Shown: piece by piece, positions 1 to 64,000 of the stretch
Layout of the letters: each line of letters opens with the position of its first letter
Numbering within the stretch: position 1 is the first letter of the stretch
Assembly: GCA_038044205.1 (NCBI GenBank)
Contig: JBBTAN010000017.1
Span: 30,027-94,026 of the forward strand
Reading direction: 5' to 3'
Length of the DNA: 64,000 bases
From: Nanobdellota archaeon
GTDB lineage: Archaea > Nanobdellota > Nanobdellia > Pacearchaeales > GW2011-AR1
The notes under the pieces: generated by a model
What the model saw: only the letters and a program-made list of their open reading frames with translations
Database searches by the model: none
Told to the model about the DNA's origin: nothing
Made by a program: the position numbers and the translations under genes

Positions 1-13
1 TTTTTATTATCAC

Positions 14-58
14 CCAGCAATTCCTCCCGCCGCTAAAGCAAGCGGGCTTCCTTGCTGG
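14..58 (+). ncRNA. GC-rich nested hairpin with UAAA tetraloop, copy 1 of 3
   Basis: outer stem ccagcaa 14-20 / ttgctgg 52-58; inner stem cccgc 26-30 / gcggg 42-46; apex gc-taaa-gc; same architecture with compensatory changes at 23701-23756. Confidence 0.45.
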
Positions 59-96
59 AAAACCCTGTGAAGAAATATATAAAAGGAATAAATTAA

Positions 97-426
97 ATGT
101 ATAATACAAAAGAAGAAGCAGAAATATCTGCTCAAAAATCAAAGGATATGCTTGATAAATATTGGAAAATAAATATAAAGAAATGTAATAAAGGTTGGTT
201 TTTTGTTCTAACTAATGGATGTAGATCTATATATAAACATTCTAATGGAAAATATTCATGTATGATTACAGATACCCAGAATTATCTTGGCCCTGATGAA
301 GAATGGAGAAATAGAGAATTATTCTATAAACCTGAAAATAGTTTTTCTAAATCTCTTTTAGGAGCTATCAAAAAAGCTGAAAGGATATGGCAAAAATACA
401 TAAAACATATAAATGATTCTTATTAA
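97..426 (+). CDS. hypothetical protein
   Basis: 109-aa ORF with SD-like aaaagga upstream; no family recognised. Confidence 0.6.
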   Translation: MYNTKEEAEISAQKSKDMLDKYWKINIKKCNKGWFFVLTNGCRSIYKHSNGKYSCMITDTQNYLGPDEEWRNRELFYKPENSFSKSLLGAIKKAERIWQKYIKHINDSY

Positions 427-438
427 AAGGAGAAAAGA

Positions 439-624
439 ATGTCACAAGAAGTAAATGATCTACTAAATAAAAAAATTACTTTTCTATTAACAGATGGAAC
501 AACTGTTATAGGTAGGCTAATTAAAGAAAATGTAGATACCGTTGATATGGAATCTTTTGAAGAAAGACCTGCTAATAATTTTAGAATCAGAAAGTCTAAT
601 ATCGTATATTACAAATACGAATAA
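439..624 (+). CDS. small protein, weakly Sm/Hfq-fold-like
   Basis: 61 aa, SD aaaggag; LLNKKITFLLTDGTTVIGRL..VDM resembles an Sm-type strand pattern, weak. Confidence 0.5.
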   Translation: MSQEVNDLLNKKITFLLTDGTTVIGRLIKENVDTVDMESFEERPANNFRIRKSNIVYYKYE

Positions 625-640
625 GAAAGGAGAAAGTAAC

Positions 641-898
641 ATGTTTACCAGAACTAGCTACGCAGTCAAGAGCGGTGATAGGCAAATGATCTTCAACCTC
701 TTTAGGAACAATGATTATAAGGAAACATTTAAGGGACGAGAAGATGATACGGTTGTTAGAATCGAATCTAATGAATATGAGAAAATGGAAAAGGCTGTAC
801 ATGATATGCAGGTACTCAGAGACGGCCTGAAAGAACAGCTTACTTCAATAGATACAGAAGAGGATCTTGATCCAGATGACACCGGAACCGAAAACTAA
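641..898 (+). CDS. hypothetical protein, acidic C-terminus
   Basis: ATG 641 follows SD aaaggagaaag; the track start at 542 lies inside the previous gene. Confidence 0.6.
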   Translation: MFTRTSYAVKSGDRQMIFNLFRNNDYKETFKGREDDTVVRIESNEYEKMEKAVHDMQVLRDGLKEQLTSIDTEEDLDPDDTGTEN

Positions 899-911
899 AG
901 GAAATAATTAA

Positions 912-1151
912 ATGAAAAATAAACTAGATGAACATATTGATAAAACGGCTGAATTAGTTATGGAACGTCTTATTAATCCCAATGTCACAAATGCCACTCC
1001 TATAGAAAGCGATATAATTAATCTTTTATCTTATATTTATCAAGAATTAAAAGAAAAAGATAATGAAATAAAATATCTAGAAGAACAAATATGTAAAATA
1101 GAAAAGAAATTATCTTTTACTGCGAATGTTGTTATGGAAATGGATAGGTAG
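912..1151 (+). CDS. hypothetical coiled-coil protein
   Basis: 79-aa ORF with SD-like aaagga. Confidence 0.55.
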   Translation: MKNKLDEHIDKTAELVMERLINPNVTNATPIESDIINLLSYIYQELKEKDNEIKYLEEQICKIEKKLSFTANVVMEMDR

Positions 1152-1211
1152 TTTTCTAAATCCATAAACTTATTACTATAAAAATATAATCAAATAAGAA
1201 AGGATAACTAT

Positions 1212-1823
1212 ATGAAAGATTATCCCTCTATCGCACGTTCAAATAAAGCTCCTATTGGAGAACATTGTATAGCTTTCTATAAATATGATGGGAGTAATTT
1301 ACGCTGGGAATGGTCCAAGAAAAAGGGATGGAATAAATTCGGAACTAGGAATCATCTATTTGATAAAAATGATCTACAGTTCGGACAAGCTATTCCTCTT
1401 TTTCTTGAAACCATTGCACCTAAATTAGATGATATAATTAAACAAGAATTTAAAAATATTGATATAGTAACTGTATTTACTGAATATTTTGGTCCATCTT
1501 CTTTTGCTGGACAACACCTTCCTGATGAAAAGAAAGAACTTCGTCTTTTTGATGTTTGTCCTCATAAAAAATGTATGATGAATCCTAAAGATTTTATTAA
1601 TATTTTTGGTTCTTTACCATTTGCAGCCCAAGTTGTTTATGAAGGAATACTCGCTGAACAATTTATTGATGATATAAGAAATAATAAATATCCTGTAAAT
1701 GAAGGTGTTGTCTGTAAAGGAGGTGATAGACATAATCTATGGATGGTAAAAATTAAAACAAATATATATAAACAGAAATTAATTGATACTTATGGAAATA
1801 GATGGAACAATTATTGGGAATAA
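1212..1823 (+). CDS. RNA/DNA ligase-family nucleotidyltransferase, short Rnl-like
   Basis: motif I FYKYDGSN (KxDG), then TEYFG, EGVVCKG and WMVKIKT in the order of ligase motifs III, IV and V. Confidence 0.7.
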   Translation: MKDYPSIARSNKAPIGEHCIAFYKYDGSNLRWEWSKKKGWNKFGTRNHLFDKNDLQFGQAIPLFLETIAPKLDDIIKQEFKNIDIVTVFTEYFGPSSFAGQHLPDEKKELRLFDVCPHKKCMMNPKDFINIFGSLPFAAQVVYEGILAEQFIDDIRNNKYPVNEGVVCKGGDRHNLWMVKIKTNIYKQKLIDTYGNRWNNYWE

Positions 1824-1837
1824 ATTATATTTTATAT

Positions 1838-1880
1838 TCAATTGATCCTTTCGTCTCAAAACCTTTATTATTCTATGGTA
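1838..1880 (+). promoter_or_regulatory. degenerate motif-2 element
   Basis: TCAATTGATCCTT followed by ttattc and tatggtAGATGAGAAA; tandem with the full copy at 1919. Confidence 0.4.
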
Positions 1881-1918
1881 GATGAGAAAGAACAAAGAAA
1901 AATAAAATAATTTATATT

Positions 1919-1961
1919 CCAACTGATCCGACATGCTTCTTGTTCCTTCTCATTCTATTAT
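1919..1961 (+). promoter_or_regulatory. motif-2 element (CCAACTGATCCGA-N24-TATTAT)
   Basis: 13-mer shared with 7 other sites; a -10-like hexamer lies 12 nt before ATG 1974. Confidence 0.55.
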
Positions 1962-1973
1962 AGAACAAAGGAA

Positions 1974-2300
1974 ATGACTATGAAACTAGGAGAAATTTTT
2001 ATAATAGTAGCTATTGCAATGATACTTGGTTCTTTATTTTTCTCTTATATAAAAGAATTTAGAGATTCTGTTAAACCTCAATTAGGAAAACAAGTAATTG
2101 AATTGCCAAAAGAAAAACAGATAATATATGAAGAACAAGTAGATAATACAAATATTGGTTTCTTGATAAATATGGCAATAATCTGGTTGGTATTGGATAT
2201 GAAAAGAATTGGATTTATAAAAATATTATTGGAAAAACTTCTTTCGTTGCTTCTCATTTTACTTTGGAACAAAGAAAGAAAACATCATGAAACCAATTGA
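1974..2300 (+). CDS. membrane protein, family T
   Basis: N-terminal TM helix plus IKEFRDSVKPQ, shared with the 2287 gene. Confidence 0.55.
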   Translation: MTMKLGEIFIIVAIAMILGSLFFSYIKEFRDSVKPQLGKQVIELPKEKQIIYEEQVDNTNIGFLINMAIIWLVLDMKRIGFIKILLEKLLSLLLILLWNKERKHHETN

Positions 2301-2601
2301 ACTTGCAATTACTGTTTTTATTATTTCTATTGTTGGCTATATTTTTATTTCAGGTATAAAAGAATTCAGAGACTCTTTAAAACCTCAACCTGTTATAGAA
2401 AAACAAATCCAATCAAAGGAAAATATTCAAGTAAATTATAAAAAAGAAATAGCTAAATTAAATATTATTATTTTAGATATGGAACAAAAAATCAGAGACC
2501 TAGAAAAACTACACGTTGAACAAGAATCTTTTATTTCAGATACAAGGAATATAGAAAAAAGACTGCGACAACTAGAAAAAATTCATTGCGAAAAAGAATA
2601 G
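2287..2601 (+). CDS. membrane-anchored coiled-coil protein, family T
   Basis: TM helix plus IKEFRDSLKPQ; paralog of 1974. Confidence 0.6.
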   Translation: MKPIELAITVFIISIVGYIFISGIKEFRDSLKPQPVIEKQIQSKENIQVNYKKEIAKLNIIILDMEQKIRDLEKLHVEQESFISDTRNIEKRLRQLEKIHCEKE

Positions 2602-2605
2602 AATG

Positions 2606-2614
2606 TTGTATAAT
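2606..2614 (+). promoter_or_regulatory. TTGTATAAT -10-like element upstream of tRNA-Leu
   Basis: gTTGTATAATTAGTTt ends 12 nt before the tRNA 5' end; near-identical strings at 13456 and 47040. Confidence 0.5.
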
Positions 2615-2626
2615 TAGTTTAGAAAT

Positions 2627-2717
2627 GCGGTAGTAGCCGAGCGGCACAGGCAAGGCGCTTAAAACGCCTCGGAAGTAGCAATACTTCTTGTGAGTTCGAA
2701 TCTCACCTACCGCACCA
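2627..2717 (+). tRNA. trnL: tRNA-Leu (anticodon UAA), type II with long variable arm, CCA encoded
   Basis: acceptor gcggtag/ctaccgc; anticodon stem aggcg/cgcct with loop cTTAAaa; variable arm gaagta-gcaa-tacttc; T arm gtgag-ttcgaat-ctcac. Confidence 0.9.
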
Positions 2718-2746
2718 TTTCTTGTTTTTATTAAAGGAAATATAAA

Positions 2747-3532
2747 ATGATAACAAAAGATGAGTTAGTTCAATTATGGAATTCAGATATTACTGTAGTG
2801 AAAGTTAGAGAAAAGTTAGGGAGAATTTCAGAGAGACAATTGTATAAATACCTAAAATTGTACGACATCCCCAAAAGAAAAAGGGGAGGAGTTAGGAAAC
2901 AAACGACATATCCACAAACCATAGAATCTGCTTATGTTATGGGACTTGCTATTGGCGATGGAAATATTTCTAAATTAAAAAGAACTTTAAGACTTAGATT
3001 GTATTGCGATGAAAGATATAAAAAACTTATAGATAAATGGAAGTTATCTTGTGAAAATGTATTTCAAAGAAGAGTGTCTATATCAAATCATCATTGTGGC
3101 AAATGTAAAATCATATCTATACATACTAATGCTCTTTCTACTTTTCCTTGGGAACCAAATAAAGGACATAAATGGAAGCAAAAAGTAAAGATTCCAGATT
3201 GGATAATTGAAAACGAGGAATTTTTACATGCTTGTATGAGAGGTTTGTTTGAAACAGATGGTTGTTAGTATACACAGATAATAAAAACAAAAAATCATGA
3301 ATATTGTTATGAAAGAGCTAATTTTTGCAATTCGTCAAAAGAATTAATAAAACAGGTGATAAATTATCTTAAAAAATATGATATTCATTTTTGCGTATTC
3401 AAAAGAAAATATAGAAAAGGTATCATTAGAATTACTAGACAGAAATTTAAATCTACCTCAACAAATTATGCTATTGCTGTAAATGGATATGAAAAATTAA
3501 AAGAATTGACAGGATTTGTAAAGAAGGAATAA
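2747..3532 (+). pseudogene. LAGLIDADG homing endonuclease interrupted by an in-frame TAG at 3266-3268
   Basis: motifs MGLAIGDGN and RGLFETDGC; after the TAG the same frame stays open for 87 more codons (..FCNSSKELIKQVINYLKKYDIHF..), ending at TAA 3530. Confidence 0.75.
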
Positions 3533-3539
3533 AAAAAAT

Positions 3540-3670
3540 AACAGGTTGCAATGTAGATGACCGATATATTAGGTGGGAAATGGGCCGGAGCGTCATGTCC
3601 TCCGTTATTATCTCCTTAACCGAAAGCTGCCGCCCATGCTGAAGGCTTTCCTTTTACATTGCAACCTGTT
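3540..3670 (+). ncRNA. hairpin-closed GC-rich structured element U1
   Basis: perfect 16-bp closing stem aacaggttgcaatgta 3540-3555 / tacattgcaacctgtt 3655-3670 around a GC-rich core of about 100 nt. Confidence 0.45.
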
Positions 3671-3684
3671 TTTAATTAAAAAAT

Positions 3685-3799
3685 AGAAAATAAATAATGT
3701 CCTTTGTGTGGAGCCAAGCCAGCCGGTGATAAACACACCGTTAGTTTTCTCGGCGTAGTCTGTTGCTGGTAACTGTAGGACTACTATTATTTATTTTCT
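3685..3799 (+). ncRNA. hairpin-closed structured element U2
   Basis: closing arms agaaaataaataatgtcct / aggactactattatttattttct; GC-rich core with gtgtg/cacac and ccagc/gctgg pairings. Confidence 0.4.
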
Positions 3800-3814
3800 T
3801 TTTATTTTTTATTT

Positions 3815-3909
3815 AGAAAAATAATAATATTGCTTATTGCAAACTACTTGGCCAGGATAACATGTATTTTGTTCGGCCAATTCAGTAGAAATACTATTAT
3901 TATTTTTCT
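3815..3909 (+). ncRNA. hairpin-closed structured element U3
   Basis: 15-bp closing stem agaaaaataataata 3815-3829 / tattattatttttct 3895-3909; inner ttggcc/ggccaa stem. Confidence 0.4.
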
Positions 3910-3919
3910 TTTTTATTTT

Positions 3920-4009
3920 GGCAGATGATACCGCATTGTGGCGGATAAATTGGAGCAAAATGCGCGGGATGCAATCTATTTTCCAATTTTAGGATTGTTA
4001 TCATCTGCC
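3920..4009 (+). ncRNA. hairpin-closed structured element U4
   Basis: 11-bp closing stem ggcagatgata / tatcatctgcc followed by a T run; core contains attgtggc and attttccaatt strings. Confidence 0.4.
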
Positions 4010-4024
4010 TTTTTAAATAAAAAA

Positions 4025-4107
4025 AATATATTAGTTCTCTTTTGTGTAGAGTGTCATTTAACCGCCTATAATGACAACAAATTCATCCAATTTGTAGCTA
4101 ATATATT
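4025..4107 (+). ncRNA. hairpin-closed structured element U5
   Basis: closing stem aatatattag / ctaatatatt; inner stem gtcatt/aatgac. Confidence 0.35.
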
Positions 4108-4189
4108 TAAAACAAAGTCACTTGTAGTGAGGGAATGGAACGAATAGATAGTGAACTGCGCTTCCCATCTATCTAAAACCCACAATCCC

Positions 4190-4229
4190 GCCAGATGAAT
4201 CTCCATATAATCTGGCCTTTGTTTTTTTA
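4190..4229 (+). terminator. hairpin plus T-run closing the noncoding array
   Basis: gccagat 4190-4196 / atctggc 4210-4216 followed by ctttgttttttt. Confidence 0.5.
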
Positions 4230-4241
4230 TTAGGGAGAAAA

Positions 4242-4619
4242 ATGAAAAATATAGAAAATAAATCCGTTATTGAGGAGATGAACTTTTATCCACGTAAAAT
4301 GAAATGTTTTAAATGTGGAATTACAATTGTTTTTTATGGAAATAAGAAGCCAAGTATTAGTTATGATGATTGGGATTTGAGGGATAATAAAGAAATATGT
4401 TATAGGTGTGCAACTACTAATTGTAGGTCAATAGATCCAATGAATATGAGTTTACTTCATTATGCTGCTTTAGAAAATAGATTAGAATCATGTAAATTTT
4501 TAATAAATAAAATAGATATAAATATATTAAATGATAGAAATGAAACACCATTAGATTTGGCGAAGGATAAAAAATTAATTTATTTTTTAGAAAGTAAGGG
4601 AGCAAAAAGGAGTAAGTAA
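4242..4619 (+). CDS. zinc-ribbon plus ankyrin-repeat protein, family F N-terminus
   Basis: FKCGITIVFYG..CYRCA Cys pairs; C-terminal LLHYAALENRLESCKFLINK..NETPLDLA ankyrin signature. Confidence 0.75.
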   Translation: MKNIENKSVIEEMNFYPRKMKCFKCGITIVFYGNKKPSISYDDWDLRDNKEICYRCATTNCRSIDPMNMSLLHYAALENRLESCKFLINKIDINILNDRNETPLDLAKDKKLIYFLESKGAKRSK

Positions 4620-4620
4620 A

Positions 4621-4884
4621 ATGAGAGAAGAAACTGTTGTTGAGACAAAAGCATGGAAACTTACTTGTAATGATTGTGGTAGGATAGAATTTTATTATGG
4701 AGATAAATTGCCTACTCATTTTTGGTTAGGATGGAATTTAGATGGAGGTGAACTTTGTTTTACCTGTGCATCAGTAGCAGGTAAACCAACTAACGCATCT
4801 CAGGAATTAGCTCAGAGAAAAGAGGATAAAAAGAATAAAAAAGGAGTAAGTAAACATGGAAAGACACACAAGACCACCTCTTAA
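4621..4884 (+). CDS. zinc-ribbon protein, family F
   Basis: CNDCGRIEFYYG..CFTCA parallels the N-terminus of 4242. Confidence 0.6.
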   Translation: MREETVVETKAWKLTCNDCGRIEFYYGDKLPTHFWLGWNLDGGELCFTCASVAGKPTNASQELAQRKEDKKNKKGVSKHGKTHKTTS

Positions 4885-5170
4885 AGCACCATTTTCAGTT
4901 GGAACTAAACTTAGATATATAGGAGATAGGAAAGTATCTTCTCTTATTGATGGAAAATATGTTCCTATTCTTTTTAATGGAATGGAAACTAAAATTATTT
5001 CCATTAGCCCTGGCTGGCAAGGAACGGGAATGATTATAGATGTAAATGATGAAACAGGTGAGGATATAATTGATTGCACTCATGATGATACTTCAGTATA
5101 TGAAACAGTAAATGGAGAGAAAAGATTGATTCACAATGAAAATAAAAAAGAATGGCAGGTAATAGAATGA
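4856..5170 (+). CDS. hypothetical protein, family E
   Basis: SD aaggagtaagtaaac; PPLKAPFSVGTKLRYIGDR..KKEWQVIE. Confidence 0.65.
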   Translation: MERHTRPPLKAPFSVGTKLRYIGDRKVSSLIDGKYVPILFNGMETKIISISPGWQGTGMIIDVNDETGEDIIDCTHDDTSVYETVNGEKRLIHNENKKEWQVIE

Positions 5171-5478
5171 AAAATACAAATCCACCATTAGAAGCTCCAT
5201 TTCCAGTTGGGACTAAATTAAAATATATTGGAGACAGGAGAAGTTGTGCTTTTATTAATGGAGAATATGTTCCTTGTATGTATAATGGCCTGGAAATAGA
5301 AATTATTTCCATTGACAAAGGAAGACATGGAACAGGACAAGTTCTTTTTGTAGATGAAGAAACAGGCGAAGAAGCATATTATAATACTGTAAATGGAAGC
5401 TCAGTATATGAAAATATAAAAGGTGAGAAGAGGTGTATTTTTCCTGAAAGTAAAAATGAATGGCAAGTAATAGAATAG
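5167..5478 (+). CDS. hypothetical protein, family E
   Basis: ATGA overlap with the 4856 stop; PPLEAPFPVGTKLKYIGDR..KNEWQVIE. Confidence 0.65.
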   Translation: MKNTNPPLEAPFPVGTKLKYIGDRRSCAFINGEYVPCMYNGLEIEIISIDKGRHGTGQVLFVDEETGEEAYYNTVNGSSVYENIKGEKRCIFPESKNEWQVIE

Positions 5479-5492
5479 AAAGGAAAATAAAC

Positions 5493-5915
5493 ATGAACTG
5501 GGACCATAAGGATATTTGGCGGAAACGTGAAGATAAATTTTTAATTGAAATTTCTAGGCATGAAGTGGATTATAAAGAGAAAGATAAAGGATCAAGTAGA
5601 TGGTGTATTTATATTTATATCTATCCTGGATATTTTTTGTTTGAGAAAATTTTAAAAGAAGGAAGACATTCTGATATTATTAATGATATGCCATTGCATG
5701 GTGGAGAGTCTTATTTTCAGAAACATATAAATGAAAAAGGAGAAATAACAAGTATACAAATTGGTGCAGATTACGATCATCTCCATGATGACAGATATTC
5801 ATTCTACAATACAAAAGAAAATGCTTCTTCAGTGTTTGCAGATGCTGATAATCTTTTTAACTGGGCAAAAATAAATAATAAAGAAAAAGAATCAATTGTA
5901 TTTTATGATATTTAA
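5493..5915 (+). CDS. hypothetical protein
   Basis: ATG 5493 after SD gaaaggaaaataaac; the track start at 5460 overlaps the previous gene. Confidence 0.6.
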   Translation: MNWDHKDIWRKREDKFLIEISRHEVDYKEKDKGSSRWCIYIYIYPGYFLFEKILKEGRHSDIINDMPLHGGESYFQKHINEKGEITSIQIGADYDHLHDDRYSFYNTKENASSVFADADNLFNWAKINNKEKESIVFYDI

Positions 5916-5926
5916 AAGGAGTAAAA

Positions 5927-6460
5927 ATGGAAATCATCAATATGTCAGTTGAGTTCAAAGTTATGGAAGAATTAAAAAATAAATTGTGTAGTATTAATAG
6001 TGATTTACATATTTCTTTCTATATAGATAGAAGAAAATCGACAGTTGGTTTAACTTTTGATGAAAAATGTATTGAATGGCAAATTGATGTTAAAGATAGA
6101 GAAAGATTTGTATTGAAAACATATTGTATATCTGAAAATATTATGAGAGGAATAAGAACCAATAGCGACAGTAAAAGATATCCAGATATTCATCCAGAAT
6201 CAGAAGATGTTACATCTGTTGTAAATGATATTCTTTTTATTATAAAAGAATATAATAAAAGTATTAGTGACATGCCAGAGAAGCAACGGAAATTTATAGA
6301 GGATGGAGCTAAGAAATGTCCTTATTGCGATAATTGGTTATTTCTTACTTCTTGTAATTTCCCTTCTATACGTTTTGGAACAGTTGAATTTTATGTTACA
6401 TGTAAATCTTGTAATAAAAATATAAATGTTATATATAAATTGGATCGTTTTGAGGAATAG
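5927..6460 (+). CDS. hypothetical protein with C-terminal zinc ribbon
   Basis: 177 aa, SD aaaggag; CPYCDN..CKSCNK. Confidence 0.65.
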   Translation: MEIINMSVEFKVMEELKNKLCSINSDLHISFYIDRRKSTVGLTFDEKCIEWQIDVKDRERFVLKTYCISENIMRGIRTNSDSKRYPDIHPESEDVTSVVNDILFIIKEYNKSISDMPEKQRKFIEDGAKKCPYCDNWLFLTSCNFPSIRFGTVEFYVTCKSCNKNINVIYKLDRFEE

Positions 6461-6509
6461 GATATGAGCAAATCTACATTAGTTGAGAAAGCATTATTGG
6501 CATTTTAAC

Positions 6510-6586
6510 GAGGGCGTAGCTCAGTTGGCTAGAACAAAAAGCTTTTAACTTTTAGGCCGTGAGTTCGAGCCTCACCGCTCTCACCA
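6510..6586 (+). tRNA. trnK: tRNA-Lys (anticodon UUU), CCA encoded
   Basis: acceptor gagggcg/cgctctc; anticodon stem aaaag/ctttt with loop cTTTTaa; T arm gtgag-ttcgagc-ctcac; one C-A mismatch in the D stem. Confidence 0.85.
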
Positions 6587-6621
6587 TTTTAACAAACAAA
6601 AATATAGAAAGGAGAGTAAAT

Positions 6622-7200
6622 TTGACTCACATTCCTATTGTAATTGAAAAGACTAAAGGCGGAGAACGCGGCTATGATATTTATAGCCGTTTACTCAAAG
6701 ATAGTATTATTTTTATTGGTGATTCAATTGATGATAATTTAGCTAATTCTGTTATTGCGCAAATGTTATTTCTCAGCCTAGAGAAAAAAGAAAAAGAAAT
6801 ATCTATTTATATTAATAGTCCAGGTGGTAATGTTACTTCAGGCATGGCTATATATGATACTATGCGTTATATTTCTAATCCTATTGCGACTTTCTGTCTT
6901 GGACAATGCGCCAGCATGGCTGCTGTTCTTTTAGCGGCTGGAGATAAAGGAAGACGGTTCTCTCTTCCTAATTCAAGAATTATGATTCATCAACCTTGGG
7001 GCGGGGCGTCGGGAAGCGCGTCTGATATTAGAATCCAAGCTAATGAAATTGAACGTCTAAAAAAATCAATTAATAAAATATTAGTAGATCATTCTGGTAA
7101 ACCTATTGAGACTGTAGAAAAAGATACAGATAGGGATTTTTTTATGAGTCCAAAAGAAGCTATTGAATATGGTTTAATTGATACTGTTCTTGGAGAATAA
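6622..7200 (+). CDS. clpP: ATP-dependent Clp protease proteolytic subunit ClpP
   Basis: TTG start after SD aaaggagag; [35 protein letters not shown] (Ser), MIHQPWGG (His), EAIEYGLID; the track ORF start lies inside the tRNA. Confidence 0.9.
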
Positions 7201-7203
7201 TAA

Positions 7204-7530
7204 ATGGATTTCTTACCTAAAAAAAGAATAATTAGAGAATTTTCATTAGGTGTTTTAAAAAATCCACAAGTATGGCCTCAAAATTTTCTTTTTGTTATGA
7301 AAATAAAAAATGATTTACATTTAGAATTATTAGGAGTTGTATTTGCAAATGAATATATTGTTCATGCTATTAAACAAGATAAACCTATCTGGGACTCAAT
7401 AGCAGCAGGAGAAGATGAAATTTATATCTATAAATCCTATGAAGATATGATAGATGATAATTGGTTTGTTAATCCGCATAGCTATAATCAACAATGCTGT
7501 GCAATTAAACTCAAATGGAGTGGAGAATAA
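7204..7530 (+). CDS. hypothetical protein
   Basis: 108-aa ORF, SD ggag 8 nt upstream. Confidence 0.6.
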   Translation: MDFLPKKRIIREFSLGVLKNPQVWPQNFLFVMKIKNDLHLELLGVVFANEYIVHAIKQDKPIWDSIAAGEDEIYIYKSYEDMIDDNWFVNPHSYNQQCCAIKLKWSGE

Positions 7531-7544
7531 TTTTTTTCTATTTT

Positions 7545-7582
7545 CCAATTGATCCGACCATGAACCAAATTTATTTTATTTT
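7545..7582 (+). promoter_or_regulatory. motif-2 element (CCAATTGATCCGA-N19-TATTTT)
   Basis: preceded by tattttCC; 24 nt upstream of ATG 7606. Confidence 0.55.
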
Positions 7583-7605
7583 TATTTTTGAAAAGGAGAA
7601 AATAA

Positions 7606-7935
7606 ATGAAAAAGCAATTTGTTGCTGTATTAAATATTACTGTTTATAATGAAGATAATTATTCAAATGATATATCTGCTATTACTGGAAATTCAATTGA
7701 TGAAATAACAATAAAAATAAAAGAAAATATTAAAAATGGAATTCATTTTAATTCTGTAGAGATCTATGAAGTAAATAATAATCCTATTATTTTAGATTTA
7801 AATGAATTATATAAAGAGATAGAAAAAGAAAGAAAGGCTGAATATAGAAAGAAAAATAAAGAAGCTAAAATTAAACAGGAAGCTAGGGATAAAGAATTAT
7901 ATTTGGAATTAAAAAAGAAATACGAAAAGGAATAA
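7606..7935 (+). CDS. hypothetical protein
   Basis: 109 aa, SD aaaaggag; very rich in AAA, ATA and TTA codons. Confidence 0.65.
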   Translation: MKKQFVAVLNITVYNEDNYSNDISAITGNSIDEITIKIKENIKNGIHFNSVEIYEVNNNPIILDLNELYKEIEKERKAEYRKKNKEAKIKQEARDKELYLELKKKYEKE

Positions 7936-7940
7936 ATAAA

Positions 7941-8453
7941 ATGGGAAAGTTTGAAAATTCAGATATAGATGAGCAAATTATTATTGATCTTGAAAATAAA
8001 ATGAAACAGTGTATGGATGAATATGGGAACATGACTCTGGGGTATCATGATACCTATAAAGCATTGAAATTGGCTAAAAATAGTAAAGATGAAGCAGCTA
8101 TAAAAGAAGCTCAAAGAAATCATCAAAAAACTATTGAAAATGATAATGATAAAAGGATTGAAAACGGTAAGAAATATAATGAATTATATTTAGAATTAAT
8201 TAAAATATTAACATCTATTAGAATACCTAAAACATACCATATTAGAGATGGATGTCACAATTGTGTTTATGGTTTTGATATGGGAGGCGAAACGTCAGGA
8301 GAACAACTTATCTGTACAATTCGCAAGCCAAATATAAAAACTGAAAGACTTTATAGTAATTATGATCATACTAGCTCTGGTACATCAAAAGATATTTTTT
8401 ATTGCAGACAAGTAGAATCATCTGGTTATTGTGATGGGCATAAAAAGGAGTAA
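7941..8453 (+). CDS. hypothetical protein
   Basis: 170 aa with SD. Confidence 0.65.
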   Translation: MGKFENSDIDEQIIIDLENKMKQCMDEYGNMTLGYHDTYKALKLAKNSKDEAAIKEAQRNHQKTIENDNDKRIENGKKYNELYLELIKILTSIRIPKTYHIRDGCHNCVYGFDMGGETSGEQLICTIRKPNIKTERLYSNYDHTSSGTSKDIFYCRQVESSGYCDGHKKE

Positions 8454-8457
8454 AAAT

Positions 8458-9012
8458 ATGAAATATTTTTTTGTTATTGATACTGAACAATATGCTGGAA
8501 ATTTTCAAAGAGAGATGGCTGCTTATATTACAGGAAGATGGGATTTTGAAACTCATGGGGAAAAAGAAGCTGATGCATTTATTAAAGAAGAAGGAGAAGA
8601 GACTTCCAGAAAATTTGATGAGACTATTATAGGTATAAATGATGATGAACATGGATGGTTTGTTGCTGCGCTTATTGCTACTCCAGGTTGGTTTAACAAT
8701 GGTCTAGGAGGCGAGTTTAGGGACGGTCAAGATAAAGAGGCAGAAAAACACTACAATAAAGAATCAAAGAGATGGGAAGGTAAGTATGGAGATAAAGCGG
8801 AAAAATATAATGGGCAAAAATATCCTTCATATCAAAGTATTGGAGTTGTATTCAGCAAGAAACCAACTGATAAAATGATAGAAACTATGAAACGTAGGGC
8901 TAAAGATTATGCTAAAAATTATAAAGATTGTATTGGTAGAAAACAAAAAATAAATATTACTAATTTTAGGCTAGTTACAGAAAAAATTATTAAAAAAGAA
9001 ATTTATATTTAG
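8458..9012 (+). CDS. hypothetical protein
   Basis: ATG 8458 after SD aaaaggagtaaaaat; MKYFFVIDTEQYAGNF.. Confidence 0.65.
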   Translation: MKYFFVIDTEQYAGNFQREMAAYITGRWDFETHGEKEADAFIKEEGEETSRKFDETIIGINDDEHGWFVAALIATPGWFNNGLGGEFRDGQDKEAEKHYNKESKRWEGKYGDKAEKYNGQKYPSYQSIGVVFSKKPTDKMIETMKRRAKDYAKNYKDCIGRKQKINITNFRLVTEKIIKKEIYI

Positions 9013-9024
9013 GAGTAAAAGAAA

Positions 9025-9354
9025 ATGAAAACAGAAACAGATTTTCCTGAAAATATTACTATTGGCGATAAATATGGACCTGCTATGAAAATAACTGATC
9101 AGGATGAAGCTAATATTTATTTTGAGAAGTGTGTTCGTCATCAAATGTGGTTTAATAAATCTAGAGATGAAGCAGTAAGTATTGAGAAACAGAACCTTGG
9201 TTATTTTTCTGGTTATTATGATTCTGAAACTATGGAAAGGGTGCAGAAATTATTTAATTGTTCTCATCCGGTTTTTGGTAAAGTAACAGCAGGTAATCCT
9301 CCTACACCTGAAGAAGCATTTAATGCTGGCGTAAAAATTGGAAAGAAAAAATAA
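9025..9354 (+). CDS. hypothetical protein
   Basis: 109 aa, SD aggag. Confidence 0.65.
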   Translation: MKTETDFPENITIGDKYGPAMKITDQDEANIYFEKCVRHQMWFNKSRDEAVSIEKQNLGYFSGYYDSETMERVQKLFNCSHPVFGKVTAGNPPTPEEAFNAGVKIGKKK

Positions 9355-9366
9355 AAAGAGGAAGAA

Positions 9367-9762
9367 ATGAAAAATGATTCTTCAGTTGAAACAGTTTTTG
9401 AATGCCAGAGATGTAAAGGAACATTTAAAACTAGAGAGGCTTTTAATAAACACCTAAATATTAAATTAAAAGTAGGAGATCTTACTTCCTGTGATGGACT
9501 AGAACTATTTATTATTGAAAGAATAGATGATTGCAAGATAATTGCTAAATTATTTTCTCTAGATGCAGAACTAAAAGAAGATGCTGAAGTATTTGAATTT
9601 GAACATGATCAATTAACTAAAGCAACAAATTGCGAAATTAAAACGGCTATTGAAGAAGCTATTGAAACTATTAAAGATAAAGAATTCACTATAAAAGAAT
9701 TTAAAAATGATATTAATTTTATAAAGAAACAAATTAAATATTTGAAAGCAAGGGGTAAGTAA
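9367..9762 (+). CDS. hypothetical protein, N-terminal CxxC motif
   Basis: 131 aa with SD; FECQRCKGTFKTREAFNKH. Confidence 0.6.
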   Translation: MKNDSSVETVFECQRCKGTFKTREAFNKHLNIKLKVGDLTSCDGLELFIIERIDDCKIIAKLFSLDAELKEDAEVFEFEHDQLTKATNCEIKTAIEEAIETIKDKEFTIKEFKNDINFIKKQIKYLKARGK

Positions 9763-10197
9763 ATGTATAAAAGCGATTCTCCATATTATAAAGTATTGGA
9801 ACTAGCTGGAGCAACTATTAAAAGGTTCGGAGAATTCGGTTCCTATCAAGGTGAATGGTGGGCTGAAGTAATATATAAAGATAAACGTGGTTGGGTAAAT
9901 GGTTTTTATGGATCCTGTACTGGTTGTGATGCACTATTAGCTGAATTTGGTAGAGCCGATCATAACTGTAATGGAGAGGAATACTATGATCCTATTTATA
10001 AAATGAATTTCAGAGAAAATTGCAAAACATGTCAAAATATAAAAAAGAGATTAATTGAATTGGGAGAAAAATACTTAGAAAATATTATGTCTAAAGCAGA
10101 TGCAATCACTCTAGCAAGAAAAAATTCAGATTGGGATGTTGAAGCAGATAAAATGGTTGATTTTATTAAAAATAAACAAAAAGGAATTAAAAAATGA
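9763..10197 (+). CDS. hypothetical Cys-rich protein
   Basis: 144 aa; GSCTGCD and CKTCQ motifs. Confidence 0.65.
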   Translation: MYKSDSPYYKVLELAGATIKRFGEFGSYQGEWWAEVIYKDKRGWVNGFYGSCTGCDALLAEFGRADHNCNGEEYYDPIYKMNFRENCKTCQNIKKRLIELGEKYLENIMSKADAITLARKNSDWDVEADKMVDFIKNKQKGIKK

Positions 10198-10460
10198 AAG
10201 ATGACAAAGTTATAACTGAAGACCCTCTTTTGCCTGCACCTTCTGTTATTATGAAGAAGTATTCTAGCAAACTAAGTTTAGAAGGATACGAAGAAGCAAG
10301 AATCCTTTTATCATTCCTTGATAGAGAAGCTGATAATAAAATGAAAGAAAAATTTATTAAATTTCTAAGAGATATAACTATTAAATATATCGAAAAATGG
10401 GATATAAAAGAACATGTGGAACAAGATTATCTTGACGAGATCAGTGAAATTACTAAATAA
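10194..10460 (+). CDS. hypothetical protein
   Basis: 88 aa, ATGA overlap with the previous stop. Confidence 0.6.
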   Translation: MKDDKVITEDPLLPAPSVIMKKYSSKLSLEGYEEARILLSFLDREADNKMKEKFIKFLRDITIKYIEKWDIKEHVEQDYLDEISEITK

Positions 10461-10477
10461 ACAAAAAGGAAATAAAA

Positions 10478-10978
10478 ATGGACGATGAAAATCTAATCAA
10501 AGAAGAAACAATAACTACAACTACTTATACATTACCAGATGGTAGAAAATATACAGATTACGCTGTAGCTAAATCTTTCCTAAACTCATATAAAAAAGAA
10601 CTTGAAAGACAACAAATAGCACAAAAACAACAAGAAGAAGAAAAGGAAATACTAAAATCTTTATTCTGCGAAGGAAATCCTAAATATGGAGGATTTTGGA
10701 TATATCTCTCTGACAAAGAATCATTTAATAAAATAAAGAAAATTAAATTAGATCATGATAAGCATGATTGGGAAAAAGGTTGGAATTATGTGGAATTTAA
10801 AGAATATAAATCTTGCAATAATGATGATTATGAAGATGAAGACGAAGAAGGGAAACCTGATGGAAATTTTAATGTAACAACTATCGACACAGAAATAGAA
10901 TTAAATAATAAAGCAATTAATTATTATAATAATAAAGCTAAAGAACTAAATGAAAGAAAAAATAATAATCCTGTTTAA
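10478..10978 (+). CDS. hypothetical protein
   Basis: 166 aa with SD. Confidence 0.65.
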   Translation: MDDENLIKEETITTTTYTLPDGRKYTDYAVAKSFLNSYKKELERQQIAQKQQEEEKEILKSLFCEGNPKYGGFWIYLSDKESFNKIKKIKLDHDKHDWEKGWNYVEFKEYKSCNNDDYEDEDEEGKPDGNFNVTTIDTEIELNNKAINYYNNKAKELNERKNNNPV

Positions 10979-11001
10979 TTTTTATATTTTATTTTCACCC
11001 A

Positions 11002-11036
11002 ATGCCCGGAACCATGACACCTGTTCTTTTTATTTT
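11002..11036 (+). promoter_or_regulatory. motif-1 element (ATGCCCGGA-N20-TATTTT)
   Basis: exact 9-mer, copy 1 of 12. Confidence 0.55.
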
Positions 11037-11119
11037 TTACCGTTGACAAATAAAAAACAATAAAGGAATTTATTAATAAATTAAATAATATATATTTATA
11101 TTATTTAAAGAGGAATAAA

Positions 11120-11788
11120 ATGAAAAAAATGTCTAAATGGGAACAATCAATTATTAATAAATTCATAAAACAAGCTGAAGCTGAAGATGATAAAAAATTT
11201 CCTAAACAAAATATGGCGAATGTAAATGATATGAAAAAAGAAGGATTACCTTTGCTTCATTACGAAGTAAAATATCAACAAATAGAGGAAATTAAAAAAT
11301 TGATTGATTTGGGGGCTGACATCAACATTAGCGTACCCCCTGTAAATATGACACCTTTACTTTGGGCAATCTCGTATGGATTTTATGAAATTGCTGAATT
11401 ACTTATCAACAAGGGAGCGGATGTTAATAAAAGTGGTGGAATTGTAAAAACAACTCCACTTCAGTGGGCACTCTCAACTAAACGTACATCCTCACCTAAT
11501 ATACTTCCTGAAAAACGAAGAGAACTTGTTAATATACTTATTACTAATGGTGCTGATGTTAATGCCGTGCATTCTTCAAATGGGTATACCCCACTTCATA
11601 TCGCAGCTTCTCATGGTCACAAGGATGCTGTTGCTATGTTGCTCCTTGCTGGTGCAAATGTTAATATCAAAACATATAATGGAGAAACTCCACTGGACCT
11701 TGCGGTAAAGTTAAACCAGAAAAACAAAAGAAAAGGTAAGGAAGTTATAGAATTAATTAAAAAAGCAATTGATGGTAACAACAAATAA
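11120..11788 (+). CDS. ankyrin-repeat protein
   Basis: TPLLWAISYGFYEIAELLINKGADVN and TPLHIAASHGHKDAVAMLLLAGANVN repeats. Confidence 0.9.
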   Translation: MKKMSKWEQSIINKFIKQAEAEDDKKFPKQNMANVNDMKKEGLPLLHYEVKYQQIEEIKKLIDLGADINISVPPVNMTPLLWAISYGFYEIAELLINKGADVNKSGGIVKTTPLQWALSTKRTSSPNILPEKRRELVNILITNGADVNAVHSSNGYTPLHIAASHGHKDAVAMLLLAGANVNIKTYNGETPLDLAVKLNQKNKRKGKEVIELIKKAIDGNNK

Positions 11789-11809
11789 AGAAATCTATTA
11801 TTTTCCCTG

Positions 11810-11844
11810 ATGCCCGGAACAAAATTACCTACCGTACCCATTCC
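11810..11844 (+). promoter_or_regulatory. motif-1 element (ATGCCCGGA-N20-CATTCC)
   Basis: exact 9-mer preceded by ttttccctg; followed by GC-rich hairpin actgtgg 11848-11854 / ccacagt 11883-11889. Confidence 0.5.
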
Positions 11845-11934
11845 TAGACTGTGGAATATCGCCATTGTCCAGACAAATGCCGCCACAGTGCTTTAAAACA
11901 TCATTTAAATGGCAATGAATAATATATTATATAT

Positions 11935-11977
11935 CCAACTGATCCGACCATTGGATTTTTTATTTTTATTTTATTGT
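11935..11977 (+). promoter_or_regulatory. motif-2 element (CCAACTGATCCGA-N24-TATTGT)
   Basis: followed by AGATGAGAAA, as at 1870 and 28095. Confidence 0.55.
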
Positions 11978-12043
11978 AGATGAGAAATATTTTATATATT
12001 TTATTTTATTTGTTTTGTTCCCAATAATAAAAAGGAATACAAA

Positions 12044-12322
12044 ATGGACAACAAAAACAAAGAAATTACAGATGAAACAGAAATGTTACTAATAAGAGTA
12101 GAAAATGGAAAAGTACACGTAAGTCGTTCTTCTTTTTCCCATCCTATACATATACTTGTTGCTGATTATGATAATCCTAATGATGAAGATATTATCCAAG
12201 AATCAAAATCTTTCTATTTTCCATTAGAAGAAAAGTGTTTAGTTCAACATGTCTGGGAAAGTGTATTAATGCCTAAAGATACAGAAGAATTAAGAAAAAC
12301 TTTTTTCACTAAAAATAAATAA
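12044..12322 (+). CDS. hypothetical protein, family G
   Basis: GKVHVSRSSFSHPIHILVADYDNP..LMPKDTEELRKTFFTKN, shared with the C-terminal half of 12498. Confidence 0.65.
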   Translation: MDNKNKEITDETEMLLIRVENGKVHVSRSSFSHPIHILVADYDNPNDEDIIQESKSFYFPLEEKCLVQHVWESVLMPKDTEELRKTFFTKNK

Positions 12323-12390
12323 ATAATAAAATAATAACTATATATTTTATTTTGTTTTTCAATATAAATAAAATACATTTCCACCCAACC

Positions 12391-12433
12391 CCAACTGATC
12401 CGACAATGAATATTTTTATTTTATTTTTATTGT
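12391..12433 (+). promoter_or_regulatory. motif-2 element (CCAACTGATCCGA-N24-TATTGT)
   Basis: preceded by ccacccaacc. Confidence 0.55.
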
Positions 12434-12497
12434 ATGAGAAAATGAATAATTAATATATTTATATTTTTTTTTGTTTTAAAAATGAAAGGAAACAAAA

Positions 12498-13193
12498 ATG
12501 AAAATCGAATATTATGATTGCATAAATACTATACTCAATTACATAAAAGAAAATATTAAATCTATTTATTATGAGAAACCTATCCGATGCCAATTATTAA
12601 ATCAGAATGATGGAATTTCTAAAGGATTCTCTTTAGATTTTGAAAATGAAAATGTGATTATTTATTGTTATGAAAACCTCTATCCTGAAAAAAGTTTTAA
12701 AATTATTTATGAAATAAAACATGAAATGCCAGAAACAAATATTATTTATGGATTTTCTATGGAATCTTGTAAAAATACAGCTAATGCTATTGTTAATTAT
12801 ATAGAAAATTTCCTAGGTCTTGAAAAATCACAAATACATCCTATTCATCCAGACTATGAAATGAATAATGGAATAGAAATGCTAGTCATTGTGTTTAGTA
12901 ATGGGAAAGTCCAAGGTATAAATCGTTCCAATTTTTCCTATCCTATACATATTTTAGTTGCCGATTATGATAACCCTTATAACGAAAATCGGAAACTAGG
13001 ATCAAAAACATGTTGCATATCAGGATTACAATGTCTAGTTAGACCTGTTTGGGAAGGTTCATTAATGCCTAAAAATACAGAAAAATTAAGAAAAACTTTT
13101 TTCACTAAAAAAGAGCGTATCCTAACTGACGAAGAAAAAGAAGCAATTTATTATCATAACCATCCTGGTGAAATTAATAATGGACCATTTTAA
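12498..13193 (+). CDS. hypothetical protein, family G C-terminal domain
   Basis: 231 aa; GKVQGINRSNFSYPIHILVADYDNP..LMPKNTEKLRKTFFTKK. Confidence 0.7.
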   Translation: MKIEYYDCINTILNYIKENIKSIYYEKPIRCQLLNQNDGISKGFSLDFENENVIIYCYENLYPEKSFKIIYEIKHEMPETNIIYGFSMESCKNTANAIVNYIENFLGLEKSQIHPIHPDYEMNNGIEMLVIVFSNGKVQGINRSNFSYPIHILVADYDNPYNENRKLGSKTCCISGLQCLVRPVWEGSLMPKNTEKLRKTFFTKKERILTDEEKEAIYYHNHPGEINNGPF

Positions 13194-13206
13194 AAAGGAG
13201 AATCGA

Positions 13207-13380
13207 ATGAAACTCAACGAACCTTTTGATGCTTATATTGATTCCGAACATCAGCTAGACCATAAATACGCAGAATCCCTTGGCCTAAAAATTAAAAAGA
13301 AAAATATTATTATTATTGATTCTTTTGCCATACCTGATAAAAATAAAGAAAATAATAATAAAGAAAATGAAAACAAGTAA
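13207..13380 (+). CDS. hypothetical small protein
   Basis: ATG 13207 after SD aaaaaggag. Confidence 0.5.
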   Translation: MKLNEPFDAYIDSEHQLDHKYAESLGLKIKKKNIIIIDSFAIPDKNKENNNKENENK

Positions 13381-13455
13381 TTATATTTATTTTATTTGTT
13401 ATTTATATTTTGTTTTTCTCCAGCCACAGAATAAATGAAGGAATCTAAATAATTA

Positions 13456-13464
13456 TTGTATAAT
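13456..13464 (+). promoter_or_regulatory. TTGTATAAT -10-like element upstream of tRNA-Met
   Basis: ends 13 nt before the tRNA 5' end; same 9-mer as at 2606. Confidence 0.5.
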
Positions 13465-13477
13465 TTAATGAATTCAC

Positions 13478-13556
13478 GGGCCTGTAGCTCAATTGGTTTT
13501 AGAGCATCGGACTCATAATCCGGGGGTTCCAGGATCATGCCCTGGCAGGCCCACCA
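13478..13556 (+). tRNA. trnM: tRNA-Met-type (anticodon CAU; Ile2 not excluded) with atypical T-loop, CCA encoded
   Basis: perfect acceptor gggcctg/caggccc; D stem gctc/gagc; anticodon loop cTCATaa; T stem ccagg/cctgg but T loop atcatgc lacks TTC. Confidence 0.8.
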
Positions 13557-13662
13557 TTTTCAATCTTTCCCAAAAAAGAAAAAATAAATAAAGGAATCCG
13601 TTTCAATAACATACAATTTATATTAGTCCACAATATTGTGGTTTGATATATGGAGGTCCAAT

Positions 13663-14325
13663 ATGAAAGAACAGGAAAAGATTAAAGCTATTGAGTTGAG
13701 AAAACAAGGGTTATCAGTCAATAAAATAGCAAAAGAAGTTGGTGCTTCAAAAGGAACTGTCAGTGTATGGGTTAGAGATATTCAATTAACAAAAGAACAA
13801 AAGATTCAATTAGCTAAAAATAGAAATCCAGGTTATTCAGGATTTAGCACAAAAGAAATATTAGCAGAAGAAAAAGAAAAAAGAATAGAATCACAAAACA
13901 AAGGGAGAGAAATAGTAAAAAGTTGTGAAGAAGGATATAGGTATGGATGTATGTTATACTGGACAAAAGGTGAAAAAAATAAAAATTGTGTTGTATTCTC
14001 GAATACAGATGTAAATATAATGATTCTATTTATTAATTTTTTGAGAAAATATTTTAACTGCAATAATAAAGATTTTTCTATTTCTGTAACCGCTAATGTC
14101 AATAGTGAATATTCTTCTTCAGATATAGAAAATTTTTGGATCCAGAACCTTGGTATTGAAAAAGAATGTTTAAAAAAATCAACATTCAAGAAAAACGATA
14201 AAGAAAATAATGAATATCCTTATGGGAAATGTCGTATAGCTCTAAATAATACAGATGTAATTCAGCAGATTTATGGCTCTATTCAAGAAATTGGTGGATT
14301 CGTCCAGGAAGAATGGCTATATTGA
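13663..14325 (+). CDS. HTH plus LAGLIDADG-like homing-endonuclease-like protein, family H
   Basis: IELRKQGLSVNKIAKEVGASKGTVSVWV (HTH); CMLYWTKGEKNKN..FINFLRKYF..FW resembles a single-motif LAGLIDADG-type domain from memory. Confidence 0.5.
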   Translation: MKEQEKIKAIELRKQGLSVNKIAKEVGASKGTVSVWVRDIQLTKEQKIQLAKNRNPGYSGFSTKEILAEEKEKRIESQNKGREIVKSCEEGYRYGCMLYWTKGEKNKNCVVFSNTDVNIMILFINFLRKYFNCNNKDFSISVTANVNSEYSSSDIENFWIQNLGIEKECLKKSTFKKNDKENNEYPYGKCRIALNNTDVIQQIYGSIQEIGGFVQEEWLY

Positions 14326-14432
14326 TTTTTTATTTTTTAGAAAAAGAAAAATAAATAAAGGAATTTTTATACCCTATGCCGAATCTAAATATATCCAACA
14401 TCATTTCGATGTTTGGTATAAGGAGATTCGGT

Positions 14433-15143
14433 ATGAAAAAAGAAGAAAAAGCCAAAGCTATTGAATTACGCAAGCAAGGGTTTTCATTGCGTACAATATC
14501 AAAACAACTAGGCGCATGTAGAAGTAGTGTAAGTTATTGGGTTAGAAATGTTTTATTAACAGATGCTCAAAAAACACAATTGATAGCTAATAAAAATAAT
14601 AGTGGATATTTAGGATTTGGAGCAAGAGTTGTAGCTGCTAAAGCTAAAGAAAAAAGGATGGAGTATCAAAATATAGGAATAGAAAAAGCTAGTAATTGCG
14701 ATATAGAATATTCAATGGGATGTATGTTGTATTGGGCCGAAGGTAGTAAAAATAAAAATGCTGTAATATTTACAAACACAGATGTTGATATGATGGTATT
14801 TTTTGTGAATTTTATGAGAAAATATTTCAATTGTAATAATGAAGACTTTGCAGTATCTATAAATACTTATTTAGATAATGGCTACACTGAAATTGAAGTG
14901 GAAAATTTTTGGATGGAAAAATTTAAACTTGACAGAACTTGTTTAAGAAAATCAATTTTTAGAAAAGGTGATGGGACAGGTAAATATCCTTATGGAACAT
15001 GTAGAATAAGTATAGGTAGCACAAAAATAGTTCAACAGATATATGGTTCTATACAAAAATTAATTGGTTTTAAAAGGGAATTGTGGTTAAATGGTAGCAG
15101 GGGTTGGAAAGGCCAAAATAAAAATTTAGAATCAATCAAATAA
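14433..15143 (+). CDS. HTH plus LAGLIDADG-like homing-endonuclease-like protein, family H
   Basis: paralog of 13663: IELRKQGFSLRTISKQLGACRSSVSYWV, CMLYWAEGSKNKN, FVNFMRKYF. Confidence 0.5.
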   Translation: MKKEEKAKAIELRKQGFSLRTISKQLGACRSSVSYWVRNVLLTDAQKTQLIANKNNSGYLGFGARVVAAKAKEKRMEYQNIGIEKASNCDIEYSMGCMLYWAEGSKNKNAVIFTNTDVDMMVFFVNFMRKYFNCNNEDFAVSINTYLDNGYTEIEVENFWMEKFKLDRTCLRKSIFRKGDGTGKYPYGTCRISIGSTKIVQQIYGSIQKLIGFKRELWLNGSRGWKGQNKNLESIK

Positions 15144-15151
15144 TAAAAAAT

Positions 15152-15227
15152 GGGCTAGTGGGGATGGTCTCCTCGCAACGTCTTATAAGCGTTGTTTTCT
15201 CAGTTCAATTCTGAGCTAGGCTTACCA
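15152..15227 (+). tRNA. trnI: non-canonical tRNA-like gene, anticodon UAU (Ile, AUA)
   Basis: T arm ctcag-ttcaatt-ctgag; anticodon stem aacgt/gcgtt with loop cTTATaa; acceptor gggctag/ctaggct has a G-G mismatch; crowded D arm; 3' tail t-acca. Confidence 0.55.
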
Positions 15228-15235
15228 TAAAAAAG

Positions 15236-15253
15236 AGATAGTATCAACTATCT
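15236..15253 (+). repeat. hairpin agatag-tatcaa-ctatct, copy 1
   Basis: near-identical hairpin at 15670-15687; the pair brackets gene 15270-15614. Confidence 0.6.
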
Positions 15254-15269
15254 TATTGGAGTAAATGTA

Positions 15270-15614
15270 ATGAGACGGAATTATTTAGTTCCTAAAGAAA
15301 AGTGTTATGATTGCAATGTAAATATAGGTGAGTTTCATGTTGATGGTTGTGATATAGAGATATGTCCAGAGTGTGGTGGTCAATGGATATCCTGTGAATG
15401 TGAAATAGATGAAGATGAACGTATTCCTTACGATGGGTATTTTCCAGGGACATTAGAGGCTATTGAATGTAATTTATATAGTAGATGGGATGAAGAGAAA
15501 AAGAGATGGATTAAGTGTTCAGCAGATGATATGGATGCAGGTCCGGACCTTAATCGTATTAGAGAAATAGGGACATGGGACAAAAAATCAAAAAAGTGGG
15601 TTGTCGTACAGTAA
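15270..15614 (+). CDS. Cys-rich hypothetical protein
   Basis: 114 aa with SD; CYDCNVNIGEFHVDGCDIEICPECGGQWISCEC. Confidence 0.7.
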   Translation: MRRNYLVPKEKCYDCNVNIGEFHVDGCDIEICPECGGQWISCECEIDEDERIPYDGYFPGTLEAIECNLYSRWDEEKKRWIKCSADDMDAGPDLNRIREIGTWDKKSKKWVVVQ

Positions 15615-15669
15615 CTTTAGAAAATAAAAATAAATAATTATTTTTTATTGTTGTGGACCAAAAATAAAA

Positions 15670-15687
15670 AGATAGAATCAACTATCT
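15670..15687 (+). repeat. hairpin agatag-aatcaa-ctatct, copy 2
   Basis: followed by tgtttatattttt; possible weak terminator. Confidence 0.6.
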
Positions 15688-15913
15688 TGTTTATATTTTT
15701 TATAAGTAAAATAAAAAAAGAAAGGAAGTAATATGTTGATTGAAATCAACTGTAAATTTTGAGAAAGTTTATAACAATTAAATAAAAAACAATATATATT
15801 ATATTAAACTGTAAGTGTTTTATAAAAAATAAAAAAATAATATATAAATATACACTCTATAAAAAATAATATATTTATATTTTACGCCCTAAATAAAAAA
15901 AGGAAAAATAAAA

Positions 15914-16087
15914 ATGTTATCATTTATATTATTTAGTTTATATTGTATGATATTATTTGGATTGACAATTTGTTTAGTTGAGAGAATATGTTATTTTTTG
16001 AATATAGGAGATACTATAGCAAAGTGGACTAAAAGGTGGTGGTTATGAGTATGGCAGATATTACATTTGGAATATTTACAGGGATAG
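15914..16087 (+). CDS. small membrane protein
   Basis: 57 codons, SD aaaaggaaaaataaaa, N-terminal TM segment; the 3' end overlaps the next ORF. Confidence 0.4.
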
Positions 16088-16170
16088 GTATATTATTTAT
16101 ACTTGGTCTTATTTTTATGGAATATGAGACATTTGAAGAAACAATGGATAGGTTGGAAAATAAAAAATGA
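16044..16170 (+). pseudogene. small TM protein with a 1-nt frameshift at a G4 run
   Basis: MSMADITFGIFT (frame of ATG 16044, SD aaggtgg) continues as GIGILFILGLIFMEYETFEETMDRLENKK only if gggg at 16080-16083 is read as ggg. Confidence 0.4.
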
Positions 16171-16340
16171 TAGATAATATAAAAGAAGCATTGTCCATAT
16201 TGAGATCAGGTAAGGATAATTATAGTCAAGCATTAGAGTTAAAGGAATTGGCATTGAGGATGAGGCGTGAGATAATTAATGAAATAGGTATAGTTGAATA
16301 TATAAAATTAGAAGAGAGGAATCGTCTAAAAGGAAAATGA
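16167..16340 (+). CDS. hypothetical small protein
   Basis: 57 aa, checked codon by codon. Confidence 0.5.
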   Translation: MIDNIKEALSILRSGKDNYSQALELKELALRMRREIINEIGIVEYIKLEERNRLKGK

Positions 16341-16344
16341 AAAA

Positions 16345-16635
16345 ATGTCATTTATTAAAATTATTTCTTTGGAATATAAGGATAAACAGGAGATCAAGGT
16401 TCATCCACTTTTTAGAGTTATTTCTGTTAATAAAAATGAAAATAATTATTTATATATTTCTGGTATTCATGATGGATATAAAGAAAGTTCAGATGGTTTA
16501 AAAATTGAAACAAGAATAGTATATATTACAAAAGAAGGCGATGTAGACAATGGAGTTATATGTTTTAGAAATCATATAGGTAGTGTAGTACATTTAGGTG
16601 AGATTTACCATATATTTATTAGCAATAAGGGGTAA
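16345..16635 (+). CDS. hypothetical protein
   Basis: 96 aa with SD. Confidence 0.6.
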   Translation: MSFIKIISLEYKDKQEIKVHPLFRVISVNKNENNYLYISGIHDGYKESSDGLKIETRIVYITKEGDVDNGVICFRNHIGSVVHLGEIYHIFISNKG

Positions 16636-16652
16636 AAAAGGAAAATAAAAAA

Positions 16653-16853
16653 ATGAATGAATGGAATAGTTGTATGTCTCATCCTAATAATGATAAAATT
16701 GTTTTGATTCGTCTTGATACTGGAGAATATGTAGTTGGCAGATGTCATAAAGGGGAGTGGCAAAGACCAGATTCGCATGGTAATTATTATATTTTATTTG
16801 GTGCAAGTAAATGGATTGATATACCTGATGAAAGTAATTTTAAAAATAAATAA
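16653..16853 (+). CDS. hypothetical protein
   Basis: 66 aa with SD. Confidence 0.6.
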   Translation: MNEWNSCMSHPNNDKIVLIRLDTGEYVVGRCHKGEWQRPDSHGNYYILFGASKWIDIPDESNFKNK

Positions 16854-16868
16854 AAAGGAAAAATAAAA

Positions 16869-16946
16869 ATGATTACTATGTTATTAGGATTTATTATAGG
16901 TATATGTTTATGTTATTGGATTTTTGGAGATGAAGATGAAAAGTAA
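16869..16946 (+). CDS. very small membrane peptide
   Basis: 25 aa, MITMLLGFIIGICLCYWIFG, SD aaaaggaaaaataaaa. Confidence 0.4.
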   Translation: MITMLLGFIIGICLCYWIFGDEDEK

Positions 16947-16950
16947 TAAA

Positions 16951-16991
16951 AATAAACATATATAATTTATTATTTTATTTTTTAAAAGGAG
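16951..16991 (+). repeat. 41-nt exact repeat, copy 1 (aataaacatatataatttattattttattttttaaaaggag)
   Basis: identical at 17886-17926; contains TATAAT and supplies the SD of the next gene. Confidence 0.8.
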
Positions 16992-16997
16992 AAGTAA

Positions 16998-17360
16998 ATG
17001 AAGGCAGAGAATAGGGTTATACTTGATTGGATAGCTAATGGTCGTGAGGTAATAAAATCAGGTGGATGTAATTATATATTTCATAATAATTCTGATACAG
17101 ATGGTTGGGATATTTTGGAATTTATATTGAAGAACAGAGGGAGGAAGGCAGCTATATATGAACTTGAGAATGCTTATTGTTTTATGAATCATAGGGATTT
17201 AGGAGAGGATAGTTGGGAATTTCATGATTCATATTTTATAAAAAAGAATCAGCCGAATCGTATGAATTTCAGAAAGAAGGATAGTTTCTGGTTAGTTAGG
17301 TTTGAGGAAGTTAAAGTTGAAGATGGAGTAAATAATTCTTTATCTGAATTATTTACATAG
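16998..17360 (+). CDS. hypothetical protein, family I
   Basis: 120 aa; ..NGREVIK..WLVRFEE parallels 17371. Confidence 0.65.
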   Translation: MKAENRVILDWIANGREVIKSGGCNYIFHNNSDTDGWDILEFILKNRGRKAAIYELENAYCFMNHRDLGEDSWEFHDSYFIKKNQPNRMNFRKKDSFWLVRFEEVKVEDGVNNSLSELFT

Positions 17361-17370
17361 GGGAGAAGTA

Positions 17371-17703
17371 ATGAAAAGAAGTAATCAAATATTAATGAAG
17401 AAGATTTCTAATGGAAGGCAAGCTATTAGATTTAATAATTTAGGTGAAGAAGAATATATTTGTCAATTTAATAAAGGATTATGTAATTATGATATTATTT
17501 TGGGGGCTATTTTAAAAAATAATAGGAAAAGGGTTGATGTTATAGAGCTTGAGTGTGCTCATACATTAGTTAGTAGGAAAGAGTTAGAAGAGATGGATGA
17601 TATGGACCAGCGTATATTTTTTAATACATGGTTTATAAAAGAAAAACAGTCGAAGAAAATAGATTTGTCTAAAAGACATGATTGGTTAGTTAGGTTTAAA
17701 TAA
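17371..17703 (+). CDS. hypothetical protein, family I
   Basis: 110 aa; ..NGRQAIR..WLVRFK. Confidence 0.65.
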   Translation: MKRSNQILMKKISNGRQAIRFNNLGEEEYICQFNKGLCNYDIILGAILKNNRKRVDVIELECAHTLVSRKELEEMDDMDQRIFFNTWFIKEKQSKKIDLSKRHDWLVRFK

Positions 17704-17726
17704 TTTAATTTAATTATGGAGGGACA

Positions 17727-17900
17727 ATGAGAGAAGAAGATCGGAATCGACTAATAGAGATAAAAAAGAAGATAAAATTGGGTATTATTTCCAGTCCAAT
17801 TGAGAAGAAATTTTTAGAGCAAATGTGGAACAATTACAGAGTAGAATATTGCGAGATAGAGCAATTGGTAGGGGATTATGGAATAAATAAACATATATAA
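17727..17900 (+). CDS. hypothetical small protein
   Basis: 57 aa, SD ggaggg; the 3' end runs into repeat copy 2. Confidence 0.5.
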   Translation: MREEDRNRLIEIKKKIKLGIISSPIEKKFLEQMWNNYRVEYCEIEQLVGDYGINKHI

Positions 17901-17926
17901 TTTATTATTTTATTTTTTAAAAGGAG
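17886..17926 (+). repeat. 41-nt exact repeat, copy 2
   Basis: identical to 16951-16991. Confidence 0.8.
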
Positions 17927-17933
17927 GAAGTAG

Positions 17934-18119
17934 ATGAAAAAAGAAGAAATTACGCCAGAATCTGCAAAGTTGGAAATGGATGAGATAGTTAAACTTAATG
18001 ATGTTGATCCTGAAGCAGGACATAGTAAAGCAGATGATCTTTTATGTCGTATTGCTAAAAAACATGGTTATGGAGATATTGTTAAATCTTTTAATAAAAT
18101 GGATAGATGGTATGCCTAA
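17934..18119 (+). CDS. hypothetical small protein
   Basis: 61 aa with SD. Confidence 0.6.
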   Translation: MKKEEITPESAKLEMDEIVKLNDVDPEAGHSKADDLLCRIAKKHGYGDIVKSFNKMDRWYA

Positions 18120-18138
18120 TAAAAAATTATATATAATT

Positions 18139-18414
18139 ATGGAATTATTAATCCATGAAATAAAAGAAAAAGGATTGCCTGTAGGTTATATAGTAAAAGA
18201 TATATTTGATATGGATAATTTATTGATTATAGAAGAAGATGAAAAAATTAATTTAGTTACTGATGAAGGTATTGAACCTCAATATGAGGGCAGTAAAAAG
18301 CAAAAGAAATTAGATGATTTAGATTTAGTAGCATTGGCTAAATTTTATTCTTATTCTTTGCGTGGTAAAGAGTTAGAAGAAATTAAAAATAGAATAATTA
18401 ATAATTTATTTTAA
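18139..18414 (+). CDS. hypothetical protein, start uncertain (18112 or 18139)
   Basis: in-frame ATGs at 18112 and 18139; no clear SD. Confidence 0.45.
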   Translation: MELLIHEIKEKGLPVGYIVKDIFDMDNLLIIEEDEKINLVTDEGIEPQYEGSKKQKKLDDLDLVALAKFYSYSLRGKELEEIKNRIINNLF

Positions 18415-18428
18415 TTGGAGACAATTGA

Positions 18429-18815
18429 ATGAAAAAGGGATTTACTTTAGCAGAGTTTTTAGTTGTAGCTGCTATTATAGGTATTTTGAGTGCTTTTTTA
18501 TATCCTGCTTTATATAAGTCAAGAGAAGAATATAGAAAACAAAATAATCCAGATAGTAATTTATGGTTAAGTGTTATCAGTAGAGGAGAAAAAGATATAG
18601 TAGCTTGGGTATCTATATATCCAATCCAAACTGACGTTTCAACTTCTATGGTTGGTTATAATGACAAGCATGAAGTAATATATACAGGCACAGGTCTTTC
18701 TTTTTGTTATTCTATAAAAATAGATGAGGTAGGTAAATATAAAGAAAAGTATAAGGATATATGGATATACACAAGTGATACGGTAGTTGAGAATGTTCCA
18801 GCGGAGAAACAATAA
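18429..18815 (+). CDS. type IV pilin/pseudopilin-like protein
   Basis: N-terminus MKKGFTLAEFLVVAAIIGILSAFLYPAL matches the prepilin cleavage/N-methylation motif G-FTL-E plus a hydrophobic helix. Confidence 0.75.
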   Translation: MKKGFTLAEFLVVAAIIGILSAFLYPALYKSREEYRKQNNPDSNLWLSVISRGEKDIVAWVSIYPIQTDVSTSMVGYNDKHEVIYTGTGLSFCYSIKIDEVGKYKEKYKDIWIYTSDTVVENVPAEKQ

Positions 18816-19087
18816 TGAAAATCAGGTTAAAAATTGATTTAGATTTATGTGATGGGTTTTATGATATAGGTGATAATGAGATGTCGGATATAGAATATGG
18901 CGAGATATTAGATTGTTTAAAAGAAATCTATGTTACAGGTCTTTTAGAATATTATCGTACAGATTTAGAGAATGTTAAAAAAATAGAGGATGCTGGAATA
19001 AGAAACAGATGTTGTGAGTGGAATAGAAAGGTAACAAAGATGATACAGAATTCCAAATTACGTTTTAAAGAAAGGATTGATAAATAA
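18815..19087 (+). CDS. hypothetical protein, family U
   Basis: MKIRLKIDLDLCD.. parallels MKVRLTIDFDLGD.. of 28649. Confidence 0.6.
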   Translation: MKIRLKIDLDLCDGFYDIGDNEMSDIEYGEILDCLKEIYVTGLLEYYRTDLENVKKIEDAGIRNRCCEWNRKVTKMIQNSKLRFKERIDK

Positions 19088-19290
19088 TGGTTAAAATTTT
19101 AGGTAAATGTGAGGACGATTATTCTAAACCAATATGGTATGTTGTTTGGGAGGGAGAAAAAGATAAAGTATTAGATGCTTTAGTTGAGCTAAAAAATAAA
19201 TCTTATTATCCAGATAGGCTTGAACTTGTAGTAGTTGAAGAAATTAATGGTAATCTTGGAGGTGCTGTTGGTCATCCTTGGAATGAGTAA
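19087..19290 (+). CDS. hypothetical protein
   Basis: 67 aa, ATGA-type overlap. Confidence 0.55.
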   Translation: MVKILGKCEDDYSKPIWYVVWEGEKDKVLDALVELKNKSYYPDRLELVVVEEINGNLGGAVGHPWNE

Positions 19291-19311
19291 TAATTTTTAA
19301 AGGAGTAAAAA

Positions 19312-19524
19312 ATGCCAGAGAATGAAGTAGTTGATGATGTTGATAATAGTGTTAAGGATAGTAAATATAAGAAAACATATGTATATAAAACAAGTAAAAA
19401 GGAAAAGTTTTGGAATTTTATGATGAATTATAATAAGGATGGCAGGAAGGGAAAGGATGATAGAAAAGTAGAGAGATTCCATAGACGTAGGCTACATATT
19501 AAAAAATTAAATAATAGGAGTTAA
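19312..19524 (+). CDS. basic hypothetical protein
   Basis: 70 aa, SD aaaggag. Confidence 0.55.
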   Translation: MPENEVVDDVDNSVKDSKYKKTYVYKTSKKEKFWNFMMNYNKDGRKGKDDRKVERFHRRRLHIKKLNNRS

Positions 19525-19527
19525 TTG

Positions 19528-19743
19528 ATGAATTCATCTGATAAATGGCTTGCAGGCACTGTGATAATTATTGTTTTTTTGATTTGCACTTCGCTTGTTA
19601 CTGGTTATATTTATAATTGTAAACATGAGGCAGAAATGGCTGAAAAAGGATATATATATGTTCCATCTTCTACAAATAATTCTCGTTGGGAAAAATTAAA
19701 AGATATAAATAAACAGATAGTTGAAAAGGATATAAATAAATGA
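19528..19743 (+). CDS. membrane-anchored hypothetical protein
   Basis: ATG 19528 lies 8 nt after ggag; TM segment WLAGTVIIIVFLICTSLVTGYIY. Confidence 0.6.
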   Translation: MNSSDKWLAGTVIIIVFLICTSLVTGYIYNCKHEAEMAEKGYIYVPSSTNNSRWEKLKDINKQIVEKDINK

Positions 19744-19988
19744 AAGTAATAAGTTCTAAATTAGTAGAATGTGGTGCTGTTGCGGCTATAAGAGAAGTAG
19801 TAATAGAAGCAAGTGTAGAAGAAAAGAGATTATTAGCTAAATCATTAAAAGTAGTAAATAGTTATCAGAAATTAGCTAAAAAAGAATTAAAAATGGATAA
19901 AGGAAATAAACCAGATTGGAAGATGTTTGAATTTTTTAATGATAATGGAAATATAAAGGTAGTAGTAAAGGATGGTGCTTGCGGTTAA
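19740..19988 (+). CDS. hypothetical protein
   Basis: 82 aa, ATGA overlap. Confidence 0.55.
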   Translation: MKVISSKLVECGAVAAIREVVIEASVEEKRLLAKSLKVVNSYQKLAKKELKMDKGNKPDWKMFEFFNDNGNIKVVVKDGACG

Positions 19989-20400
19989 TAAAAGGAAATT
20001 GATTTTAGATGAAAAAGTAGTTGAAAATAAAAATTTAACTACTTTGCAGAAAACAGATATAAGAAATGAATTCATTAGATCTCGTATTGAGCGTTTAGGA
20101 AATTTATCTAAAGATTTGGTTATAGAAGTTAAATGTAGTGTTACAGATGTTATCCCTATTATTGAGAGTAAGGACGGTAAGCTAATTAGCAATAAGATAG
20201 TAGGGGCAAACATAATTGCTACTGCTCCTGCTATATGGGATATAACTATAACATGCGATATTGATTTATTGAATAAAGTAAGAAAGATAAATAAAAATGA
20301 TAAAATAATTATATTATGTAACACTCCTCATGTTATAAATAGCAATAGGCCAATAAGGAAGATTGCTAGTGCGGTTGCAACTGATATAATCATGAAATAG
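19972..20400 (+). CDS. hypothetical protein, start uncertain
   Basis: 142-aa ORF overlapping the previous gene; TTG at about 20000 is an alternative start. Confidence 0.5.
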   Translation: MVLAVNKRKLILDEKVVENKNLTTLQKTDIRNEFIRSRIERLGNLSKDLVIEVKCSVTDVIPIIESKDGKLISNKIVGANIIATAPAIWDITITCDIDLLNKVRKINKNDKIIILCNTPHVINSNRPIRKIASAVATDIIMK

Positions 20401-20403
20401 TTG

Positions 20404-20438
20404 ATGCCCGGAAGATGGTCGGTTGGGGGTCATATTAT
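20404..20438 (+). promoter_or_regulatory. motif-1 element (ATGCCCGGA-N20-TATTAT)
   Basis: exact 9-mer; motif 2 follows 20 nt later. Confidence 0.6.
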
Positions 20439-20458
20439 TTTACAGATGGATTATTTTC

Positions 20459-20496
20459 CCAATTGATCCGAATAATTCATCTGAATTATTTATTAT
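20459..20496 (+). promoter_or_regulatory. motif-2 element (CCAATTGATCCGA-N19-TATTAT)
   Basis: 24 nt upstream of ATG 20521. Confidence 0.55.
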
Positions 20497-20520
20497 GGAG
20501 TAGGAGGAAAAATATCACTT

Positions 20521-21174
20521 ATGTCTATATGCACAAATAATAAAATAGAAAAGAATGCTGTAGTAAATATAAATGTAAATAATTATAGAGGCCGTATTTC
20601 TAAAAATGAATATTTATATGGAACTGGTTTTATTCTACATACTAAACATGGGCAATTACTAGTTACTGCTTGTCATATAGCTGTAATTCAAGCTATGTCT
20701 ATTTCTATAAAAAATGAGAATGGCCCAGTGGAAATAGAATATAAATCAGAGTTTAAAGTAATAGATAAAACAGATATTTCTTTTGCACAAATTAAAATCA
20801 ATAATATCAGTGGATTACAGGCATATCCTTATCCTATATATGATGGATTGCCTTCTTATTTATATGGATATTATGGATATTCTGATAAACCAGTAAAAAT
20901 AAAAGGAACTGTAATTCATTCAGATCAACCTGATCCTCTTCCTTATTTAAAACGATTACATATAAAAATGAAAAAAAATATATTTGAAAGTGAAATAAAA
21001 AATATCGGAACTAATTTCAAAGTTATTATGAATGATTGTGGTATTGAACATTCTATGCCTGGGATTTCTGGTGGTCCGTTATTGTATAGAGATAAAGTAA
21101 TAGGAGTTGTATTTGGAGATTGTCCACCCAAAATAGCTGCTTTCTCTATTAGACATTTACCTGGAATTAAATAG
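20521..21174 (+). CDS. trypsin-like (chymotrypsin-fold) serine protease
   Basis: GTGFILHTKHGQLLVTACHI (His), TDISFAQI (Asp), MPGISGGPLLYRDKVIGVVFG (GxSGGP Ser). Confidence 0.8.
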   Translation: MSICTNNKIEKNAVVNINVNNYRGRISKNEYLYGTGFILHTKHGQLLVTACHIAVIQAMSISIKNENGPVEIEYKSEFKVIDKTDISFAQIKINNISGLQAYPYPIYDGLPSYLYGYYGYSDKPVKIKGTVIHSDQPDPLPYLKRLHIKMKKNIFESEIKNIGTNFKVIMNDCGIEHSMPGISGGPLLYRDKVIGVVFGDCPPKIAAFSIRHLPGIK

Positions 21175-21243
21175 ATTGATTAATATTATATTTTTTAATA
21201 ATAAATAAATTATATTTATTATTAAACAATGAAAGGAGAAGAA

Positions 21244-21492
21244 ATGTCAGGAATAGGACTAAAAGAAAAAGTAGATAAAGAAACTGATTGTTCCGCATGT
21301 ATTCATGATACAGTTTGCTATAAAGGAAAAGAATTACGATGTATTAATTTTCTCTTTGGCAGGTCCAATAAAAATTTTGGATGTGATCAATGTGTACATA
21401 TTTATCGCAGAGACCCAGTAGAACGTCCATGCTTTAAATGTAATGATTTTAATGTTATATTTGCAGGAAAGTTAAATCTGTTAATAAATTAA
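21244..21492 (+). CDS. Cys-rich hypothetical protein
   Basis: ATG 21244 after SD gaaaggagaagaa; CSACIHDTVCY..CDQC..CFKC. Confidence 0.6.
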   Translation: MSGIGLKEKVDKETDCSACIHDTVCYKGKELRCINFLFGRSNKNFGCDQCVHIYRRDPVERPCFKCNDFNVIFAGKLNLLIN

Positions 21493-21603
21493 CAGAAGAT
21501 GAGGCGATGGGCTTTTTAGTTGTTGCAAATCATTTTATTAATTATTTAGAAAGAACTTATAAAATTAAATTAGAAGAAAACAAAAACAAAAAGGAGACAT
21601 GAA

Positions 21604-22029
21604 ATGGGATGGTGTGGCTATGGTATTTACGATGGAGATGACACCCAAACTTGTCATTTAGATTTCATTAAATGGGCAAAAATTCCAGTTGATGAAGATA
21701 TTGTTTTCGATAACTGGATAAAGTCAGGTATTAAAACTACTATCCCTGCTAAATATAGAAAATTATTTAAAAAAAATATTAATTTTGTTATTAAAAAGAT
21801 ACCTGGAAATAAAAAATTTAATGAAGATACTGCTATTGAGTGGCAAATGCTATTATCTTTATTTTTAGATTCTAACATTGTTCCACCTGTCAATATTAGA
21901 AAAAATGGGATTGCTGCTACTGAATATTTGCTTGGTGAACATGCTGAAGAGTTTGATAAACCTGGAATTAGAAAAAGGATATTAAGAAATTTTATTAAAC
22001 GCGCAGAAAAAACAAAAAAGATAAAGTAA
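21604..22029 (+). CDS. hypothetical protein, N-terminus resembles DUF4259-type MGxWGxGxxDxD
   Basis: MGWCGYGIYDGDDTQT; family assignment from memory, weak. Confidence 0.6.
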   Translation: MGWCGYGIYDGDDTQTCHLDFIKWAKIPVDEDIVFDNWIKSGIKTTIPAKYRKLFKKNINFVIKKIPGNKKFNEDTAIEWQMLLSLFLDSNIVPPVNIRKNGIAATEYLLGEHAEEFDKPGIRKRILRNFIKRAEKTKKIK

Positions 22030-22035
22030 TTAAAA

Positions 22036-22173
22036 TTAGATATATAGTTATTTGTACGAGCTTTGCCACTATATATCTAAACTGTCTATGCTCGACCGAG
22101 GCAGCATTAAAATGGAAAATAGATAACGTTTATTTATTTTTTGTTTCAATGGTGAGTAGGAGGGCGTTTTTTT
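22036..22173 (+). ncRNA. structured tandem repeat unit A
   Basis: 13-bp hairpin ttagatatatagt 22036-22048 / actatatatctaa 22068-22080 with a GC-rich loop; shares order and 3' block aatggtKAGgaRRRGSc with unit B. Confidence 0.45.
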
Positions 22174-22177
22174 AGAA

Positions 22178-22310
22178 TTAAATATATAGTATTGTTAATC
22201 CGCCTCTACTATATATTTAAACCGTCTAATCCGCCTTTTCTGAGACGGCATTAATAAAAATATATAACCCCTTATTTATTTTTATTTAATGGTTAGGAAA
22301 AGGCTTTATT
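22178..22310 (+). ncRNA. structured tandem repeat unit B
   Basis: hairpin ttaaatatatagt 22178-22190 / actatatatttaa 22208-22220 (G-C of unit A replaced by A-T); second hairpin ccgtct/agacgg; aatccgcc occurs in both loops. Confidence 0.45.
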
Positions 22311-22401
22311 ATTTTTATTTCTGTATATTGTTATCATATACAGTGGATTGAAACCAGAAACGCCACTAAACGCATTGTAGACCACGGAGAACCATTTTTC
22401 A

Positions 22402-22437
22402 ATGCCCGGAGGGATTAGACCTACCGCGTCCTATTAT
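22402..22437 (+). promoter_or_regulatory. motif-1 element (ATGCCCGGA-N21-TATTAT-N5-GTGGC)
   Basis: the only copy with a 21-nt spacer. Confidence 0.55.
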
Positions 22438-22486
22438 CGACCGTGGCAATCAATTCTTTTTATTTTCACACAAAAAGGAAAAATTT

Positions 22487-22741
22487 ATGTCAATTAAACA
22501 ATTAAGATCAATATCAAGCAGACAAGTAAGCATGTTATTTTATTACTATAATTTATCTAAAGAAAAAGAAAATTATCCAACTGCTCAACAAGAAATTAAT
22601 TATCTTTGTAGTCTTGGTTATATGAAATTTAATGAAAAAGATAAAAAGTTTGAATTGACGACAGAAGGAAGACAAGAAGTAGATTGGCTTATGTTGGAAG
22701 CCAATGAAGCATTCGAGAAATTTGGAGAGGAGAAGAAGTAG
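22487..22741 (+). CDS. small hypothetical protein, possible winged helix
   Basis: 84 aa; LCSLGYMKFNEKDKKFELTTEGRQEV resembles 26127 (LADQGLIDYGDKNWKITDEGKKEI). Confidence 0.6.
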   Translation: MSIKQLRSISSRQVSMLFYYYNLSKEKENYPTAQQEINYLCSLGYMKFNEKDKKFELTTEGRQEVDWLMLEANEAFEKFGEEKK

Positions 22742-22862
22742 ATGTATGAATTTAGTTTTATTAATCCTGTATATGGGTTAGCATATATAGGTGGGTTGAA
22801 ACTTAAAACATCGAAAATTAAAAAGAATTATGATTGCGATTAACAAAGAAAGGGAGAGGGGA

Positions 22863-23069
22863 ATGTTTAGTTACAAAATTTACGCAATGGATCTTTTCTA
22901 TCCTGATGGTGATAGAGTTTGTGTTCGTTGTGGGAATGGAGATATGAAACACTGTATTGATGAGATTGACACTTGGATGAAAGAACATAAAAATAATAAT
23001 GATTTTAATATTTTTGATGAAAATGGGTTGGCACTTGATTCAGATGAAATTTATTCTTTGGCGAGTTAA
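22863..23069 (+). CDS. small hypothetical protein
   Basis: ATG 22863 after SD agggagagggga. Confidence 0.55.
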   Translation: MFSYKIYAMDLFYPDGDRVCVRCGNGDMKHCIDEIDTWMKEHKNNNDFNIFDENGLALDSDEIYSLAS

Positions 23070-23086
23070 ATGAAAGGAGAAATAAC

Positions 23087-23650
23087 ATGGCACTCAATGA
23101 ACAGTTCAAGACAGAGCGAATTAAGCGTGGATTGAGTCAATGTTTGTTTGCCAGGGCACTTAATACAAATCAGGCTTATATTTCTATGATGGAGAGTGGA
23201 AAGAAACCTATTACTGAATCTGAATTTGTTGATATTCTGAAAAAGTTGACTGAATATGATGAAAGGATTAAAAATCCAGTTACCATTGCTCCAGTTGTTG
23301 AGAAGAAAGAAATTGTAATTGAGAAGGTTGAGAAACCTGATATTGTTGTTCCTATTTCTGAAAATGTTGAAATTGTTTATCATCAAAGAACTATTGAAGA
23401 GATGATAAAAGAATATAAAGACAAGGGGTATACTAATTTGCAGATTATGTGCATTGTCAATTCAAGTCGTTGGATTAAAAAGGCTAATGAATTTAGAAAG
23501 TTGTTGGGTATTGATACTATTGGCGTTGATGAAGCTGTAGAAGTTGAGGATAAGGAAGAAGTTAATGAAATTATTGAAGAAGATGTTTTTAACGAGAGTA
23601 TTGTTGAAGAAAATAACAATGAAATAGAAGAGACAGAGGAAATTGTGTAA
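23087..23650 (+). CDS. XRE/Cro-type helix-turn-helix protein with acidic tail
   Basis: KTERIKRGLSQCLFARALNTNQAYISMMESGKKPI is a classic HTH_3 pattern; no TTA codon seen. Confidence 0.8.
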   Translation: MALNEQFKTERIKRGLSQCLFARALNTNQAYISMMESGKKPITESEFVDILKKLTEYDERIKNPVTIAPVVEKKEIVIEKVEKPDIVVPISENVEIVYHQRTIEEMIKEYKDKGYTNLQIMCIVNSSRWIKKANEFRKLLGIDTIGVDEAVEVEDKEEVNEIIEEDVFNESIVEENNNEIEETEEIV

Positions 23651-23700
23651 GGAGAAATAAAATGAAATGGACTCGTTTCTTTCCTGTGTAATTTTCATTG

Positions 23701-23756
23701 TCAACCGCGATTTCTCCCCACCTAAAGGAAGGGAACTCCTCGCGGGAAGAGGTTGA
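23701..23756 (+). ncRNA. GC-rich nested hairpin with UAAA tetraloop, copy 2
   Basis: outer caacc/ggttg and gcga/tcgc; inner ccc/ggg; apex cc-taaa-gg; 3' ACTCC; covaries with copy 1. Confidence 0.45.
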
Positions 23757-23766
23757 AAATTTTCTA

Positions 23767-23801
23767 ATGCCAGGAAAGGCATAGAGACATGCAAGCATTC
23801 T
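23767..23801 (+). promoter_or_regulatory. degenerate motif-1 element (ATGCCAGGA-N20-CATTCT)
   Basis: one mismatch in the 9-mer. Confidence 0.35.
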
Positions 23802-23849
23802 CTATTGTGGTCCAAATTTTCGTGAAAGTAAAAGAAAAGGAGAAAGAAC

Positions 23850-24440
23850 ATGGAACAGGCTGTTAAATTTGATGCGAACAATATCAATTACACGGTTAAG
23901 CAATTGTGTGATGCTGTAAATGGAGTTTTTGTAAACAATAGTGATAAATATAACATCATTAATCATTTTTTGAATAATGAAATTGAAACTGCTCAATTGC
24001 ACGATATTATTACTGATACTGTTGAAAATGTTATTTCTGATTATAATTTCAGGTCTATCGTTAAAAACGTTATGCGAGATATGCCTACTGAAATAGTTAA
24101 TAGCGATGAAGTTGAATCTATTGTTGATGAAAAGATCAAGGAAATTGTTAACGATAAAAATGAGGCTATTCAGCAGACTATTGAAAATATTGCTGATGCC
24201 ACTCAAGATAATAGTAAAACTGTCAAAGATCTTAATCTTAAACTTGATGCTATCAATATTCGTATTGATAGACTTTATGCTTTGGATGTTATTTCTGCAA
24301 ATAAAACTGTAAAAGAGCTTACGAGTAAGCTTGATGCTGCCAATATGTGTATTGATAGACTCTATGCTTTGCTGAAGGAGAGCTATAAACTTATTGCCCA
24401 CTTCGATATGGAAAATAGTCCCAAGAAGAGGTTTGAGTGA
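23850..24440 (+). CDS. coiled-coil protein with internal repeat
   Basis: 196 aa; LKLDAINIRIDRLYALD / SKLDAANMCIDRLYALL repeat; no TTA, CTA or TCA codons across most of the gene. Confidence 0.7.
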   Translation: MEQAVKFDANNINYTVKQLCDAVNGVFVNNSDKYNIINHFLNNEIETAQLHDIITDTVENVISDYNFRSIVKNVMRDMPTEIVNSDEVESIVDEKIKEIVNDKNEAIQQTIENIADATQDNSKTVKDLNLKLDAINIRIDRLYALDVISANKTVKELTSKLDAANMCIDRLYALLKESYKLIAHFDMENSPKKRFE

Positions 24441-24444
24441 ACTA

Positions 24445-24471
24445 CCCTATGCTAAAGCCACAGGGCTTTCC
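24445..24471 (+). ncRNA. UAAA-tetraloop hairpin, copy 3
   Basis: ccct-at-gc-taaa-gc-cac-aggg followed by CTTTCC. Confidence 0.35.
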
Positions 24472-24490
24472 GGCGCTAAACGTCTGTAAT

Positions 24491-24535
24491 AAAGATCAGG
24501 TGATTTAGAAATTTACCACCTGATCTTTATTTTTA
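24491..24535 (+). terminator. rho-independent terminator-like hairpin
   Basis: 12-bp stem aaagatcaggtg / cacctgatcttt followed by a T-rich tract. Confidence 0.6.
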
Positions 24536-24546
24536 AGGAGTGAAAA

Positions 24547-24918
24547 ATGAGATTAACACCTGTGCAGAAGAAATTTCTTGATAGTTTAGAAGAAGAAATT
24601 ACAGATAAAGAAGATCGTTATGAAGAAGATCGTTACAAATGTAATATTGGCTGCGAAAAACATGAATGGCGCACTGCTGTTAGTTTACAAAAAAAAGGAT
24701 TGATAAAAATTACTTTGTCAGTTGATGATAAAGTTGGTATATATAATTATTTTGAGGTTCAGCTTGTTGATAGAAGAAAAAAGATAGAGTGTAGTTATAT
24801 TAATTCTTTTATTAGAGAACAAAGAGCTAAATCTTATTTAGATGCTGGTAAAAATCATGGCGAATATAATATTGGTGTTTTGGACACATTGAATGCACTT
24901 GAAGATTTCATTAAATAA
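24547..24918 (+). CDS. hypothetical protein, family J
   Basis: MRLTPVQKKFL..EWRTAVSLQKKGL. Confidence 0.65.
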   Translation: MRLTPVQKKFLDSLEEEITDKEDRYEEDRYKCNIGCEKHEWRTAVSLQKKGLIKITLSVDDKVGIYNYFEVQLVDRRKKIECSYINSFIREQRAKSYLDAGKNHGEYNIGVLDTLNALEDFIK

Positions 24919-24933
24919 AAAAGGAGTAAAAAA

Positions 24934-25239
24934 ATGAGATTAACACCTGTGCAGAAGAAATTTCTTAATAGTATAGAATATGAATTTATTAAAAATAATA
25001 CATTAGATACCAATGTTATGGTTGAGTGTTCTGGTTATGAATGGCGAACAGCAGTTAGTCTATCTAAAAAAGGATTGGTTAAACTTGATAGAGAAATCAC
25101 TGATAAAATTAGATCAAAAGATAAATTTAAAGTTAAAGTTGTAGATAATAATAATAATTTAAAAATGAGTCTTATTTTTTATTCTATTAAGGAATTACTT
25201 TCTGAACTTGAAAATATTATTAAAATAAATGGAAAATAA
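24934..25239 (+). CDS. hypothetical protein, family J
   Basis: first 33 nt identical to 24547; EWRTAVSLSKKGL. Confidence 0.65.
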   Translation: MRLTPVQKKFLNSIEYEFIKNNTLDTNVMVECSGYEWRTAVSLSKKGLVKLDREITDKIRSKDKFKVKVVDNNNNLKMSLIFYSIKELLSELENIIKINGK

Positions 25240-25241
25240 AA

Positions 25242-25424
25242 ATGAATATTATTTATAAAATTAAACAACTCATTGAGAAAAAGAGAGAAAATATAAAAAA
25301 CTGGGATGGGATGATTGGTATTGCAGATGATGCTGAAGCTTCTTATTATGAAGGTAAAGTTACTGAAGTTAAATCTTTTATTGAGGAACTAGAAGAAATT
25401 GTTAATGGAGAAAAAAATGGATAA
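25242..25424 (+). CDS. small helical protein, family K
   Basis: ASYYEGKVTEVKSFIEELEEIV. Confidence 0.55.
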   Translation: MNIIYKIKQLIEKKRENIKNWDGMIGIADDAEASYYEGKVTEVKSFIEELEEIVNGEKNG

Positions 25425-25611
25425 TGAAGATAAAATAAATGAAATAAAAAGATTAATTGTTCAGTTTGAAGGTACTCTTGAGTTGATGTCGCAAGTTCGT
25501 ACAGAATTTGATCTACAGCAAAATCTTATTCAAGGATCTTATTATCAAGGGAAAATAGGTGGTGTGGAGTCAGTTATTTCCGACCTGAAAAATATTATTA
25601 ATAAGGAGTAA
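25417..25611 (+). CDS. small helical protein, family K
   Basis: ATG 25417; GSYYQGKIGGVESVISDLKNII. Confidence 0.55.
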   Translation: MDNEDKINEIKRLIVQFEGTLELMSQVRTEFDLQQNLIQGSYYQGKIGGVESVISDLKNIINKE

Positions 25612-25615
25612 GTAA

Positions 25616-25837
25616 ATGGATATAATTAATGAAAATAAAATTAATGAAATTTGGATGGTTATAGGTAAATATAAACAACTTATTGATTGTTGGAAAGAAA
25701 TTAGCGAAGAAACTGAAGATCATGAAAAGGCATCTTATTATGATGGTAAAATCTCTACTGCTGAATCTTTTATTTCAGACCTAAAAGATATTCTAAAAGA
25801 AAATAAGGATATTGAAGAAATTCTGTGTGATGAATAA
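25616..25837 (+). CDS. small helical protein, family K
   Basis: ASYYDGKISTAESFISDLKDIL. Confidence 0.6.
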   Translation: MDIINENKINEIWMVIGKYKQLIDCWKEISEETEDHEKASYYDGKISTAESFISDLKDILKENKDIEEILCDE

Positions 25838-25852
25838 TAAGGAGTAAGTAAA

Positions 25853-26137
25853 ATGAATGGAACAATTGATTATCTTAAACTTTTTGAGGCATTTAAGACT
25901 CTGTGTAGGGATAGGAAACTGAAGAGTGTTAATGTTAAGGCAAGTGAGGATAAGCTTATTGGAGTATCTGTTACAATTAAGGTTGTTTGTAAGGATATGA
26001 ATAAAGCAAAGAGAGTGGTTGATTACGCTTTTAATGAGTCGCTAATGTCTGATTATTTTTGTATGATTAGTGCAAGCCAAATTTTTGCCGATATTTCTTT
26101 TGTCTGTGTGCCAAAGGAAAAGAATAATGACAGTTGA
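25853..26137 (+). CDS. hypothetical protein
   Basis: 94 aa with SD. Confidence 0.6.
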   Translation: MNGTIDYLKLFEAFKTLCRDRKLKSVNVKASEDKLIGVSVTIKVVCKDMNKAKRVVDYAFNESLMSDYFCMISASQIFADISFVCVPKEKNNDS

Positions 26138-26336
26138 CCAATTAATTCTTTTTATTTATAGATATGAAAATATTTATCCGTATATGAAATATCCTTATAG
26201 TGGATTTGAGGAAAATTTTAAATATCTTGCCGATCAGGGATTGATTGATTATGGAGACAAAAATTGGAAAATTACTGATGAAGGTAAAAAAGAAATAGAG
26301 AATATTTTAAATAGTTTTAAAAAGAATAAGGAGTAA
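26127..26336 (+). CDS. small hypothetical protein, possible winged helix
   Basis: ATG 26127; similar C-terminal half to 22487. Confidence 0.5.
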   Translation: MTVDQLILFIYRYENIYPYMKYPYSGFEENFKYLADQGLIDYGDKNWKITDEGKKEIENILNSFKKNKE

Positions 26337-26339
26337 GTA

Positions 26340-26714
26340 ATGAAAATTTACAACAAGAGGGAAATGGCTGATGTTGTTCTTTCTAGTCTTATTTCTATAG
26401 TTAAGAAATATAGAAATAAGAATCATATTGAAATTGGTTCTTATCAGAATGGTCGAGAACAAGGCCATTCTATTATTCTTTGGAATCAGGATAATTTTAA
26501 TAGTAAATGGATTGCTTTTTCTGAATATAGAAATTCAGATGAATTAGTTGTTTATGAAAGTAGACATGATCCTATGCAGGGATTAACTGATTCAGCCTGG
26601 GAAAATAAGAAATTTTATAATTTTGATAAAAAGGGCAAGGGATATAAGAATGCTATTGTTATCTTTGATATGATTAAAGAATTTTATACTGTAAAAGAAG
26701 TTGTGAATAACTAA
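26340..26714 (+). CDS. hypothetical protein
   Basis: 124 aa with SD. Confidence 0.65.
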   Translation: MKIYNKREMADVVLSSLISIVKKYRNKNHIEIGSYQNGREQGHSIILWNQDNFNSKWIAFSEYRNSDELVVYESRHDPMQGLTDSAWENKKFYNFDKKGKGYKNAIVIFDMIKEFYTVKEVVNN

Positions 26715-26730
26715 AAAAGGAGAAAATAAA

Positions 26731-27021
26731 ATGAATCTTAATTTTCAGTCAAACAAGTGCGTTAGTTGTGGTGAGGTTAATTTACCAAAGCATAATGAGT
26801 GTCACAAATGTGGTTTTGATACTGTTAATGGGAATATTAGAAAAATAGGAAAAATTATTAACGGTTATAGTGATGACGTTAATGGTGTTAGAGGATATGT
26901 TACTTACCTTCTTACTGATTTGCACTATTTTTGCAAGCACGAAAATTTAGACTTGAATGAACTTGTTACTGAAGCTGCTAGTAATTTTAATATGGAAATT
27001 TATAGTCAAAACTGTAAATAA
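26731..27021 (+). CDS. zinc-ribbon protein, family L
   Basis: CVSCGE..CHKCG..IRKIGKIINGY parallels 31348. Confidence 0.65.
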   Translation: MNLNFQSNKCVSCGEVNLPKHNECHKCGFDTVNGNIRKIGKIINGYSDDVNGVRGYVTYLLTDLHYFCKHENLDLNELVTEAASNFNMEIYSQNCK

Positions 27022-27042
27022 AAAAAGAAAAGGAGAAGTAAC

Positions 27043-28014
27043 ATGGCGCACGAACTTAGTATTACAAGGGAAGGTATTGTTGAGTTTGCTTGGTCTGGGA
27101 AGACGCCTTGGCATAATCTGGGCGTTAAGGTTGATGGATTGATGGATCCTATTCAGGCGCTTGAACAGGCTCATTTGAACTGGGATGTCAATCTTGTTCC
27201 TCTTACTATGCCTAATGGAAATGTTGTTCCTGATAAGCGGGCAAGTGTTAGGAGTGATACTGGGGCTTATTTGGGTACTGTCGGAACCCAATATACTCCA
27301 CTTCAGAATAAGGAACAGGCTGAGTTTATTAGAGATTTGATCGGAGGGACTGGAACTAAAGTTGAGTGTTGTGGTGCTTTGTTTGGTGGAAGTAAGACTT
27401 TCTGGACTGTTAGGGTTGGTGAAGATATTTATATCAAGCCGGAAGATTCTATTCAGCGTTATCTTATTGTTGCTAATGGCCATGATGGAAGTCTTTCGTT
27501 TAAAGCTTTCTGGTCTCCTATTCGTGTTGTTTGTAACAATACTCTTTCTATGTCTTTGAATAGGAAAGATAATGGTTTTTCTATTCGTCATAAGACTGGG
27601 GTTAAAGACCATGTTGAAGAGGCTAGGGAGATTTTGGGATTGACCGAACTTTATTACAAGAATTTGACTGAAAGTTTTCAGGCTATGGTAAATAAACAAC
27701 TTGATGCGGCTGGATATAAGGAGTATTTGGAATCTATCTTTCCTATTACTGATGGCAAGAAGATTAGTAAGCAACAGGCTGATATGATTCAGGTAATGAA
27801 TGTTAATTTTGAGTCTGGTCGTGGTGCTAATATTGCTGGAAAGACTGTTTGGGGTGCCATGAATAGTGTAACTGAATATATAGATCATCAAAAGAGATTA
27901 AATAAAACTGATGATGTTGTTGATGCTACTTCCCGTCATTTCGAGTCTGTTCTTTATGGACAGGGACAAACTATTAAGCAGAAGGCTTACGATAAGGCGC
28001 TGGCTCTAGTCTAA
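27043..28014 (+). CDS. DUF932 (phage/plasmid-like protein) family
   Basis: MAHELSITREGIVEFAWSGKTPWHNLG..ALEQAHLNWDV..ANGHDGSLSFKAFWSPIRVVCNNTL matches my memory of DUF932/TIGR03299; AAG, CTT and TTG codon bias. Confidence 0.8.
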   Translation: MAHELSITREGIVEFAWSGKTPWHNLGVKVDGLMDPIQALEQAHLNWDVNLVPLTMPNGNVVPDKRASVRSDTGAYLGTVGTQYTPLQNKEQAEFIRDLIGGTGTKVECCGALFGGSKTFWTVRVGEDIYIKPEDSIQRYLIVANGHDGSLSFKAFWSPIRVVCNNTLSMSLNRKDNGFSIRHKTGVKDHVEEAREILGLTELYYKNLTESFQAMVNKQLDAAGYKEYLESIFPITDGKKISKQQADMIQVMNVNFESGRGANIAGKTVWGAMNSVTEYIDHQKRLNKTDDVVDATSRHFESVLYGQGQTIKQKAYDKALALV

Positions 28015-28056
28015 TATATTTAATTTTCCAATTAATAGAAAAGGAGTAAAAAATGG

Positions 28057-28094
28057 ACAATTGATCCGATTGACTTTTTGAAATGTAGTATTGT
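28057..28094 (+). promoter_or_regulatory. motif-2 element (ACAATTGATCCGA-N19-TATTGT)
   Basis: sits directly on an orphan SD plus ATG (aaaaggagtaaaaaATGGACAATTGA); followed by AGAAGAGAAA. Confidence 0.5.
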
Positions 28095-28161
28095 AGAAGA
28101 GAAAAACAAAAATATAATTACATGGTGTTGTTATATTTTTGTAAAGAAAAAGGAGAAGAAA

Positions 28162-28434
28162 ATGGAAAAGAATGCTGTCAACATGTTGCCTCTTGTTATG
28201 TATCCTGAAAATGATATGTATCCTGATGAAAAGTATTCTCATATTATCATGATTGTTGAAACTCATTCTAAAAATAAGAAAGAACTTACAGATAATGCCA
28301 TGAAATTCCTCAAAGAACATAATTTCTTTGATGTTATGAAAAATGGGGATTTGTGCCAAGTTCTTGTAGCTAGTAATAAAATCCAACCTATGCAGTTGCC
28401 TATTAAACTCAAAGATGAAACAACTACTGTCTAA
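28162..28434 (+). CDS. hypothetical protein
   Basis: ATG 28162 after SD aaaaaggagaagaaa. Confidence 0.6.
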   Translation: MEKNAVNMLPLVMYPENDMYPDEKYSHIIMIVETHSKNKKELTDNAMKFLKEHNFFDVMKNGDLCQVLVASNKIQPMQLPIKLKDETTTV

Positions 28435-28491
28435 TATAAAAAATTATAAAATAAATAGGCAATAATATCGTGTCTCGCTGTATTATTGCCG

Positions 28492-28523
28492 ACAACCTCA
28501 TCATTGTGGTGAGGTTGTTTTAT
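28492..28523 (+). terminator. rho-independent terminator-like hairpin
   Basis: acaacctca / tgaggttgt followed by tttt; preceded by a second hairpin ggcaataata / tattattgcc at 28458-28490. Confidence 0.6.
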
Positions 28524-28648
28524 ATATTATTTTTATTTTTATTTTCCAGTCCACGTTTGCCGTAAATATAATATATTTTATTTTTATTATTTTTATTTTA
28601 TTATAATATATATTATTTATTTATATTTAAACAACAAAGGAGAAATAA

Positions 28649-29107
28649 ATGAAAGTGCGTTTGACGATTGATTTTGATTTAGGCGACAAATATAATGAAA
28701 AAGATTTTAATTTTTTGGAAGATAGATTACCTAAATATTATTTTTGTGATCCACATAGTAATCTTGCAGAAATGGCTATGGTTAATGGAATTCCTAAAAA
28801 AGATGAAACTATTGAGGATGTTGCTTGTTGTGAAAGTTCTCAAAAACATTACTTGGAAATGGTGCAAATAGCAGATACTGCTACCTGCAAATTTGAACAA
28901 ATAAAGGAGAAGAAAATGGACGCACAAGAAGCATTAAATATACTACGTAGAATAATCCATAAAGTTGATTATGATCATTCTGATATTTTATTCTATAACG
29001 CTAAAGAAGCTGTTGAAATTCTTACAAAAGAAATAAATAAACCAAAATATAAACCTGTTGATAATATTATTATTTCTACACCTACAACTAAATGGAAGAT
29101 TCCCTGA
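28649..29107 (+). CDS. hypothetical protein, family U N-terminus
   Basis: 152 aa; stop TGA 29105-29107 overlaps the ATG of motif 1. Confidence 0.65.
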   Translation: MKVRLTIDFDLGDKYNEKDFNFLEDRLPKYYFCDPHSNLAEMAMVNGIPKKDETIEDVACCESSQKHYLEMVQIADTATCKFEQIKEKKMDAQEALNILRRIIHKVDYDHSDILFYNAKEAVEILTKEINKPKYKPVDNIIISTPTTKWKIP

Positions 29108-29141
29108 TGCCCGGATAGGCATTTCCCTGCCTACTGATTAT
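29107..29141 (+). promoter_or_regulatory. motif-1 element (ATGCCCGGA-N20-GATTAT)
   Basis: exact 9-mer in a TGATG stop-start overlap. Confidence 0.55.
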
Positions 29142-29186
29142 AGATTGAAAATATAGAAAAGTAAGATAAAGAAAGGAGTAAGTAAC

Positions 29187-29885
29187 ATGTTGTCAGTTGA
29201 TAGTAAACAAGTAAATAATAAATGTATTATTTCTGCTGATTTTACAACTAATTGTCCAAGAAGGAGAAATGGAACTCCATGTAAATATTGTTATGTTGAA
29301 TCAAGTAGAAATAATAAATGGAATCCAAAACCAATTTCAGATTATTTGCCTTACACTGGTTGGGTAAAAAGAATAAGAAATCATACAAAATTTAAATTGA
29401 AAAAGGCTGGAGGATTGAGACTTTTTTCCTATGGCGATTACATGCCAGAACATGACAAAGATATTATTTTATTTTTGGACGACTGTTCCAAGTACAATGT
29501 AGACGTAAAGGTAATCACAAAACAGAGAGATTTTATCAAAAAATATCATAATCATCCAGCTATAAAAGTTATTCATATTAGTATAGATAATCTAAAAGAA
29601 AATGGATCTCATGTAAGTCATAAGTCTGCAAGGTTTTATAGAAATAAATATAAAAAAGTATTAGTTAGGTCTGTTGCTTGTAATTGGGATGATGTAAATA
29701 AATTTGGTAAAGCTAAATGGTGTGATATTATTACTTTGAATCATAAAATTATTCCAGGTAAAAGATTTCATTTATTTAGTAAAAATGAAAGGAAAGAAGC
29801 AAATAATATTTATCCAGGGAAGATATGCTGTATTACTAATCATTGTAATACGTGCAAAATTAAATGTAGAAAAAATAAGGAGTAA
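29187..29885 (+). CDS. Cys-rich protein, possible Fe-S enzyme
   Basis: 232 aa; CPRRRNGTPCKYC (Cx8Cx2C) near the N-terminus and CCITNHCNTCKIKC at the C-terminus; function not established. Confidence 0.65.
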   Translation: MLSVDSKQVNNKCIISADFTTNCPRRRNGTPCKYCYVESSRNNKWNPKPISDYLPYTGWVKRIRNHTKFKLKKAGGLRLFSYGDYMPEHDKDIILFLDDCSKYNVDVKVITKQRDFIKKYHNHPAIKVIHISIDNLKENGSHVSHKSARFYRNKYKKVLVRSVACNWDDVNKFGKAKWCDIITLNHKIIPGKRFHLFSKNERKEANNIYPGKICCITNHCNTCKIKCRKNKE

Positions 29886-29888
29886 AAT

Positions 29889-30140
29889 ATGGATTTAATT
29901 AATCCTAAAGGAGCGTTGAGTAAGGAAGAAATTGCACAAGCTATTGCTATTGGGCGACAATTATGGCAGGTAACTGTTACAATTAAAACTTCTGTCTTTC
30001 CTGAAATCTGGTCCGGTCCTCATGTTAATAGTGTGTGGTATAATTATGACGATGCTGAAACCCATAGAAAGTGGTTAAGTAAATGTGAAATGTGTTGGAA
30101 GACAAAGACAGAAGAATATAAGGAAAAGTTAAATGGATAA
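29889..30140 (+). CDS. hypothetical protein
   Basis: 83 aa with SD. Confidence 0.6.
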   Translation: MDLINPKGALSKEEIAQAIAIGRQLWQVTVTIKTSVFPEIWSGPHVNSVWYNYDDAETHRKWLSKCEMCWKTKTEEYKEKLNG

Positions 30141-30405
30141 TATTATATTTGAGAAAAAAGATAATAATTCATTTAGTTTTCATAGTTCGGTTAGTTCTGT
30201 TTGTGCTTTTCCTTTTATAAATATAGATTTAGGTCATGTAGGAGATAAGGAACATGTATTTGTTGAGATTAGACCTTATGATAGCGAAATAAGAATGAGC
30301 ATCAATCTTAATAAACTTGATTTTTTTAATTTAGTTGATAGCTTTAGTCAATTAAAAGAAAAAATTGAAAGTGGTGAAATTAAATGGAAGGAGAAATTAA
30401 CATGA
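30133..30405 (+). CDS. hypothetical protein, family M
   Basis: FPFINIDLGHVGD..SGEIKWKEK. Confidence 0.6.
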   Translation: MDNIIFEKKDNNSFSFHSSVSSVCAFPFINIDLGHVGDKEHVFVEIRPYDSEIRMSINLNKLDFFNLVDSFSQLKEKIESGEIKWKEKLT

Positions 30406-30680
30406 ATGCAGTTTTGAATCAGAAGGGAAAATTTGAATATCAGTTTTATAAGGTTTATAGTAATAATGTTATGTTGCCATTTATCAATTTTCATGTTGGA
30501 TATATTGATGAGGGAGAAGAATGTATTTATATGGAAACTACTCCTATTTATGGTGGAAATAATTATTCTTGTTTGACAAAGAATGAATTTGATATTTATG
30601 TTAAAAGTTTGAATGAGTTTAAATCCAAGGTCGATAGTGGTGAAATTAAGTGGCCTGAAAAGGAAGAAATAAATGAATGA
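30402..30680 (+). CDS. hypothetical protein, family M
   Basis: ATG 30402; LPFINFHVGYIDE..SGEIKWPEK. Confidence 0.6.
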   Translation: MNAVLNQKGKFEYQFYKVYSNNVMLPFINFHVGYIDEGEECIYMETTPIYGGNNYSCLTKNEFDIYVKSLNEFKSKVDSGEIKWPEKEEINE

Positions 30681-30888
30681 AATAACTGACGAAGTAATTG
30701 AAAAATATATTAAAAATGATGGTAAAAATTGTCCTTACTGTGGAAATGAAAATTTAATATTTGGAGAATTAGAATTAAATTCTACATACAATGTAGTTTA
30801 CAGGGATGTGACATGTGGAAATTGTCATAGAAAATGGAATAATATTTTTACACTCACTAATATTGATTATAATCCAAAACAAAAATAA
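30673..30888 (+). CDS. zinc-ribbon protein, family N
   Basis: CPYCGN..CGNCHRKWNNIFTLTNI parallels 56326. Confidence 0.6.
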   Translation: MNEITDEVIEKYIKNDGKNCPYCGNENLIFGELELNSTYNVVYRDVTCGNCHRKWNNIFTLTNIDYNPKQK

Positions 30889-30902
30889 AAAAGAAATAAT
30901 AA

Positions 30903-31061
30903 ATGAATGAAGAAAATACAGTACGCATGAAGGAAGTAGAAGTTGTAGAGTTAGAAGAAGGTGAAATTGATGAAGTTTACAGCATGAATCCTTACAAGAC
31001 TAGGCGAATAAAAATTAAATATTGGGTTAGAAAAAAGAAATTAGTCCCTGTTTATTTTTGA
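30903..31061 (+). CDS. hypothetical small protein
   Basis: 52 aa, checked codon by codon. Confidence 0.45.
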   Translation: MNEENTVRMKEVEVVELEEGEIDEVYSMNPYKTRRIKIKYWVRKKKLVPVYF

Positions 31062-31075
31062 AAGGAGTAAGTAAA

Positions 31076-31342
31076 ATGAAAAATGAAAATCCGTTGGTTC
31101 TTTCAGAAAACAATTGCAAGAATTTGTATAAAGCTATACAAACTAATTTGGACATTTTATGTACTATGTGCGGAGACATACTTCTTCCTGATGAAATGAA
31201 GTTATCAGATACAAGTGCAGATAATTTTAATATTATTGCAGATAGAGCAGGGAAAGCATTAAGTATTTTTGAGGGAAAAGATGATACTAATAAAATTATT
31301 TGGAATAAAGCTAATAGAATTAGGAAAAATAAAAAGGAGTAA
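31076..31342 (+). CDS. hypothetical protein
   Basis: ATG 31076 after SD aaaggagtaagtaaa. Confidence 0.6.
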   Translation: MKNENPLVLSENNCKNLYKAIQTNLDILCTMCGDILLPDEMKLSDTSADNFNIIADRAGKALSIFEGKDDTNKIIWNKANRIRKNKKE

Positions 31343-31347
31343 GTAAC

Positions 31348-31635
31348 ATGGAAAAAGAAACTTGTTCTTCTTGTGGCGCTATAAATTCTTCTTCTGATGA
31401 ATGTAAGGGTTGTGAAGCTCCTACTGTTGGTAGCAGTATCAGGAGAGTTGCGAAAATTGTTAAAGGTTATTGTGGCACTTGTGAGGATAAAGAATCAGAT
31501 ATTCTTGATCTTTTGATTGATATTATGCTTTACTGTAAGGATGATAAGCTGGATTTTGATAAGGTTCTGAAGTCTGCTAATAGACATTACGATGTCGAGA
31601 GCAAGTTTCAGGATAGTTGTGTTTACAAGGAGTAA
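31348..31635 (+). CDS. zinc-ribbon protein, family L
   Basis: CSSCGA..CKGCE..IRRVAKIVKGY. Confidence 0.65.
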   Translation: MEKETCSSCGAINSSSDECKGCEAPTVGSSIRRVAKIVKGYCGTCEDKESDILDLLIDIMLYCKDDKLDFDKVLKSANRHYDVESKFQDSCVYKE

Positions 31636-31638
31636 AAA

Positions 31639-31866
31639 ATGAAAATTGATTTTATTTTTAAAGGTAACAAGGTTTTCCCTGAAGATATAGATAATAAATC
31701 TATTCCTTTACATGATATGGTCGAATATGGAGTGAGTAAATATACAGGAGCAGGTGGTGAGCAATATGTTATTGCTTTGACAAAAGAGTTTGCTGAACAT
31801 TATTGGAGCACTGGAGATTCAAAAGAAATATATTTTGATGATACAATGAGATTTTACTGGAGATAG
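31639..31866 (+). CDS. hypothetical protein
   Basis: 75 aa with SD. Confidence 0.6.
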   Translation: MKIDFIFKGNKVFPEDIDNKSIPLHDMVEYGVSKYTGAGGEQYVIALTKEFAEHYWSTGDSKEIYFDDTMRFYWR

Positions 31867-31874
31867 TTTTCCCG

Positions 31875-31909
31875 ATGCCCGGAAAGAGCGTAGACGGTTC
31901 AAGTATTAT
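31875..31909 (+). promoter_or_regulatory. motif-1 element (ATGCCCGGA-N20-TATTAT-N5-GTGGC)
   Basis: about 70 percent identical over about 50 nt to the 55205 copy. Confidence 0.6.
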
Positions 31910-31960
31910 ATTTCGTGGCCAAAACAGTTAGAAAGTATAATTTAGCAAGGAGAAAGAAAA

Positions 31961-32758
31961 ATGAAAATGAGTGAATGTAACAAGGTTTTTTATTACAAGA
32001 ATTTCAAGACATATCTTCCTGAAGGTGACTATATTATTATTGTTGCTGGAAGACTCTATAAGGGAAAAGATTTTACCCATGCCAATATCGCTGCAAAGCG
32101 TTATGTTGTTCATGAATTTAAACATTACATGAGAAACTATAAAAAATGGACTGCCAAGCCTGGTGTTAATTATTATTTCGCTATTAGGAAATCTGATATT
32201 GAGATGCTGGAAGGTGATGCTTATTCTTATGTTCCTGTTCTTATTGGCGGAGTGAAAGTTATCCTCAATGTTGGCGGTGGATCTGGATTTGAAAAGGACA
32301 TTTGGGAGAACTGGGTTCGAGATGTAGCTGAAATTAGTGTAAATCATCCTATTAAAGATATAAATAAAATTGCCGATATTGCTATTTCACCTTCCAAGTT
32401 TAAGGAACTTGGTATTCCTGATATTACTTTCAAAACTGATAAAGAATCTCTTGAGTATAGGGAAAGAGAAATAAATCATTTTAATGAATTGGTTGCCAAG
32501 GAACTTATTTCTTCTAAATTGGTTGGAATGAAGGTTTATACTCATAATTGGGCTACTTGGCTCAGACCTGAAGGCTCTACTAATATTGAATACTTTGACA
32601 GGGTTGAACGTCCAAAGAATAAAAGAATATTGAAAGGTTATTTGAATGATTATCCTCATGTTTATCATATTCTAAAATATGATTATATTGATTGGATAAA
32701 GACTTGTGAGATGAATGGAGTTAAATTTAATAAATTGGCTATGGAGGTTACTGTATAA
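31961..32758 (+). CDS. hypothetical protein
   Basis: 265 aa with SD. Confidence 0.7.
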   Translation: MKMSECNKVFYYKNFKTYLPEGDYIIIVAGRLYKGKDFTHANIAAKRYVVHEFKHYMRNYKKWTAKPGVNYYFAIRKSDIEMLEGDAYSYVPVLIGGVKVILNVGGGSGFEKDIWENWVRDVAEISVNHPIKDINKIADIAISPSKFKELGIPDITFKTDKESLEYREREINHFNELVAKELISSKLVGMKVYTHNWATWLRPEGSTNIEYFDRVERPKNKRILKGYLNDYPHVYHILKYDYIDWIKTCEMNGVKFNKLAMEVTV

Positions 32759-32770
32759 GGAGAAATAAAA

Positions 32771-33190
32771 ATGGAAATGGATACAGAGCTAAATTATCAA
32801 TATGTTTCTATAGTAATAGAAAAGAAAAATATAAATAATTGTTGGAAAGCTATAGATAGCCTTGACATTTTTGATGAAGTATATAAAGATATTCGTGATG
32901 CTATTGGACAGTTTAGATATGAAGCTATTTTTGAATATGATGATAACAACAATAGGACTGACAATATTTCTATTATAGCTAAACATAATGATTTCAGCGA
33001 AAAAGATGAAAAGTTATTGTCTGCTATTGCTCCATTTGTAAAACCTGATTCTTATGTTATTTTTATGACAGAAGATCAAGTTGCTTGGAAATATACATTT
33101 GAGAAAGGTAAATTAGTTAAATATGTTAGATCTAATGAATGGAATGAAGTTCCAAAAATATGCGAAGTATTGAAATATTTTAGTTTTTAA
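32771..33190 (+). CDS. hypothetical protein, family O
   Basis: 139 aa; ..AWKYTFEKGKLVKYVRSNEW. Confidence 0.65.
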   Translation: MEMDTELNYQYVSIVIEKKNINNCWKAIDSLDIFDEVYKDIRDAIGQFRYEAIFEYDDNNNRTDNISIIAKHNDFSEKDEKLLSAIAPFVKPDSYVIFMTEDQVAWKYTFEKGKLVKYVRSNEWNEVPKICEVLKYFSF

Positions 33191-33204
33191 AAAAGGAGAA
33201 AGAA

Positions 33205-33588
33205 ATGAGTATTCATGTTAATACTTTTATGAGAGTTGTTATTGAAAATAAAAATATAGAAAAATGTTTGAAGGTTATGTCAAAAATTAAAAATGAATGT
33301 TCCGGTATTGATCCTGCAAAAAACAAATATAATGATATAGAGGAAGCATTCAATACATGGGGATATGATTGTTTTATTGAAGAGAATGGAAATGCTGCTA
33401 TAGGGGAGAGGCTTTCTGAAAAGTGGTGGAATGATGATATTCTATGGAAGAAGATTGCTAAATATGTAACACCTGATTCTTTTATTGAGTTTTCTGGAGA
33501 GGAAGGTGAAGAATGGAAGTATATTTTTGGAAATGGTAAAATGATTGAATATGAACGTTCCAAGGAATGGATTAAAAAGGAGAATTAA
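33205..33588 (+). CDS. hypothetical protein, family O
   Basis: IEEAFNTWGYDCFIEENGN..EWKYIFGNGKMIEYERSKEW. Confidence 0.65.
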   Translation: MSIHVNTFMRVVIENKNIEKCLKVMSKIKNECSGIDPAKNKYNDIEEAFNTWGYDCFIEENGNAAIGERLSEKWWNDDILWKKIAKYVTPDSFIEFSGEEGEEWKYIFGNGKMIEYERSKEWIKKEN

Positions 33589-33591
33589 AAA

Positions 33592-33998
33592 ATGAATATT
33601 AGAATTAAAGAAGGGAAAATGGTTATTCACAAAATATTTGAAGATAGATGTCTCGATATCCTTAGTAGAAACTATGGCCTTATTCTTGTATTGAGGAAGC
33701 TTTCGCATCTTTAGGATATATAATTTTTAGAGATAATGATACGGGGCATATTGTTGTAAACAATAGAATTGTTGGTCCTTGGCGTTCAGATGAGAATATG
33801 TGGCGTATTATTGAGTCATATATCATAAAAGGTAGCTATCTTATTTTTATTGGAGATAATGGGAAAGTATTTCAAATCGCTTATGAGAATGAGAAAATAG
33901 TTGAATATGCACAATATTCTGATTGGGAGAAAATTACAAAAAACTGGCAAAAGAAAATATGGTTTGATTGGAGAGAAAAGTCAACAACTCCTGCCTAG
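33592..33998 (+). pseudogene. family O paralog split by a frameshift
   Basis: the N-terminal 40 codons from ATG 33592 stop at TAG 33712; the homologous remainder IEEAFASLGYIIFRDNDTG..KIVEYAQYSDWE is in the -1 frame, open from 33669. Confidence 0.6.
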
Positions 33999-34048
33999 AG
34001 GTAGATATTTTTTATAGAAAATAATTATTAAAAAAGGAAAATTAAAAA

Positions 34049-34735
34049 ATGCCAACTATAATGAAAAGAAAAGGAAATAAGGTTAGGACTGATGATTATG
34101 TTATCACTGTTCCTAATGATCATTCAGGTATTTCTATTGTATGCGACAATAGAGTTGATGATGGTGATGATTTTAGAACTGATGGTTATGTGTATAATAA
34201 AAATAAAAGAATAAGGAAATGGTTGTCTAATTTGCAACAGTTTAAAATTTGGCATCCAGTATATGAAAATATTGAAACACTGGAACAACGTAGGTATAAA
34301 GTTGCTTGTAGATGTAATATAAAAATGAATACTTCTTGGGCAAATATAAATAAAAAGTTTAAAGGGGATGTAAGTGGTATTTACAATAATAATACTTTTG
34401 TAATTGTTAAACATGATGATTACCTTTCATCTTATTCTTTTGAAAACTATATTTATACTCATAAAAGAATGGCAAAGAAAAATCAAAAGTTAGTTGATGA
34501 GTATTTTGCTGCGGAGATTAATTTTGATAAATGGTCAAGATGGAAGGCAGTATTTAATGTTTCTTTTATTCATGCTATCAATAAAAAATATGAAAATGAA
34601 ATAAGGAAAATGAATAAAGAAGGTAGATTTGTTTGCAAAATGGATATAAATGGTAGAACTTATTGGTTTAATCAAAGAGATAATTATCTTTCTGAATTGG
34701 CTTATCCAGAAAATATTATTAATTTTTCTTTGTAA
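34049..34735 (+). CDS. hypothetical protein
   Basis: 228 aa with SD. Confidence 0.7.
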   Translation: MPTIMKRKGNKVRTDDYVITVPNDHSGISIVCDNRVDDGDDFRTDGYVYNKNKRIRKWLSNLQQFKIWHPVYENIETLEQRRYKVACRCNIKMNTSWANINKKFKGDVSGIYNNNTFVIVKHDDYLSSYSFENYIYTHKRMAKKNQKLVDEYFAAEINFDKWSRWKAVFNVSFIHAINKKYENEIRKMNKEGRFVCKMDINGRTYWFNQRDNYLSELAYPENIINFSL

Positions 34736-34757
34736 CTAAAAGAAAGGAGTAAGTACA

Positions 34758-34982
34758 ATGGTTCCTAATCATATTTGTGAGTATTATAAAGTTACTAATG
34801 AATCTATGCAGAATATTTATAGATCTTATGGAAAAGTTATTGATAGTATTACTGATCTTAATTCTGCAGTTATCAATCATCCAACTATGAGTTGTGGAAG
34901 AAAAAATAAAATTGACAACAATATTGCAGAAGCTATTAAATTACTTCAGGATGTATTTGGAGTGTATTCGAGACAGAAGTAA
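34758..34982 (+). CDS. hypothetical protein
   Basis: 74 aa with SD. Confidence 0.6.
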   Translation: MVPNHICEYYKVTNESMQNIYRSYGKVIDSITDLNSAVINHPTMSCGRKNKIDNNIAEAIKLLQDVFGVYSRQK

Positions 34983-35002
34983 AACAAAAAAGGAGAAATG
35001 TA

Positions 35003-35185
35003 ATGAATAAGTTTCTTTCGTTTGCTGATGCGAAGGCGTTTGTTAGCGGGATGAATCTGAAGAGTAATAAGGAATGGGCTGAGTATTGTAAGTCTGGTAA
35101 TAAGCCTAACAATATCCCCTCTAATCCTAATACTGTGTACAAGGACAATGGATGGACTACTTGGGGTGATTATCTGGCCCAGTAG
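35003..35185 (+). CDS. stand-alone copy of a short KSGxKPxxIPSxPxxxYKxxGWxxWGDYL module
   Basis: FLSFADAKAFVSGMNLKSNKEWAEYCKSGNKPNNIPSNPNTVYKDNGWTTWGDYLAQ; from memory this module is usually fused N-terminally to phage or giant-virus helicases and nucleases. Confidence 0.6.
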   Translation: MNKFLSFADAKAFVSGMNLKSNKEWAEYCKSGNKPNNIPSNPNTVYKDNGWTTWGDYLAQ

Positions 35186-35195
35186 AATATAGGAT

Positions 35196-35236
35196 ATAAG
35201 AGGGAGAAGACACTTATTCTCCCTCTTATATTTTTA
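35196..35236 (+). terminator. rho-independent terminator-like hairpin
   Basis: 13-bp stem ataagagggagaa / ttctccctcttat followed by atttttattt. Confidence 0.65.
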
Positions 35237-35273
35237 TTTATATAGCAAGTAAAATAATATAGAAAGGAAATAA

Positions 35274-35816
35274 ATGAATAGTAAAAATGCTTTTTCTCAT
35301 AGTTGGAACTATATAGAAACAAAGCCGACTATTCTTCCTAATGGCTATAAAATTATGCGGGAATGGCAGGAAGAGGCTTTTAACTTCCTCAACCATCATC
35401 CTAATTGGATTCTTAACGCTCCTATGGCAAGTGGCAAGTCCCTTGAAATTTGTTATTTGGCTACTGAATATCTTCTTCAACATCCTGATAGGAAAGTTGT
35501 CATCTCTGTCCCACAAACCATTATTGCTAGTGGGTTTACAAATAATTATATTCAATTTCCAGACGGTAAACAGGTTAAATTTATCCCTACCGACCTTTGT
35601 AATAATAAAAAGAATGGAGCCAATACACAGGCTCTGATTGATTTTATTACTAAGCCTAATAAAAGGAATGATATAATTAGGGGATTTAATAAAAATTATC
35701 AATTTCATGGTGCTTGGGATACTGGTAGATGGGGATTTGATTATGAATGTTATGAGTATCTTGGAACAGGAAAGAATGTAACAAAAATGGGAACAGTTGT
35801 TTTTTACAAGAAGTAA
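35274..35816 (+). CDS. helicase N-terminal fragment (Walker A only)
   Basis: WQEEAFNFLNHHPNWILNAPMASGKSLEICYLA..VVISVPQTIIASGF resembles SF2 motifs I and Ia; no DExH or later motifs before the stop. Confidence 0.5.
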   Translation: MNSKNAFSHSWNYIETKPTILPNGYKIMREWQEEAFNFLNHHPNWILNAPMASGKSLEICYLATEYLLQHPDRKVVISVPQTIIASGFTNNYIQFPDGKQVKFIPTDLCNNKKNGANTQALIDFITKPNKRNDIIRGFNKNYQFHGAWDTGRWGFDYECYEYLGTGKNVTKMGTVVFYKK

Positions 35817-35838
35817 AACAAAAAAAGGAGTAAGTAAA

Positions 35839-36150
35839 ATGAATGAAAAGAATTATTTGGTTCAGTATGTTAGAGGGAGTCATGGTAGGAAAGTTGGTGT
35901 TGTGGTTGCTACTATTAAAGATGGACTTTTTTGGTTTGGATGGTCATTGTGTAATGAAAAGGATGAATTTAATAGGAAGATTGCTTATGATATTGCTTAT
36001 GGAAGAGCTAATAAGTATAGTAATCCTGTTGAAAAATATGATAGTGGACAATTTTCTAATCTTCCAAATTCGGTAAAAAAGACAGTTAAAAAGATTTACA
36101 GCAGGTGTGTTGCTTATTTTAAACAGCCTGTAAACACTGGAAAGGAGTAA
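35839..36150 (+). CDS. hypothetical protein
   Basis: ATG 35839 after SD aaaaggagtaagtaaa. Confidence 0.65.
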   Translation: MNEKNYLVQYVRGSHGRKVGVVVATIKDGLFWFGWSLCNEKDEFNRKIAYDIAYGRANKYSNPVEKYDSGQFSNLPNSVKKTVKKIYSRCVAYFKQPVNTGKE

Positions 36151-36155
36151 GTACA

Positions 36156-36319
36156 ATGGGAACCAGGAGCATCACTGTTATTGAAGAGGATGGAGAGGCT
36201 CTTGTGAGCATTTACAGACAGATGGATGGATATCCAATGAAGTAGTTGAAGTTGAATATATCGGGAAAGCAAAGGATGGTATGACGGATGGACTTATAGT
36301 TTCTTCTTTTAATGGTTAG
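36156..36319 (+). pseudogene. chimeric gene remnant
   Basis: a 29-codon N-terminus MGTRSITVIEEDGEALVSIYRQMDGYPMK stops at a TAG ending at 36245; an overlapping frame encodes EVVEVEYIGKAKDGMTDGLIVSSFNG, which matches the C-terminus of family A. Confidence 0.55.
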
Positions 36320-36333
36320 AAAAGGAGGGGAAA

Positions 36334-36678
36334 ATGGAAATGGACAGACTTGTAAATAAATATAAAAGATCAACTGGTTGGAATGATACTACTTTTCTTT
36401 ATTTGTTTATGGAATTTCTTGATAGTCAGGATCTGAATATGAAAGTTGATAGATTTCTTAAGATTAAGGCAGATGAGGAATTAGCTTTTAGTAGAGAATC
36501 CGAACCAAATTTTAATCCAGAACAATTTCCTGATAATGTAAATGATCATTTTAATGTAGAAGATTTAAAGACAAAGGTTGGGGACGTTTTAGACGAAAAC
36601 CTGAAAACAAAAATTATTTCCGATACTATTAATAACGGAAATCATCCGGTTTCAGAACATTTAACTGGGAGAAAATAA
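36334..36678 (+). CDS. hypothetical protein
   Basis: 114 aa, SD aaaaggagggg. Confidence 0.65.
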   Translation: MEMDRLVNKYKRSTGWNDTTFLYLFMEFLDSQDLNMKVDRFLKIKADEELAFSRESEPNFNPEQFPDNVNDHFNVEDLKTKVGDVLDENLKTKIISDTINNGNHPVSEHLTGRK

Positions 36679-36980
36679 TGAAAAATAAAAATATTTTCTT
36701 TGGATTGCGTCATAAAAACACTGGAGAGTTTTGTAGTTTTGAGGCTAATACAAGTTTAAGTATTGGAGGTAGAGAAGCTGGTGATATAGAACATTTTCTA
36801 TGCAAATCTGATAGTTATGATAGTCGTATTTGGACAGTAAATAAAAAAGAAATAGCTGAAAACGCTCGTGTTAATAATACTGAATTATATAATGCGGAAT
36901 ATATGACACCACACCATGATTCTAGTTTTATCCCTGATGATTGGGAAGTTGTTGAACTTGAAATTAAAGTAAAAGACTAA
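36678..36980 (+). CDS. hypothetical protein
   Basis: 100 aa, ATGA-type overlap. Confidence 0.6.
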   Translation: MKNKNIFFGLRHKNTGEFCSFEANTSLSIGGREAGDIEHFLCKSDSYDSRIWTVNKKEIAENARVNNTELYNAEYMTPHHDSSFIPDDWEVVELEIKVKD

Positions 36981-36998
36981 CAAAAAGGAGTAAGTAAC

Positions 36999-37730
36999 AT
37001 GGGGATCACTATTCATTACAAAATGAAGTTTACTGGTACTGAAAAGGAGCTTACTGATAAGCTTGGACTTGTTGCTAATTATGCTAATGAACTTATGTTC
37101 AAAGATGTAAAAAAGAATATTTATAAATTTGATTTCAACACAGATATTAATAAAATTGATTCTTTTACTCCTACTATTATTGTTAAAAATGAAGATCTTC
37201 ATAAATATGCTGGTGCTTATCTCAAACCTATTATGGTTGATGGTAAGTATGTTGTTATTGATGAGGATTATCGTTGGGCTAAAATTCAGACTCAACCTTG
37301 GGAAGATAGACGTAATGAAAATGGAGTTATGGTTTCTTCTACAGTGAAAGGTGGTAATGGTATTTGTCTTGATACTTGGTTTGGAGAAGGTTGTGAACCA
37401 ACTAATTTCGGGTTCTATCGTAAAGGAAAGGGTAAGATTTGGAAGGGGAAATCCTTTACTAAAACTCAATACGCTGAAGAGTTTGTAAAAGCTCATATTT
37501 CTGTTTGCCATCTTTTGAAGTTTGCTCAAAAAATTGGTCTTGTTACTAAAGTTAGTGATGAAGGTGATTTTTACGAGACTAATGATATGACTAAATTGGT
37601 TGATAATTCGGAGGAAAATCTTCAACTTATTGCTGGCATGGTTGATATGTTTAAAAAGATGGATATTAATTTTGATGGTAAGGGACTTGAAGCTGATAGG
37701 CTTCTCAAAAATTATCAACTGAAAACCTGA
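36999..37730 (+). CDS. hypothetical protein
   Basis: 243 aa with SD; about 240 consecutive codons without TTA, CTA or TCA. Confidence 0.7.
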   Translation: MGITIHYKMKFTGTEKELTDKLGLVANYANELMFKDVKKNIYKFDFNTDINKIDSFTPTIIVKNEDLHKYAGAYLKPIMVDGKYVVIDEDYRWAKIQTQPWEDRRNENGVMVSSTVKGGNGICLDTWFGEGCEPTNFGFYRKGKGKIWKGKSFTKTQYAEEFVKAHISVCHLLKFAQKIGLVTKVSDEGDFYETNDMTKLVDNSEENLQLIAGMVDMFKKMDINFDGKGLEADRLLKNYQLKT

Positions 37731-37742
37731 AAGGGAAAATAA

Positions 37743-38042
37743 ATGAAAACATTTACTATTACTGGAGTTTTGGAAAAGAGTGATGAACCATATTGTGGAG
37801 ATAATGAAGTTCTATTTGGCTATATTGATGCAGAAGATAAAGATCAGGCATTGAATAATTATTTGGAAGAACTTTATAATAGTTGTGGGTTTAGGGATAA
37901 GGGAAGGGGCATTGTTATTACAGGTATCTTTGAAGGTAAATTGCTTAATCTTTTTACTGATAAAGAACAATGTTTTGCCAATAATGGAGATATGACTAAA
38001 CTTGGATATAAGACTAATAATATTTCTTTGCAATATAAATAA
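37743..38042 (+). CDS. hypothetical protein
   Basis: 99 aa with SD. Confidence 0.6.
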   Translation: MKTFTITGVLEKSDEPYCGDNEVLFGYIDAEDKDQALNNYLEELYNSCGFRDKGRGIVITGIFEGKLLNLFTDKEQCFANNGDMTKLGYKTNNISLQYK

Positions 38043-38114
38043 TTTATTATATTTTTATATAATTTAGTCTTCTATTGTTAAATTTTCAGAAACAAAAGAA
38101 AAGGAGTAATTAAC

Positions 38115-38618
38115 ATGGGAATGGACGTTTATGGACGCAGGAACAAGGAAGCTTACTTTCGTGCTAATTGTTGGTCTTGGAGACCTATTCATTTTCTTAT
38201 TAAAATTGCGGATAATAATATTAATATTTTTGATGAAAAGACTATGAATTTAATAGGATCCAATGATGGCGCTGGCCTTAAAACTCAAAAAGAATGTAAT
38301 TTATTGGCTGATGAACTTGAGAGGTTGCTTGATAATCCTGATTTGATTACCAGAGAAGGTAGTCTTGTTGTTTCGGAATCTAATTGGGATTGTGAAGATG
38401 GAGAAGAAAAATGTCAATGTATTTCTTTTAAACCTATTTATCATAGACCAGATAGATCTGATTTTTGTACTAAAGATGGACATTTTATTAATCTAAATGA
38501 AGCAAAGAAAAAGAATATTCCATTGGATGATTTGTGTTCTCCTTATTCGACTTCATTTCCTCATGTAAAAGAATTTATTGAATTTCTTAGAATTTGTGGA
38601 GGATTTAAAGTATGTTAA
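38115..38618 (+). CDS. hypothetical protein
   Basis: 167 aa with SD. Confidence 0.65.
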   Translation: MGMDVYGRRNKEAYFRANCWSWRPIHFLIKIADNNINIFDEKTMNLIGSNDGAGLKTQKECNLLADELERLLDNPDLITREGSLVVSESNWDCEDGEEKCQCISFKPIYHRPDRSDFCTKDGHFINLNEAKKKNIPLDDLCSPYSTSFPHVKEFIEFLRICGGFKVC

Positions 38619-38642
38619 TTTAACAAAAAAGGAGTAAACAAA

Positions 38643-38933
38643 ATGAGCCACTATCATGGAACAGGAACTATATGTAAAATTATTTCATATAATGATTATT
38701 TTAAAATAAATTCTCATCCGAAAAATCACATACTTATTTTTATTAAAATGAAAGATGGATCATTGTTTTATCGTAATAAAAAATACTGTGTAGATTTTAC
38801 GCCACAAACAGGACAAGTAGTTGATGTTTATTTCGACCCAAGTAAAACAATTCTAATTTCACCGAAATCAGAAATGTCATCTGAAAATTTAAATAAAGAT
38901 CTAAATATATTTTTCACAAAAAATTTAAATTAA
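38643..38933 (+). CDS. hypothetical protein
   Basis: 96 aa with SD. Confidence 0.6.
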   Translation: MSHYHGTGTICKIISYNDYFKINSHPKNHILIFIKMKDGSLFYRNKKYCVDFTPQTGQVVDVYFDPSKTILISPKSEMSSENLNKDLNIFFTKNLN

Positions 38934-38953
38934 ACAAAAAAGGAGTAAGTGAA

Positions 38954-39145
38954 ATGTTTAGGACAGTCTTTCTTGAGGCGACATTTAACGTTAATTTGAC
39001 AGTAGAAGTTGACGAAGGTGTTGATATGGATGAAGTTATGGATTCTATCCATGCTGAATTTTCTAGCGATATGCCATTTGAAAAGTGCGAAGTCACCAAT
39101 CAGAATCTCAATGTAATTGATTATGCAGTTGTCGATTCAAAATAA
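38954..39145 (+). CDS. hypothetical small acidic protein
   Basis: 63 aa with SD. Confidence 0.55.
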   Translation: MFRTVFLEATFNVNLTVEVDEGVDMDEVMDSIHAEFSSDMPFEKCEVTNQNLNVIDYAVVDSK

Positions 39146-39181
39146 AAAAAATAAATATAAATTCTTTTATTTCAAGGACTT

Positions 39182-39219
39182 ACAACTGATCCGAAATAGA
39201 TTTTTCTATTTTCTATTGT
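39182..39219 (+). promoter_or_regulatory. motif-2 element (ACAACTGATCCGA-N19-TATTGT)
   Basis: here it precedes motif 1 (reverse of the usual order). Confidence 0.5.
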
Positions 39220-39242
39220 AATATAGAAGGAAATTTATTTTC

Positions 39243-39277
39243 ATGCCCGGAAGGGGCAAGGAATGGACAATTATTCT
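39243..39277 (+). promoter_or_regulatory. motif-1 element (ATGCCCGGA-N20-TATTCT)
   Basis: its reading frame runs 25 codons and ends in an ATGA overlap with ATG 39317. Confidence 0.55.
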
Positions 39278-39316
39278 CAACTGTCAAGGAATACTTGTTG
39301 GTTGGAAAGGAGAAAA

Positions 39317-39610
39317 ATGAAAAAAGATATTCTAATGTCTGGTATAGATACTCTTCATCCAAGTGATGTTCGAACTAATACTTATTATGTTCTTGCTAAT
39401 GATACTGGTTCGAAAATTAAATTTTTATATTATTTTATAGATAATAAAATTGAATCTGGTAATTTTAATTATTATAAATGTTATATATTCCCTACTATAG
39501 AATCTATTAAAGATTATATTTATGATCCAAAAAATAAGTTGAAGGACTATAAACCAGTGCAAGTTACAGAAGAACAGATTAGAAATTTTTCTTTTAAATG
39601 TAAGGAGTAG
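39317..39610 (+). CDS. hypothetical protein, family P
   Basis: ATG 39317 after SD ggaaaggag; YYVLANDTGSKIKFLYYF..IRNFSFK. Confidence 0.6.
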   Translation: MKKDILMSGIDTLHPSDVRTNTYYVLANDTGSKIKFLYYFIDNKIESGNFNYYKCYIFPTIESIKDYIYDPKNKLKDYKPVQVTEEQIRNFSFKCKE

Positions 39611-39613
39611 GAA

Positions 39614-39883
39614 ATGTTTCAATACATTATTGAAGATGATAGTAAAACTTTTTATGTTTTTATTAATGATAAAGAAGAATTCTTTATTGATCCTGTTCAT
39701 CAATTAGATGGTAAGAGGATATTTACTAAACAGTTTAATTCTAAAATATGTTTTATTTCAACTGATATTAAATATATGAAAAATCTTCGAGATGCGAATA
39801 TGACTCTTGTAAAAGGTTGTAAAATTATTAAAGTAAGAGCAGATTCTACTACAGAATTTAATTTTGACTATAAAATGGAGTAA
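39614..39883 (+). CDS. hypothetical protein, family P
   Basis: FYVFINDKEEFFIDP..TTEFNFD. Confidence 0.6.
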   Translation: MFQYIIEDDSKTFYVFINDKEEFFIDPVHQLDGKRIFTKQFNSKICFISTDIKYMKNLRDANMTLVKGCKIIKVRADSTTEFNFDYKME

Positions 39884-39885
39884 AA

Positions 39886-40125
39886 ATGGACTCTATAGAA
39901 GTCAAACAAAAGCCATTTCAACATTATATTTTAGTCAATGATAAAAATGAATTTTTATATTATTTTGACCCAAAAGATCTGAGTAAAGTTACAACTAAAA
40001 ATATAGAAGATGCTTATTTGCAATCAGATTATGATCGTATTAAAAATTATAAAACAGAAGGATTTAGAATTGTAAAAGTAACTGTTGAAACTATTTTAAA
40101 TTATTCATTTGAGGATGTAAAATGA
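39886..40125 (+). CDS. hypothetical protein, family P
   Basis: HYILVNDKNEFLYYFDP..ILNYSFED. Confidence 0.6.
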   Translation: MDSIEVKQKPFQHYILVNDKNEFLYYFDPKDLSKVTTKNIEDAYLQSDYDRIKNYKTEGFRIVKVTVETILNYSFEDVK

Positions 40126-40490
40126 AAATAAATAAAAATCCTATTTTAAATATCACGACAATGTTGGAGCAAACATTGGAGAAGATGAACTTTGATTATG
40201 ATTTTTTTATTGATGTAGTAAAGTATGAAACAAACCTAGTAATGGAAAATGGAATATTTATTATTATTGAAGATTATAGAATTGGATGGTGCGACGATGA
40301 AGATAAGAACTCAATTTACGTAATAGATAGCGATCCATTAAACTCTGTGGAAGAGTTTAAAAATTGCGATGATAAAGAAGAATTTGAAAATGTTGTTAAT
40401 TTTATTATTTCTTTGATAGAGAATTATATTAAGCACAAAGAAGAACTTAGACGAAAATTCATTGAAAGGAATAAAACCCCTGTTCTTTAG
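40122..40490 (+). CDS. hypothetical protein
   Basis: 122 aa, ATGA overlap. Confidence 0.6.
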   Translation: MKINKNPILNITTMLEQTLEKMNFDYDFFIDVVKYETNLVMENGIFIIIEDYRIGWCDDEDKNSIYVIDSDPLNSVEEFKNCDDKEEFENVVNFIISLIENYIKHKEELRRKFIERNKTPVL

Positions 40491-40508
40491 TTTAGCGGTA
40501 GAAAAATT
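40491..40508 (+). repeat. 18-nt repeat TTTAGCGGTAGAAAAATT, copy 1
   Basis: identical at 40857-40874; both copies are followed by AATGAAAGG and CTTGT boxes. Confidence 0.75.
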
Positions 40509-40551
40509 TCTTTTTAATGAAAGGGAATCATCTAACTGGACTTGTAGGGAC

Positions 40552-40560
40552 TTGTATAAC
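40552..40560 (+). promoter_or_regulatory. TTGTATAAC -10-like element within three tandem CTTGT boxes
   Basis: CTTGT at 40541, 40551 and 40560; 21 nt upstream of ATG 40581. Confidence 0.4.
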
Positions 40561-40580
40561 TTGTGTAAAAAAGAAAGGAA

Positions 40581-40856
40581 ATGAAAATGGAAGATGAACT
40601 TCTTGATACTGTTACGACTGATATTAATCCTAAAGATACTGGTGGGGAAAGTGTTTTGCTTCGCACTAAAATTTACGCAAATGGAGATCCTGGAGGTATT
40701 TTTATCAATCAAGAATTCACTATTAATTCGTATTGTAACAGGGCTACTTTTGATCTTGTTGGCGCAGTTCTGACACCTGATATTTTGCGTAAGATGGCTA
40801 ATGATTTGGAAGAAGCTATGTGTAAAGCCAAAGCTAAAACTATTGTAAATGTTTAA
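40581..40856 (+). CDS. hypothetical protein (start 40581 or 40587)
   Basis: 91 aa with SD aaagaaagga. Confidence 0.65.
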   Translation: MKMEDELLDTVTTDINPKDTGGESVLLRTKIYANGDPGGIFINQEFTINSYCNRATFDLVGAVLTPDILRKMANDLEEAMCKAKAKTIVNV

Positions 40857-40874
40857 TTTAGCGGTAGAAAAATT
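40857..40874 (+). repeat. 18-nt repeat TTTAGCGGTAGAAAAATT, copy 2
   Basis: see 40491. Confidence 0.75.
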
Positions 40875-40999
40875 GCAGTTGGAATGAAAGGAGGAATAAT
40901 ATGTAAATATATATTATTTTTTCAATTGTGTCACTTGTGTAACTAATTTTTTGTAAGTGTAGGTCATAAATGACCTGAAAAATGAAAGGAAAAAGTAAA

Positions 41000-41530
41000 A
41001 TGGACACTAACACTAATCTGACTGTTGAGGAGATTGAGCAGATTGCGGCTGATAAGGCTAAGGCTGAGATTCTTGACCTTGAGAACAAGCGCGAGGAGGT
41101 TATTAGGGCTTCCCTTGTTGCGGTTAAGGAGGTTGAGGATAAGTTTGCTGCTGATGTCAAGGCTATTGAGGCTGTCATTGCTGAAAAGACTGGAAAGGCT
41201 TATACTCGCAAAGGTATTCGCCGGGGGCGCAAGCCTGTTGCTCCTGGTACTGCCAAGGGAACTAGACGTAAGATGGACCTTAAGAAGTCTGTCTACAATG
41301 TCCTTTCTACTTGTGAAGAGCCGATGACTGCTACGGCTGTTGCTGATTGCCTTGTTGCCGATAATTTTGACCTTCAGGGGCTTGAGGTTAAGGCGTTCAA
41401 GGCGCGTATTGCTACTTTGATGGCGTCTAATTCCGTCTTTGCCAAGGCTAAGGACGCCGAGGGTAATGAGCTTCGCGGCAAGTATATTGCCGTTGTTGAG
41501 GCTCCCGCTACCGCCCCTGCTACCACGTAA
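41000..41530 (+). CDS. Lys/Ala/Glu-rich protein, possible DNA-binding (winged-helix or histone-H1-like), likely highly expressed
   Basis: ATG 41000 after SD gaaaggaaaaagtaaa (alternative 40982); basic linker RKGIRRGRKPVAPGTAKGTRRK; by hand count AAG about 20 to 1 over AAA, with no TTA or ATA. Confidence 0.65.
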   Translation: MDTNTNLTVEEIEQIAADKAKAEILDLENKREEVIRASLVAVKEVEDKFAADVKAIEAVIAEKTGKAYTRKGIRRGRKPVAPGTAKGTRRKMDLKKSVYNVLSTCEEPMTATAVADCLVADNFDLQGLEVKAFKARIATLMASNSVFAKAKDAEGNELRGKYIAVVEAPATAPATT

Positions 41531-41550
41531 TTGATCTAATAAAACCTACT

Positions 41551-41580
41551 AGGGGAGAGTTTATTAAACTCTCCCCTTTC
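41551..41580 (+). terminator. terminator-like hairpin
   Basis: 10-bp stem aggggagagt / actctcccct followed by ttt. Confidence 0.6.
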
Positions 41581-41637
41581 CCTATTATAGAGGGACAATT
41601 TATTTTCTAATTTTATGGCCAAGAAAAGGAGAAAAAT

Positions 41638-41880
41638 ATGAATTTATATCTTATTAAAAATCCTTATTATAGTCCTTATTGTTCCGCTGTAGTTTGTGCA
41701 AAGAATGAAAAAAGTGCAAGGTTGATTCATCCTGATGGATATGAATGGCAAAATAATAAAAAAACATGGAATGATATGTCTGCGTGGTGTAATCCAGAAA
41801 ATGTTATAGTGGAATATCTTGGAAAAGCAAGAAAAGGAATGAAATCTGGAGTTATAGAATTTACTTTTGATAATTCATAG
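41638..41880 (+). CDS. hypothetical protein, family A
   Basis: YCSAVVCAKNEKSARLIHPDG..VIVEYLGKARKGMKSGVI. Confidence 0.65.
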   Translation: MNLYLIKNPYYSPYCSAVVCAKNEKSARLIHPDGYEWQNNKKTWNDMSAWCNPENVIVEYLGKARKGMKSGVIEFTFDNS

Positions 41881-41895
41881 TGAAAGGAGAAAAAC

Positions 41896-42363
41896 ATGAG
41901 TAAGTTTGGAAGTGGTTATAGTTGGAATGGTTCTGATGAATTCCCTGTACTTTGTTATTTTGATGATAATAAAAATTTATTTATTGATGACGTTCCTGCC
42001 ACTGTAAATACTCCTGATATTGTTAGAACTATAATAAAATATTTGCTTATTGATAAAAAAAATATTGAAATATGTTTTTATTTTAATTATAAGGGTTATT
42101 ATGATCCAGGAAAACTAAACGATCTACCTGAAAATTGTTACCCACCTGAAAGTGAAGATGAGAGAGAAATAACGGATTTTTATGTATGGGATATTGATAG
42201 TAAAGATATTATTTATATCTCTGATGAAGATAAAAAGACTATTATGGATAATTGGAAATATATTGACAAAAAGCTTTATGAGATTGAAATTGACACTAAA
42301 TCTGATGATTCTTATGATCCGCCTGATGTCGATGATTATGAACCTTCCTATAGAAGCTTCTAA
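41896..42363 (+). CDS. hypothetical protein, family B
   Basis: SGYSWNGSDEFPVLCYFDD..DSYDPPDVDDYEPSYR. Confidence 0.65.
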   Translation: MSKFGSGYSWNGSDEFPVLCYFDDNKNLFIDDVPATVNTPDIVRTIIKYLLIDKKNIEICFYFNYKGYYDPGKLNDLPENCYPPESEDEREITDFYVWDIDSKDIIYISDEDKKTIMDNWKYIDKKLYEIEIDTKSDDSYDPPDVDDYEPSYRSF

Positions 42364-42375
42364 AGGAAATAAAAA

Positions 42376-42897
42376 ATGAAAAGAATATATTTATCAATTG
42401 ATCTTGATTATTTTTATTCTATAGAGTCTGCTGAATATATTATAGATAGTGTACTTGAGATTGAAATTCCAACTGTTTTTGTTGTTATGCACCAGTATTT
42501 AGTTAAACATATAAATAAATTTCATCCAGATGTCCTTATCAATATTGACGCCCATGATGACTGTGCAATTCATGCAGTCAAACATCCTAAAGACTATAAT
42601 TGGGTAAATAAAATTGCTAAAAGTATTAGAAAAAATGGTGTATATAAATGGGTTACTTCAGATGATAGTGGATTTTGTGTTGGAGAGGATGGTTACAATA
42701 ATCAGTGGGAAGACAATCGTATTCCTTGGAAGAAATATTATTCAATCTTTAAATATTCTGATGATTTACATTTTAGTAAAATAGCTAATAAAAAAGAAAT
42801 AGTTGCTTGTGGAATTGCTCTATCACCTGATTTTACTCCTCATCCAATTCGAGAATGGGCGAAGAAAAGATTTAAATTTATTAATAAATATGTTTGA
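42376..42897 (+). CDS. hypothetical protein with SIDLDYF and IDAHDD metal-site-like strings
   Basis: 173 aa with SD; the motif resemblance to ureohydrolases is weak and in the wrong order. Confidence 0.6.
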   Translation: MKRIYLSIDLDYFYSIESAEYIIDSVLEIEIPTVFVVMHQYLVKHINKFHPDVLINIDAHDDCAIHAVKHPKDYNWVNKIAKSIRKNGVYKWVTSDDSGFCVGEDGYNNQWEDNRIPWKKYYSIFKYSDDLHFSKIANKKEIVACGIALSPDFTPHPIREWAKKRFKFINKYV

Positions 42898-43094
42898 ATG
42901 GAATTATTTATCAAACTTTTGATAAAAAGAAAATAAACAATCCAGTTGCAACTATTAATAGTCTTATTCTTTCGCCTGAACAAACTAGGCAAGCATATCA
43001 AGATTCTATGGCTTGCAGGTGTGGAAATTGTATTTGTTGTGTTATTAGAAATAAAATTATAGAAAAGAATATGTATTTTTCTTTTGTGGAGTAA
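42894..43094 (+). CDS. small Cys-rich protein, TTG start
   Basis: 66 aa; CRCGNCICC. Confidence 0.45.
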   Translation: MNGIIYQTFDKKKINNPVATINSLILSPEQTRQAYQDSMACRCGNCICCVIRNKIIEKNMYFSFVE

Positions 43095-43098
43095 ATAA

Positions 43099-43503
43099 AT
43101 GAAAATAGCAATCAGGTTTGGCGATAATGATTTTTATAATACTTTCATTCCTCTGTTAAATATTATTAAAGATGCTTATTTAAAAAATAATACTTTCACA
43201 GAAGATAAAAATAAATTATGTTTTATAATCAGAGAACTTGCTTCTATTACTTATTTAACTCATCAGAATCATTATGACTATAATGGATTAGATAAAATAG
43301 AAAATGGTTTAGAAACTGGTAGCCATAAAGAAATTATATTTATTAAAAAATATTTTAATAAAAAGATAACCCCTGATAGAATTTTAGTAAATGATGAAGT
43401 CGATAAATATATAGAAAAATGTGAAGGAGGGGATAATGGAGATACTTATATACTGGAGATAAATCCTCATCGTGAAGAAGATAGTTATGCTTATAGCATC
43501 TAA
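43099..43503 (+). CDS. hypothetical protein
   Basis: 134 aa, SD ggag. Confidence 0.65.
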   Translation: MKIAIRFGDNDFYNTFIPLLNIIKDAYLKNNTFTEDKNKLCFIIRELASITYLTHQNHYDYNGLDKIENGLETGSHKEIIFIKKYFNKKITPDRILVNDEVDKYIEKCEGGDNGDTYILEINPHREEDSYAYSI

Positions 43504-43729
43504 AAAAGTAAAAAATGTATAATGATGCTTATAATAAGTGGCGTTAAAGTAAAAAACTTACAGATGAAGAATTAAATTATTGACAATATGCAGATTGCTA
43601 TTAAAGCACTTGATAATATAAATAATATGAATCACGAACGAACTATTATTGGTATTAGAAAAGATGTAAGTTGGCTTTATGATATAAAATCAGATAGATC
43701 GTTGACTAAAAAATAAAAAGGAGTAAAAA

Positions 43730-43975
43730 ATGGAACTCATTTCTGTTGTATTGGTTAAATTTGATGAAGTAAATCCATATCTTGAATTTGTTTATTCTTT
43801 TGATTCTACTCATATTAGAAAAGCAGAAAAGTTATTTTGTGAAACTATTAAAAAATATGAGCCTAATATAAATAAAGAACATCTGGATGCGGCTATTGAA
43901 GGTGGATTTTATGATTGTGAAAATTGCGATGCTATTTATATGAAATGGAATACTTTAAATGGCTTTGTAGAATAA
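43730..43975 (+). CDS. small protein, family C
   Basis: MELISVVLVKFDE..YEPNINKEHLDAAIEGGFYDC. Confidence 0.6.
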   Translation: MELISVVLVKFDEVNPYLEFVYSFDSTHIRKAEKLFCETIKKYEPNINKEHLDAAIEGGFYDCENCDAIYMKWNTLNGFVE

Positions 43976-43986
43976 GGAGAAAAAAC

Positions 43987-44238
43987 ATGGACCTTGTTTC
44001 TATTATTTGTGTTCATCTTGAAGGTGGAAATATTGAATTGGATTCTGTTTATAGTTATGACGACAATCCTGCTGATATTGATAAAATTAATGACAAGTTC
44101 TGCGAAATGATTAAGAAAAAGAATCCAGATATATCGGAAGACGATTTGGACGATGCTGTTCTTAATGAGAAGTTTGAATTTTGTGATGGTTCGGTTATTT
44201 ATCTCAAGTCGCATAAAATTAAGAAGTTTTATAGTTAA
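43987..44238 (+). CDS. small protein, family C
   Basis: ATG 43987 after SD aaggagaaaaaac; MDLVSIICVHLEG..NPDISEDDLDDAV. Confidence 0.6.
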   Translation: MDLVSIICVHLEGGNIELDSVYSYDDNPADIDKINDKFCEMIKKKNPDISEDDLDDAVLNEKFEFCDGSVIYLKSHKIKKFYS

Positions 44239-44264
44239 CTTTAAACAAGAAAAGGAAAATAAAA

Positions 44265-44471
44265 ATGAATAAAACTGAATCTACTGATGTTTACAATGGA
44301 GATATAAATATATCTGATATTATTTCTTATATTAGAGCTAATATCCGCTATATTAAAGAAAGTGAATTGCTCGAAAAGGATTATGTCGCTGGATTTGTTG
44401 ATGCGATGGAAGGTATTGAAAAGTATATAAATAAAAGGAGTAATGAAAATGGAACAAAAGAATATAGATGA
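44265..44471 (+). CDS. hypothetical protein
   Basis: 68 aa with SD. Confidence 0.55.
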   Translation: MNKTESTDVYNGDINISDIISYIRANIRYIKESELLEKDYVAGFVDAMEGIEKYINKRSNENGTKEYR

Positions 44472-44643
44472 ACTAAATAAAAATTTTACTATTGCTAAAA
44501 ATGAATTTGATGAAATGTATGTAAAATTTAATAGTTTGAAACATGAGATAGAAACTTCTAAAAGAAATGAACGTATTGGACAAATTATTAGCGCCTGTAT
44601 TGGAGCTATTATTGGTTCTCTTTTTGTTTACTATTATCTATAA
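44449..44643 (+). CDS. tail-anchored membrane protein
   Basis: ATG 44449 lies 9 nt after ggag; C-terminal TM IISACIGAIIGSLFVYYYL. Confidence 0.55.
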   Translation: MEQKNIDELNKNFTIAKNEFDEMYVKFNSLKHEIETSKRNERIGQIISACIGAIIGSLFVYYYL

Positions 44644-44658
44644 GAAAGGAAAATAAAA

Positions 44659-45060
44659 ATGTCTAACGAAGCGAAGGTTTGCAGTCTTCCTAAGTGTGAC
44701 TTTTGCAGGGAAAACAATGTTGATACTGATGCTATTTATGATGGAAAGACTACTATGGGATGTTGGGGTAATATGTGCGAGAAGCATTTTAAACAATATG
44801 GAGTTGGTTTAGGTCTTGGTAAAGGACAGAAACTTGTTGTTAAAACTCCTTCCACTAATAAGAATACAGATAAAGTTGTAAATGCTATTGATAATACTGA
44901 TCCTTCTGATGAAGATTCTATGATGGAACTTCTTATGGATTCTGTTAGGGAAGTTGAGTGTCCACTTTGCCATGAATCTAGGTCTGTTGAGCCTGATGCT
45001 AACTACACTTTTATTTGCGAAGGTTGTGGAGCTAAAGTAAAAGTTAATTCTATTTTCTAA
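44659..45060 (+). CDS. Cys-rich hypothetical protein
   Basis: 133 aa; CSLPKCDFC..GCWGNMCEKH..CPLCH..CEGCG. Confidence 0.65.
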   Translation: MSNEAKVCSLPKCDFCRENNVDTDAIYDGKTTMGCWGNMCEKHFKQYGVGLGLGKGQKLVVKTPSTNKNTDKVVNAIDNTDPSDEDSMMELLMDSVREVECPLCHESRSVEPDANYTFICEGCGAKVKVNSIF

Positions 45061-45069
45061 GGAATACAA

Positions 45070-45225
45070 ATGAAAATAACAGTTTTTACTCATGATTTTC
45101 ACAGTAAATCTTTGGAAGGTAATTATTTACGATATAAAAATATAAATCCCGAACAAGCTGAAGCTTATATGAGATGTTTGGAAGAATATAAAAAGAAAAA
45201 TTCTAAAATCTTTAGTAAGGAATAA
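45070..45225 (+). CDS. small protein, family W
   Basis: 51 aa; INPEQAEAY shared with 45388. Confidence 0.45.
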   Translation: MKITVFTHDFHSKSLEGNYLRYKNINPEQAEAYMRCLEEYKKKNSKIFSKE

Positions 45226-45228
45226 AAA

Positions 45229-45375
45229 ATGAAATTAGGCATTTTTTGTTTTGGATGTTTTGTAGGCGGGATGTTTATGATGGCTGTAAATTATAGCCAA
45301 TTTTTATTGGGTTGGACAGCAATGGCTGGCATTGGAGTTATTGTTGATAGTATTATTAATTATATCAAGAAGTAA
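45229..45375 (+). CDS. small two-TM membrane protein
   Basis: 48 aa, checked codon by codon. Confidence 0.45.
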   Translation: MKLGIFCFGCFVGGMFMMAVNYSQFLLGWTAMAGIGVIVDSIINYIKK

Positions 45376-45387
45376 GGAGTAAATCAA

Positions 45388-45582
45388 ATGACTATTGATC
45401 ACTGTAAGGAAATGATTGAGAAGTATAAGATAATTAATCCTGAGCAGGCTAAGGCTTATCAGGAAGTTATTAATGATGCTAATTTTATTGCTTGTAATGG
45501 TAATAATTTTACTACATTGAATCAGCTTAATACTATTATTGTTAAAAAGTATAATAAGGAGAAAGAAAATGAAGGAATTTAG
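45388..45582 (+). CDS. small protein, family W
   Basis: IINPEQAKAY. Confidence 0.55.
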   Translation: MTIDHCKEMIEKYKIINPEQAKAYQEVINDANFIACNGNNFTTLNQLNTIIVKKYNKEKENEGI

Positions 45583-45772
45583 GGTTAGCTGGGAAATTGA
45601 CATTGATGCTAATAGTCCTTATGAGGCTGCTAAAGAGGCTTTTAAAATTATGCAAGAGCCAGGATCTTCTGCTACATTTTTTGAAGTTACTTCACCTAAA
45701 GGAAATAAATATCAATATGATCTTGAGTATGGTGATGATGATAATAAAGATAATTATGATGAGAATGGTTGA
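45569..45772 (+). CDS. hypothetical acidic protein
   Basis: ATG 45569 after SD aaggagaaagaaa; stop TGA 45770-45772 overlaps the motif-1 ATG. Confidence 0.6.
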   Translation: MKEFRVSWEIDIDANSPYEAAKEAFKIMQEPGSSATFFEVTSPKGNKYQYDLEYGDDDNKDNYDENG

Positions 45773-45806
45773 TGCCCGGAATGATAGAAAACTGGCGTTC
45801 TATTAT
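45772..45806 (+). promoter_or_regulatory. motif-1 element (ATGCCCGGA-N20-TATTAT)
   Basis: followed by hairpin acgccaaa-tgg-tttggcgt (45815-45833) abutting the SD; its frame ends in an ATGA overlap with ATG 45849. Confidence 0.6.
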
Positions 45807-45848
45807 AGTTTGTAAACGCCAAATGGTTTGGCGTAAGGAGAAAGAAGA

Positions 45849-46091
45849 ATGAAAATTTTCAATGTTATTTCTGTTAGTTATGATGCTGACGATAAGCAAC
45901 CTACACTTGAACTTGTTTATCCTTACAGTAGTTTGGAAAATGCTAGAAAGAAGTTTTACGCTCTTGTTAGGGAAAGCGAACCTGATATTTCTGATAACGA
46001 TTTGAAACTTCTTTCCAAAGATCGTAAATATATTTATCAAGATGAAGATTGTGTACTTTTTATTGATTCTAAAACTATTGACCAGTATTAA
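45849..46091 (+). CDS. small protein, family C
   Basis: MKIFNVISVSYDA..SEPDISDNDLKLL. Confidence 0.6.
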   Translation: MKIFNVISVSYDADDKQPTLELVYPYSSLENARKKFYALVRESEPDISDNDLKLLSKDRKYIYQDEDCVLFIDSKTIDQY

Positions 46092-46109
46092 AAGAAAAGG
46101 AGAAAAAAC

Positions 46110-46583
46110 ATGCGTGGTTATAGTTGGAATGGTTCTGATGAATTTGCTGTTCTTTGTTATTTTGATGAAGATAATAAAAATTTACTTATTGATGAAAGTC
46201 CTGCCCCAGTTGATACTCCAGTTGAGATTCTAAATATCATTGCAAATCTTCTTACTGAAGCTCAAAATATTGAAATTTATTTTAAATTTAATTACAACGG
46301 TTATTATGATCCAGGAGAACTAAATGATCTACCTGAAAATTGTCACCCCCCTGAAAATGAAAATGAAGATAAAAGAGAGGTAACTGGTCTTTATGTTAAA
46401 GATGTAGATACAAAGGGACTTATTTATATTACCGATGAAGACAAAAAGACTCTTATGAGTAATTGGAAGTATATCGACGAAAAGCTTTATAGTGTTAAAA
46501 TTGATACTAAATCTGATGATTCTTATGATCCGCCTGATGTCGATACTTATGAACCTTCCTACAGAAAGTTTTATTGGAAATAA
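46110..46583 (+). CDS. hypothetical protein, family B
   Basis: RGYSWNGSDEFAVLCYFDE..DSYDPPDVDTYEPSYR; the 3' end is nearly identical at the nucleotide level to 41896. Confidence 0.65.
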   Translation: MRGYSWNGSDEFAVLCYFDEDNKNLLIDESPAPVDTPVEILNIIANLLTEAQNIEIYFKFNYNGYYDPGELNDLPENCHPPENENEDKREVTGLYVKDVDTKGLIYITDEDKKTLMSNWKYIDEKLYSVKIDTKSDDSYDPPDVDTYEPSYRKFYWK

Positions 46584-46585
46584 AA

Positions 46586-46814
46586 ATGAAAAGAATATAC
46601 TTATATTGAAAGTATTAAAACTTTTAACAGTGCAGAAGAAAATACAGAAAATTTTGTCTATAGTGAAGAATTGTTAGAATTGTTTGAGAGCATAATTAAA
46701 GAAGATGATCCAACTATTACTGATGAAAATTTTGTAAAATATGAACAATATTATGATTTTAAAGATGGGAAAAGGAGTATTCTTATATTTAATCATGATT
46801 TGACACTGTATTAA
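46586..46814 (+). pseudogene. duplication junction: 7-codon stub of the 42376 gene fused to a start-less family C copy
   Basis: ATGAAAAGAATATACTTATATTGA (MKRIYLY-stop) copies the start of 42376; from 46608 another frame encodes ..NFVYSEELLELFESIIKEDDPTITDENF.. with no ATG. Confidence 0.55.
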
Positions 46815-46831
46815 GAAAAGGAGAAAGTAAA

Positions 46832-47035
46832 ATGGACAGTCCAAAGTATCCTCATATCAAGGTTAAGTTGGTTGGTACTGATGGAAATGCTTTTGCCCTT
46901 TTGGGTAAGGTTAAGAATGCTCTTATGAAGAACAATGTTCCGCAAATTGAGATTGATGAATTTCTTAAAACGGCTATGAGTGGAGATTATGATGATCTTC
47001 TTTGTACTTGTATGAACACTGTGGATGTTGACTAA
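46832..47035 (+). CDS. hypothetical small protein
   Basis: 67 aa with SD. Confidence 0.6.
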   Translation: MDSPKYPHIKVKLVGTDGNAFALLGKVKNALMKNNVPQIEIDEFLKTAMSGDYDDLLCTCMNTVDVD

Positions 47036-47037
47036 AA

Positions 47038-47055
47038 ACTTGTAAATAATTAGTT
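47038..47055 (+). promoter_or_regulatory. 18-nt repeat ACTTGTAAATAATTAGTT, copy 1 (-10-like TTGTAAATAAT)
   Basis: identical at 47266-47283; resembles gTTGTATAATTAGTT upstream of tRNA-Leu. Confidence 0.5.
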
Positions 47056-47079
47056 AAAACTAAAAAAGGAGTAAATAGT

Positions 47080-47250
47080 ATAGATGAGATTAATGAATTG
47101 AGCATTGCTGTTATTAAATTACAGAAAAGCACAGAAGGTTTACTAAAAGAAATTGAAATTGGCAAAAAGAGAGATAAAATTATCAATATTATTAGTTGTA
47201 TTATATTTGGACTTTTTGGTTGTATTATAACTTTTCTTCTTTTGCGGTAA
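47080..47250 (+). CDS. tail-anchored small membrane protein with apparent ATA start
   Basis: open frame IDEINELSIAVIKLQ..IISCIIFGLFGCIITFLLLR; no ATG, GTG or TTG between the upstream stop and ATA 47080, which sits 8 nt after ggag. Confidence 0.4.
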   Translation: MDEINELSIAVIKLQKSTEGLLKEIEIGKKRDKIINIISCIIFGLFGCIITFLLLR

Positions 47251-47265
47251 AAGTAGTTAAGTAAA

Positions 47266-47283
47266 ACTTGTAAATAATTAGTT
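47266..47283 (+). promoter_or_regulatory. 18-nt repeat ACTTGTAAATAATTAGTT, copy 2
   Basis: followed by hairpin gttctaa-atagg-ttagaac, then SD and ATG 47324. Confidence 0.5.
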
Positions 47284-47323
47284 CTAAATAGGTTAGAACT
47301 AAAATGTAAAAAAGGAGAATGAA

Positions 47324-47563
47324 ATGGCAAGGGTTAATGCAAGTAGTAAGGTTGTTGTTGATATTATGGAAGGAGTTATTAGAGGATTTTTTACCGGAGG
47401 TGCAACTCCTACAGAGTTTGTTGCTGCTGTTAATAATGCTTTCTTTCATGGGGAGATTATCGAAGAAGACTATAACCTTGGGGAAAAGAATGATGAATAT
47501 CTTGGCGAGTTTTATGACGGGATTGAAAAGATGAGTTCTGCGGCTAAAAAGATGGAAAAGTAA
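47324..47563 (+). CDS. hypothetical protein
   Basis: 79 aa with SD. Confidence 0.6.
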   Translation: MARVNASSKVVVDIMEGVIRGFFTGGATPTEFVAAVNNAFFHGEIIEEDYNLGEKNDEYLGEFYDGIEKMSSAAKKMEK

Positions 47564-47601
47564 TTTATTCTTTTTAGAACTAAAAAAGAAAGGAAGTAAA
47601 A

Positions 47602-48144
47602 ATGATTAATTTCAGGAATTTTGGTAAGTGGGCTAATGATGGAGTTCGTTCTATTGGCCAGAAGATTGTTGCTTATGCTATTATGAATGAACAGAAGAAA
47701 TTGCTTGAGAAGGCTCTTGAGCCTCTTAAAGAGACTATCAAGGAGATTACTACTAATGATGGTATCAAAGACCCCAAAAAGCTTACTTATAGGCTTGACG
47801 GTCAAATGTCTGGCAAGTATCCTCTTGCGTGGTCTACTGTTAGCCTCAAGCCTGATGTTGACGTTGATAAGGCTATTCCTGCCCTTGCCAAGAAGTATGG
47901 TTGTGATGAGGATCTAAAGACTATTGAAGCGGCTATTATTAAAGAGAATAAGTTTGTCAAGGCTGATTTGAAGGCTGCTATTAAGGATATTGAGAATTGG
48001 GAGAAGAAGTATAGCAAGAATATTCCTACTCTCAATGTCTTTGAGAATAGTGAAGCTGTTGATGCTGGTTGTGTTATTACTGTTGATGAAAATGGGGATG
48101 GTTATACCGTTGTGAAGAAGGATGAAGACACCGTTACTGCTTAA
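47602..48144 (+). CDS. hypothetical protein, AAG/CTT-biased codons
   Basis: 180 aa with SD; a strong terminator follows. Confidence 0.7.
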   Translation: MINFRNFGKWANDGVRSIGQKIVAYAIMNEQKKLLEKALEPLKETIKEITTNDGIKDPKKLTYRLDGQMSGKYPLAWSTVSLKPDVDVDKAIPALAKKYGCDEDLKTIEAAIIKENKFVKADLKAAIKDIENWEKKYSKNIPTLNVFENSEAVDAGCVITVDENGDGYTVVKKDEDTVTA

Positions 48145-48149
48145 TTATT

Positions 48150-48188
48150 AAGGGGAGGGGCGCGCACCCCTCCCCTTTTTCTTTTATT
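48150..48188 (+). terminator. strong rho-independent terminator
   Basis: aaggggagggg-cgcgca-cccctcccctt followed by tttttctttt. Confidence 0.85.
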
Positions 48189-48249
48189 TTTAATTTTAAT
48201 ATTATATTAATAAAATGGTAGAGTTTTTATTCAGAATGATTATGGACAA

Positions 48250-48405
48250 ATGCTTATGTTAAATGAAGATAATCTTGAAGAATTTATTACTTGTATCCAT
48301 TGCAATAGAGAAGGATTTGTGTCTGAACTTGAGTATTGCAATAATTGTGAATCCTGTTCAGATTGTTGCGACTGTCCAGAAAAAGATGAAAAAGACAACG
48401 AATAA
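48250..48405 (+). CDS. small Cys-rich zinc-finger-like protein
   Basis: MLMLNEDNLEEFITCIHCNREGFVSELEYCNNCESCSDCCDCPEKDEKDNE; preferred over the overlapping track ORF 48263-48469. Confidence 0.5.
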   Translation: MLMLNEDNLEEFITCIHCNREGFVSELEYCNNCESCSDCCDCPEKDEKDNE

Positions 48406-48453
48406 AGATATAATGATACTGTGGTTTATTCTGAAAAATAAAAGGAGAAAAAA

Positions 48454-48774
48454 TTGTATATTACTTTGATTAAAATAAATACAGAATATTTTATTTTGGC
48501 ATTTGAAACGGGGGCTATATCTGCTAAAAAAACAGAAAAAGAATGGATTGATTATTTAGAAGATCTATTTATGAAAAATAATAATATGAATAATATTTTA
48601 ATTCAGCCTTCGGTTATTAAAATTGAATCAGCAAATGATATTAGAGAAAATCTATGTAAGTCTAAAATTCCTATTATTAAAAAATTTCCTGTGTTTACAG
48701 GTATTGTTGCAGATGGTCCAGAAGTAGAAAATAGATGGAATAATGGAACTAAACCAAAAACAATAAGGGAGTAA
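48454..48774 (+). CDS. hypothetical protein, TTG start
   Basis: SD aaaaggagaaaaaa then TTG. Confidence 0.55.
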   Translation: MYITLIKINTEYFILAFETGAISAKKTEKEWIDYLEDLFMKNNNMNNILIQPSVIKIESANDIRENLCKSKIPIIKKFPVFTGIVADGPEVENRWNNGTKPKTIRE

Positions 48775-48779
48775 GTAAA

Positions 48780-48887
48780 ATGAATCAATTAATATTTATT
48801 TATATTATTAGTTTATCATTGGGACTTTTATTGGGAATTGCAACTAAATATATTTATTTTAAAGTATGTAAATATAAGGAGACATAA
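48780..48887 (+). CDS. very small membrane protein
   Basis: 35 aa, SD aagggagtaagtaaa. Confidence 0.45.
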   Translation: MNQLIFIYIISLSLGLLLGIATKYIYFKVCKYKET

Positions 48888-48888
48888 A

Positions 48889-49086
48889 ATGTATGGATTG
48901 AATGACACTGGTAAAAAGGAAATAAATTATGCAGATCGAGATTCTTCTGTTGAAGAAGCTCTTATTGAACTAGGTAAACTATCTGATGAATTGAAATATT
49001 CGGAAGATTTAGTTGATTCTAGGAAAATGGCAAAAATCTTTGCTGAAATATATAAAAATGGCTATAAAGATGGACAAGAAGCATAA
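48889..49086 (+). CDS. hypothetical small protein
   Basis: ATG 48889 after SD aaggagacataaa; ends ..IYKNGYKDGQEA. Confidence 0.55.
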   Translation: MYGLNDTGKKEINYADRDSSVEEALIELGKLSDELKYSEDLVDSRKMAKIFAEIYKNGYKDGQEA

Positions 49087-49099
49087 TATATTTTTTCTG

Positions 49100-49134
49100 A
49101 TGCCCGGAGACGATTTGGACCCTGTTCTTATTAT
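49100..49134 (+). promoter_or_regulatory. motif-1 element (ATGCCCGGA-N20-TATTAT)
   Basis: the hexamer abuts the ggag of the next gene's SD. Confidence 0.55.
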
Positions 49135-49146
49135 GGAGTAGAAAAC

Positions 49147-49272
49147 ATGGTAGTAAGAACACCAAAAGAAAGAGAATATAAAGGTATAGCAGGTATTATT
49201 GCTCCTATTATATTTTTTGCTTTAGTTATTAGTATGTTTTTTATATCTTTTATTAAAGTTATTTTCACTTAA
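49147..49272 (+). CDS. small membrane protein
   Basis: 41 aa, checked codon by codon. Confidence 0.45.
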   Translation: MVVRTPKEREYKGIAGIIAPIIFFALVISMFFISFIKVIFT

Positions 49273-49289
49273 CAAAAAGGAGAAATCAA

Positions 49290-49466
49290 ATGGCAAAAGA
49301 AATTATCAAAAACAGTCCCAAGGAAAAAGAATTTGCTATTCAATGTTTTATTGATGGTCAAAGAGTTCAAACCCATAAACTAAATAAAGAAGAAGCTGCT
49401 AATTTTATTGTTACTGCAAAGCATTTAATTGATTATTTGTCTAAAGAATATGGAATTGAAAAATAA
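49290..49466 (+). CDS. hypothetical small protein
   Basis: 58 aa, SD aaaaaggag. Confidence 0.5.
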   Translation: MAKEIIKNSPKEKEFAIQCFIDGQRVQTHKLNKEEAANFIVTAKHLIDYLSKEYGIEK

Positions 49467-49598
49467 GTAAATAAAAAGGAAAGTAAAATGAATAGAAAGA
49501 CAAGAGAAGAAATTATATTAAAAATAGCTAAAAGTTTAGGTTTTGATACTTTTGAACCAATTCCTGAAAGATGTTCTGATTCAACAAATGATTATTAA

Positions 49599-49758
49599 AT
49601 GTCAGAAATTTATGCAGATGAAATTAAAAAAAGCATTGGAATCTATTTATGATTTAGGTTATCAAGAAGGTGACAGTGACGGTTATAGATTAGGTTATTT
49701 GGAAGGTAAAGGAGGTTTCCCAGATAGACATAAAATCTACGTTACAGGATATATTTAG
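49599..49758 (+). pseudogene. small protein split at an A7 run
   Basis: MSEIYADEIKK (ATG 49599) joins ALESIYDLGYQEGDSDGYRLGYLEGKGG.. only if aaaaaaa at 49626-49632 is read as six A. Confidence 0.4.
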
Positions 49759-49780
49759 ATATAAATAAAGGAGAATAATT

Positions 49781-49930
49781 ATGCCAGATGAAATTAGTGG
49801 TGCGGATAAAATAAGACCAGATAAAAATAAAATAAATGAACAAGTAAATAAAAAGAAAAGGAAAATATGTAAGGATTTTGAAAATAATTTATTTAATTTA
49901 TTGAAAAAAGTAGATAAGGAGAAAAAATGA
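49781..49930 (+). CDS. hypothetical small basic protein
   Basis: 49 aa with SD; ATGA overlap with the next gene. Confidence 0.45.
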   Translation: MPDEISGADKIRPDKNKINEQVNKKKRKICKDFENNLFNLLKKVDKEKK

Positions 49931-50145
49931 GTGATAGTAAAACTTCTGTAAAATTTAATTTAAGTGGTTCATTTTGCACTTTGCTAACTATTCTTTTTAT
50001 TGGATTAAAATTAACCAATTATATTACATGGAGTTGGATTTGGATTCTTTCTCCTTTATGGATTCCTGTTAGTTTTTGTATATTAATTCTTTGTGTGATT
50101 GGTCTAATTTGTTGGTCAGAGGATAAGAAAGAGAAAAATGAGTAA
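49927..50145 (+). CDS. two-TM membrane protein, family Q
   Basis: LFIGLKLTNYITWSWIWILSPLWIPV. Confidence 0.65.
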   Translation: MSDSKTSVKFNLSGSFCTLLTILFIGLKLTNYITWSWIWILSPLWIPVSFCILILCVIGLICWSEDKKEKNE

Positions 50146-50380
50146 AAAGACAAAAGAATATTCAGTTAGTATTGATTTCTGCGGTCTATTATGTTTACTT
50201 TTTATTGCTCTAAAACTAACTAATTATATTGATTGGTCTTGGATTTGGGTATTGGCCCCTATCTGGATACCAATTACTATTGTATTATCAATTACCGCCA
50301 TGTTCTTTGGAGTAATGGGAATTGTTATATTTTTTGTTTATTTAACTGAAGTTATTGCTAATAATAAAAGGAATAAGTAA
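50138..50380 (+). CDS. two-TM membrane protein, family Q
   Basis: LFIALKLTNYIDWSWIWVLAPIWIPI. Confidence 0.65.
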   Translation: MSKKTKEYSVSIDFCGLLCLLFIALKLTNYIDWSWIWVLAPIWIPITIVLSITAMFFGVMGIVIFFVYLTEVIANNKRNK

Positions 50381-50559
50381 TGAAAGATAGAAAGTGCCCA
50401 AGACAAGGATTTTTAACAACTCCTGAATTATGCGCTCAAAGAAGAGCAAGAGATTTTGATAGATGTAAAATTTGTAAACATAGAAAAGAATATGATGAGG
50501 AAGATGCTAAAATAAGTGCTGAAGTTAAGCCGCAAGAAGAAAACAAAGAAAAGGAGTAA
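50380..50559 (+). CDS. hypothetical small basic protein
   Basis: 59 aa, checked codon by codon. Confidence 0.5.
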   Translation: MKDRKCPRQGFLTTPELCAQRRARDFDRCKICKHRKEYDEEDAKISAEVKPQEENKEKE

Positions 50560-50564
50560 GTAAA

Positions 50565-50813
50565 ATGATTGTTTCTATTGTTCATCTTGATATTAAAAAT
50601 GGTTTTCCTGTAGTTGAAACAATTTATACATATGAAAATAAAAATTTAGAAGATTTAAAAGATAAATTTTTTGCAACAATTAAAAAGGATGACCCAAATA
50701 TAAGCCCTGAAAATTTAGAAAAATGCCTGAACTCTTTATATTACCAATATAAAAATAATAATAAATCTATTTCTTTACATTGGCATTTTGTTGAACAGGA
50801 AGTGCGAACGTAA
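50565..50813 (+). CDS. small protein, family C
   Basis: MIVSIVHLDIKNG..DDPNISPENLEKCL. Confidence 0.6.
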   Translation: MIVSIVHLDIKNGFPVVETIYTYENKNLEDLKDKFFATIKKDDPNISPENLEKCLNSLYYQYKNNNKSISLHWHFVEQEVRT

Positions 50814-50834
50814 CAAAGAAAAGGAGTAAGCAAC

Positions 50835-51071
50835 ATGAAAGTTATTTCTGTTTTTACTATTGGACATTGTGAAGGAAAACCTGTTATTGATAATTTTTAT
50901 TCTTTTGAAAACGATGATATTTACGACGCAGAAAGAATGTTTTTTGATTTATTGAAAAAAGACAATGAAAATATCAGACATGAAGATATTGCTGCACATA
51001 TTAGAAATGGACTTTATGATTGTAAAAATGGTGATACTATTTTTATCAATACATCTTCTATTGAGAAGTAA
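50835..51071 (+). CDS. small protein, family C
   Basis: MKVISVFTIGHCEG..DNENIRHEDIAAHI. Confidence 0.6.
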   Translation: MKVISVFTIGHCEGKPVIDNFYSFENDDIYDAERMFFDLLKKDNENIRHEDIAAHIRNGLYDCKNGDTIFINTSSIEK

Positions 51072-51093
51072 ACAAAGAAAAGGAGTAACTAAC

Positions 51094-51546
51094 ATGGAAG
51101 TCAAGGAACAAGTTAGAAAGTTTGAATGGAATGAATTTGATATTATTCAGAATCAAGCCAAATTCTTGATGGAAGAAGAAAATATTGATGAAAAGAAAGC
51201 ATTTGATATTACTTGCGAAGACCCTGATCTTATTTCTTTTGAATGGGATTCTTTTCTTGATATGGTTACAGAAGAACTAAAAGAAATGAATCCAGGTGGT
51301 GATTGGGCTTGTAATGTTAAGGGGTTTGGTTGGCGTAAACTTGATGGGCATACTTATTTTAATGCCAAGGATGCTAAAGAATTTTTTAGTAAGATTCTTC
51401 CTGATTGCGAATGTAGATTTATTATGAATATTTTTCCTTGTGAAAAAACTATTTCTATTAACAATTTTCACCATGACTCGCCTTATGGTGAAGAATGGTA
51501 TTATTTGGAACCTGTCTTTTTTAGCGAGGAAAGTAAAAATGAATAA
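51094..51546 (+). CDS. hypothetical protein
   Basis: ATG 51094 after SD aaaggagtaactaac. Confidence 0.65.
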   Translation: MEVKEQVRKFEWNEFDIIQNQAKFLMEEENIDEKKAFDITCEDPDLISFEWDSFLDMVTEELKEMNPGGDWACNVKGFGWRKLDGHTYFNAKDAKEFFSKILPDCECRFIMNIFPCEKTISINNFHHDSPYGEEWYYLEPVFFSEESKNE

Positions 51547-51745
51547 AACAGACAATGCGCTCCATCTTGCTAATACAGGGCATTATACAATGGAAATGTT
51601 CTGGGAAAGAATGACAACTAAAGAATGGAAACTTATTCTTTTAGATGGTAATGATAAAATTTGCTGTCATGGAGTTCCTCGACAGTTAGTTGCAAAGAAG
51701 TTAGGTTGTGGCATTGTTGAAGTAAGGAAAGCACCTTTGGAATAA
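51539..51745 (+). CDS. hypothetical small protein
   Basis: ATG 51539 overlaps the previous gene's end. Confidence 0.5.
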   Translation: MNKTDNALHLANTGHYTMEMFWERMTTKEWKLILLDGNDKICCHGVPRQLVAKKLGCGIVEVRKAPLE

Positions 51746-51761
51746 AGAAAGGGAAATAAAT

Positions 51762-52970
51762 ATGTCTTCTTCTCTTATTGTTCCTGTCTGTCGCATTAAA
51801 AATAATAGAGAGCATCCTAATGCTTCCCTATTGGGTATTTGTGATGTCCTCGGATATCAAATGGTCGTCCCGCTCAAAGAGGCTCCTGATGGTCCTATTG
51901 CACGTTATTTTAAAAAGAATATGGTAGATGATAAGGGTAAGAAGATTCCAACTAATCAAGATGATCCTGAAGCTGAAGTTATTAATTTGGATTTTATGTA
52001 CCCAGAAGATAAATTAGTTGTATATTTCCCTTTCGACACTATTCTTTCTTCTGAATGGGCTTGTAAATTTGGTGTTCAATCTCTTCTCAAAGGTGCTAAT
52101 AATGATAGAGTAGGAAAGATTAAACTTAGAGGCGAACCAAGTTTTGGACTTGTTGTTGATATTCCTGAAGGTGTTGACTGGCAAGAAGGAACTAATGTTG
52201 CTGATTACTATGGCGCTATTAAATATGAACCGCCAGTTAGACAAATTTGTGGTGATGCTCATTATGCGGACCCTGATATTGATCCTTTCTTTGAAAAATT
52301 TACTGATGTTCAGAATGGTAGAATTTATACTGATATTTTTGAAGACGGTGAAGAAATCATTGCTACAGAAAAGTTGCATGGGTGCAACGGAAAAGTAGCG
52401 CTTATAAATAATAATTATGTTGCTGGTTCAATGAATCATAGAAGGAAGCGTCCAGTTAGGATGGAAGGTGAAAATGTTATTGAATGTTCTTTTGATGATA
52501 AGGAAATGAAAGAAAATATATATTGGTTTCCTTGGACTGTTTCTACTGTTAGGACAATGATGGAAAGTATAAAAAATATGGGGAATATTGTTCTTTATGG
52601 TGAGATTTATGGAGGGAGTATACAGAGTCTTACTTATGGAATTCCAAAAGGTAAAGGATTAGGATTCAGGGCTTTCGGACTAACAGTAAATGGTAAGTAT
52701 ATGGACTGGGACGATTTTGAATCAACTTGTAAAAAATATGGAGTTGATATTGTTCCTGTTATTTATAGGGGGCCATTTAGCATGGCTATTGCTAAACAAC
52801 ATGCTAATGGAAAAACTACTCTTACTAAAGATGGACAAATTAGAGAAGGAGTAGTTTGCTATCCAGTAAAAGAAAGAACAAATTCAAGGATTGGTAGATG
52901 TATACTGAAATATATTTCGGATGAATATTTACTTTCCAAACATCAAGATAATGACACAAAGGATATTTAA
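51762..52970 (+). CDS. ATP-dependent RNA ligase with N-terminal OB-like domain (Rnl5/DraRnl-like architecture)
   Basis: N-terminal VCRIKNNREHPNASLLGICDVLGYQMVV; motif I TEKLHGCNG (KxHG); later YGEIYGGSIQ, REGVVCYPV and ILKYIS in ligase motif order. Confidence 0.75.
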   Translation: MSSSLIVPVCRIKNNREHPNASLLGICDVLGYQMVVPLKEAPDGPIARYFKKNMVDDKGKKIPTNQDDPEAEVINLDFMYPEDKLVVYFPFDTILSSEWACKFGVQSLLKGANNDRVGKIKLRGEPSFGLVVDIPEGVDWQEGTNVADYYGAIKYEPPVRQICGDAHYADPDIDPFFEKFTDVQNGRIYTDIFEDGEEIIATEKLHGCNGKVALINNNYVAGSMNHRRKRPVRMEGENVIECSFDDKEMKENIYWFPWTVSTVRTMMESIKNMGNIVLYGEIYGGSIQSLTYGIPKGKGLGFRAFGLTVNGKYMDWDDFESTCKKYGVDIVPVIYRGPFSMAIAKQHANGKTTLTKDGQIREGVVCYPVKERTNSRIGRCILKYISDEYLLSKHQDNDTKDI

Positions 52971-52994
52971 ATAAAAAATAATAAATAAATCAAT

Positions 52995-53020
52995 AGGGGG
53001 CTTCTACAGCCCCTTATTTT
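52995..53020 (+). terminator. rho-independent terminator-like hairpin
   Basis: aggggc-ttctaca-gcccct followed by tatttt. Confidence 0.6.
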
Positions 53021-53042
53021 AATTGATAGTATATTTTCTCTC

Positions 53043-53077
53043 ATGCCCGGAGCAAATCGCTCTCAATGCCCTATTAT
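53043..53077 (+). promoter_or_regulatory. motif-1 element (ATGCCCGGA-N20-TATTAT)
   Basis: motif 2 follows 16 nt later. Confidence 0.6.
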
Positions 53078-53093
53078 TCGTTATAGGCCAATT

Positions 53094-53131
53094 CCAATTG
53101 ATCCGAATAAACATAATTTTCTTTTTATTAT
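53094..53131 (+). promoter_or_regulatory. motif-2 element (CCAATTGATCCGA-N19-TATTAT)
   Basis: the hexamer abuts the SD gaaaggag of ATG 53147. Confidence 0.5.
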
Positions 53132-53146
53132 GAAAGGAGAATAAAA

Positions 53147-53518
53147 ATGAAAATTTCAACATGTAATGTAAAATTAAATGGAGTAAGGTCGATAACGAAT
53201 AAAATATTAAAAGAATATGATTTGCCAGACATTAAAAGTATCAATGAAGGAGATTGTTATCGTTGGGCATGGGGATTTTACAAAAAATACGGTGGAACTC
53301 TTTGCACTGTAAGTTTCTATAATTATGGATTTGGTCATGCTTTCATTAAAATAAATAATAAATATTATGATGCGGAAAGTCCTAATGGAGTAAAGGATTG
53401 GAGAAATTTAAAATTATGGCCCAATGCTCCTATATCCGAAAGACAATATAATAATTTAAAAAATAAAAGAGTAATGAGAATGACAGTTGCTGAATATAGA
53501 AAATTTTGGGACTTTTAA
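53147..53518 (+). CDS. hypothetical protein, possible Cys-His peptidase-like fold
   Basis: GDCYRWAWGF..GFGHAFIKINNKYYDAE pattern; weak. Confidence 0.6.
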   Translation: MKISTCNVKLNGVRSITNKILKEYDLPDIKSINEGDCYRWAWGFYKKYGGTLCTVSFYNYGFGHAFIKINNKYYDAESPNGVKDWRNLKLWPNAPISERQYNNLKNKRVMRMTVAEYRKFWDF

Positions 53519-53530
53519 TGGAGGATAAAA

Positions 53531-53983
53531 ATGTCTATTACTTTTGATAAATCTATTGAGAATAAAGTAATAGAAATGTTAGATAGAGGACCAATTGATC
53601 TTATTATTTCAAGGATTTTAGAAGTATGGAATCCTTTTGATATATTAATGAGTAAAAATTTAGAAGAAGTTAAAATTGATGTATTGCACTATATAAAAAA
53701 CAAAGATTTCCAGAGAAAATATTTAGAAAATATATTTGGTTTAAATGAAAATTATATTAGAGATCTTAATTATGATATTCGCAGAATAGCTTGGTTTGTA
53801 TATAACGGTTGGGAAGATGCTGTAGATATTGATGTTGGCATAAATGGATTTGATACCAGATTTATTTGCCATGACGGCAATCATAGGTTGTGTGCGGCAA
53901 TAATAAAAGGAGATAAGACTATTAAAGCAAAAGTTAGTGGAGGTTGTGATATTATTTCTTATTATTGTGGATTAGTTGACTAA
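53531..53983 (+). CDS. ParB/Srx-like nuclease-domain protein
   Basis: FICHDGNHRLCAAIIKGDKTIKAKV matches the DGxHR core of ParB-like nuclease domains. Confidence 0.6.
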   Translation: MSITFDKSIENKVIEMLDRGPIDLIISRILEVWNPFDILMSKNLEEVKIDVLHYIKNKDFQRKYLENIFGLNENYIRDLNYDIRRIAWFVYNGWEDAVDIDVGINGFDTRFICHDGNHRLCAAIIKGDKTIKAKVSGGCDIISYYCGLVD

Positions 53984-53995
53984 AAAGGAGAATAA

Positions 53996-54277
53996 ATGAA
54001 TAAAAATTATTATGATATTCGTATTTCTATTTTATTGGAAAAGAAAAATAATATAAATGATATTATTTTTATATTAAATAGATTTTGTTCTGATTTTTCT
54101 TCAAAGGAGACAGAAGAGGGATTGGTTGTCAATTTTAAATCATTTCCCAGTTATTTAGAAGATAAAGATATTGCCACTGGGTTGAAGGATATTATTTTTG
54201 AGACTAATGGTAAACCTTGTAAAATTGAGATGATTTTTATCCATACTAAACAAGTAGAAAATAATTTCTTTTTCTAA
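53996..54277 (+). CDS. small protein, family D (1 of 6)
   Basis: YYDIRISIL..NGKPCKIEMIFIH. Confidence 0.6.
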   Translation: MNKNYYDIRISILLEKKNNINDIIFILNRFCSDFSSKETEEGLVVNFKSFPSYLEDKDIATGLKDIIFETNGKPCKIEMIFIHTKQVENNFFF

Positions 54278-54287
54278 AGGAGAAAAA

Positions 54288-54581
54288 ATGAATAAATTTT
54301 ATAGAATTCATATTACTGTGAAAGATTTGCCAAAAGATAGAATTTCTATTATTTTTGATAAATTGCAGGAATATCACTGGTCTTTTTGCTTAAACGATGA
54401 TGATATTTATCTTGATAAAGATATTTGTTATATATATTATTATACAGTAGAAGATGTATCTATTGTATATCCTCCTGAAGCTACCGAAGAAACAATTAAA
54501 ACAAGATTGAAAAATATTATAACTAATGATAATAAATATTTTTATGAGATAAATATCGTTTTGGAACAATGCAGTTGTTAA
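54288..54581 (+). CDS. small protein, family D (2 of 6, most divergent)
   Basis: FYRIHITV..; same size and position in the array. Confidence 0.55.
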   Translation: MNKFYRIHITVKDLPKDRISIIFDKLQEYHWSFCLNDDDIYLDKDICYIYYYTVEDVSIVYPPEATEETIKTRLKNIITNDNKYFYEINIVLEQCSC

Positions 54582-54603
54582 AACAAAAAAGGGAATAAAT
54601 AAA

Positions 54604-54888
54604 ATGGACAAAAATGAATATGAAGTTTCTATTGATATAGAATTTGAAGAAAATGATCGCGAAATAAGTATTGGATGTGCTTTAAAAAAGATTAGTAAAA
54701 CTTTTGCTTTTTATGGCGGGAATAATAAATTTAGAGCTTTCTCTATGTATGTAGAATCATATTTACTTGACCATGAACTTGCTGAATCAATTAAAAATGC
54801 TGTTTGGGACGCCAATAGAAGAAAATGTAAAATTGATATTAATATTTCTCATAGAGTATATAATAATTTTTCTTATGAAAGTAAATAA
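54604..54888 (+). CDS. small protein, family D (3 of 6)
   Basis: EYEVSIDI..NRRKCKIDINISH. Confidence 0.6.
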   Translation: MDKNEYEVSIDIEFEENDREISIGCALKKISKTFAFYGGNNKFRAFSMYVESYLLDHELAESIKNAVWDANRRKCKIDINISHRVYNNFSYESK

Positions 54889-54902
54889 AAAGGAAAATAA
54901 AA

Positions 54903-55205
54903 ATGAGAACGACTTTCAATATTGATAATATTCATAATTATGAAATAAGTATTGAAACTAAAGATGATATTCAATTTGACTTTATTTCAGAATCATTGAA
55001 GAAGTTTGGAAAATTTTATAGCAATAAATATAAAGATAATTTTGGAGGAAATTGGTATTCTGAAGGGATTTATACAGATCTTACAAAAGAGAATTTGCTT
55101 AAAGATATACGACAAACTATTTTTACTGCAAATAATCAATCTTTTGCTGTGGATATTATGATTACGTTCAATGTTAGAGAGACATATAGCTTTGATTCTT
55201 GGTGA
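54903..55205 (+). CDS. small protein, family D (4 of 6)
   Basis: NYEISIET..NNQSFAVDIMITF; stop TGA overlaps the motif-1 ATG. Confidence 0.6.
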   Translation: MRTTFNIDNIHNYEISIETKDDIQFDFISESLKKFGKFYSNKYKDNFGGNWYSEGIYTDLTKENLLKDIRQTIFTANNQSFAVDIMITFNVRETYSFDSW

Positions 55206-55239
55206 TGCCCGGAAAGAGTTTGTACAGGGTAAGTATTAT
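55205..55239 (+). promoter_or_regulatory. motif-1 element (ATGCCCGGA-N20-TATTAT-N5-GTGGC) embedded in a coding start
   Basis: exact 9-mer; the same nucleotides encode MPGKSLYRVSIIYCGK of the family D gene. Confidence 0.5.
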
Positions 55240-55525
55240 CTATTGTGGCAAAATTATGGTTAAAGGTGCAGATGAAAAAATGATTGGTGATATTTTTTCT
55301 AATTTGAAAAATTATATTACTTCCATCAATATGAATGAAACTAAATTTGGATTATATTTTTATGCTAATAAGTTCTCTACGGAATTTGATAAAAAACAAT
55401 TGTCTGAACTTCTTTATTGTAGAATCAATAGTATCAATGGAAAACCCTGCGATATTGAATTTTTTATTTCTCATAGTATTACAGATAGGTTTTATTTTCC
55501 TCTCCCTCAAAAGAAAGAAAAATGA
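55205..55525 (+). CDS. small protein, family D (5 of 6), apparently starting on the motif-1 ATG
   Basis: the homologous N-terminal strand LYRVSIIY (compare HYRVSVRII in 55809) lies upstream of the internal ATGs 55256 and 55280; NGKPCDIEFFISH. Confidence 0.55.
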   Translation: MPGKSLYRVSIIYCGKIMVKGADEKMIGDIFSNLKNYITSINMNETKFGLYFYANKFSTEFDKKQLSELLYCRINSINGKPCDIEFFISHSITDRFYFPLPQKKEK

Positions 55526-55794
55526 AAATGAAAAAGAAATTGTATTTGTATAAAATTTGGATGGATGGTGATGCTGGTTGGGACGAATATGATTCTGCTG
55601 TTGTTTGCGCTGAAAATGTAGGTGAAGCTAAAAGAATTCATCCTGGCGGTTATCCTTTTAATAGGCGCACTGACAAGTGGGAACATAATTATGGTTGGAC
55701 AACTGATCCTAATGATGTCCAAGTTCAGTATATTGGAGTTGCAAATAAAGATATGGAACCAGGTGTTGTAGTTGCTTCTTTTAATGCCGGTTAA
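55522..55794 (+). CDS. hypothetical protein, family A
   Basis: YDSAVVCAENVGEAKRIHPGG..VQVQYIGVANKDMEPGVVVASF. Confidence 0.65.
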   Translation: MKMKKKLYLYKIWMDGDAGWDEYDSAVVCAENVGEAKRIHPGGYPFNRRTDKWEHNYGWTTDPNDVQVQYIGVANKDMEPGVVVASFNAG

Positions 55795-55808
55795 AAAAAG
55801 GAGAGAAC

Positions 55809-56099
55809 ATGGAAAGTGAAAATCATTATCGAGTTTCAGTTAGAATTATTAATTTTAATGTAAATAAAGCATTATATATTCTTTCTTTTCTTTATGATTG
55901 TGAATTTACTATTTCTTGTAACACTACCCCTGCTATCTATGGATATAAAGAAGATTATTTTTCTCTTTGTGCAAATGAAAGTAATATTGCTGATAGTATT
56001 AGTAAAGAAATACTTAAAGCAAATAATGGTCAGTGCGATATCGAGATTGATATTTATACAAAGACTGAAAAGAAATATTCTTTTAAGGACAAGGAGTAA
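55809..56099 (+). CDS. small protein, family D (6 of 6)
   Basis: HYRVSVRII..NGQCDIEIDIYT. Confidence 0.6.
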   Translation: MESENHYRVSVRIINFNVNKALYILSFLYDCEFTISCNTTPAIYGYKEDYFSLCANESNIADSISKEILKANNGQCDIEIDIYTKTEKKYSFKDKE

Positions 56100-56102
56100 G
56101 AA

Positions 56103-56306
56103 ATGGAACTTCGCAGGTTAGGCAAGGAAGAAGTAAAAAACGATACTTTTCTTTTAGATCTTCCTATTGTTTGTGAAGGGAATCAAGATGCTATTGAATC
56201 TATGATTAAACAAATGGGTTTGAAGTGGGTGAGTGATAATAGTATTTATGGCGGTTATTGGGTTGATACCCATATCGGAGAGAAAACTTGTTATCTGCCC
56301 ACCTGA
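56103..56306 (+). CDS. hypothetical small protein
   Basis: 67 aa with SD. Confidence 0.55.
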   Translation: MELRRLGKEEVKNDTFLLDLPIVCEGNQDAIESMIKQMGLKWVSDNSIYGGYWVDTHIGEKTCYLPT

Positions 56307-56325
56307 TCTTTTTAAGGAGTAAATA

Positions 56326-56568
56326 ATGAAAGGGATTTCTGCTGAAAAGAAAAAGAAATATATAAAATCAACTGGTGGTTTTTGTATTTATTGTGGAAAG
56401 AAAAAGTTGGTGGTTGGTCCAATTTATTTTTATAGTTATGGAATTTTTAGAACAGTTATTTGTAGTTCTTGTAAAAAATTGTGGGAAGATAAATTTATTT
56501 TATCCAATGTTGTTGATTTGGTGGAAGATGAAAAGAAAGTAAGTAAAAAACAAAAAAGGAGTAAGTAA
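56326..56568 (+). CDS. zinc-ribbon protein, family N
   Basis: CIYCGK..CSSCKKLWEDKFILSNV. Confidence 0.6.
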   Translation: MKGISAEKKKKYIKSTGGFCIYCGKKKLVVGPIYFYSYGIFRTVICSSCKKLWEDKFILSNVVDLVEDEKKVSKKQKRSK

Positions 56569-56569
56569 C

Positions 56570-57286
56570 ATGAACGATGTTGAAATTGATGAGACTGTTG
56601 AGAAGATCAAGGAATTTTCCAATAAGGGTATCCCTTGTTATGTTTGGGGTAGGATTACTGGACCTTATTCTGGTTGTTTTTATCTTAATGTTATTGGTAT
56701 TGTGAAAGATGATAAGTGTTACGTAACCGCTGAACTTAATTCTTATCTTTCTTACAAGCAGTATGTCGCCCCTTCTGATTACAAGTCTGATTATCTTACA
56801 GTTGGTTGTGTAAAAATTGAAAATATTGAGGATGTTTTGGGAAGGGGTTATAGGGAGATTAAAGTTAAGCCCCTTACTGATATTGTTGAGGATGTTCCTT
56901 ATGCTTGTGTTGGACAGGTTATTGATATGATTGATGACCTTGGTTATGATAGGCCGGAAGGATTTGTTTGTAAGTGTTGCGATACCCCTTTTGAGGATAA
57001 GGATGATGTTATGTATCTTGAGGGAGAGTTTAGAGGCAATGGTGGTATTGGTATTGAAGTTGGTGCGCCAGTTTGTCAAAACTGCTATTTGGAACGTCAT
57101 TGTTCTTATTGTGGGGAGGAAATTGAAATTTATCAAGGGGATCTTGATGAGGATAGTCATTGTATTTATTGCTGCAAGGAAAAGATTTGTATTAAGTGTG
57201 GAGAAAAAATTAAAATTGATTGGTATAATAAGGAAAAGGATGTTGAGAATTTTATAAAGGGAATCTGTAGCGATTGCGCGGAGTAA
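56570..57286 (+). CDS. multi-zinc-finger Cys-rich protein
   Basis: 238 aa; CKCCD, CQNC, CSYCG, CIYCC, CIKCG and CSDC pairs; about 197 codons without TTA, CTA or TCA. Confidence 0.7.
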   Translation: MNDVEIDETVEKIKEFSNKGIPCYVWGRITGPYSGCFYLNVIGIVKDDKCYVTAELNSYLSYKQYVAPSDYKSDYLTVGCVKIENIEDVLGRGYREIKVKPLTDIVEDVPYACVGQVIDMIDDLGYDRPEGFVCKCCDTPFEDKDDVMYLEGEFRGNGGIGIEVGAPVCQNCYLERHCSYCGEEIEIYQGDLDEDSHCIYCCKEKICIKCGEKIKIDWYNKEKDVENFIKGICSDCAE

Positions 57287-57298
57287 AGGAGAGAAAAC

Positions 57299-57466
57299 AT
57301 GAAAAAGATTTTTATTGAAGTTAAAGGTGGAGTTGTTACAGGAGTTCTTACTGATATAGATACCAACCTTGATGTTATTGTTGTTGATTATGACAATGAC
57401 GATAAACCTATTCTACAAGTGCGAGAGGATTTTATCAAAGAAAATACAACTCATTATATCTACTAA
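57299..57466 (+). CDS. hypothetical small protein
   Basis: 55 aa, SD aaaggagagaaaac. Confidence 0.5.
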   Translation: MKKIFIEVKGGVVTGVLTDIDTNLDVIVVDYDNDDKPILQVREDFIKENTTHYIY

Positions 57467-57474
57467 CCATAAAG

Positions 57475-57500
57475 GCCAAACTTTAATTAGTTTGGCTTTT
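57475..57500 (+). terminator. rho-independent terminator-like hairpin
   Basis: gccaaact-ttaatt-agtttggc followed by tttt. Confidence 0.6.
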
Positions 57501-57532
57501 AATTATAGAGGCTAAATAAAAAAGGAGAACAA

Positions 57533-57908
57533 ATGCCAGAGAAATGTCTATTTAATAAAAAATATAAATTATATTATGTAAAAGATAATATTATTATCTA
57601 TGGCCCTCATGATAAATTAATAAATACGGATAATATATATGGTGATTGTTCTTTTATTTTTGGAGATGCGAAAAATATATACGGAACAGTTACTAATTTG
57701 ATTGGGGATGTTACAGGTTCTTCTGGAGATGTAACTTATAATTGGAGATGTTACAGGTATTAATGGAGATTTTAGTGGGCTTGAAGGAAAAATTAATTAT
57801 ATTTCTGATGAAGAAAGAAAAAATGGAATATCTGTTGAGGATTTATTGAAAGAAGAAAGAGAAAATAGAAATTGTTTGTCTCAAATAATGAAAGGAGAAA
57901 GTAAATGA
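57533..57908 (+). pseudogene. GD-repeat protein split by a frameshift
   Basis: ..IYGDCSFIFGDAKNIYGTVTNLIGDVTGSSGDVTY then stop; the repeat continues as LIIGDVTGINGDFSGLEGKIN.. in the +1 frame, open from 57735 and ending in an ATGA overlap with 57905. Confidence 0.55.
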
Positions 57909-58111
57909 ATGATAGATTTCTTGAGAAGAGGCTTCAGCTTTACAATAGATATTTAGTTAGAAAGTTACAAGGATTTTATTGGAGAGATGGGTTTTGGGGT
58001 AAAAGATCTTTTAGAAAATTATATCCTGTTGGCAATAAAAATAAAGGAACTCATTGCAGAACTATTAATTTTATTCATATTGAAAAGTATTGGGAATCAA
58101 GGAGTAAGTAA
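57905..58111 (+). CDS. hypothetical basic protein
   Basis: 68 aa. Confidence 0.55.
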   Translation: MNDRFLEKRLQLYNRYLVRKLQGFYWRDGFWGKRSFRKLYPVGNKNKGTHCRTINFIHIEKYWESRSK

Positions 58112-58411
58112 ATGAATTATAGTAATATTAGTAATGATGAATGGTCCGCTACTAAACATATTAGAAATGCTAAATTCAATTATGAATTAGCGGTATTTGA
58201 ATTCATGCGAGATAAATGGATTCTTGATCCTAAATATAAAAATAAATTTATTGCTATTCATAATGGAAAGATAATTGCTATTGGGGATGATTTTGTTGCT
58301 CTTGCTAGAGAAGTAAGAGATTTATCAGAGATAGAAGGACCAATTCCTATTTGTTTTGTTGAGGAAAAGAATAATATAGAACATTTTGATGGAACAGTAT
58401 TGTCGAATTAA
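58112..58411 (+). CDS. hypothetical protein (DUF5678-like pattern, weak)
   Basis: NKFIAIHNGKIIAIGDDFVALAREV. Confidence 0.6.
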   Translation: MNYSNISNDEWSATKHIRNAKFNYELAVFEFMRDKWILDPKYKNKFIAIHNGKIIAIGDDFVALAREVRDLSEIEGPIPICFVEEKNNIEHFDGTVLSN

Positions 58412-58433
58412 AAATAGTGAAAGGAGTAAGTGA

Positions 58434-58727
58434 ATGAATAAAAGTGATTTTCTTGGTCTTGTTTCTTCTTCTGTGGACAATAATCCTGATTGGGTGAAGG
58501 ATATTATGTCGGCTATATCTCTTGCTATTACAGATAAATATGAGAAAGAAATGAATAAAAAAGCAATTGCTGATGTTGCTATTTGTCATTTGATGAATGA
58601 AAAAATTAACTCTGAAAAGATCAATGCTTGGGGTCGAAGAGTTATTGTTAAAGCTATTAATGATGGTAGTTTTGGCGGGACTGAATGGGCAACTGAAATA
58701 ATTGAAAAGTTGACTAAAAAGGAATAA
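58434..58727 (+). CDS. hypothetical protein
   Basis: 97 aa with SD. Confidence 0.6.
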   Translation: MNKSDFLGLVSSSVDNNPDWVKDIMSAISLAITDKYEKEMNKKAIADVAICHLMNEKINSEKINAWGRRVIVKAINDGSFGGTEWATEIIEKLTKKE

Positions 58728-58730
58728 AAA

Positions 58731-59051
58731 ATGAACGATTATAAGACTGTTGTTGTATTTAGAAAGTTGAAAGATAGTGGAGATATTCTTGCTTTGTTCC
58801 CACAGGAGTATTCTGATATTACTGGAAATCTTTGTTCTTCTTTTGAACATGTAGGCGGTCATGGTGGGGCTGATTATTCTCATTGTATTAAGCAAACTCT
58901 TCCTTGTAATCCTGCTGAATATGAAGATACCAAAAACGAACTAGAAAAAATTGGATATGATCTTATTATTAAAAATAGTTCTCGGCCAAATAGAGATAAA
59001 AAGATCAGGTTGAGGGAATTGAAAGAATTGGACCTTAATAGGAGTAAGTAA
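58731..59051 (+). CDS. hypothetical protein
   Basis: 106 aa with SD. Confidence 0.6.
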   Translation: MNDYKTVVVFRKLKDSGDILALFPQEYSDITGNLCSSFEHVGGHGGADYSHCIKQTLPCNPAEYEDTKNELEKIGYDLIIKNSSRPNRDKKIRLRELKELDLNRSK

Positions 59052-59336
59052 ATGAATAATAATTATATTATTAGACTGAAAGATCTTTACAATGAAACTG
59101 TAGTGGCTATTGCAAAGAAATGTATGAATACTACTGATAATGTTTTCCCTGAAGTGCGAAACTATATTGGAGGTTCTAAAATGACAGCATTGGTAGTTCT
59201 TGCTTGTTGTATGAATAATAATTACTCTGATGTTTATGATGATATTGATCGTGCTATCTATTCTATGTCCACTGATGTAATGCAATCTATAGCCAATTGT
59301 TATTCTAATTCTATTGTTTGTTTTGGAAAGGAGTAA
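59052..59336 (+). CDS. hypothetical protein, family R
   Basis: LKDLYNETVVAIAKKCM..MTALVVLACCMNNN. Confidence 0.6.
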   Translation: MNNNYIIRLKDLYNETVVAIAKKCMNTTDNVFPEVRNYIGGSKMTALVVLACCMNNNYSDVYDDIDRAIYSMSTDVMQSIANCYSNSIVCFGKE

Positions 59337-59340
59337 ATAA

Positions 59341-59613
59341 ATGAATAATACAACTATCCGAGAACTAAAAGAACTTTATATTCTTGAGGTTGAAAGAATT
59401 GCGAATAAATGTTTATATAAATACGATATTCCACAAGAGGTAAAAGAATATATTGATTCTCCATTGACAGCTTTAGTTGTTATTCTTTGTACAGATAGTG
59501 ATTATTGGAGAAAAAATAATGATGCAGTTAATGCTATGTGTTCTGATGTAATGAAATGTATGTCTAATAATTTATCTGAATCTGTTCTTTGTTTTGAATA
59601 TAGCGAAGAATAA
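59341..59613 (+). CDS. hypothetical protein, family R
   Basis: LKELYILEVERIANKCL..LTALVVILCTDSD. Confidence 0.6.
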   Translation: MNNTTIRELKELYILEVERIANKCLYKYDIPQEVKEYIDSPLTALVVILCTDSDYWRKNNDAVNAMCSDVMKCMSNNLSESVLCFEYSEE

Positions 59614-59630
59614 AAAAAAGGAGAAAGTAA

Positions 59631-59942
59631 ATGAAAAAGAATAAGTTGAATTTGTATAGACTTTGGGTTGATGAAAAAGATTATTATCCTGGTTTTTTTG
59701 ATTTTTGTGGGAAATATGAATCTGTTATTGTTTGTGCGAAGAATGAAAAGGAAGCTAAATTAATTACCCCTACTAAAGAAGATCAAAAATTACAAGATGA
59801 TGGAACATGGTTTTATGATCATGGATGGGTCACATCTCCAGATAAAGTTCATATCCAACATATTGGAGTTGCTAATGAAAATATAAAACCAGGTATTGTA
59901 GTTGCTTCTCTTGTTGGAGAAAGTGATATATATCCAGATTGA
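59631..59942 (+). CDS. hypothetical protein, family A
   Basis: YESVIVCAKNEKEAKLITP..VHIQHIGVANENIKPGIVVASL. Confidence 0.65.
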   Translation: MKKNKLNLYRLWVDEKDYYPGFFDFCGKYESVIVCAKNEKEAKLITPTKEDQKLQDDGTWFYDHGWVTSPDKVHIQHIGVANENIKPGIVVASLVGESDIYPD

Positions 59943-59964
59943 CATAAAATAAAGGAATAAGTAA

Positions 59965-60256
59965 ATGACAGATAAAGAAAAAGAAATTATTGATTCAGTA
60001 ACAATTAATTTTTATAGTTCTATAAAACATAAATATTGTTTAGATATAGAAAATATTGCTAAAAGTCTTCCGCCAAGCGATAGAGCAATACAATGCACGA
60101 AATATAGATAAATCATCTATTATTTCTCTTTTTATTCTTGCTTGTAGTAACAATAGAAAAGATTATGGAAGTGGTAATTTTAGATATGATATTTCTGATA
60201 TAGCTTTTGATACTATGTATGGGGACATTCTAAAAAAGGAGAAAGAAAATGAGTGA
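59965..60256 (+). pseudogene. family R paralog split by a frameshift
   Basis: the N-terminal part from ATG 59965 (..CLDIENIAKSL..) stops at 60111; the homologous remainder AIEQYNARNIDKSSIISLFILACSNN.. is in the +1 frame. Confidence 0.55.
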
Positions 60257-60527
60257 TGATGAAATGAGTGATGTTAAACCTGATTCCTTTTATGTTAATG
60301 GAAATATTGATGATATGAGGACTATTTATTTGAAGGATTTGGCAGAAATTGTAAAGAAAAGCCTTAATACTCCAATTCAGAATGTTGTAGAGGATTATAT
60401 TTATTCTCCATTTATGGCTTTATTTGTTATTGTTTGTAGCGAAACCAAAGATTATAGTAAAAATAATGTTGTTGAGGTTGCTCGCAATATTATTTATGAA
60501 GATGTGAAAAATTGGATAACCGAATAA
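60249..60527 (+). CDS. hypothetical protein, family R
   Basis: IYLKDLAEIVKKSL..FMALFVIVCSETKD. Confidence 0.6.
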   Translation: MSDDEMSDVKPDSFYVNGNIDDMRTIYLKDLAEIVKKSLNTPIQNVVEDYIYSPFMALFVIVCSETKDYSKNNVVEVARNIIYEDVKNWITE

Positions 60528-60542
60528 AAAAGGAAAAAGAAA

Positions 60543-60740
60543 ATGAATAATATTGATAGCATTAAACGTATTATTAAATATTTGTCAGGTAATGAAGATA
60601 TTGATTTAATTAGTACTCAAATAGAACTAAAAAATGCTTTGTCTTTTATTTGTAATGAATTTGAGGAAATTAGAAAATTGATTGAGAACAAAGATACCGG
60701 AGGTTTTAGTAGAACTGAATGGTCAGAAAAAAATAAGTAA
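60543..60740 (+). CDS. hypothetical small protein
   Basis: 65 aa with SD. Confidence 0.55.
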   Translation: MNNIDSIKRIIKYLSGNEDIDLISTQIELKNALSFICNEFEEIRKLIENKDTGGFSRTEWSEKNK

Positions 60741-60751
60741 GGAGAAAGAAA

Positions 60752-61279
60752 ATGACAAGTGTTGATCTTTGTCCAAGGATATATGTTGCTTCTCTTGCTG
60801 ATTACAATAATGGTAATCTTCATGGAATTTGGATTGATCTTGATGAAAATACTGATGTTGATGAAGTTTTTGAGAAGATTAATAAAATGCTAAGTGAATC
60901 TAAATATCCTGTTGCAGAAGAGTTTGCTATACATGATTATGATGATTTTGGAGGTATGGAAATTAATGAAAATGAATCAATTGAAAATGTAGTTGAAATG
61001 GCTAATTATCTTACTAAACATGGTGAAGCCTTTGCTCTTTGGTCTAATAATGTTGGGTTTGAAGGAGCTAAAGATAATTTTGAAGAGGCTTATGTTGGAC
61101 ATTATGATTCTAAAAAGCAATATGCTGAACAGTTTGCTGATGATATTTATTCAGCAAAGGATTTGGGAGAATTAGCTATTTATATTGATTGGGAAAAGTA
61201 TGCTGATGATTTGTTTAGTAATGATTATTGCGATATAGAAGGTAATAGATCTGGTATTTATGTCTTTCGTAACATCTAA
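60752..61279 (+). CDS. ardA: ArdA antirestriction protein (DNA mimic, anti type I R-M)
   Basis: CPRIYVASLADYNNGNLHGIWIDLDENTDVDEV..VAEEFAIHDYDDFGG..YIDWEKYADDLF..IYVF matches the ArdA family signature closely; highly acidic. Confidence 0.9.
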   Translation: MTSVDLCPRIYVASLADYNNGNLHGIWIDLDENTDVDEVFEKINKMLSESKYPVAEEFAIHDYDDFGGMEINENESIENVVEMANYLTKHGEAFALWSNNVGFEGAKDNFEEAYVGHYDSKKQYAEQFADDIYSAKDLGELAIYIDWEKYADDLFSNDYCDIEGNRSGIYVFRNI

Positions 61280-61285
61280 AAAATA

Positions 61286-61315
61286 AGGGCCAACATTAAG
61301 TTGGCCCCTATTTTA
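61286..61315 (+). terminator. rho-independent terminator-like hairpin
   Basis: agggccaac-attaa-gttggcccct followed by atttta. Confidence 0.6.
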
Positions 61316-61334
61316 ATAGAAGACAAATTTTCCC

Positions 61335-61369
61335 ATGCCCGGAGACAAATCTATAGCCATTCCTATTAT
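61335..61369 (+). promoter_or_regulatory. motif-1 element (ATGCCCGGA-N20-TATTAT)
   Basis: preceded by attttccc. Confidence 0.6.
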
Positions 61370-61413
61370 ATAGTAGAAATAAAACAATATACTTGTCAAA
61401 AAGGAGAAAGAAA

Positions 61414-61671
61414 ATGATTAATTCTTTAAATTCAAAGTTTGAATGTATTCTTATGGCGCCATCATTTGGTTGGTTTAGGCCAACATGTAGGCGTCCACAA
61501 TCGCCTTGGAAAATTGCACATTGGTATCTTAATAAATTGATTGAAAGAGGAGAACGTTTAGAAGAAGGTATTGATATTGTTATTCGCAAAATAAATAATG
61601 ATTTAGAAACACGTTTTACTATTGTAAAAAGTAAATGGAATAATAAATGGACTCTAAAAAAAAGAGAATAA
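61414..61671 (+). CDS. hypothetical basic protein
   Basis: ATG 61414 after SD aaaaaggagaaagaaa. Confidence 0.6.
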   Translation: MINSLNSKFECILMAPSFGWFRPTCRRPQSPWKIAHWYLNKLIERGERLEEGIDIVIRKINNDLETRFTIVKSKWNNKWTLKKRE

Positions 61672-61674
61672 AAA

Positions 61675-62091
61675 ATGAATAGAATTTCTGTTCCCGATAC
61701 TAATGTTAATATTGAATCAGAAACAATAGAGGCTTATTCTATTGTAACTAATCTTGGTCCTGATTTTGTTAAGAAGAGGTTGGATGAGACAAATGAAACT
61801 ATTAATGAATGGCAAAATAAACAAAAATATCATATTAAATGTATTAAAATAAATATAATTGTTGGTCTTATTGCTACTGGTTTGGCTTATCTATCCTATT
61901 ATTGGGCGCAAGATATTTGGATTACTATTGCTTTCTTTATTTTTGCCTGCCCTATGTCTATTTATTTTATTATTACAGATTATTATTTATATAAAATACT
62001 TGAGAATGGGATAAAAGTTCAGGCTGAATATAAAGACAAATGGTTGTATTATGATAGAATAATTAATAATTATATAACCAAGAGAAACTAA
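61675..62091 (+). CDS. two-TM membrane protein
   Basis: 138 aa; IIVGLIATGLAYLSYYW and ITIAFFIFACPMSIYFIIT. Confidence 0.65.
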   Translation: MNRISVPDTNVNIESETIEAYSIVTNLGPDFVKKRLDETNETINEWQNKQKYHIKCIKINIIVGLIATGLAYLSYYWAQDIWITIAFFIFACPMSIYFIITDYYLYKILENGIKVQAEYKDKWLYYDRIINNYITKRN

Positions 62092-62102
62092 AGGAGTAAA
62101 AA

Positions 62103-62444
62103 ATGGAGCAAGTCAATAAAGAAATTTTGGGAATGTGGAAGAATAAGGCTTTTCAAGTAATTGATTCTTTTTCTAAAATGGGAGATGATAGTTCAAATAG
62201 AAAAAGTTTTAGAGGAAAACTTGGTATTATCAAATCAAGACTTCAAGATATAGTAAATGGTAATTCTCGTGATGATAATAATGATTCTATGGAAATTCTA
62301 TCTGATCTACTTATTGACACTTCATGGGGACTATCTGAACCTATACACCTTGCTTTCTTTTTGTTTATAGGAATGAATGTTAGTCCAAAAACATTTATTA
62401 GTTATTGCCGAGCTATTAAAAATAATATTTATTCAATGAAATAA
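62103..62444 (+). CDS. hypothetical protein
   Basis: 113 aa with SD. Confidence 0.6.
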   Translation: MEQVNKEILGMWKNKAFQVIDSFSKMGDDSSNRKSFRGKLGIIKSRLQDIVNGNSRDDNNDSMEILSDLLIDTSWGLSEPIHLAFFLFIGMNVSPKTFISYCRAIKNNIYSMK

Positions 62445-62453
62445 GGAGTTACA

Positions 62454-62771
62454 ATGTATATTGCAAGCGTCAAATCACCTTGTGGACTTGGTAATTTTTC
62501 TATTAGTGGAGATGAAAAAGGTATTGCTAGAGCTATATATTATTTTCTTGGTTTTCTTATTGAGGAAAAGGAATTAGAACCCCATGTTATTACTATAGCT
62601 GATGGAGAAGGAAATTATTTTGAAGTGCGTTCTGAAAATAATTTGTCTAGGATAACTAAAGATATATCTACATATTTTGATGGACATGGAAGGGAAATAA
62701 CAAAAGAAGAATATTTTAAATATATGGAAAATGAAAATTTGTTCGTCATTCAAAGAATAAGGAGTAGATAA
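62454..62771 (+). CDS. hypothetical protein, family S
   Basis: GDEKGIARAIYYFLGFLIEEKELEPHVITIADGEGNYFE. Confidence 0.6.
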   Translation: MYIASVKSPCGLGNFSISGDEKGIARAIYYFLGFLIEEKELEPHVITIADGEGNYFEVRSENNLSRITKDISTYFDGHGREITKEEYFKYMENENLFVIQRIRSR

Positions 62772-62965
62772 TGGAACATGAATATAAAGAAATTAGGCAA
62801 ATGTGGGCAAGAAAAGAGAATGGTGAATTTATTAAACATGCAGATTGTAGAATTAGAACTTGGTCACATTCTTATAGTATTAGCATTGCCTTTCCTAATG
62901 AAATTGTAATTCCTATTCCTGTTGAAGTTACTACCATAATTAAAGAAACAAGAAGAAAGGAATAA
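62771..62965 (+). CDS. hypothetical small protein
   Basis: 64 aa, ATGA-type overlap. Confidence 0.55.
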   Translation: MEHEYKEIRQMWARKENGEFIKHADCRIRTWSHSYSISIAFPNEIVIPIPVEVTTIIKETRRKE

Positions 62966-62969
62966 TTTA

Positions 62970-63293
62970 ATGCTTATGTTGAAAGTGGAAAACTACTTTG
63001 ATGAAGAAATTGTTATTTGTGGAGATGAGTATGCAGTAGCAAAAAGTTTTTATTTTATTGCTTTGGGGATGAAAGAGAAAGATAGATTCCCTATGAAAGT
63101 TACTATAACTGACAATAAGGGGTATTATTACGAAGCTCTTATGACAGAAGAATTAGATGATAAAGGTACTTTACAATTTACACTATACGTAGTTGATGAA
63201 GATGGTCCTATTTATTATGGAAAGTCAGGAGAAAAGATTACGGAAGAACAATATGAAACTAATGAGTATGGATACGAAAAGGAGCAAAAATAA
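62970..63293 (+). CDS. hypothetical protein, family S
   Basis: GDEYAVAKSFYFIALGMKEKDRFPMKVTITDNKGYYYE. Confidence 0.6.
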   Translation: MLMLKVENYFDEEIVICGDEYAVAKSFYFIALGMKEKDRFPMKVTITDNKGYYYEALMTEELDDKGTLQFTLYVVDEDGPIYYGKSGEKITEEQYETNEYGYEKEQK

Positions 63294-63626
63294 ATGTCTT
63301 TTATGGAAAAGCAAGTTGAATATGGAACTTGGATTGAAGTTAATACTAACTGCGGTATTTCTTTTTTCCCGGCCGATCTACTCGATAATAAAGATATTAT
63401 TTATCTGAAAAACAATCCTGATGTTGATGATATTCCTAATCAACTAATAGATAAGATAAAGCAATATATTGAAGGTAATGAAATCTGGACTGTTGAAGTT
63501 ACTGATGGTTATGGCGCTAGGCTTTCCGCACCAGGTTATATGGATTGCACGGAATGGTCTGTCTTTGAGACAGAACAAGAAGCTATTGATTACATTGACG
63601 AATTTTATGGAGATGATGAAGAATAG
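63294..63626 (+). CDS. hypothetical acidic protein
   Basis: 110 aa with SD. Confidence 0.6.
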   Translation: MSFMEKQVEYGTWIEVNTNCGISFFPADLLDNKDIIYLKNNPDVDDIPNQLIDKIKQYIEGNEIWTVEVTDGYGARLSAPGYMDCTEWSVFETEQEAIDYIDEFYGDDEE

Positions 63627-63777
63627 ATAAAAATTTATTTAAATTTTGAATATCGGAATTTTGTTATGGTGATATAGTTAAGGTTGAAGTTAAAGCTCAA
63701 ATTGAACCGTTGAATAAAGAAATTATTGGTCTTAAAAATAGAATCGAAAAACTGGAAAAGAATAAGGAGTAAGTGAA

Positions 63778-64000
63778 ATGGGATACTGCGTTACTTGTGA
63801 TTGCAACGTTACTATTAATTCCGATAATATTAAGAATGTTCTTTCTATTATCAACAAAACTAATGGTGGTTTTTATAGAGATGACAATGAACCTTTTACT
63901 TCTATTATTAAAGCATTTTCCGTATGGGGATATTTGGCAGACATTGATGAAAATATGAATATTATCATTAATGAAAGAAATGCTGAAAAATGGATAGATG
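63778..64000 (+). CDS. family O paralog, partial at the window edge
   Basis: ATG 63778 after SD aaggagtaagtgaa; IIKAFSVWGYLADIDENMNIIINERNAEKW parallels IEEAFNTWGYDCFIEENGN.. of 33205; preferred over track ORF 63773. Confidence 0.55.
   Translation, partial: MGYCVTCDCNVTINSDNIKNVLSIINKTNGGFYRDDNEPFTSIIKAFSVWGYLADIDENMNIIINERNAEKWID

Follow-up and report, generated by a model that had tools for sequence, protein, structure and literature searches.

A 64-kb window of DNA from an uncultured groundwater phage of about 500 kb was analyzed together with 19.5 kb of flanking sequence from the same contig, a total of 83.5 kb. The genome has a GC content of 29%. Strong Shine-Dalgarno sites, an encoded ArdA protein and an encoded N-methyl pilin motif indicate a bacterial context, and the ClpP encoded here is 65–72% identical to cellular bacterial ClpP from tig-clpP-clpX operons. 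Further assemblies of this phage show identities of 99.99% or more, and sequence searches found no relatives of it. In NCBI, the contig and its proteins carry the label 'Nanoarchaeota archaeon'; were this label correct, the rules for bacterial promoters would not hold.

Copies, strand and position of a repeated 9-mer

The window contains 12 exact copies of the 9-mer ATGCCCGGA, as compared with a mean of 0.13 and a maximum of 1 in dinucleotide shuffles, and all 12 lie on the + strand; the copies, coordinates and strand given in a preliminary description were all recovered. The sole one-mismatch copy within the window, ATGCCAGGA at 23767, was also found as described. The flanks add five copies, all + and intergenic, at -4679, -4484, 64163, 65556 and 68674 in window coordinates, that at -4484 being the variant ATGCCTGGA. 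The window and flanks thus hold 16 exact copies and two one-base variants, 18 in all, referred to here as class-1. The siting at gene boundaries noted earlier for the window extends to every one of them: all 18 are intergenic or overlap an upstream stop codon by a single base, and all 18 share the orientation of the genes; intergenic 20-mers account for about 11% of window positions. A similar density inside genes and on both strands had been named beforehand as evidence against a promoter; across the 83.5 kb, 0/18 copies are intragenic and 0/18 are on the minus strand (a bias of 18:0). The 9-mer is not palindromic, and its reverse complement, TCCGGGCAT, has zero occurrences.

Class-1 copies share one linear organization, in which a pyrimidine-rich run is followed by the 9-mer, an unconserved GC-rich spacer and a -10-like hexamer of the TAnnnT type. 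In 17 of the 18 copies the spacer measures 20 nt, the exception having 21 nt. Twelve of the 18 hexamers read TATTAT, and all 18 have A as the second base and T as the third. Among the 12 exact window copies, TATTAT is found at N20 in seven and at N21 in one (22402), the others having TATTTT (11002), CATTCC (11810), GATTAT (29107) or TATTCT (39243), which reproduces the earlier account of spacing and variants in full. Because intergenic TATTAT has a frequency of about 0.006 per position, the fixed distance between 9-mer and hexamer is far beyond chance. The spacers, described before as GC-rich and unconserved, proved to be both: their GC content ranges from 0.35 to 0.62, with a mean of 0.47 against 0.29 for intergenic 20-mers; they are mutually unrelated and have no match elsewhere in the available sequence. 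Constraint is limited to about 20 positions. The string TTTTCCC(T)G, said to precede most copies, holds as a pyrimidine bias in the 10 nt before the 9-mer (68% versus 44% background) and only loosely as an exact string, with TG immediately 5' of the 9-mer in 7/18 copies. The extension TATTAT-N5-GTGGC reported for three copies is present at 22402, 31875 and 55205.

A coding role was rejected for the element, spacer included: at 29107 the 9-mer is directly followed by TAG (MPG-stop), which rules out a conserved peptide. A conserved fold was also rejected; the spacer does not fold.

Start-site-like signal, gene context and a second element

Among the 17 class-1 copies scored, all 17 have a pyrimidine as the fifth base past the hexamer, and 16/17 have a purine as the sixth. 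This Y/R step at +5/+6 (16/17 versus a background frequency of 0.22; P ~5e-10) is a peak unique to that position among 45 offsets tested, and it is start-site-like, resembling the signature of bacterial transcription initiation. In most copies, a Shine-Dalgarno-led ORF begins 30–80 nt past the predicted start, and in 13/18 copies the next called gene starts 34–78 nt away.

The candidate class-1 promoters of the window, all on the + strand, are distributed as follows. The copy at 11002..11042, with TATTTT at N20 and a predicted start at G 11042, lies upstream of an ankyrin-repeat gene (11120–11788), beyond which is found the copy at 11810..11850, with the weak hexamer CATTCC and the only one without Y-R at +5/+6. 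At 20404..20444, TATTAT at N20 is followed by a predicted start at A 20444. The copy with the single 21-nt spacer, 22402..22443, has a predicted start at G 22443 ahead of a gene from 22487, and the variant at 23767..23807, with CATTCT at N20, has its predicted start at G 23807 and a gene from 23850. At 29107..29147 (GATTAT; predicted start 29147), the gene 28649–29107 ends in a TGA stop whose final base is the first A of the 9-mer; single-nucleotide overlaps with an upstream TGA stop also occur at 45772..45812 (predicted start 45812; gene from 45849) and 55205..55245 (predicted start 55245). The copy at 31875..31915 (predicted start 31915) precedes a gene from 31961, that at 39243..39283 (TATTCT; predicted start 39283) a gene from 39317, and that at 49100..49140 (TATTAT at N20; predicted start 49140) a next well-supported gene from 49290. 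Intrinsic terminators stand 25–26 nt before two copies: 53043..53083 (predicted start 53083) lies 26 nt after a terminator at 52993–53017, downstream of an RNA ligase gene, and 61335..61375 (predicted start 61375; gene from 61414) lies 25 nt after one at 61284–61310, downstream of ardA. Many other copies sit within long co-directional arrays with no terminator ahead.

A second, promoter-like class of element, CAAYTGATCCGA-N18/19-TATTNT (class-2), switches strand with the genes, its minus-strand copies preceding minus-strand genes. On the + strand, class-2 elements were located at 1839..1875 (CAATTGATCC...-TATTCT-ATGGTAGATGAGAAA), 1920..1961 (CAACTGATCCGA...TATTAT), 7546..7582 (downstream of clpP), 12392..12434 and 28058..28094 (downstream of a DUF932 gene). 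Class-2 occurs in tandem with class-1 at five places; the element at 20460..20496 pairs with the class-1 copy at 20404, 39183..39219 lies 60 nt upstream of the copy at 39243, and 53095..53131 pairs with the copy at 53043. A further class-2 element, 11936..11978, follows the class-1 copy at 11810 by 126 nt. The tandem arrangement suggests two temporal or regulatory classes.

Canonical TTGACA-N17-TATAAT sites are not enriched in the window (127 versus 116 ± 10 in shuffles), and the strong sigma70 matches there lie inside genes, on both strands. No class-1 copy has a TTGACA-like hexamer 16–18 bp from the -10, a position occupied by GGA and variable bases, in agreement with the earlier statement that the geometry is unlike that of sigma70.

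Promoter reading and its alternatives

On sequence grounds, ATGCCCGGA most likely forms the upstream half of a bipartite promoter with which this phage begins transcription of blocks of small genes. The repeats probably constitute a promoter class for a bacterial-type, sigma-dependent, multi-subunit RNA polymerase, with the 9-mer read by a dedicated specificity factor. That the repeats are promoters had been proposed before, and the proposal is now backed by the Y/R step, the Shine-Dalgarno-led ORFs shortly downstream, the shared orientation with genes, the strand-switching second class and the lack of enrichment of canonical sites. Alongside the anatomy, the strand and position rules and the start-site-like signal established here, we infer initiation by RNA polymerase at class-1 sites, reading of the 9-mer by a factor and, plausibly, encoding of that factor by the phage. 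In such a promoter, TATTAT would act as the -10 element, transcription would begin at the purine 6 nt downstream, and the 9-mer would occupy about -40 to -32 in place of TTGACA, its last three bases overlapping the upstream half of the normal -35 and the remaining six reaching further upstream. Its reader could be a phage sigma factor, an activator or a pair of proteins that remodel sigma. Tuning of the site might fall to the 20-bp GC-rich spacer and to the pyrimidine-rich run, and each copy would initiate or enhance transcription through a block of small accessory genes that share one direction. A phage RNA polymerase (single-subunit or non-virion), another option raised earlier, is unlikely, given a signal built of two parts, one of them a sigma-like -10 element. 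Against the promoter reading, the 9-mer, exact in 16/18 copies, is more uniform than is usual for -35 elements or MotA boxes, and it ends 20 bp from the -10, upstream of the usual reach of sigma region 4. We know of no promoter role for a GC-rich spacer.

The reader of the 9-mer might instead be a host sigma factor, either a primary one with unusual -35 specificity or an alternative, ECF-like one, the phage having adopted a host signal. The 83.5 kb yielded neither a phage sigma factor nor a phage activator, and two class-1 copies precede the first rightward genes at a divergent region; since canonical sigma70-type promoters are not enriched, some non-canonical signal must serve the host RNA polymerase at the start of infection. 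The -35 elements of ECF-type sigma factors are GGAA(C), which the end of the 9-mer, GGA followed by a purine, resembles. This explanation is unlikely, however: the -10 is housekeeping-like and not ECF-like, nine invariant bases are more than sigma region 4 usually reads, and a search for the element in 596 Gb of prokaryotic genomes, and in metagenomes, gave single, chance-like matches, with no genome carrying several copies among the matches listed. A repressor or shut-off protein of the phage, for which the 9-mer would be an operator beside -10-only promoters, regulating RNA polymerase without recruiting it, would account for the exact conservation typical of tight binding sites and for the overlap with the -35 region, and several HTH proteins are encoded nearby. 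It is nevertheless quite improbable, given that the 9-mer is not palindromic, that such promoters would have neither an upstream recognition element nor an extended -10 TG, and that strict 20-bp phasing with the -10 favors one complex reading both elements.

Readings outside bacterial initiation fare worse. Archaeal TATA boxes lie about 22–27 nt upstream of the start and directly follow a purine-rich BRE. Taking TATTAT as such a box and the 9-mer as an upstream activator site would suit the NCBI protein names and the origin of the sample from a fraction rich in DPANN archaea (PMC12960796), but the Y/R signal falls 5–6 nt after the hexamer with no peak at 20–28 nt, the 5' side of the hexamer is pyrimidine- and GC-rich, and ClpP and the pilin motif are bacterial in type, with ArdA also present; an archaeal promoter is therefore extremely unlikely. 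It is just as hard to credit a polar signal in DNA or RNA with no part in initiation, such as a strand-biased word of the Chi/KOPS type, a site for antitermination (ops/nut-like) or one for RNA processing. The complete strand bias would fit, as would the many copies in co-directional arrays, which would be transcribed through because no terminator precedes them, but Chi/KOPS-type words are over-represented words spread through coding sequence, where none of the 18 copies lies, the fixed hexamer distance and the Y/R signal would be left unexplained, and neither a conserved RNA structure nor an Rfam match was found.

A resemblance to the PeSL cassettes of T4-type phages, mobile regulatory units that would supply homology for recombination shuffling small genes, had also been put forward and did not hold up; such a role for class-1 is highly improbable. 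As with PeSLs, these are repeated, intergenic, promoter-like elements amid many small accessory genes; the copies border ORFan-like small genes over a long accessory stretch, the GC-rich spacer is superficially like the GC-rich stem-loops that in PeSLs often lie between -35 and -10 (PMC2839356), and a few copies share extra bases, e.g., CCCTGTTCTTATTAT at 49100 and 68674. PeSLs, however, consist of strong sigma70-like promoters and stem-loop terminators conserved over ~100 bp (PMC2839356, PMC4122927), unlike class-1, which has no sigma70-like -35, mutually unrelated spacers and shared sequence of about 9 + 6 nt, and T4 recombination requires homology patches that, at <50 bp, still exceed what class-1 shares (cited in PMC2839356). 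A recurrent stem-loop is also absent: mean z values are -0.40 (9-mer through hexamer) and -0.32 (leader), and z is below -2 in only 2/17 spacers, folding being limited to isolated copies.

A broader version of the promoter reading is possible but doubtful. The accessory region may run on a wholly non-canonical code of two classes, ATGCCCGGA-N20-TATTAT and CAAYTGATCCGA-N18/19-TATTNT, with boxes read at about -40/-32 by previously undescribed phage-encoded factors and the GC-rich spacer forming part of recognition. If so, these factors would be sigma factors with an unusually long, rigid upstream footprint, or a MotA-like adaptor at a new position. With host-type promoters not in evidence, the virion might carry in the factor that serves at least one of the classes.

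Comparison with known promoter systems

With canonical sigma70/sigmaA promoters, class-1 shares the TAnnnT-type -10, a purine start after a pyrimidine a few bases downstream, and a T-rich stretch roughly at the UP-element position. It departs from TTGACA-N17-TATAAT in its upstream element, an invariant 9-mer of different sequence whose end lies 20 bp from the -10 and which therefore overlaps the -35 hexamer position by its last three nucleotides only, and in its GC-rich spacer within a 29% GC genome.

The middle (gp28) and late (gp34) promoters of the Bacillus phage SPO1, which are read by phage-encoded sigma factors, likewise combine a phage-specific upstream element with a downstream element at a fixed distance. 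SPO1 sigma factors alter both elements, e.g., AGGAGA/TTTnTTT and CGTTAGA/GATATT, unlike the housekeeping-like -10 seen here, which is common to two classes. Sigma factors of this type redirect the host's RNA polymerase to classes of phage genes (PMC13401047); the 83.5 kb analyzed here yielded no sigma gene.

T4 middle promoters are also bipartite, pairing a host-like -10 (TAnnnT) with a 9-bp upstream box, foreign to the host, in place of the -35, and often stand in tandem with another promoter class before unidirectional small genes of the early region (PMC2988021). The MotA box, (a/t)(a/t)(a/t)TGCTTtA, is placed 12 ± 1 bp from the -10 and centered at -30 (PMC2988021), whereas the class-1 box is 20 bp from the hexamer (21 in one copy) and centered near -36; MotA boxes tolerate many deviations, in contrast to the near-exact 9-mer. 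T4 encodes MotA and AsiA, and no homologue of either, nor any sigma or RNA polymerase gene, was seen among the 145 window proteins (Pfam/PHROG; no Sigma70_r2/r4 match). On the promoter reading, class-1 adds a new consensus to a type of signal that is already familiar; it would not be a new kind of element.

Genomic setting and probable host

The window has a GC content of 29% and carries ~170 short genes, nearly all on the plus strand and led by strong AAGGAG-type Shine-Dalgarno (SD) sites, as well as four tRNA genes called by ARAGORN, three of which are confirmed by Rfam. It belongs to a contig of 499,814 bp (ENA ERZ1292626, Hain_H43_01um_R3_3) from the 0.1-um fraction of Hainich groundwater well H43, in which window base x corresponds to contig base 218415 - x on the reverse strand. 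Recognisable genes are few: ClpP, ArdA, a DUF932 protein, an RNA ligase, ankyrin-repeat proteins and some HTH proteins in the window, and TnpB and a dCMP deaminase in the flanks; 39 PHROG phage families were matched. Judged from its sequence, the region is an accessory or early-type part of a huge phage.

The NCBI protein label on the contig reads ‘Nanoarchaeota archaeon’. ClpP is 65–72% identical to cellular bacterial ClpP of tig-clpP-clpX operons, and the window also encodes ArdA and a bacterial N-methyl pilin motif. Because of these three bacterial-type features, the host is taken to be bacterial and the label to be an artefact of binning. The PHROG families and SD-led small genes likewise point toward a bacteriophage, and the combined gene content points to a mis-binned huge bacteriophage. 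Cellular bacterial genes provide the nearest homologues of ClpP, on contigs of 58–72% GC, a composition that prevents the ClpP donors from pinpointing the host.

Several local features accompany this gene array. The tRNA-Ile (anticodon TAT, 15152-15223) is an ARAGORN call with no Rfam tRNA match at the gathering threshold. Two paralogues with an N-terminal HTH_23 domain (13663-14322 and 14433-15140; 51% identical) share a conserved C-terminal block, LYW-x-x-G, and each adjoins a tRNA gene; possible identities are homing-endonuclease-like genes and DNA-binding regulators. A further pair of paralogous genes (41896-42363 and 46110-46583) has ~45 nearly identical nt in common (TTGA[CT]ACTAAATCTGATGATTCTTATGATCCGCCTGATGTCGAT). 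Just 5' of the window, a TnpB-like gene (window -1160 to -78, or L045:8744-9826 in the flanking stretch L045; 360 aa, OrfB_IS605 and Cas12f1-like_TNB) is the sole minus-strand gene within the rightward array. A gene-free stretch of 417 nt at 3533-3949 contains GC-rich structured segments that may encode small RNAs, including a 19-nt inverted repeat (3537-3555/3655-3673, 95% complementary) around ~100 nt and two repeats ~110 nt apart, each ending in TATTAT and a T-run; it has no Rfam match at the gathering threshold.

Anatomy of the class-1 element

The 9-mer ATGCCCGGA occurs in 12 exact copies in the 64-kb window, at 11002, 11810, 20404, 22402, 29107, 31875, 39243, 45772, 49100, 53043, 55205 and 61335, exclusively on the plus strand as the preliminary description had reported. 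It is the most over-represented 9-mer of the window, ribosome-binding-site words aside, and dinucleotide-preserving shuffles yield a mean of 0.13 copies and a maximum of one. With one mismatch permitted, the sole addition is ATGCCAGGA at 23767, the variant already described. Ten kb were fetched on either side of the window, for a total of 83.5 kb read from the contig, and the flanks hold further exact copies at -4679, 64163, 65556 and 68674 and a second one-base variant, ATGCCTGGA-N20-TATTAT, at -4484. The 83.5 kb thus contain 16 exact and 2 variant copies of this class-1 element, the differing base being base 6 in both variants.

The siting of the copies at gene boundaries or in intergenic gaps, noted previously in the window, extends to the whole 83.5 kb: none of the 18 copies lies within a gene, none is on the minus strand, and three overlap an upstream TGA stop by one base. 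Copies -4679 and -4484 lie where the rightward gene array begins, in a divergent intergenic region. An intrinsic terminator precedes just 2 class-1 copies, which argues against any general link with terminators. Most copies would be internal promoters of long co-directional arrays. Immediately 5' of copy 22402, a 457-nt intergenic region contains two direct repeats of ~140 nt (22030-22400), each holding short hairpins.

The copy contexts confirm the hexamers and spacing first proposed: in the window, TATTAT follows at 20 nt in 7 copies and at 21 nt in copy 22402, and the remaining four hexamers are TATTTT, CATTCC, GATTAT and TATTCT. Over the 83.5 kb, TATTAT is present in 12 of 18 copies; since it occupies only ~0.6% of intergenic positions, chance cannot yield this spacing. 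The ten bases 5' of the 9-mer are 68% pyrimidine, as compared to a background of 44% (consensus ttTt.ct), TG directly precedes the 9-mer in 7/18 copies, and a purine directly follows it in 16 of the 17 copies scored. The spacer is unconserved in sequence and GC-rich in every copy (0.35-0.62, mean 0.47, versus 0.29 in intergenic 20-mers), with weak preferences for a purine at +4 and for TTC right before the hexamer.

Downstream of the hexamer, the fifth base is a pyrimidine in all 17 copies scored and the sixth a purine in 16/17, against a background Y-R frequency of 0.22 (binomial P ~5e-10); this is the sole peak among 45 offsets tested. This dinucleotide matches the Y(-1)R(+1) signature of a bacterial transcription start and is as far from the hexamer as a start should be from a -10 element. 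The starts predicted in this way include 20444, 22443, 29147, 31915, 39283, 45812, 49140, 53083, 55245 and 61375. About 8 copies run on as (G/A)TGG(C). The next called gene begins 34-78 nt past the predicted start in 13 of the 18 copies, and on inspection by eye several of the longer leaders hold either an SD-led ORF that was not called or a copy of the class-2 element, the second promoter-like motif discussed below.

A probable bipartite promoter and its alternatives

Class 1 is best read as a bipartite promoter used by a sigma-containing RNA polymerase. With the start placed at the purine six bases past the hexamer, the hexamer would span roughly -11 to -6 and the 9-mer roughly -40 to -32. 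The TTG of a canonical -35 hexamer likewise ends 20 bp from the -10, so the GGA that closes the 9-mer would coincide with the upstream half of the -35 hexamer and the remaining six bases would reach further upstream. Sigma region 2 would read TATTAT and a dedicated module would read ATGCCCGGA; this module could be a phage sigma factor whose region 4 is unusual, or else an activator/sigma-remodelling pair of the T4 MotA/AsiA kind. The promoter interpretation offered in the preliminary description is backed at the sequence level and sharpened by a predicted start site: we consider it highly probable that class 1 is a promoter, and moderately probable that it has a dedicated, probably phage-encoded reader.

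Other functions for a dispersed intergenic word account less well for these features. An archaeal TATA/BRE promoter is contradicted by where the start signal lies and by the base composition 5' of the hexamer, and a Chi/KOPS-type polar word fails with 0 copies in coding sequence. A conserved leader peptide read from the ATG of the 9-mer is excluded by copy 29107, which reads ATG CCC GGA TAG, and by frames that vary among copies. A hairpin, terminator or other structured element is rejected on a mean MFE z of -0.40 from 9-mer to hexamer relative to dinucleotide shuffles; the predicted leader gives -0.32 over its first 45 nt, with folding in isolated copies only, and an Rfam scan matched tRNAs alone. 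The spacer was considered as a target or guide because of the nearby TnpB gene, and is discarded in that role with only chance 11-12-mer matches elsewhere in the 83.5 kb. Avoidance of CCGG restriction sites is likewise dismissed, the frequency of CCGG being as expected.

As for the reader of the promoter, no member of the sigma, MotA or AsiA families was found among 145 window proteins. A TFIIB-like factor was considered and set aside, since the Pfam Zn_Ribbon_TF match behind it seemingly belongs to one member of a set of a dozen small zinc-ribbon proteins of the CxxC type, and the two HTH_23 paralogues look more like homing-endonuclease-type genes beside tRNAs than like readers of the motif.

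Canonical TTGACA-N16-18-TATAAT sites are not enriched (127 versus 116 +/- 10 in shuffles, 20-40 kb), and the stronger matches sit in genes, equally on both strands. A second over-represented word, CAAYTGATCCGA, is followed by 18-19 AT-rich bases and TATTNT, and then in several copies by GTAGA(T/A)GAGAAA. This class-2 element is listed on the plus strand at 1839, 1920, 7546, 11936, 12392, 20460, 28058, 39183 and 53095, and recurs in the flanks at L048:12242 and 18771 and, on the minus strand, at L045:1029. Its orientation tracks transcription, since the minus-strand copy precedes minus-strand genes, and it probably represents a second class of promoter. At five loci it stands in tandem with class 1, a layout often found where phage promoter classes differ in timing. 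A duplicated intergenic block, ACATATATAATTTATTATTTTATTTTTTAAAAGGAG (~16965-16997 and 17890-17925), lies right before a gene in each case and may be a third, AT-rich promoter/RBS cassette.

Relatives, significance and comparison with known systems

Megablast and blastn against INPHARED phages returned no relative. In IMG/VR, the motif pattern gave 41 single, chance-like matches, and scans seeded with either the RNA ligase or the DUF932 protein came back empty; the GTDB genomes gave single chance matches among the matches listed, and a tighter pattern in metagenome contigs 108 stretches that all look like chance. Homologues of the RNA ligase (54-61% identity) reside on contigs of 51-54% GC without the motif, and in a collection of 5.8 billion proteins a 265-aa protein downstream of copy 31875 matches only itself. 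Within this coverage, no relative of the phage emerged from INPHARED, IMG/VR, the protein collection, the metagenome contigs or the GTDB matches listed. Further assemblies of this phage show 99.99% identity or more and so offer no usable population variation. Neither the motif nor the contig is described in the full-text literature searched.

Huge uncultured phages are known nearly solely as gene lists, and the scheduling of their transcription is largely obscure. The promoter model supplies predicted transcription starts together with a tandem second class, would set operon boundaries for ~170 unannotated small genes, and makes a clear prediction that can be checked on existing Hainich H43 metatranscriptomes (PMC12960796); ATGCCCGGA itself is a defined DNA bait toward the cognate factor. 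The analysis also flags a contig deposited as ‘Nanoarchaeota archaeon’ that behaves as a phage of a bacterium. Its value lies in genome annotation, leaving concepts unchanged unless the cognate factor proves unusual or novel.

SPO1-type sigma promoters alter the -10 element too. Their logic is shared with class 1 (PMC13401047). No sigma gene was seen here among the 145 window proteins. PeSL cassettes of T4-type phages combine a strong sigma70-like promoter, a stem-loop terminator and ~100 bp of conservation (PMC2839356, PMC4122927). Indel breakpoints between relatives are a fourth PeSL hallmark; the three that one genome can show all fail for class 1, and the resemblance suggested earlier is not supported. 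The closest functional analogue is the T4 middle promoter, with its 9-bp non-host box and host-type -10; there the box reads (a/t)(a/t)(a/t)TGCTTtA and has its centre at -30, with 12 +/- 1 bp separating it from the -10 (PMC2988021), so that both sequence and position differ from class 1. By these comparisons, the putative class-1 promoter adds a new consensus to a well-known type of signal, that of phage-specific bipartite promoters, and is unusual in the position of its box and the composition of its spacer.

What the first reader, a model, noticed from the sequence alone, without database searches (positions are those of the whole stretch)
22036..22310. Tandem pair of diverged structured units of about 135 nt with a compensatory base-pair change
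Units A (22036-22173) and B (22178-22310) share the same order of parts: a 13-bp AT-rich hairpin, then a second GC-containing hairpin region, then a T-rich tract, then AATGGTKAGgaRRRGSC.

The first stems differ by a G-C to A-T double substitution that preserves pairing: ttaGatatatagt/actatatatCtaa versus ttaAatatatagt/actatatatTtaa. The hairpin loops are GC-rich and unit-specific. In unit B both loops carry AATCCGCC. In unit A the first loop (CGAGC..TGCC) is complementary to GCTCG..GGCA in the second region, allowing a loop-loop or pseudoknot contact.

A further hairpin (ctgtatat/atatacag, 22321-22343) and a motif-1 copy follow. This is a candidate sRNA pair or a protein-binding regulatory module.
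Basis: seen in the sequence. Interest (0 to 1): 0.6.

Follow-up and report, generated by a model that had tools for sequence, protein, structure and literature searches.

The report
Duplicated hairpin module between phage operons
Two diverged tandem copies of a ~142-base non-coding hairpin module lie between two operons of a ~500-kb groundwater phage; they probably fold in the RNA and help end or process the upstream transcript, but no relatives exist to test this.

Summary
Units A (22034-22174) and B (22176-22320) are paralogous tandem copies inside a 457-nt non-coding gap. Each has the same three hairpins followed by a purine-rich tail and a U-tract. Stems are conserved (HP1 arms 24/26) and loops are not. 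HP1 and HP2 each carry one compensatory double substitution.

The "AATGGTKAG..." motif closes HP3 and runs into a tail that can pair with the HP2 loop. That pairing gives a 72-78-nt hairpin that abuts the U-tract. "Motif-1" is a recurrent phage promoter-like element, ATGCCCGGA-N20/21-TATTAT.

No Rfam family matches. There is no further copy in 84 kb of this phage and no relative in public collections. The same HP1 core in IMG/VR phages turned out to be NrdR operator boxes, and the units fail that family's critical positions.

Best reading (confidence ~0.4): a duplicated RNA-level module at the end of an operon, made of stabilising or processing hairpins plus weak, non-canonical terminators, sitting upstream of the next promoter. 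A 3'UTR-derived sRNA pair, a DNA-binding site and a neutral relic remain open. Interest is modest.

The parts
22034..22174 (+). Unit A (whole module)
   Evidence: Alignment with unit B. nhmmer 128.8 bits and CM 164.5 bits. RNA MFE -39.3 kcal/mol, z -3.67.
22036..22080 (+). HP1-A: 13-bp perfect AT-rich stem with a 19-nt GC-containing loop (UAUUUGUACGAGCUUUGCC)
   Evidence: Inverted repeat I5, 100% complementary. Predicted in the MFE and in the consensus fold.
22082..22104 (+). HP2-A: CUGUCU / AGGCAG 6-bp stem (one G-U pair) with an 11-nt loop AUGCUCGACCG
   Evidence: Consensus fold of A and B. It is an alternative to the long hairpin.
22105..22151 (+). HP3-A: ~22-bp A-U/G-U hairpin (CAUUAAAAUGGAAAAUAGAUAA cgu UUAUUUAUUUUUUGUUUCAAUG). 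It has 4 G-U pairs on the + strand.
22089..22166 (+). Long hairpin A: a basal helix (UGCUC..CC / GG.GGGCG) encloses HP3 and abuts the U7 tract
   Evidence: MFE structure. -24.3 kcal/mol, 9th of 394 distinct T-tract-anchored hairpin sites in the window. The basal helix alone is not above chance (p 0.31).
22167..22173 (+). U-tract A (TTTTTTT)
   Evidence: Sequence.
22176..22320 (+). Unit B (whole module)
   Evidence: RNA MFE -33.8 kcal/mol, z -4.49.
22178..22220 (+). HP1-B: 14-bp perfect AT-rich stem with a 15-nt loop carrying UAAUCCGCCU
   Evidence: Inverted repeat I2.
22222..22248 (+). HP2-B: CCGUCU / AGACGG 6-bp stem with a 15-nt loop AAUCCGCCUUUUCUG (second copy of UAAUCCGCCU)
22249..22291 (+). 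HP3-B: ~19-bp A-U hairpin
22233..22304 (+). Long hairpin B: a 9-bp basal helix GCCUUUUCU / AGGAAAAGGC encloses HP3 and abuts the U-rich tract
   Evidence: MFE. Duplex -12.2 kcal/mol, shuffle p 0.014. -21.4 kcal/mol, 17th of 394 sites.
22305..22320 (+). U-rich tract B (TTTATTATTTTTATTT)
   Evidence: Sequence.
22321..22343 (+). Extra 8-bp hairpin CUGUAUAU uguuauc AUAUACAG. It is not a recognisable third unit.
   Evidence: The alignment with the units is unconvincing.
22402..22437 (+). Phage promoter-like element ('motif-1'): ATGCCCGGA (22402-22410), 21 nt, TATTAT (22432-22437). It lies 50 nt upstream of the ATG at 22487.
   Evidence: 12 exact ATGCCCGGA copies plus one with a single mismatch, 13 matches in all, all on the + strand, against 3.0 expected by chance. 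In most copies TATTAT follows at 20-21 nt, and the element lies a few tens to about 120 nt upstream of a start codon.

Best explanation
The two units are tandem paralogues of a cis-acting RNA module at the 3' end of the operon that starts at the promoter-like site at 20404 and ends with the 141-aa gene (21604-22029).

The proposed mechanism runs as follows. The units are transcribed on the + strand as the 3'UTR of that operon. Each unit folds into a 13-14-bp A-U hairpin (HP1), a short G-C-containing hairpin (HP2) and a ~20-bp A-U/G-U hairpin (HP3). The purine-rich tail then pairs with the pyrimidine-rich HP2 loop and closes a 72-78-nt hairpin directly in front of a U-tract. This would act as a weak, non-canonical intrinsic terminator, and the long double-stranded segments would also serve as a 3'-end protecting or processing structure. 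Having two such modules in series would insulate the next transcription unit, which has its own phage promoter at 22402.

What is shown:
- the duplication;
- the hairpins and their statistical support;
- selection on pairing;
- the position between an operon end and a promoter-like element.

What is inferred:
- transcription of the units;
- the strand;
- termination or processing activity;
- any role for the unit-specific loops.
For: - The region is non-coding. Indels between the units are not multiples of three, and no ORF with an SD is shared by the units.
- Stems are conserved and loops are not: HP1 arms 24/26, HP2 9/12, HP3 36/44 identical, against HP1 loop 10/21, HP2 loop 7/15 and HP3 loop 1/4.
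- Each of HP1 and HP2 has one double substitution that keeps a Watson-Crick pair.
- HP1 loop length differs (19 vs 15-17 nt). A hairpin tolerates this; a rigid two-site DNA complex would not.
- In both units the MFE places a long hairpin directly before a U-tract. It is favoured by 7-8 kcal/mol over HP2+HP3. The two hairpins rank 9th and 17th of 394 T-tract sites in the window. The unit B basal helix has p 0.014.
- All called genes in the window are on the + strand. The U-tracts follow the hairpins only on that strand. Unit A's HP3 uses four G-U pairs.
- Elsewhere in the window the same promoter-like element is preceded by a hairpin with a U-tract (53043 and 61335). Between 22029 and 22402 the only candidates for that role are the units.
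Against: - By classical criteria the terminators are poor. The hairpins are long and A-U-rich, at about -0.3 kcal/mol per nt. Unit A's basal helix is 6 bp with two G-U pairs and is not above chance (p 0.31).
- The phage uses short GC-rich canonical terminators elsewhere (48150, 35196, 41551 and 28491).
- HP1 and the shared or complementary loop motifs have no assigned role in this model. The 9-mer AAUCCGCCU occurs in both unit B loops (p about 0.001).
- HP1 arm sequence, not only its pairing, is conserved. This suggests sequence-specific recognition.
- z-scores do not separate the strands.
- Only two sequences exist, so covariation rests on two events. Intra-palindrome template switching could produce symmetric changes in HP1 without selection.
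- No expression data are available.
Confidence: 0.4

Rival explanations
1. The units are trans-acting small RNAs or RNA decoys. They would be released from the 3'UTR of the upstream operon, or made from an unrecognised promoter. The conserved stems serve as a scaffold. The unit-specific C/U-rich loops (GCUUUGCC and GCUCGACC in A; AAUCCGCCU twice in B) act as seeds or protein-binding motifs. The long hairpin plus U-tail is the sRNA terminator.
For: - A conserved scaffold with divergent, GC-richer loops.
- The same 9-mer is displayed in two loops of unit B and occurs nowhere else in 64 kb.
- The structure is significant.
- The region is an early-type block of small + strand genes that includes ArdA. 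Such regions are where phage counter-defence factors are expected (my inference).
- Another non-coding stretch of the same phage (3535-4240) is a chain of strongly structured modules. The genome therefore appears to encode other structured RNAs.
Against: - No promoter-like element precedes either unit. The only sigma-70-like match (TTGCCA-N18-TATGCT) is inside unit A, is absent from B, and would start transcription inside the long hairpin.
- There is no Rfam hit even at E<=10.
- No convincing complementary target was found in the window (only chance-level 1-mismatch matches).
- The loop relationship differs between the units: complementary in A, identical in B.
Confidence: 0.2
2. HP1 acts as double-stranded DNA. 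Four copies of the 13-mer TTARATATATAGT in alternating orientation would be binding sites for a regulator. Candidates are the host NrdR, the small winged-helix-like protein encoded just downstream (22487-22741), or the HTH_3 protein at 23087-23650. Binding would control read-through or the promoter at 22402.
For: - The arm sequence is almost invariant while the spacer is free.
- The 13-mer occurs only here in the window.
- Unit A reads ATTAGATATATAGTTA-N15-CCACTATATATCTAAA. This matches the inner halves and the 15-bp linker of NrdR box pairs.
- Two NrdR box pairs in tandem are known in Listeria (PMC13584703).
- The downstream 84-aa protein gives weak winged-helix signals: Pfam HTH_45 E 0.013, and Foldseek top hits are all wHTH regulators.
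Against: - C4 of box 1 and G13 of box 2, which are critical for NrdR binding (PMC13584703), are absent in both units.
- The linker is 13 bp in unit B.
- No RNR gene is nearby.
- 10 of 12 key positions is reached by about 19 other sites in the window by chance.
- Arm centre-to-centre distance is 32 bp in A and 30 bp in B.
- A symmetric double substitution is not expected for independent half-sites.
- The model does not explain why HP2, HP3 and the tail are also conserved as stems.
- The sites lie 180-370 bp upstream of the promoter.
- The wHTH assignment is below every significance threshold: Foldseek E >= 0.15, pLDDT 72.
Confidence: 0.15
3. The units are a neutral or decaying relic. A recent tandem duplication of an intergenic stretch (an old gene junction, terminator or small mobile element) has no present function. 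The palindromes are maintained by DNA-level processes rather than by selection.
For: - Only one locus exists in 84 kb and there are no relatives anywhere.
- The tail resembles an ordinary gene junction of this phage, with a stop codon followed by an SD. Compare TTTAATGGTTAGAAAAGGAGG at 36308.
- The genome carries other local duplications.
Against: - Loops are near-randomised while stems keep 82-92% identity and full pairing. This is not expected under neutrality.
- Two compensatory double changes are present. My estimate of the combined chance is roughly 5e-4 to 5e-3, if wobble intermediates are not counted (one search gives the looser bounds).
Confidence: 0.15
4. Each unit encodes a tiny peptide starting at the ATG of AATGG: MVSRRAFF* in A and MVRKRLYYFYFCILLSYTVD* in B. 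This would resemble a type I toxin.
For: - Both ORFs begin with MV-(S)-R-(K/R)-R, and the B peptide is hydrophobic.
- The start codon is sequestered in HP3, as in some type I toxin mRNAs (my knowledge).
Against: - There is no SD, although the genes of this phage have strong AAGGAG sites.
- The unit A ORF is 8 codons long.
- The unit B ORF runs through the U-tract and the next hairpin.
- Indels between the units are not in frame.
Confidence: 0.03

Closest known systems
Tandem intrinsic (Rho-independent) terminators at operon ends, and terminator-then-promoter junctions as in T4 early/middle transcription units
   Same: - A hairpin directly followed by a U-tract on the coding strand.
- Two such elements in series after the last gene of an operon.
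- A phage-specific promoter-like element follows within about 100 nt.
   Different: - The hairpins are 72-78 nt long, A-U-rich and interrupted, not short GC-rich stems.
- The phage has canonical terminators elsewhere.
- Each unit carries two extra upstream hairpins that a terminator does not need.
Intercistronic RNase III processing hairpins of phage T7 early mRNA (R sites)
   Same: - Long interrupted hairpins of about two helical turns in non-coding gaps between genes of a unidirectional early region.
- They would leave a 3' hairpin that stabilises the upstream message (my knowledge of T7).
   Different: - There is no sequence or structural homology.
- No evidence exists for RNase III cleavage, or that the host has that enzyme.
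- T7 R sites are single hairpins, not three-hairpin modules.
NrdR operator (two 16-bp NrdR boxes, acaCwAtATaTwGtgt, 15-16-bp linker)
   Same: - The core ATATATAGT / ACTATATAT is identical.
- Unit A has a 15-bp linker.
- Two pairs lie in tandem, as in the Listeria nrdAB promoter (PMC13584703).
- Homologues of the upstream 141-aa gene sit in phage nucleotide/NAD-metabolism clusters, which is where NrdR boxes occur.
   Different: - The outer half of each box is not palindromic. C4 (box 1) and G13 (box 2) are missing in both units.
- The linker is 13 bp in unit B.
- There is no RNR operon downstream.
- The score is at chance level for this AT-rich genome.
Repetitive extragenic palindromes (REP/BIME) in 3'UTRs
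   Same: Imperfect or perfect palindromes clustered in tandem just after a stop codon. They are thought to stabilise upstream mRNA or to attenuate transcription (my knowledge).
   Different: REPs are about 35 nt long and occur in tens to hundreds of copies per genome. Here only one locus was found in 84 kb. The unit is 142 nt with three different hairpins.
Small stable RNAs of unknown function in phage tRNA regions (T4 species 1/2, rnaC/rnaD) and C-rich-loop sRNAs of Gram-positive bacteria (e.g. RsaE)
   Same: - Structured RNAs of about 100-140 nt encoded in phage non-coding DNA.
- Pyrimidine/C-rich motifs are displayed in hairpin loops and repeated within one RNA.
   Different: There is no homology (Rfam), no own promoter was detected, and no target was identified.

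Membership tests
NrdR box pair (NrdR operator) | Six highly conserved positions (C4, A6, A8, T9, T11, G13) in each 16-bp box, with C4 and G13 critical in both boxes (PMC13584703) | tested here: not met
   Unit A boxes are ATTAGATATATAGTTA / CCACTATATATCTAAA. Unit B boxes are ATTAAATATATAGTAT / CTACTATATATTTAAA. Each box scores 5/6. C4 is missing in box 1 and G13 in box 2, in both units (consensus). Another 19 chance sites in the window reach the same 10/12.
NrdR box pair (NrdR operator) | Linker of 15-16 bp (rarely 14, or 26-27) between the boxes | tested here: inconclusive
   The linker is 15 bp in unit A and 13 bp in unit B.
NrdR box pair (NrdR operator) | Location in the promoter region of a ribonucleotide reductase (or other nucleotide-metabolism) operon | tested here: not met
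   The downstream genes are an 84-aa ORFan, a 79-aa ORF and an HTH_3 protein. No ORF of RNR size occurs in the window. The sites lie 180-370 bp upstream of the promoter-like element.
Intrinsic (Rho-independent) terminator | A stable hairpin whose 3' end abuts a U-tract on the transcribed strand, downstream of a gene | tested here: met
   Long hairpins 22089-22166 (+U7) and 22233-22304 (+UUUAUUAUUUUU) rank 9th and 17th of 394 T-tract sites.
Intrinsic (Rho-independent) terminator | A short GC-rich stem (typically 5-12 bp, loop 3-8 nt) next to the U-tract | tested here: not met
   The tool's terminator scan finds none in 22030-22486 on the + strand. The hairpins are 72-78 nt long at about -0.3 kcal/mol per nt. 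Unit A's basal helix is not above chance.
Intrinsic (Rho-independent) terminator | Transcript 3' ends at the U-tract | not testable with these tools
   No expression data are accessible.
Any Rfam family (sRNA, riboswitch, ribozyme, tRNA-like) | Covariance-model match at or near the gathering score | tested here: not met
   No hit in the region at gathering thresholds. The best hits at E<=10 are 10-21 bits against thresholds of 37-130. ARAGORN finds no tRNA or tmRNA here.
Bacterial/phage trans-acting sRNA gene | Own promoter and own terminator delimiting a discrete transcript | tested here: inconclusive
   A terminator-like end is present. No conserved promoter was found. Release from the 3'UTR cannot be tested.
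Type III antitoxin RNA / CRISPR array (tandem-repeat RNAs) | Near-identical short repeats (about 28-45 nt) in tandem next to a toxin or cas gene | tested here: not met
   The period is 142 nt with about 75-80% identity and only two copies. Neighbouring proteins have no such families.

The most novel reading that the evidence does not exclude
The units are a new class of phage-encoded modular RNAs. An invariant three-hairpin scaffold displays exchangeable, unit-specific C/U-rich loop sequences, with two copies of AAUCCGCCU in unit B. These loops would act as programmable seeds or decoys against host or phage RNAs or proteins. The RNAs would be made from the 3'UTR of an early operon in a 500-kb phage.
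Probability: 0.15. Interest if true: 0.6.

Novelty: new member of a known kind. Interest (0 to 1): 0.3.

Why it matters
If the module is an RNA 3'-end element, it shows how a very large, AT-rich environmental phage punctuates its long unidirectional early region. It would use long A-U hairpins and U-tracts placed in front of a phage-specific promoter, alongside canonical terminators. That helps in annotating transcription units in huge-phage genomes, which are almost entirely ORFans.

If the loops instead act in trans, this would be a rare example of a duplicated, diversifying regulatory RNA in a megaphage.

A practical lesson also came out of the work. The AT-rich inverted repeat ATATATAGT-N19/20-ACTATATAT, seen widely in large phages of IMG/VR, is a pair of NrdR boxes and not a hairpin. 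Similar-looking palindromes need to be checked against that operator before they are called RNA structures.

Tried and rejected
- **Known RNA families.** Rfam at gathering thresholds and at E<=10 gave nothing. ARAGORN found nothing in the region.
- **Relatives through flanking proteins.**
  - IMG/VR scans found none.
  - The upstream 141-aa protein has 22 homologues at 44-58% identity. The six whose contigs I inspected lie in other phage contexts without the gap or the units.
  - The downstream 84-aa protein is an ORFan.
- **Relatives through DNA patterns.**
  - The 21-mer ACTATATATYTAAACYGTCTA has 0 hits in IMG/VR.
  - The HP2 core pattern gave 3 + 2 chance hits in GTDB genomes and JGI metagenomes. 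The phage's own contig is not in those collections.
- **Population variants.** Four other assemblies that cover the gap (ENA and Logan contigs from Hainich well H43 samples) are 100% identical over the 457-nt gap.
- **More copies in the same genome.** nhmmer and a covariance model with filters off found none. This covered the window and 10 kb beyond each window end. The marginal hits at 26385 and 24487 are a coding region and an ordinary terminator.
- **A third degenerate unit at 22310-22460.** The alignment is unconvincing.
- **Units as decayed copies of the motif-1 promoter.** Only 3-4 of 9 positions of the ATGCCCGGA box match (my reading). A 15/18 match between 22086-22103 and 22431-22448 (D6) is of borderline significance by my estimate.
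- **tRNA 3'-end or attP-like fragments.** I considered CTCACCATT on the minus strand and AATCCGCC as a T-arm. There is no T-loop and no acceptor pairing, so I rejected this by inspection.
- **NrdR operator.** It fails C4/G13 and the context requirement.
- **Small peptides or a type I toxin.** There is no SD and the ORFs are not conserved.
- **Loop complementarity to other sites in the window.** Matches are at chance level.

Full report
**Context**

The window is 29% GC. All credible genes are on the + strand, and it holds four tRNA genes. Proteins encoded in the window are found on a 499,814-bp contig from Hainich groundwater well H43 (ENA ERZ1292626), deposited in GenBank under a Nanoarchaeota MAG label. 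The gene content is RNA ligase, DUF932, ArdA, an HTH_3 regulator and a neighbouring TnpB. The best, distant, hits are to huge phages. This is therefore a very large phage, and the window looks like an early-type block of small ORFan genes.

The finding lies in a 457-nt non-coding gap (22030-22486), the second largest in the window. The gap sits between a 141-aa gene (21604-22029) and an 84-aa gene (22487-22741).

**The observation**

- The HP1 arms are perfect inverted repeats: 13 bp with a 19-nt loop in unit A, and 14 bp with a 15-nt loop in unit B.
- The two units align end to end.
- A profile or covariance model built from them finds both units and nothing else.

A segment-by-segment comparison shows the key pattern.

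| Segment | Identical positions between A and B |
|---|---|
| HP1 arms | 24/26 |
| HP2 stem | 9/12 |
| HP3 stem | 36/44 |
| HP1 loop | 10/21 (after gapping) |
| HP2 loop | 7/15 |
| HP3 loop | 1/4 |

The only two differences in the HP1 arms are the paired G-C to A-U change. HP2 (CYGUCU/AGRCRG) has a second compensatory change, U-A to C-G, plus a G-U to A-U change.

Simulation shows that mere retention of pairing after that many random substitutions is not very rare, because wobble pairs count: 4-28% for HP1 and 2-23% for HP2. Hitting both partners of one pair in each helix is much less likely. My estimate is about 1-4% for HP1 and 3-13% for HP2. With only two sequences this is suggestive, not proof.

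**Anatomy, revised**

After HP3 comes a purine-rich tail, GUGAGUAGGAGGGCG in A and GUUAGGAAAAGGC in B, and then a U-tract, U7 in A and UUUAUUAUUUUUAUUU in B.

In the minimum-free-energy fold of both units the tail pairs with the pyrimidine-rich HP2 loop. This gives a 72-78-nt hairpin that ends exactly at the U-tract. That fold is 7-8 kcal/mol better than HP2+HP3.

I scanned all T-tracts in the window for hairpins anchored at the tract. These two rank 9th and 17th of 394 distinct sites.

The basal helix is significant in B: 9 bp, -12.2 kcal/mol, p 0.014. It is not significant in A: 6 bp with two G-U pairs, p 0.31. HP2 and the basal helix overlap, so they are either alternatives or a pseudoknot. 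I cannot decide between these.

Its two segments are in the wrong order for one helix, and it is absent in B. Unit B has a different feature instead. It carries the 9-mer AAUCCGCCU in both loops (p about 0.001), and these are the only two exact AATCCGCC in 64 kb.

**Surroundings**

"Motif-1" is ATGCCCGGA.

- There are 12 exact copies plus one copy with a single mismatch, all on the + strand, against 3 expected by chance.
- In most copies TATTAT follows at 20-21 nt, a T-rich stretch precedes the box, and the element lies a few tens to about 120 nt upstream of a start codon.
- I read it as a phage-specific promoter: an upstream box plus a -10-like hexamer. This is an inference from position and recurrence.
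- The copy at 22402-22437 serves the 84-aa gene. Another copy at 20404 heads the three-gene operon that ends at 22029.
- At two other copies (53043 and 61335) a canonical GC-rich hairpin with a U-tract lies just upstream.

In the gap studied here the only structures in that position are the units. The phage does have canonical terminators elsewhere, at about 48150, 35196, 41551, 28491 and 24488.

**Search for relatives and further copies**

None were found.

- Flanking-protein and DNA-pattern scans of IMG/VR, JGI metagenomes and GTDB genomes gave nothing or chance hits.
- Homologues of the 141-aa protein exist, but they sit in other phages. There they lie next to NAPRTase, dUTPase, IMPDH, DnaB or RNR genes, without the gap.
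- The 84-aa protein has no homologue at all.
- Other assemblies of the same phage are identical across the gap.
- A covariance model with filters off finds no further copy in the window, nor in 10 kb beyond each window end.

**An instructive false lead**

The hits are not random. Of 128, 98 have a spacer of 19-20 nt, and the flanks are complementary. A literature search for the two 9-mers led to NrdR.

The NrdR repressor binds two 16-bp palindromic boxes, acaCwAtATaTwGtgt, separated by 15-16 bp. C4, A6, A8, T9, T11 and G13 are highly conserved, and C4 and G13 are critical (PMC13584703). The IMG/VR elements fit this exactly. One example is ATACCATATATAGTAT-N16-ATACTATATATGGTAT in L055, next to NAD-salvage genes.

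The units match only the inner half-boxes.

- C4 of box 1 and G13 of box 2 are missing in both units.
- The linker is 15 bp in A but 13 bp in B.
- No RNR gene is nearby.
- 10/12 at the key positions is reached by about 19 other sites in this AT-rich window by chance.

I therefore do not file HP1 as an NrdR operator.

**DNA-level versus RNA-level**

In favour of a DNA site:

- the near-invariant arm sequence with a free spacer;
- the uniqueness of the 13-mer in the window;
- a possible small winged-helix protein encoded just downstream. The signals for this are Pfam HTH_45 E 0.013, an AF2 model at pLDDT 72, and Foldseek top hits that are all wHTH regulators but with E >= 0.15. None of these is significant.

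Against a DNA site:

- the arm spacing differs by 2 bp between the units;
- the symmetric double substitution is not expected for independent half-sites;
- HP2, HP3 and the tail show the same stem/loop conservation pattern;
- the sites are far from the promoter.

Strand evidence is weak. z-scores are similar on both strands. However, unit A's HP3 needs four G-U pairs on the + strand, the U-tracts follow the hairpins only on the + strand, and all genes are on that strand.

**Verdict**

The feature is real, non-coding and probably under selection for pairing.

My best explanation (about 0.4) is a duplicated RNA module at the end of an operon. It would consist of stabilising or processing hairpins plus a weak, non-canonical terminator, placed before the next phage promoter.

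The rivals are:

- a 3'UTR-derived sRNA or decoy pair with unit-specific loops (about 0.2);
- a DNA-binding site cluster (about 0.15);
- a neutral relic (about 0.15);
- tiny peptides (about 0.03).

The element belongs to no described family. As a kind of thing, hairpin and terminator punctuation between phage operons, it is ordinary. The repeated loop motif and the conserved HP1 sequence remain unexplained. Expression data for this contig, or more copies from the rest of the 500-kb genome, would settle most of this.

Noticed in passing
window 11002, 11810, 20404, 22402, 23767 (1 mismatch), 29107, 31875, 39243, 45772, 49100, 53043, 55205, 61335 (+ strand): Recurrent promoter-like element: (T-rich)-ATGCCCGGA-N20/21-TATTAT. 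It has 13 matches against 3 expected by chance, all on the + strand. In most copies TATTAT follows at 20-21 nt and the element lies a few tens to about 120 nt upstream of a start codon. It is probably a phage-specific promoter class with an upstream activator or sigma box.
   Followed up: partly
window 1919, 7545, 11935, 12391, 20459, 28057, 39182, 53094 (+ strand): Second recurrent intergenic motif, CCAAYTGATCCGA (10 matches with at most 2 mismatches, against 1.2 expected). It often lies 40-60 nt downstream of the ATGCCCGGA element or upstream of an ATTAT-like hexamer. It may be another promoter or regulatory class. It is not present in the gap studied.
   Followed up: partly
window 3535-4240 (inside the 973-nt non-coding gap 3269-4241, downstream of tRNA-Leu at 2627-2717): A chain of about six structured modules of 90-125 nt. 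Each is closed by a long 13-19-bp stem around a GC-richer core, and several are followed by T-runs. The fold has z -6.6, and there is no Rfam match even at E<=1. These are candidate small stable RNAs or processing units of the tRNA region.
   Followed up: partly
IMG/VR loci L015-L134 (e.g. L055:1400-1447): The inverted repeat ATATATAGT-N19/20-ACTATATAT is frequent in 90-180-kb phage contigs, with several loci per genome. It is a pair of consensus NrdR boxes with a 15-16-bp linker. In L055 it lies next to NAPRTase, NMNAT-like and NAD synthase genes. These phages appear to put nucleotide/NAD genes under the host NrdR repressor.
   Followed up: partly
window 22362-22447: The GC-richer stretch just upstream of and overlapping the promoter-like element folds into a cloverleaf-like shape closed by GCCAC/GUGGC (z only -1.3 on +, -2.4 on -). 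ARAGORN and Rfam do not call it. It is probably not an RNA gene.
   Followed up: partly
window 21604-22029 and loci L007, L008, L011-L014, L140: The 141-aa upstream protein belongs to an unannotated family (no Pfam or PHROG match). The family is spread in diverse phages and typically sits next to nucleotide/NAD-metabolism genes (NAPRTase, dUTPase/DCD, IMPDH, RNR) or DnaB.
   Followed up: partly
window 28432-28545: An operon end built as an 11-bp AT-rich hairpin with a GC-rich 12-nt loop (GGCAATAATAT...), directly followed by a canonical terminator hairpin and a long T-rich tract. This is the same 'AT hairpin with GC loop, then terminator' layout as the units, without sequence similarity.
   Followed up: no
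L142:8744-9826 (- strand; about 175 nt upstream of window position 1) and window about 60752-61279: A TnpB-like gene (OrfB_IS605 + Cas12f1-like_TNB) lies just outside the window start. An ArdA anti-restriction gene lies inside the window. This is consistent with an early counter-defence region.
   Followed up: no
window 4868-5167/5176-5475; 41952-42375/46157-46586; 12120-12315/12919-13111; 14213-14300/14983-15070: Several local duplications of coding sequence at 70-83% identity, giving paralogous small genes. Tandem and dispersed duplication is common in this genome.
   Followed up: no
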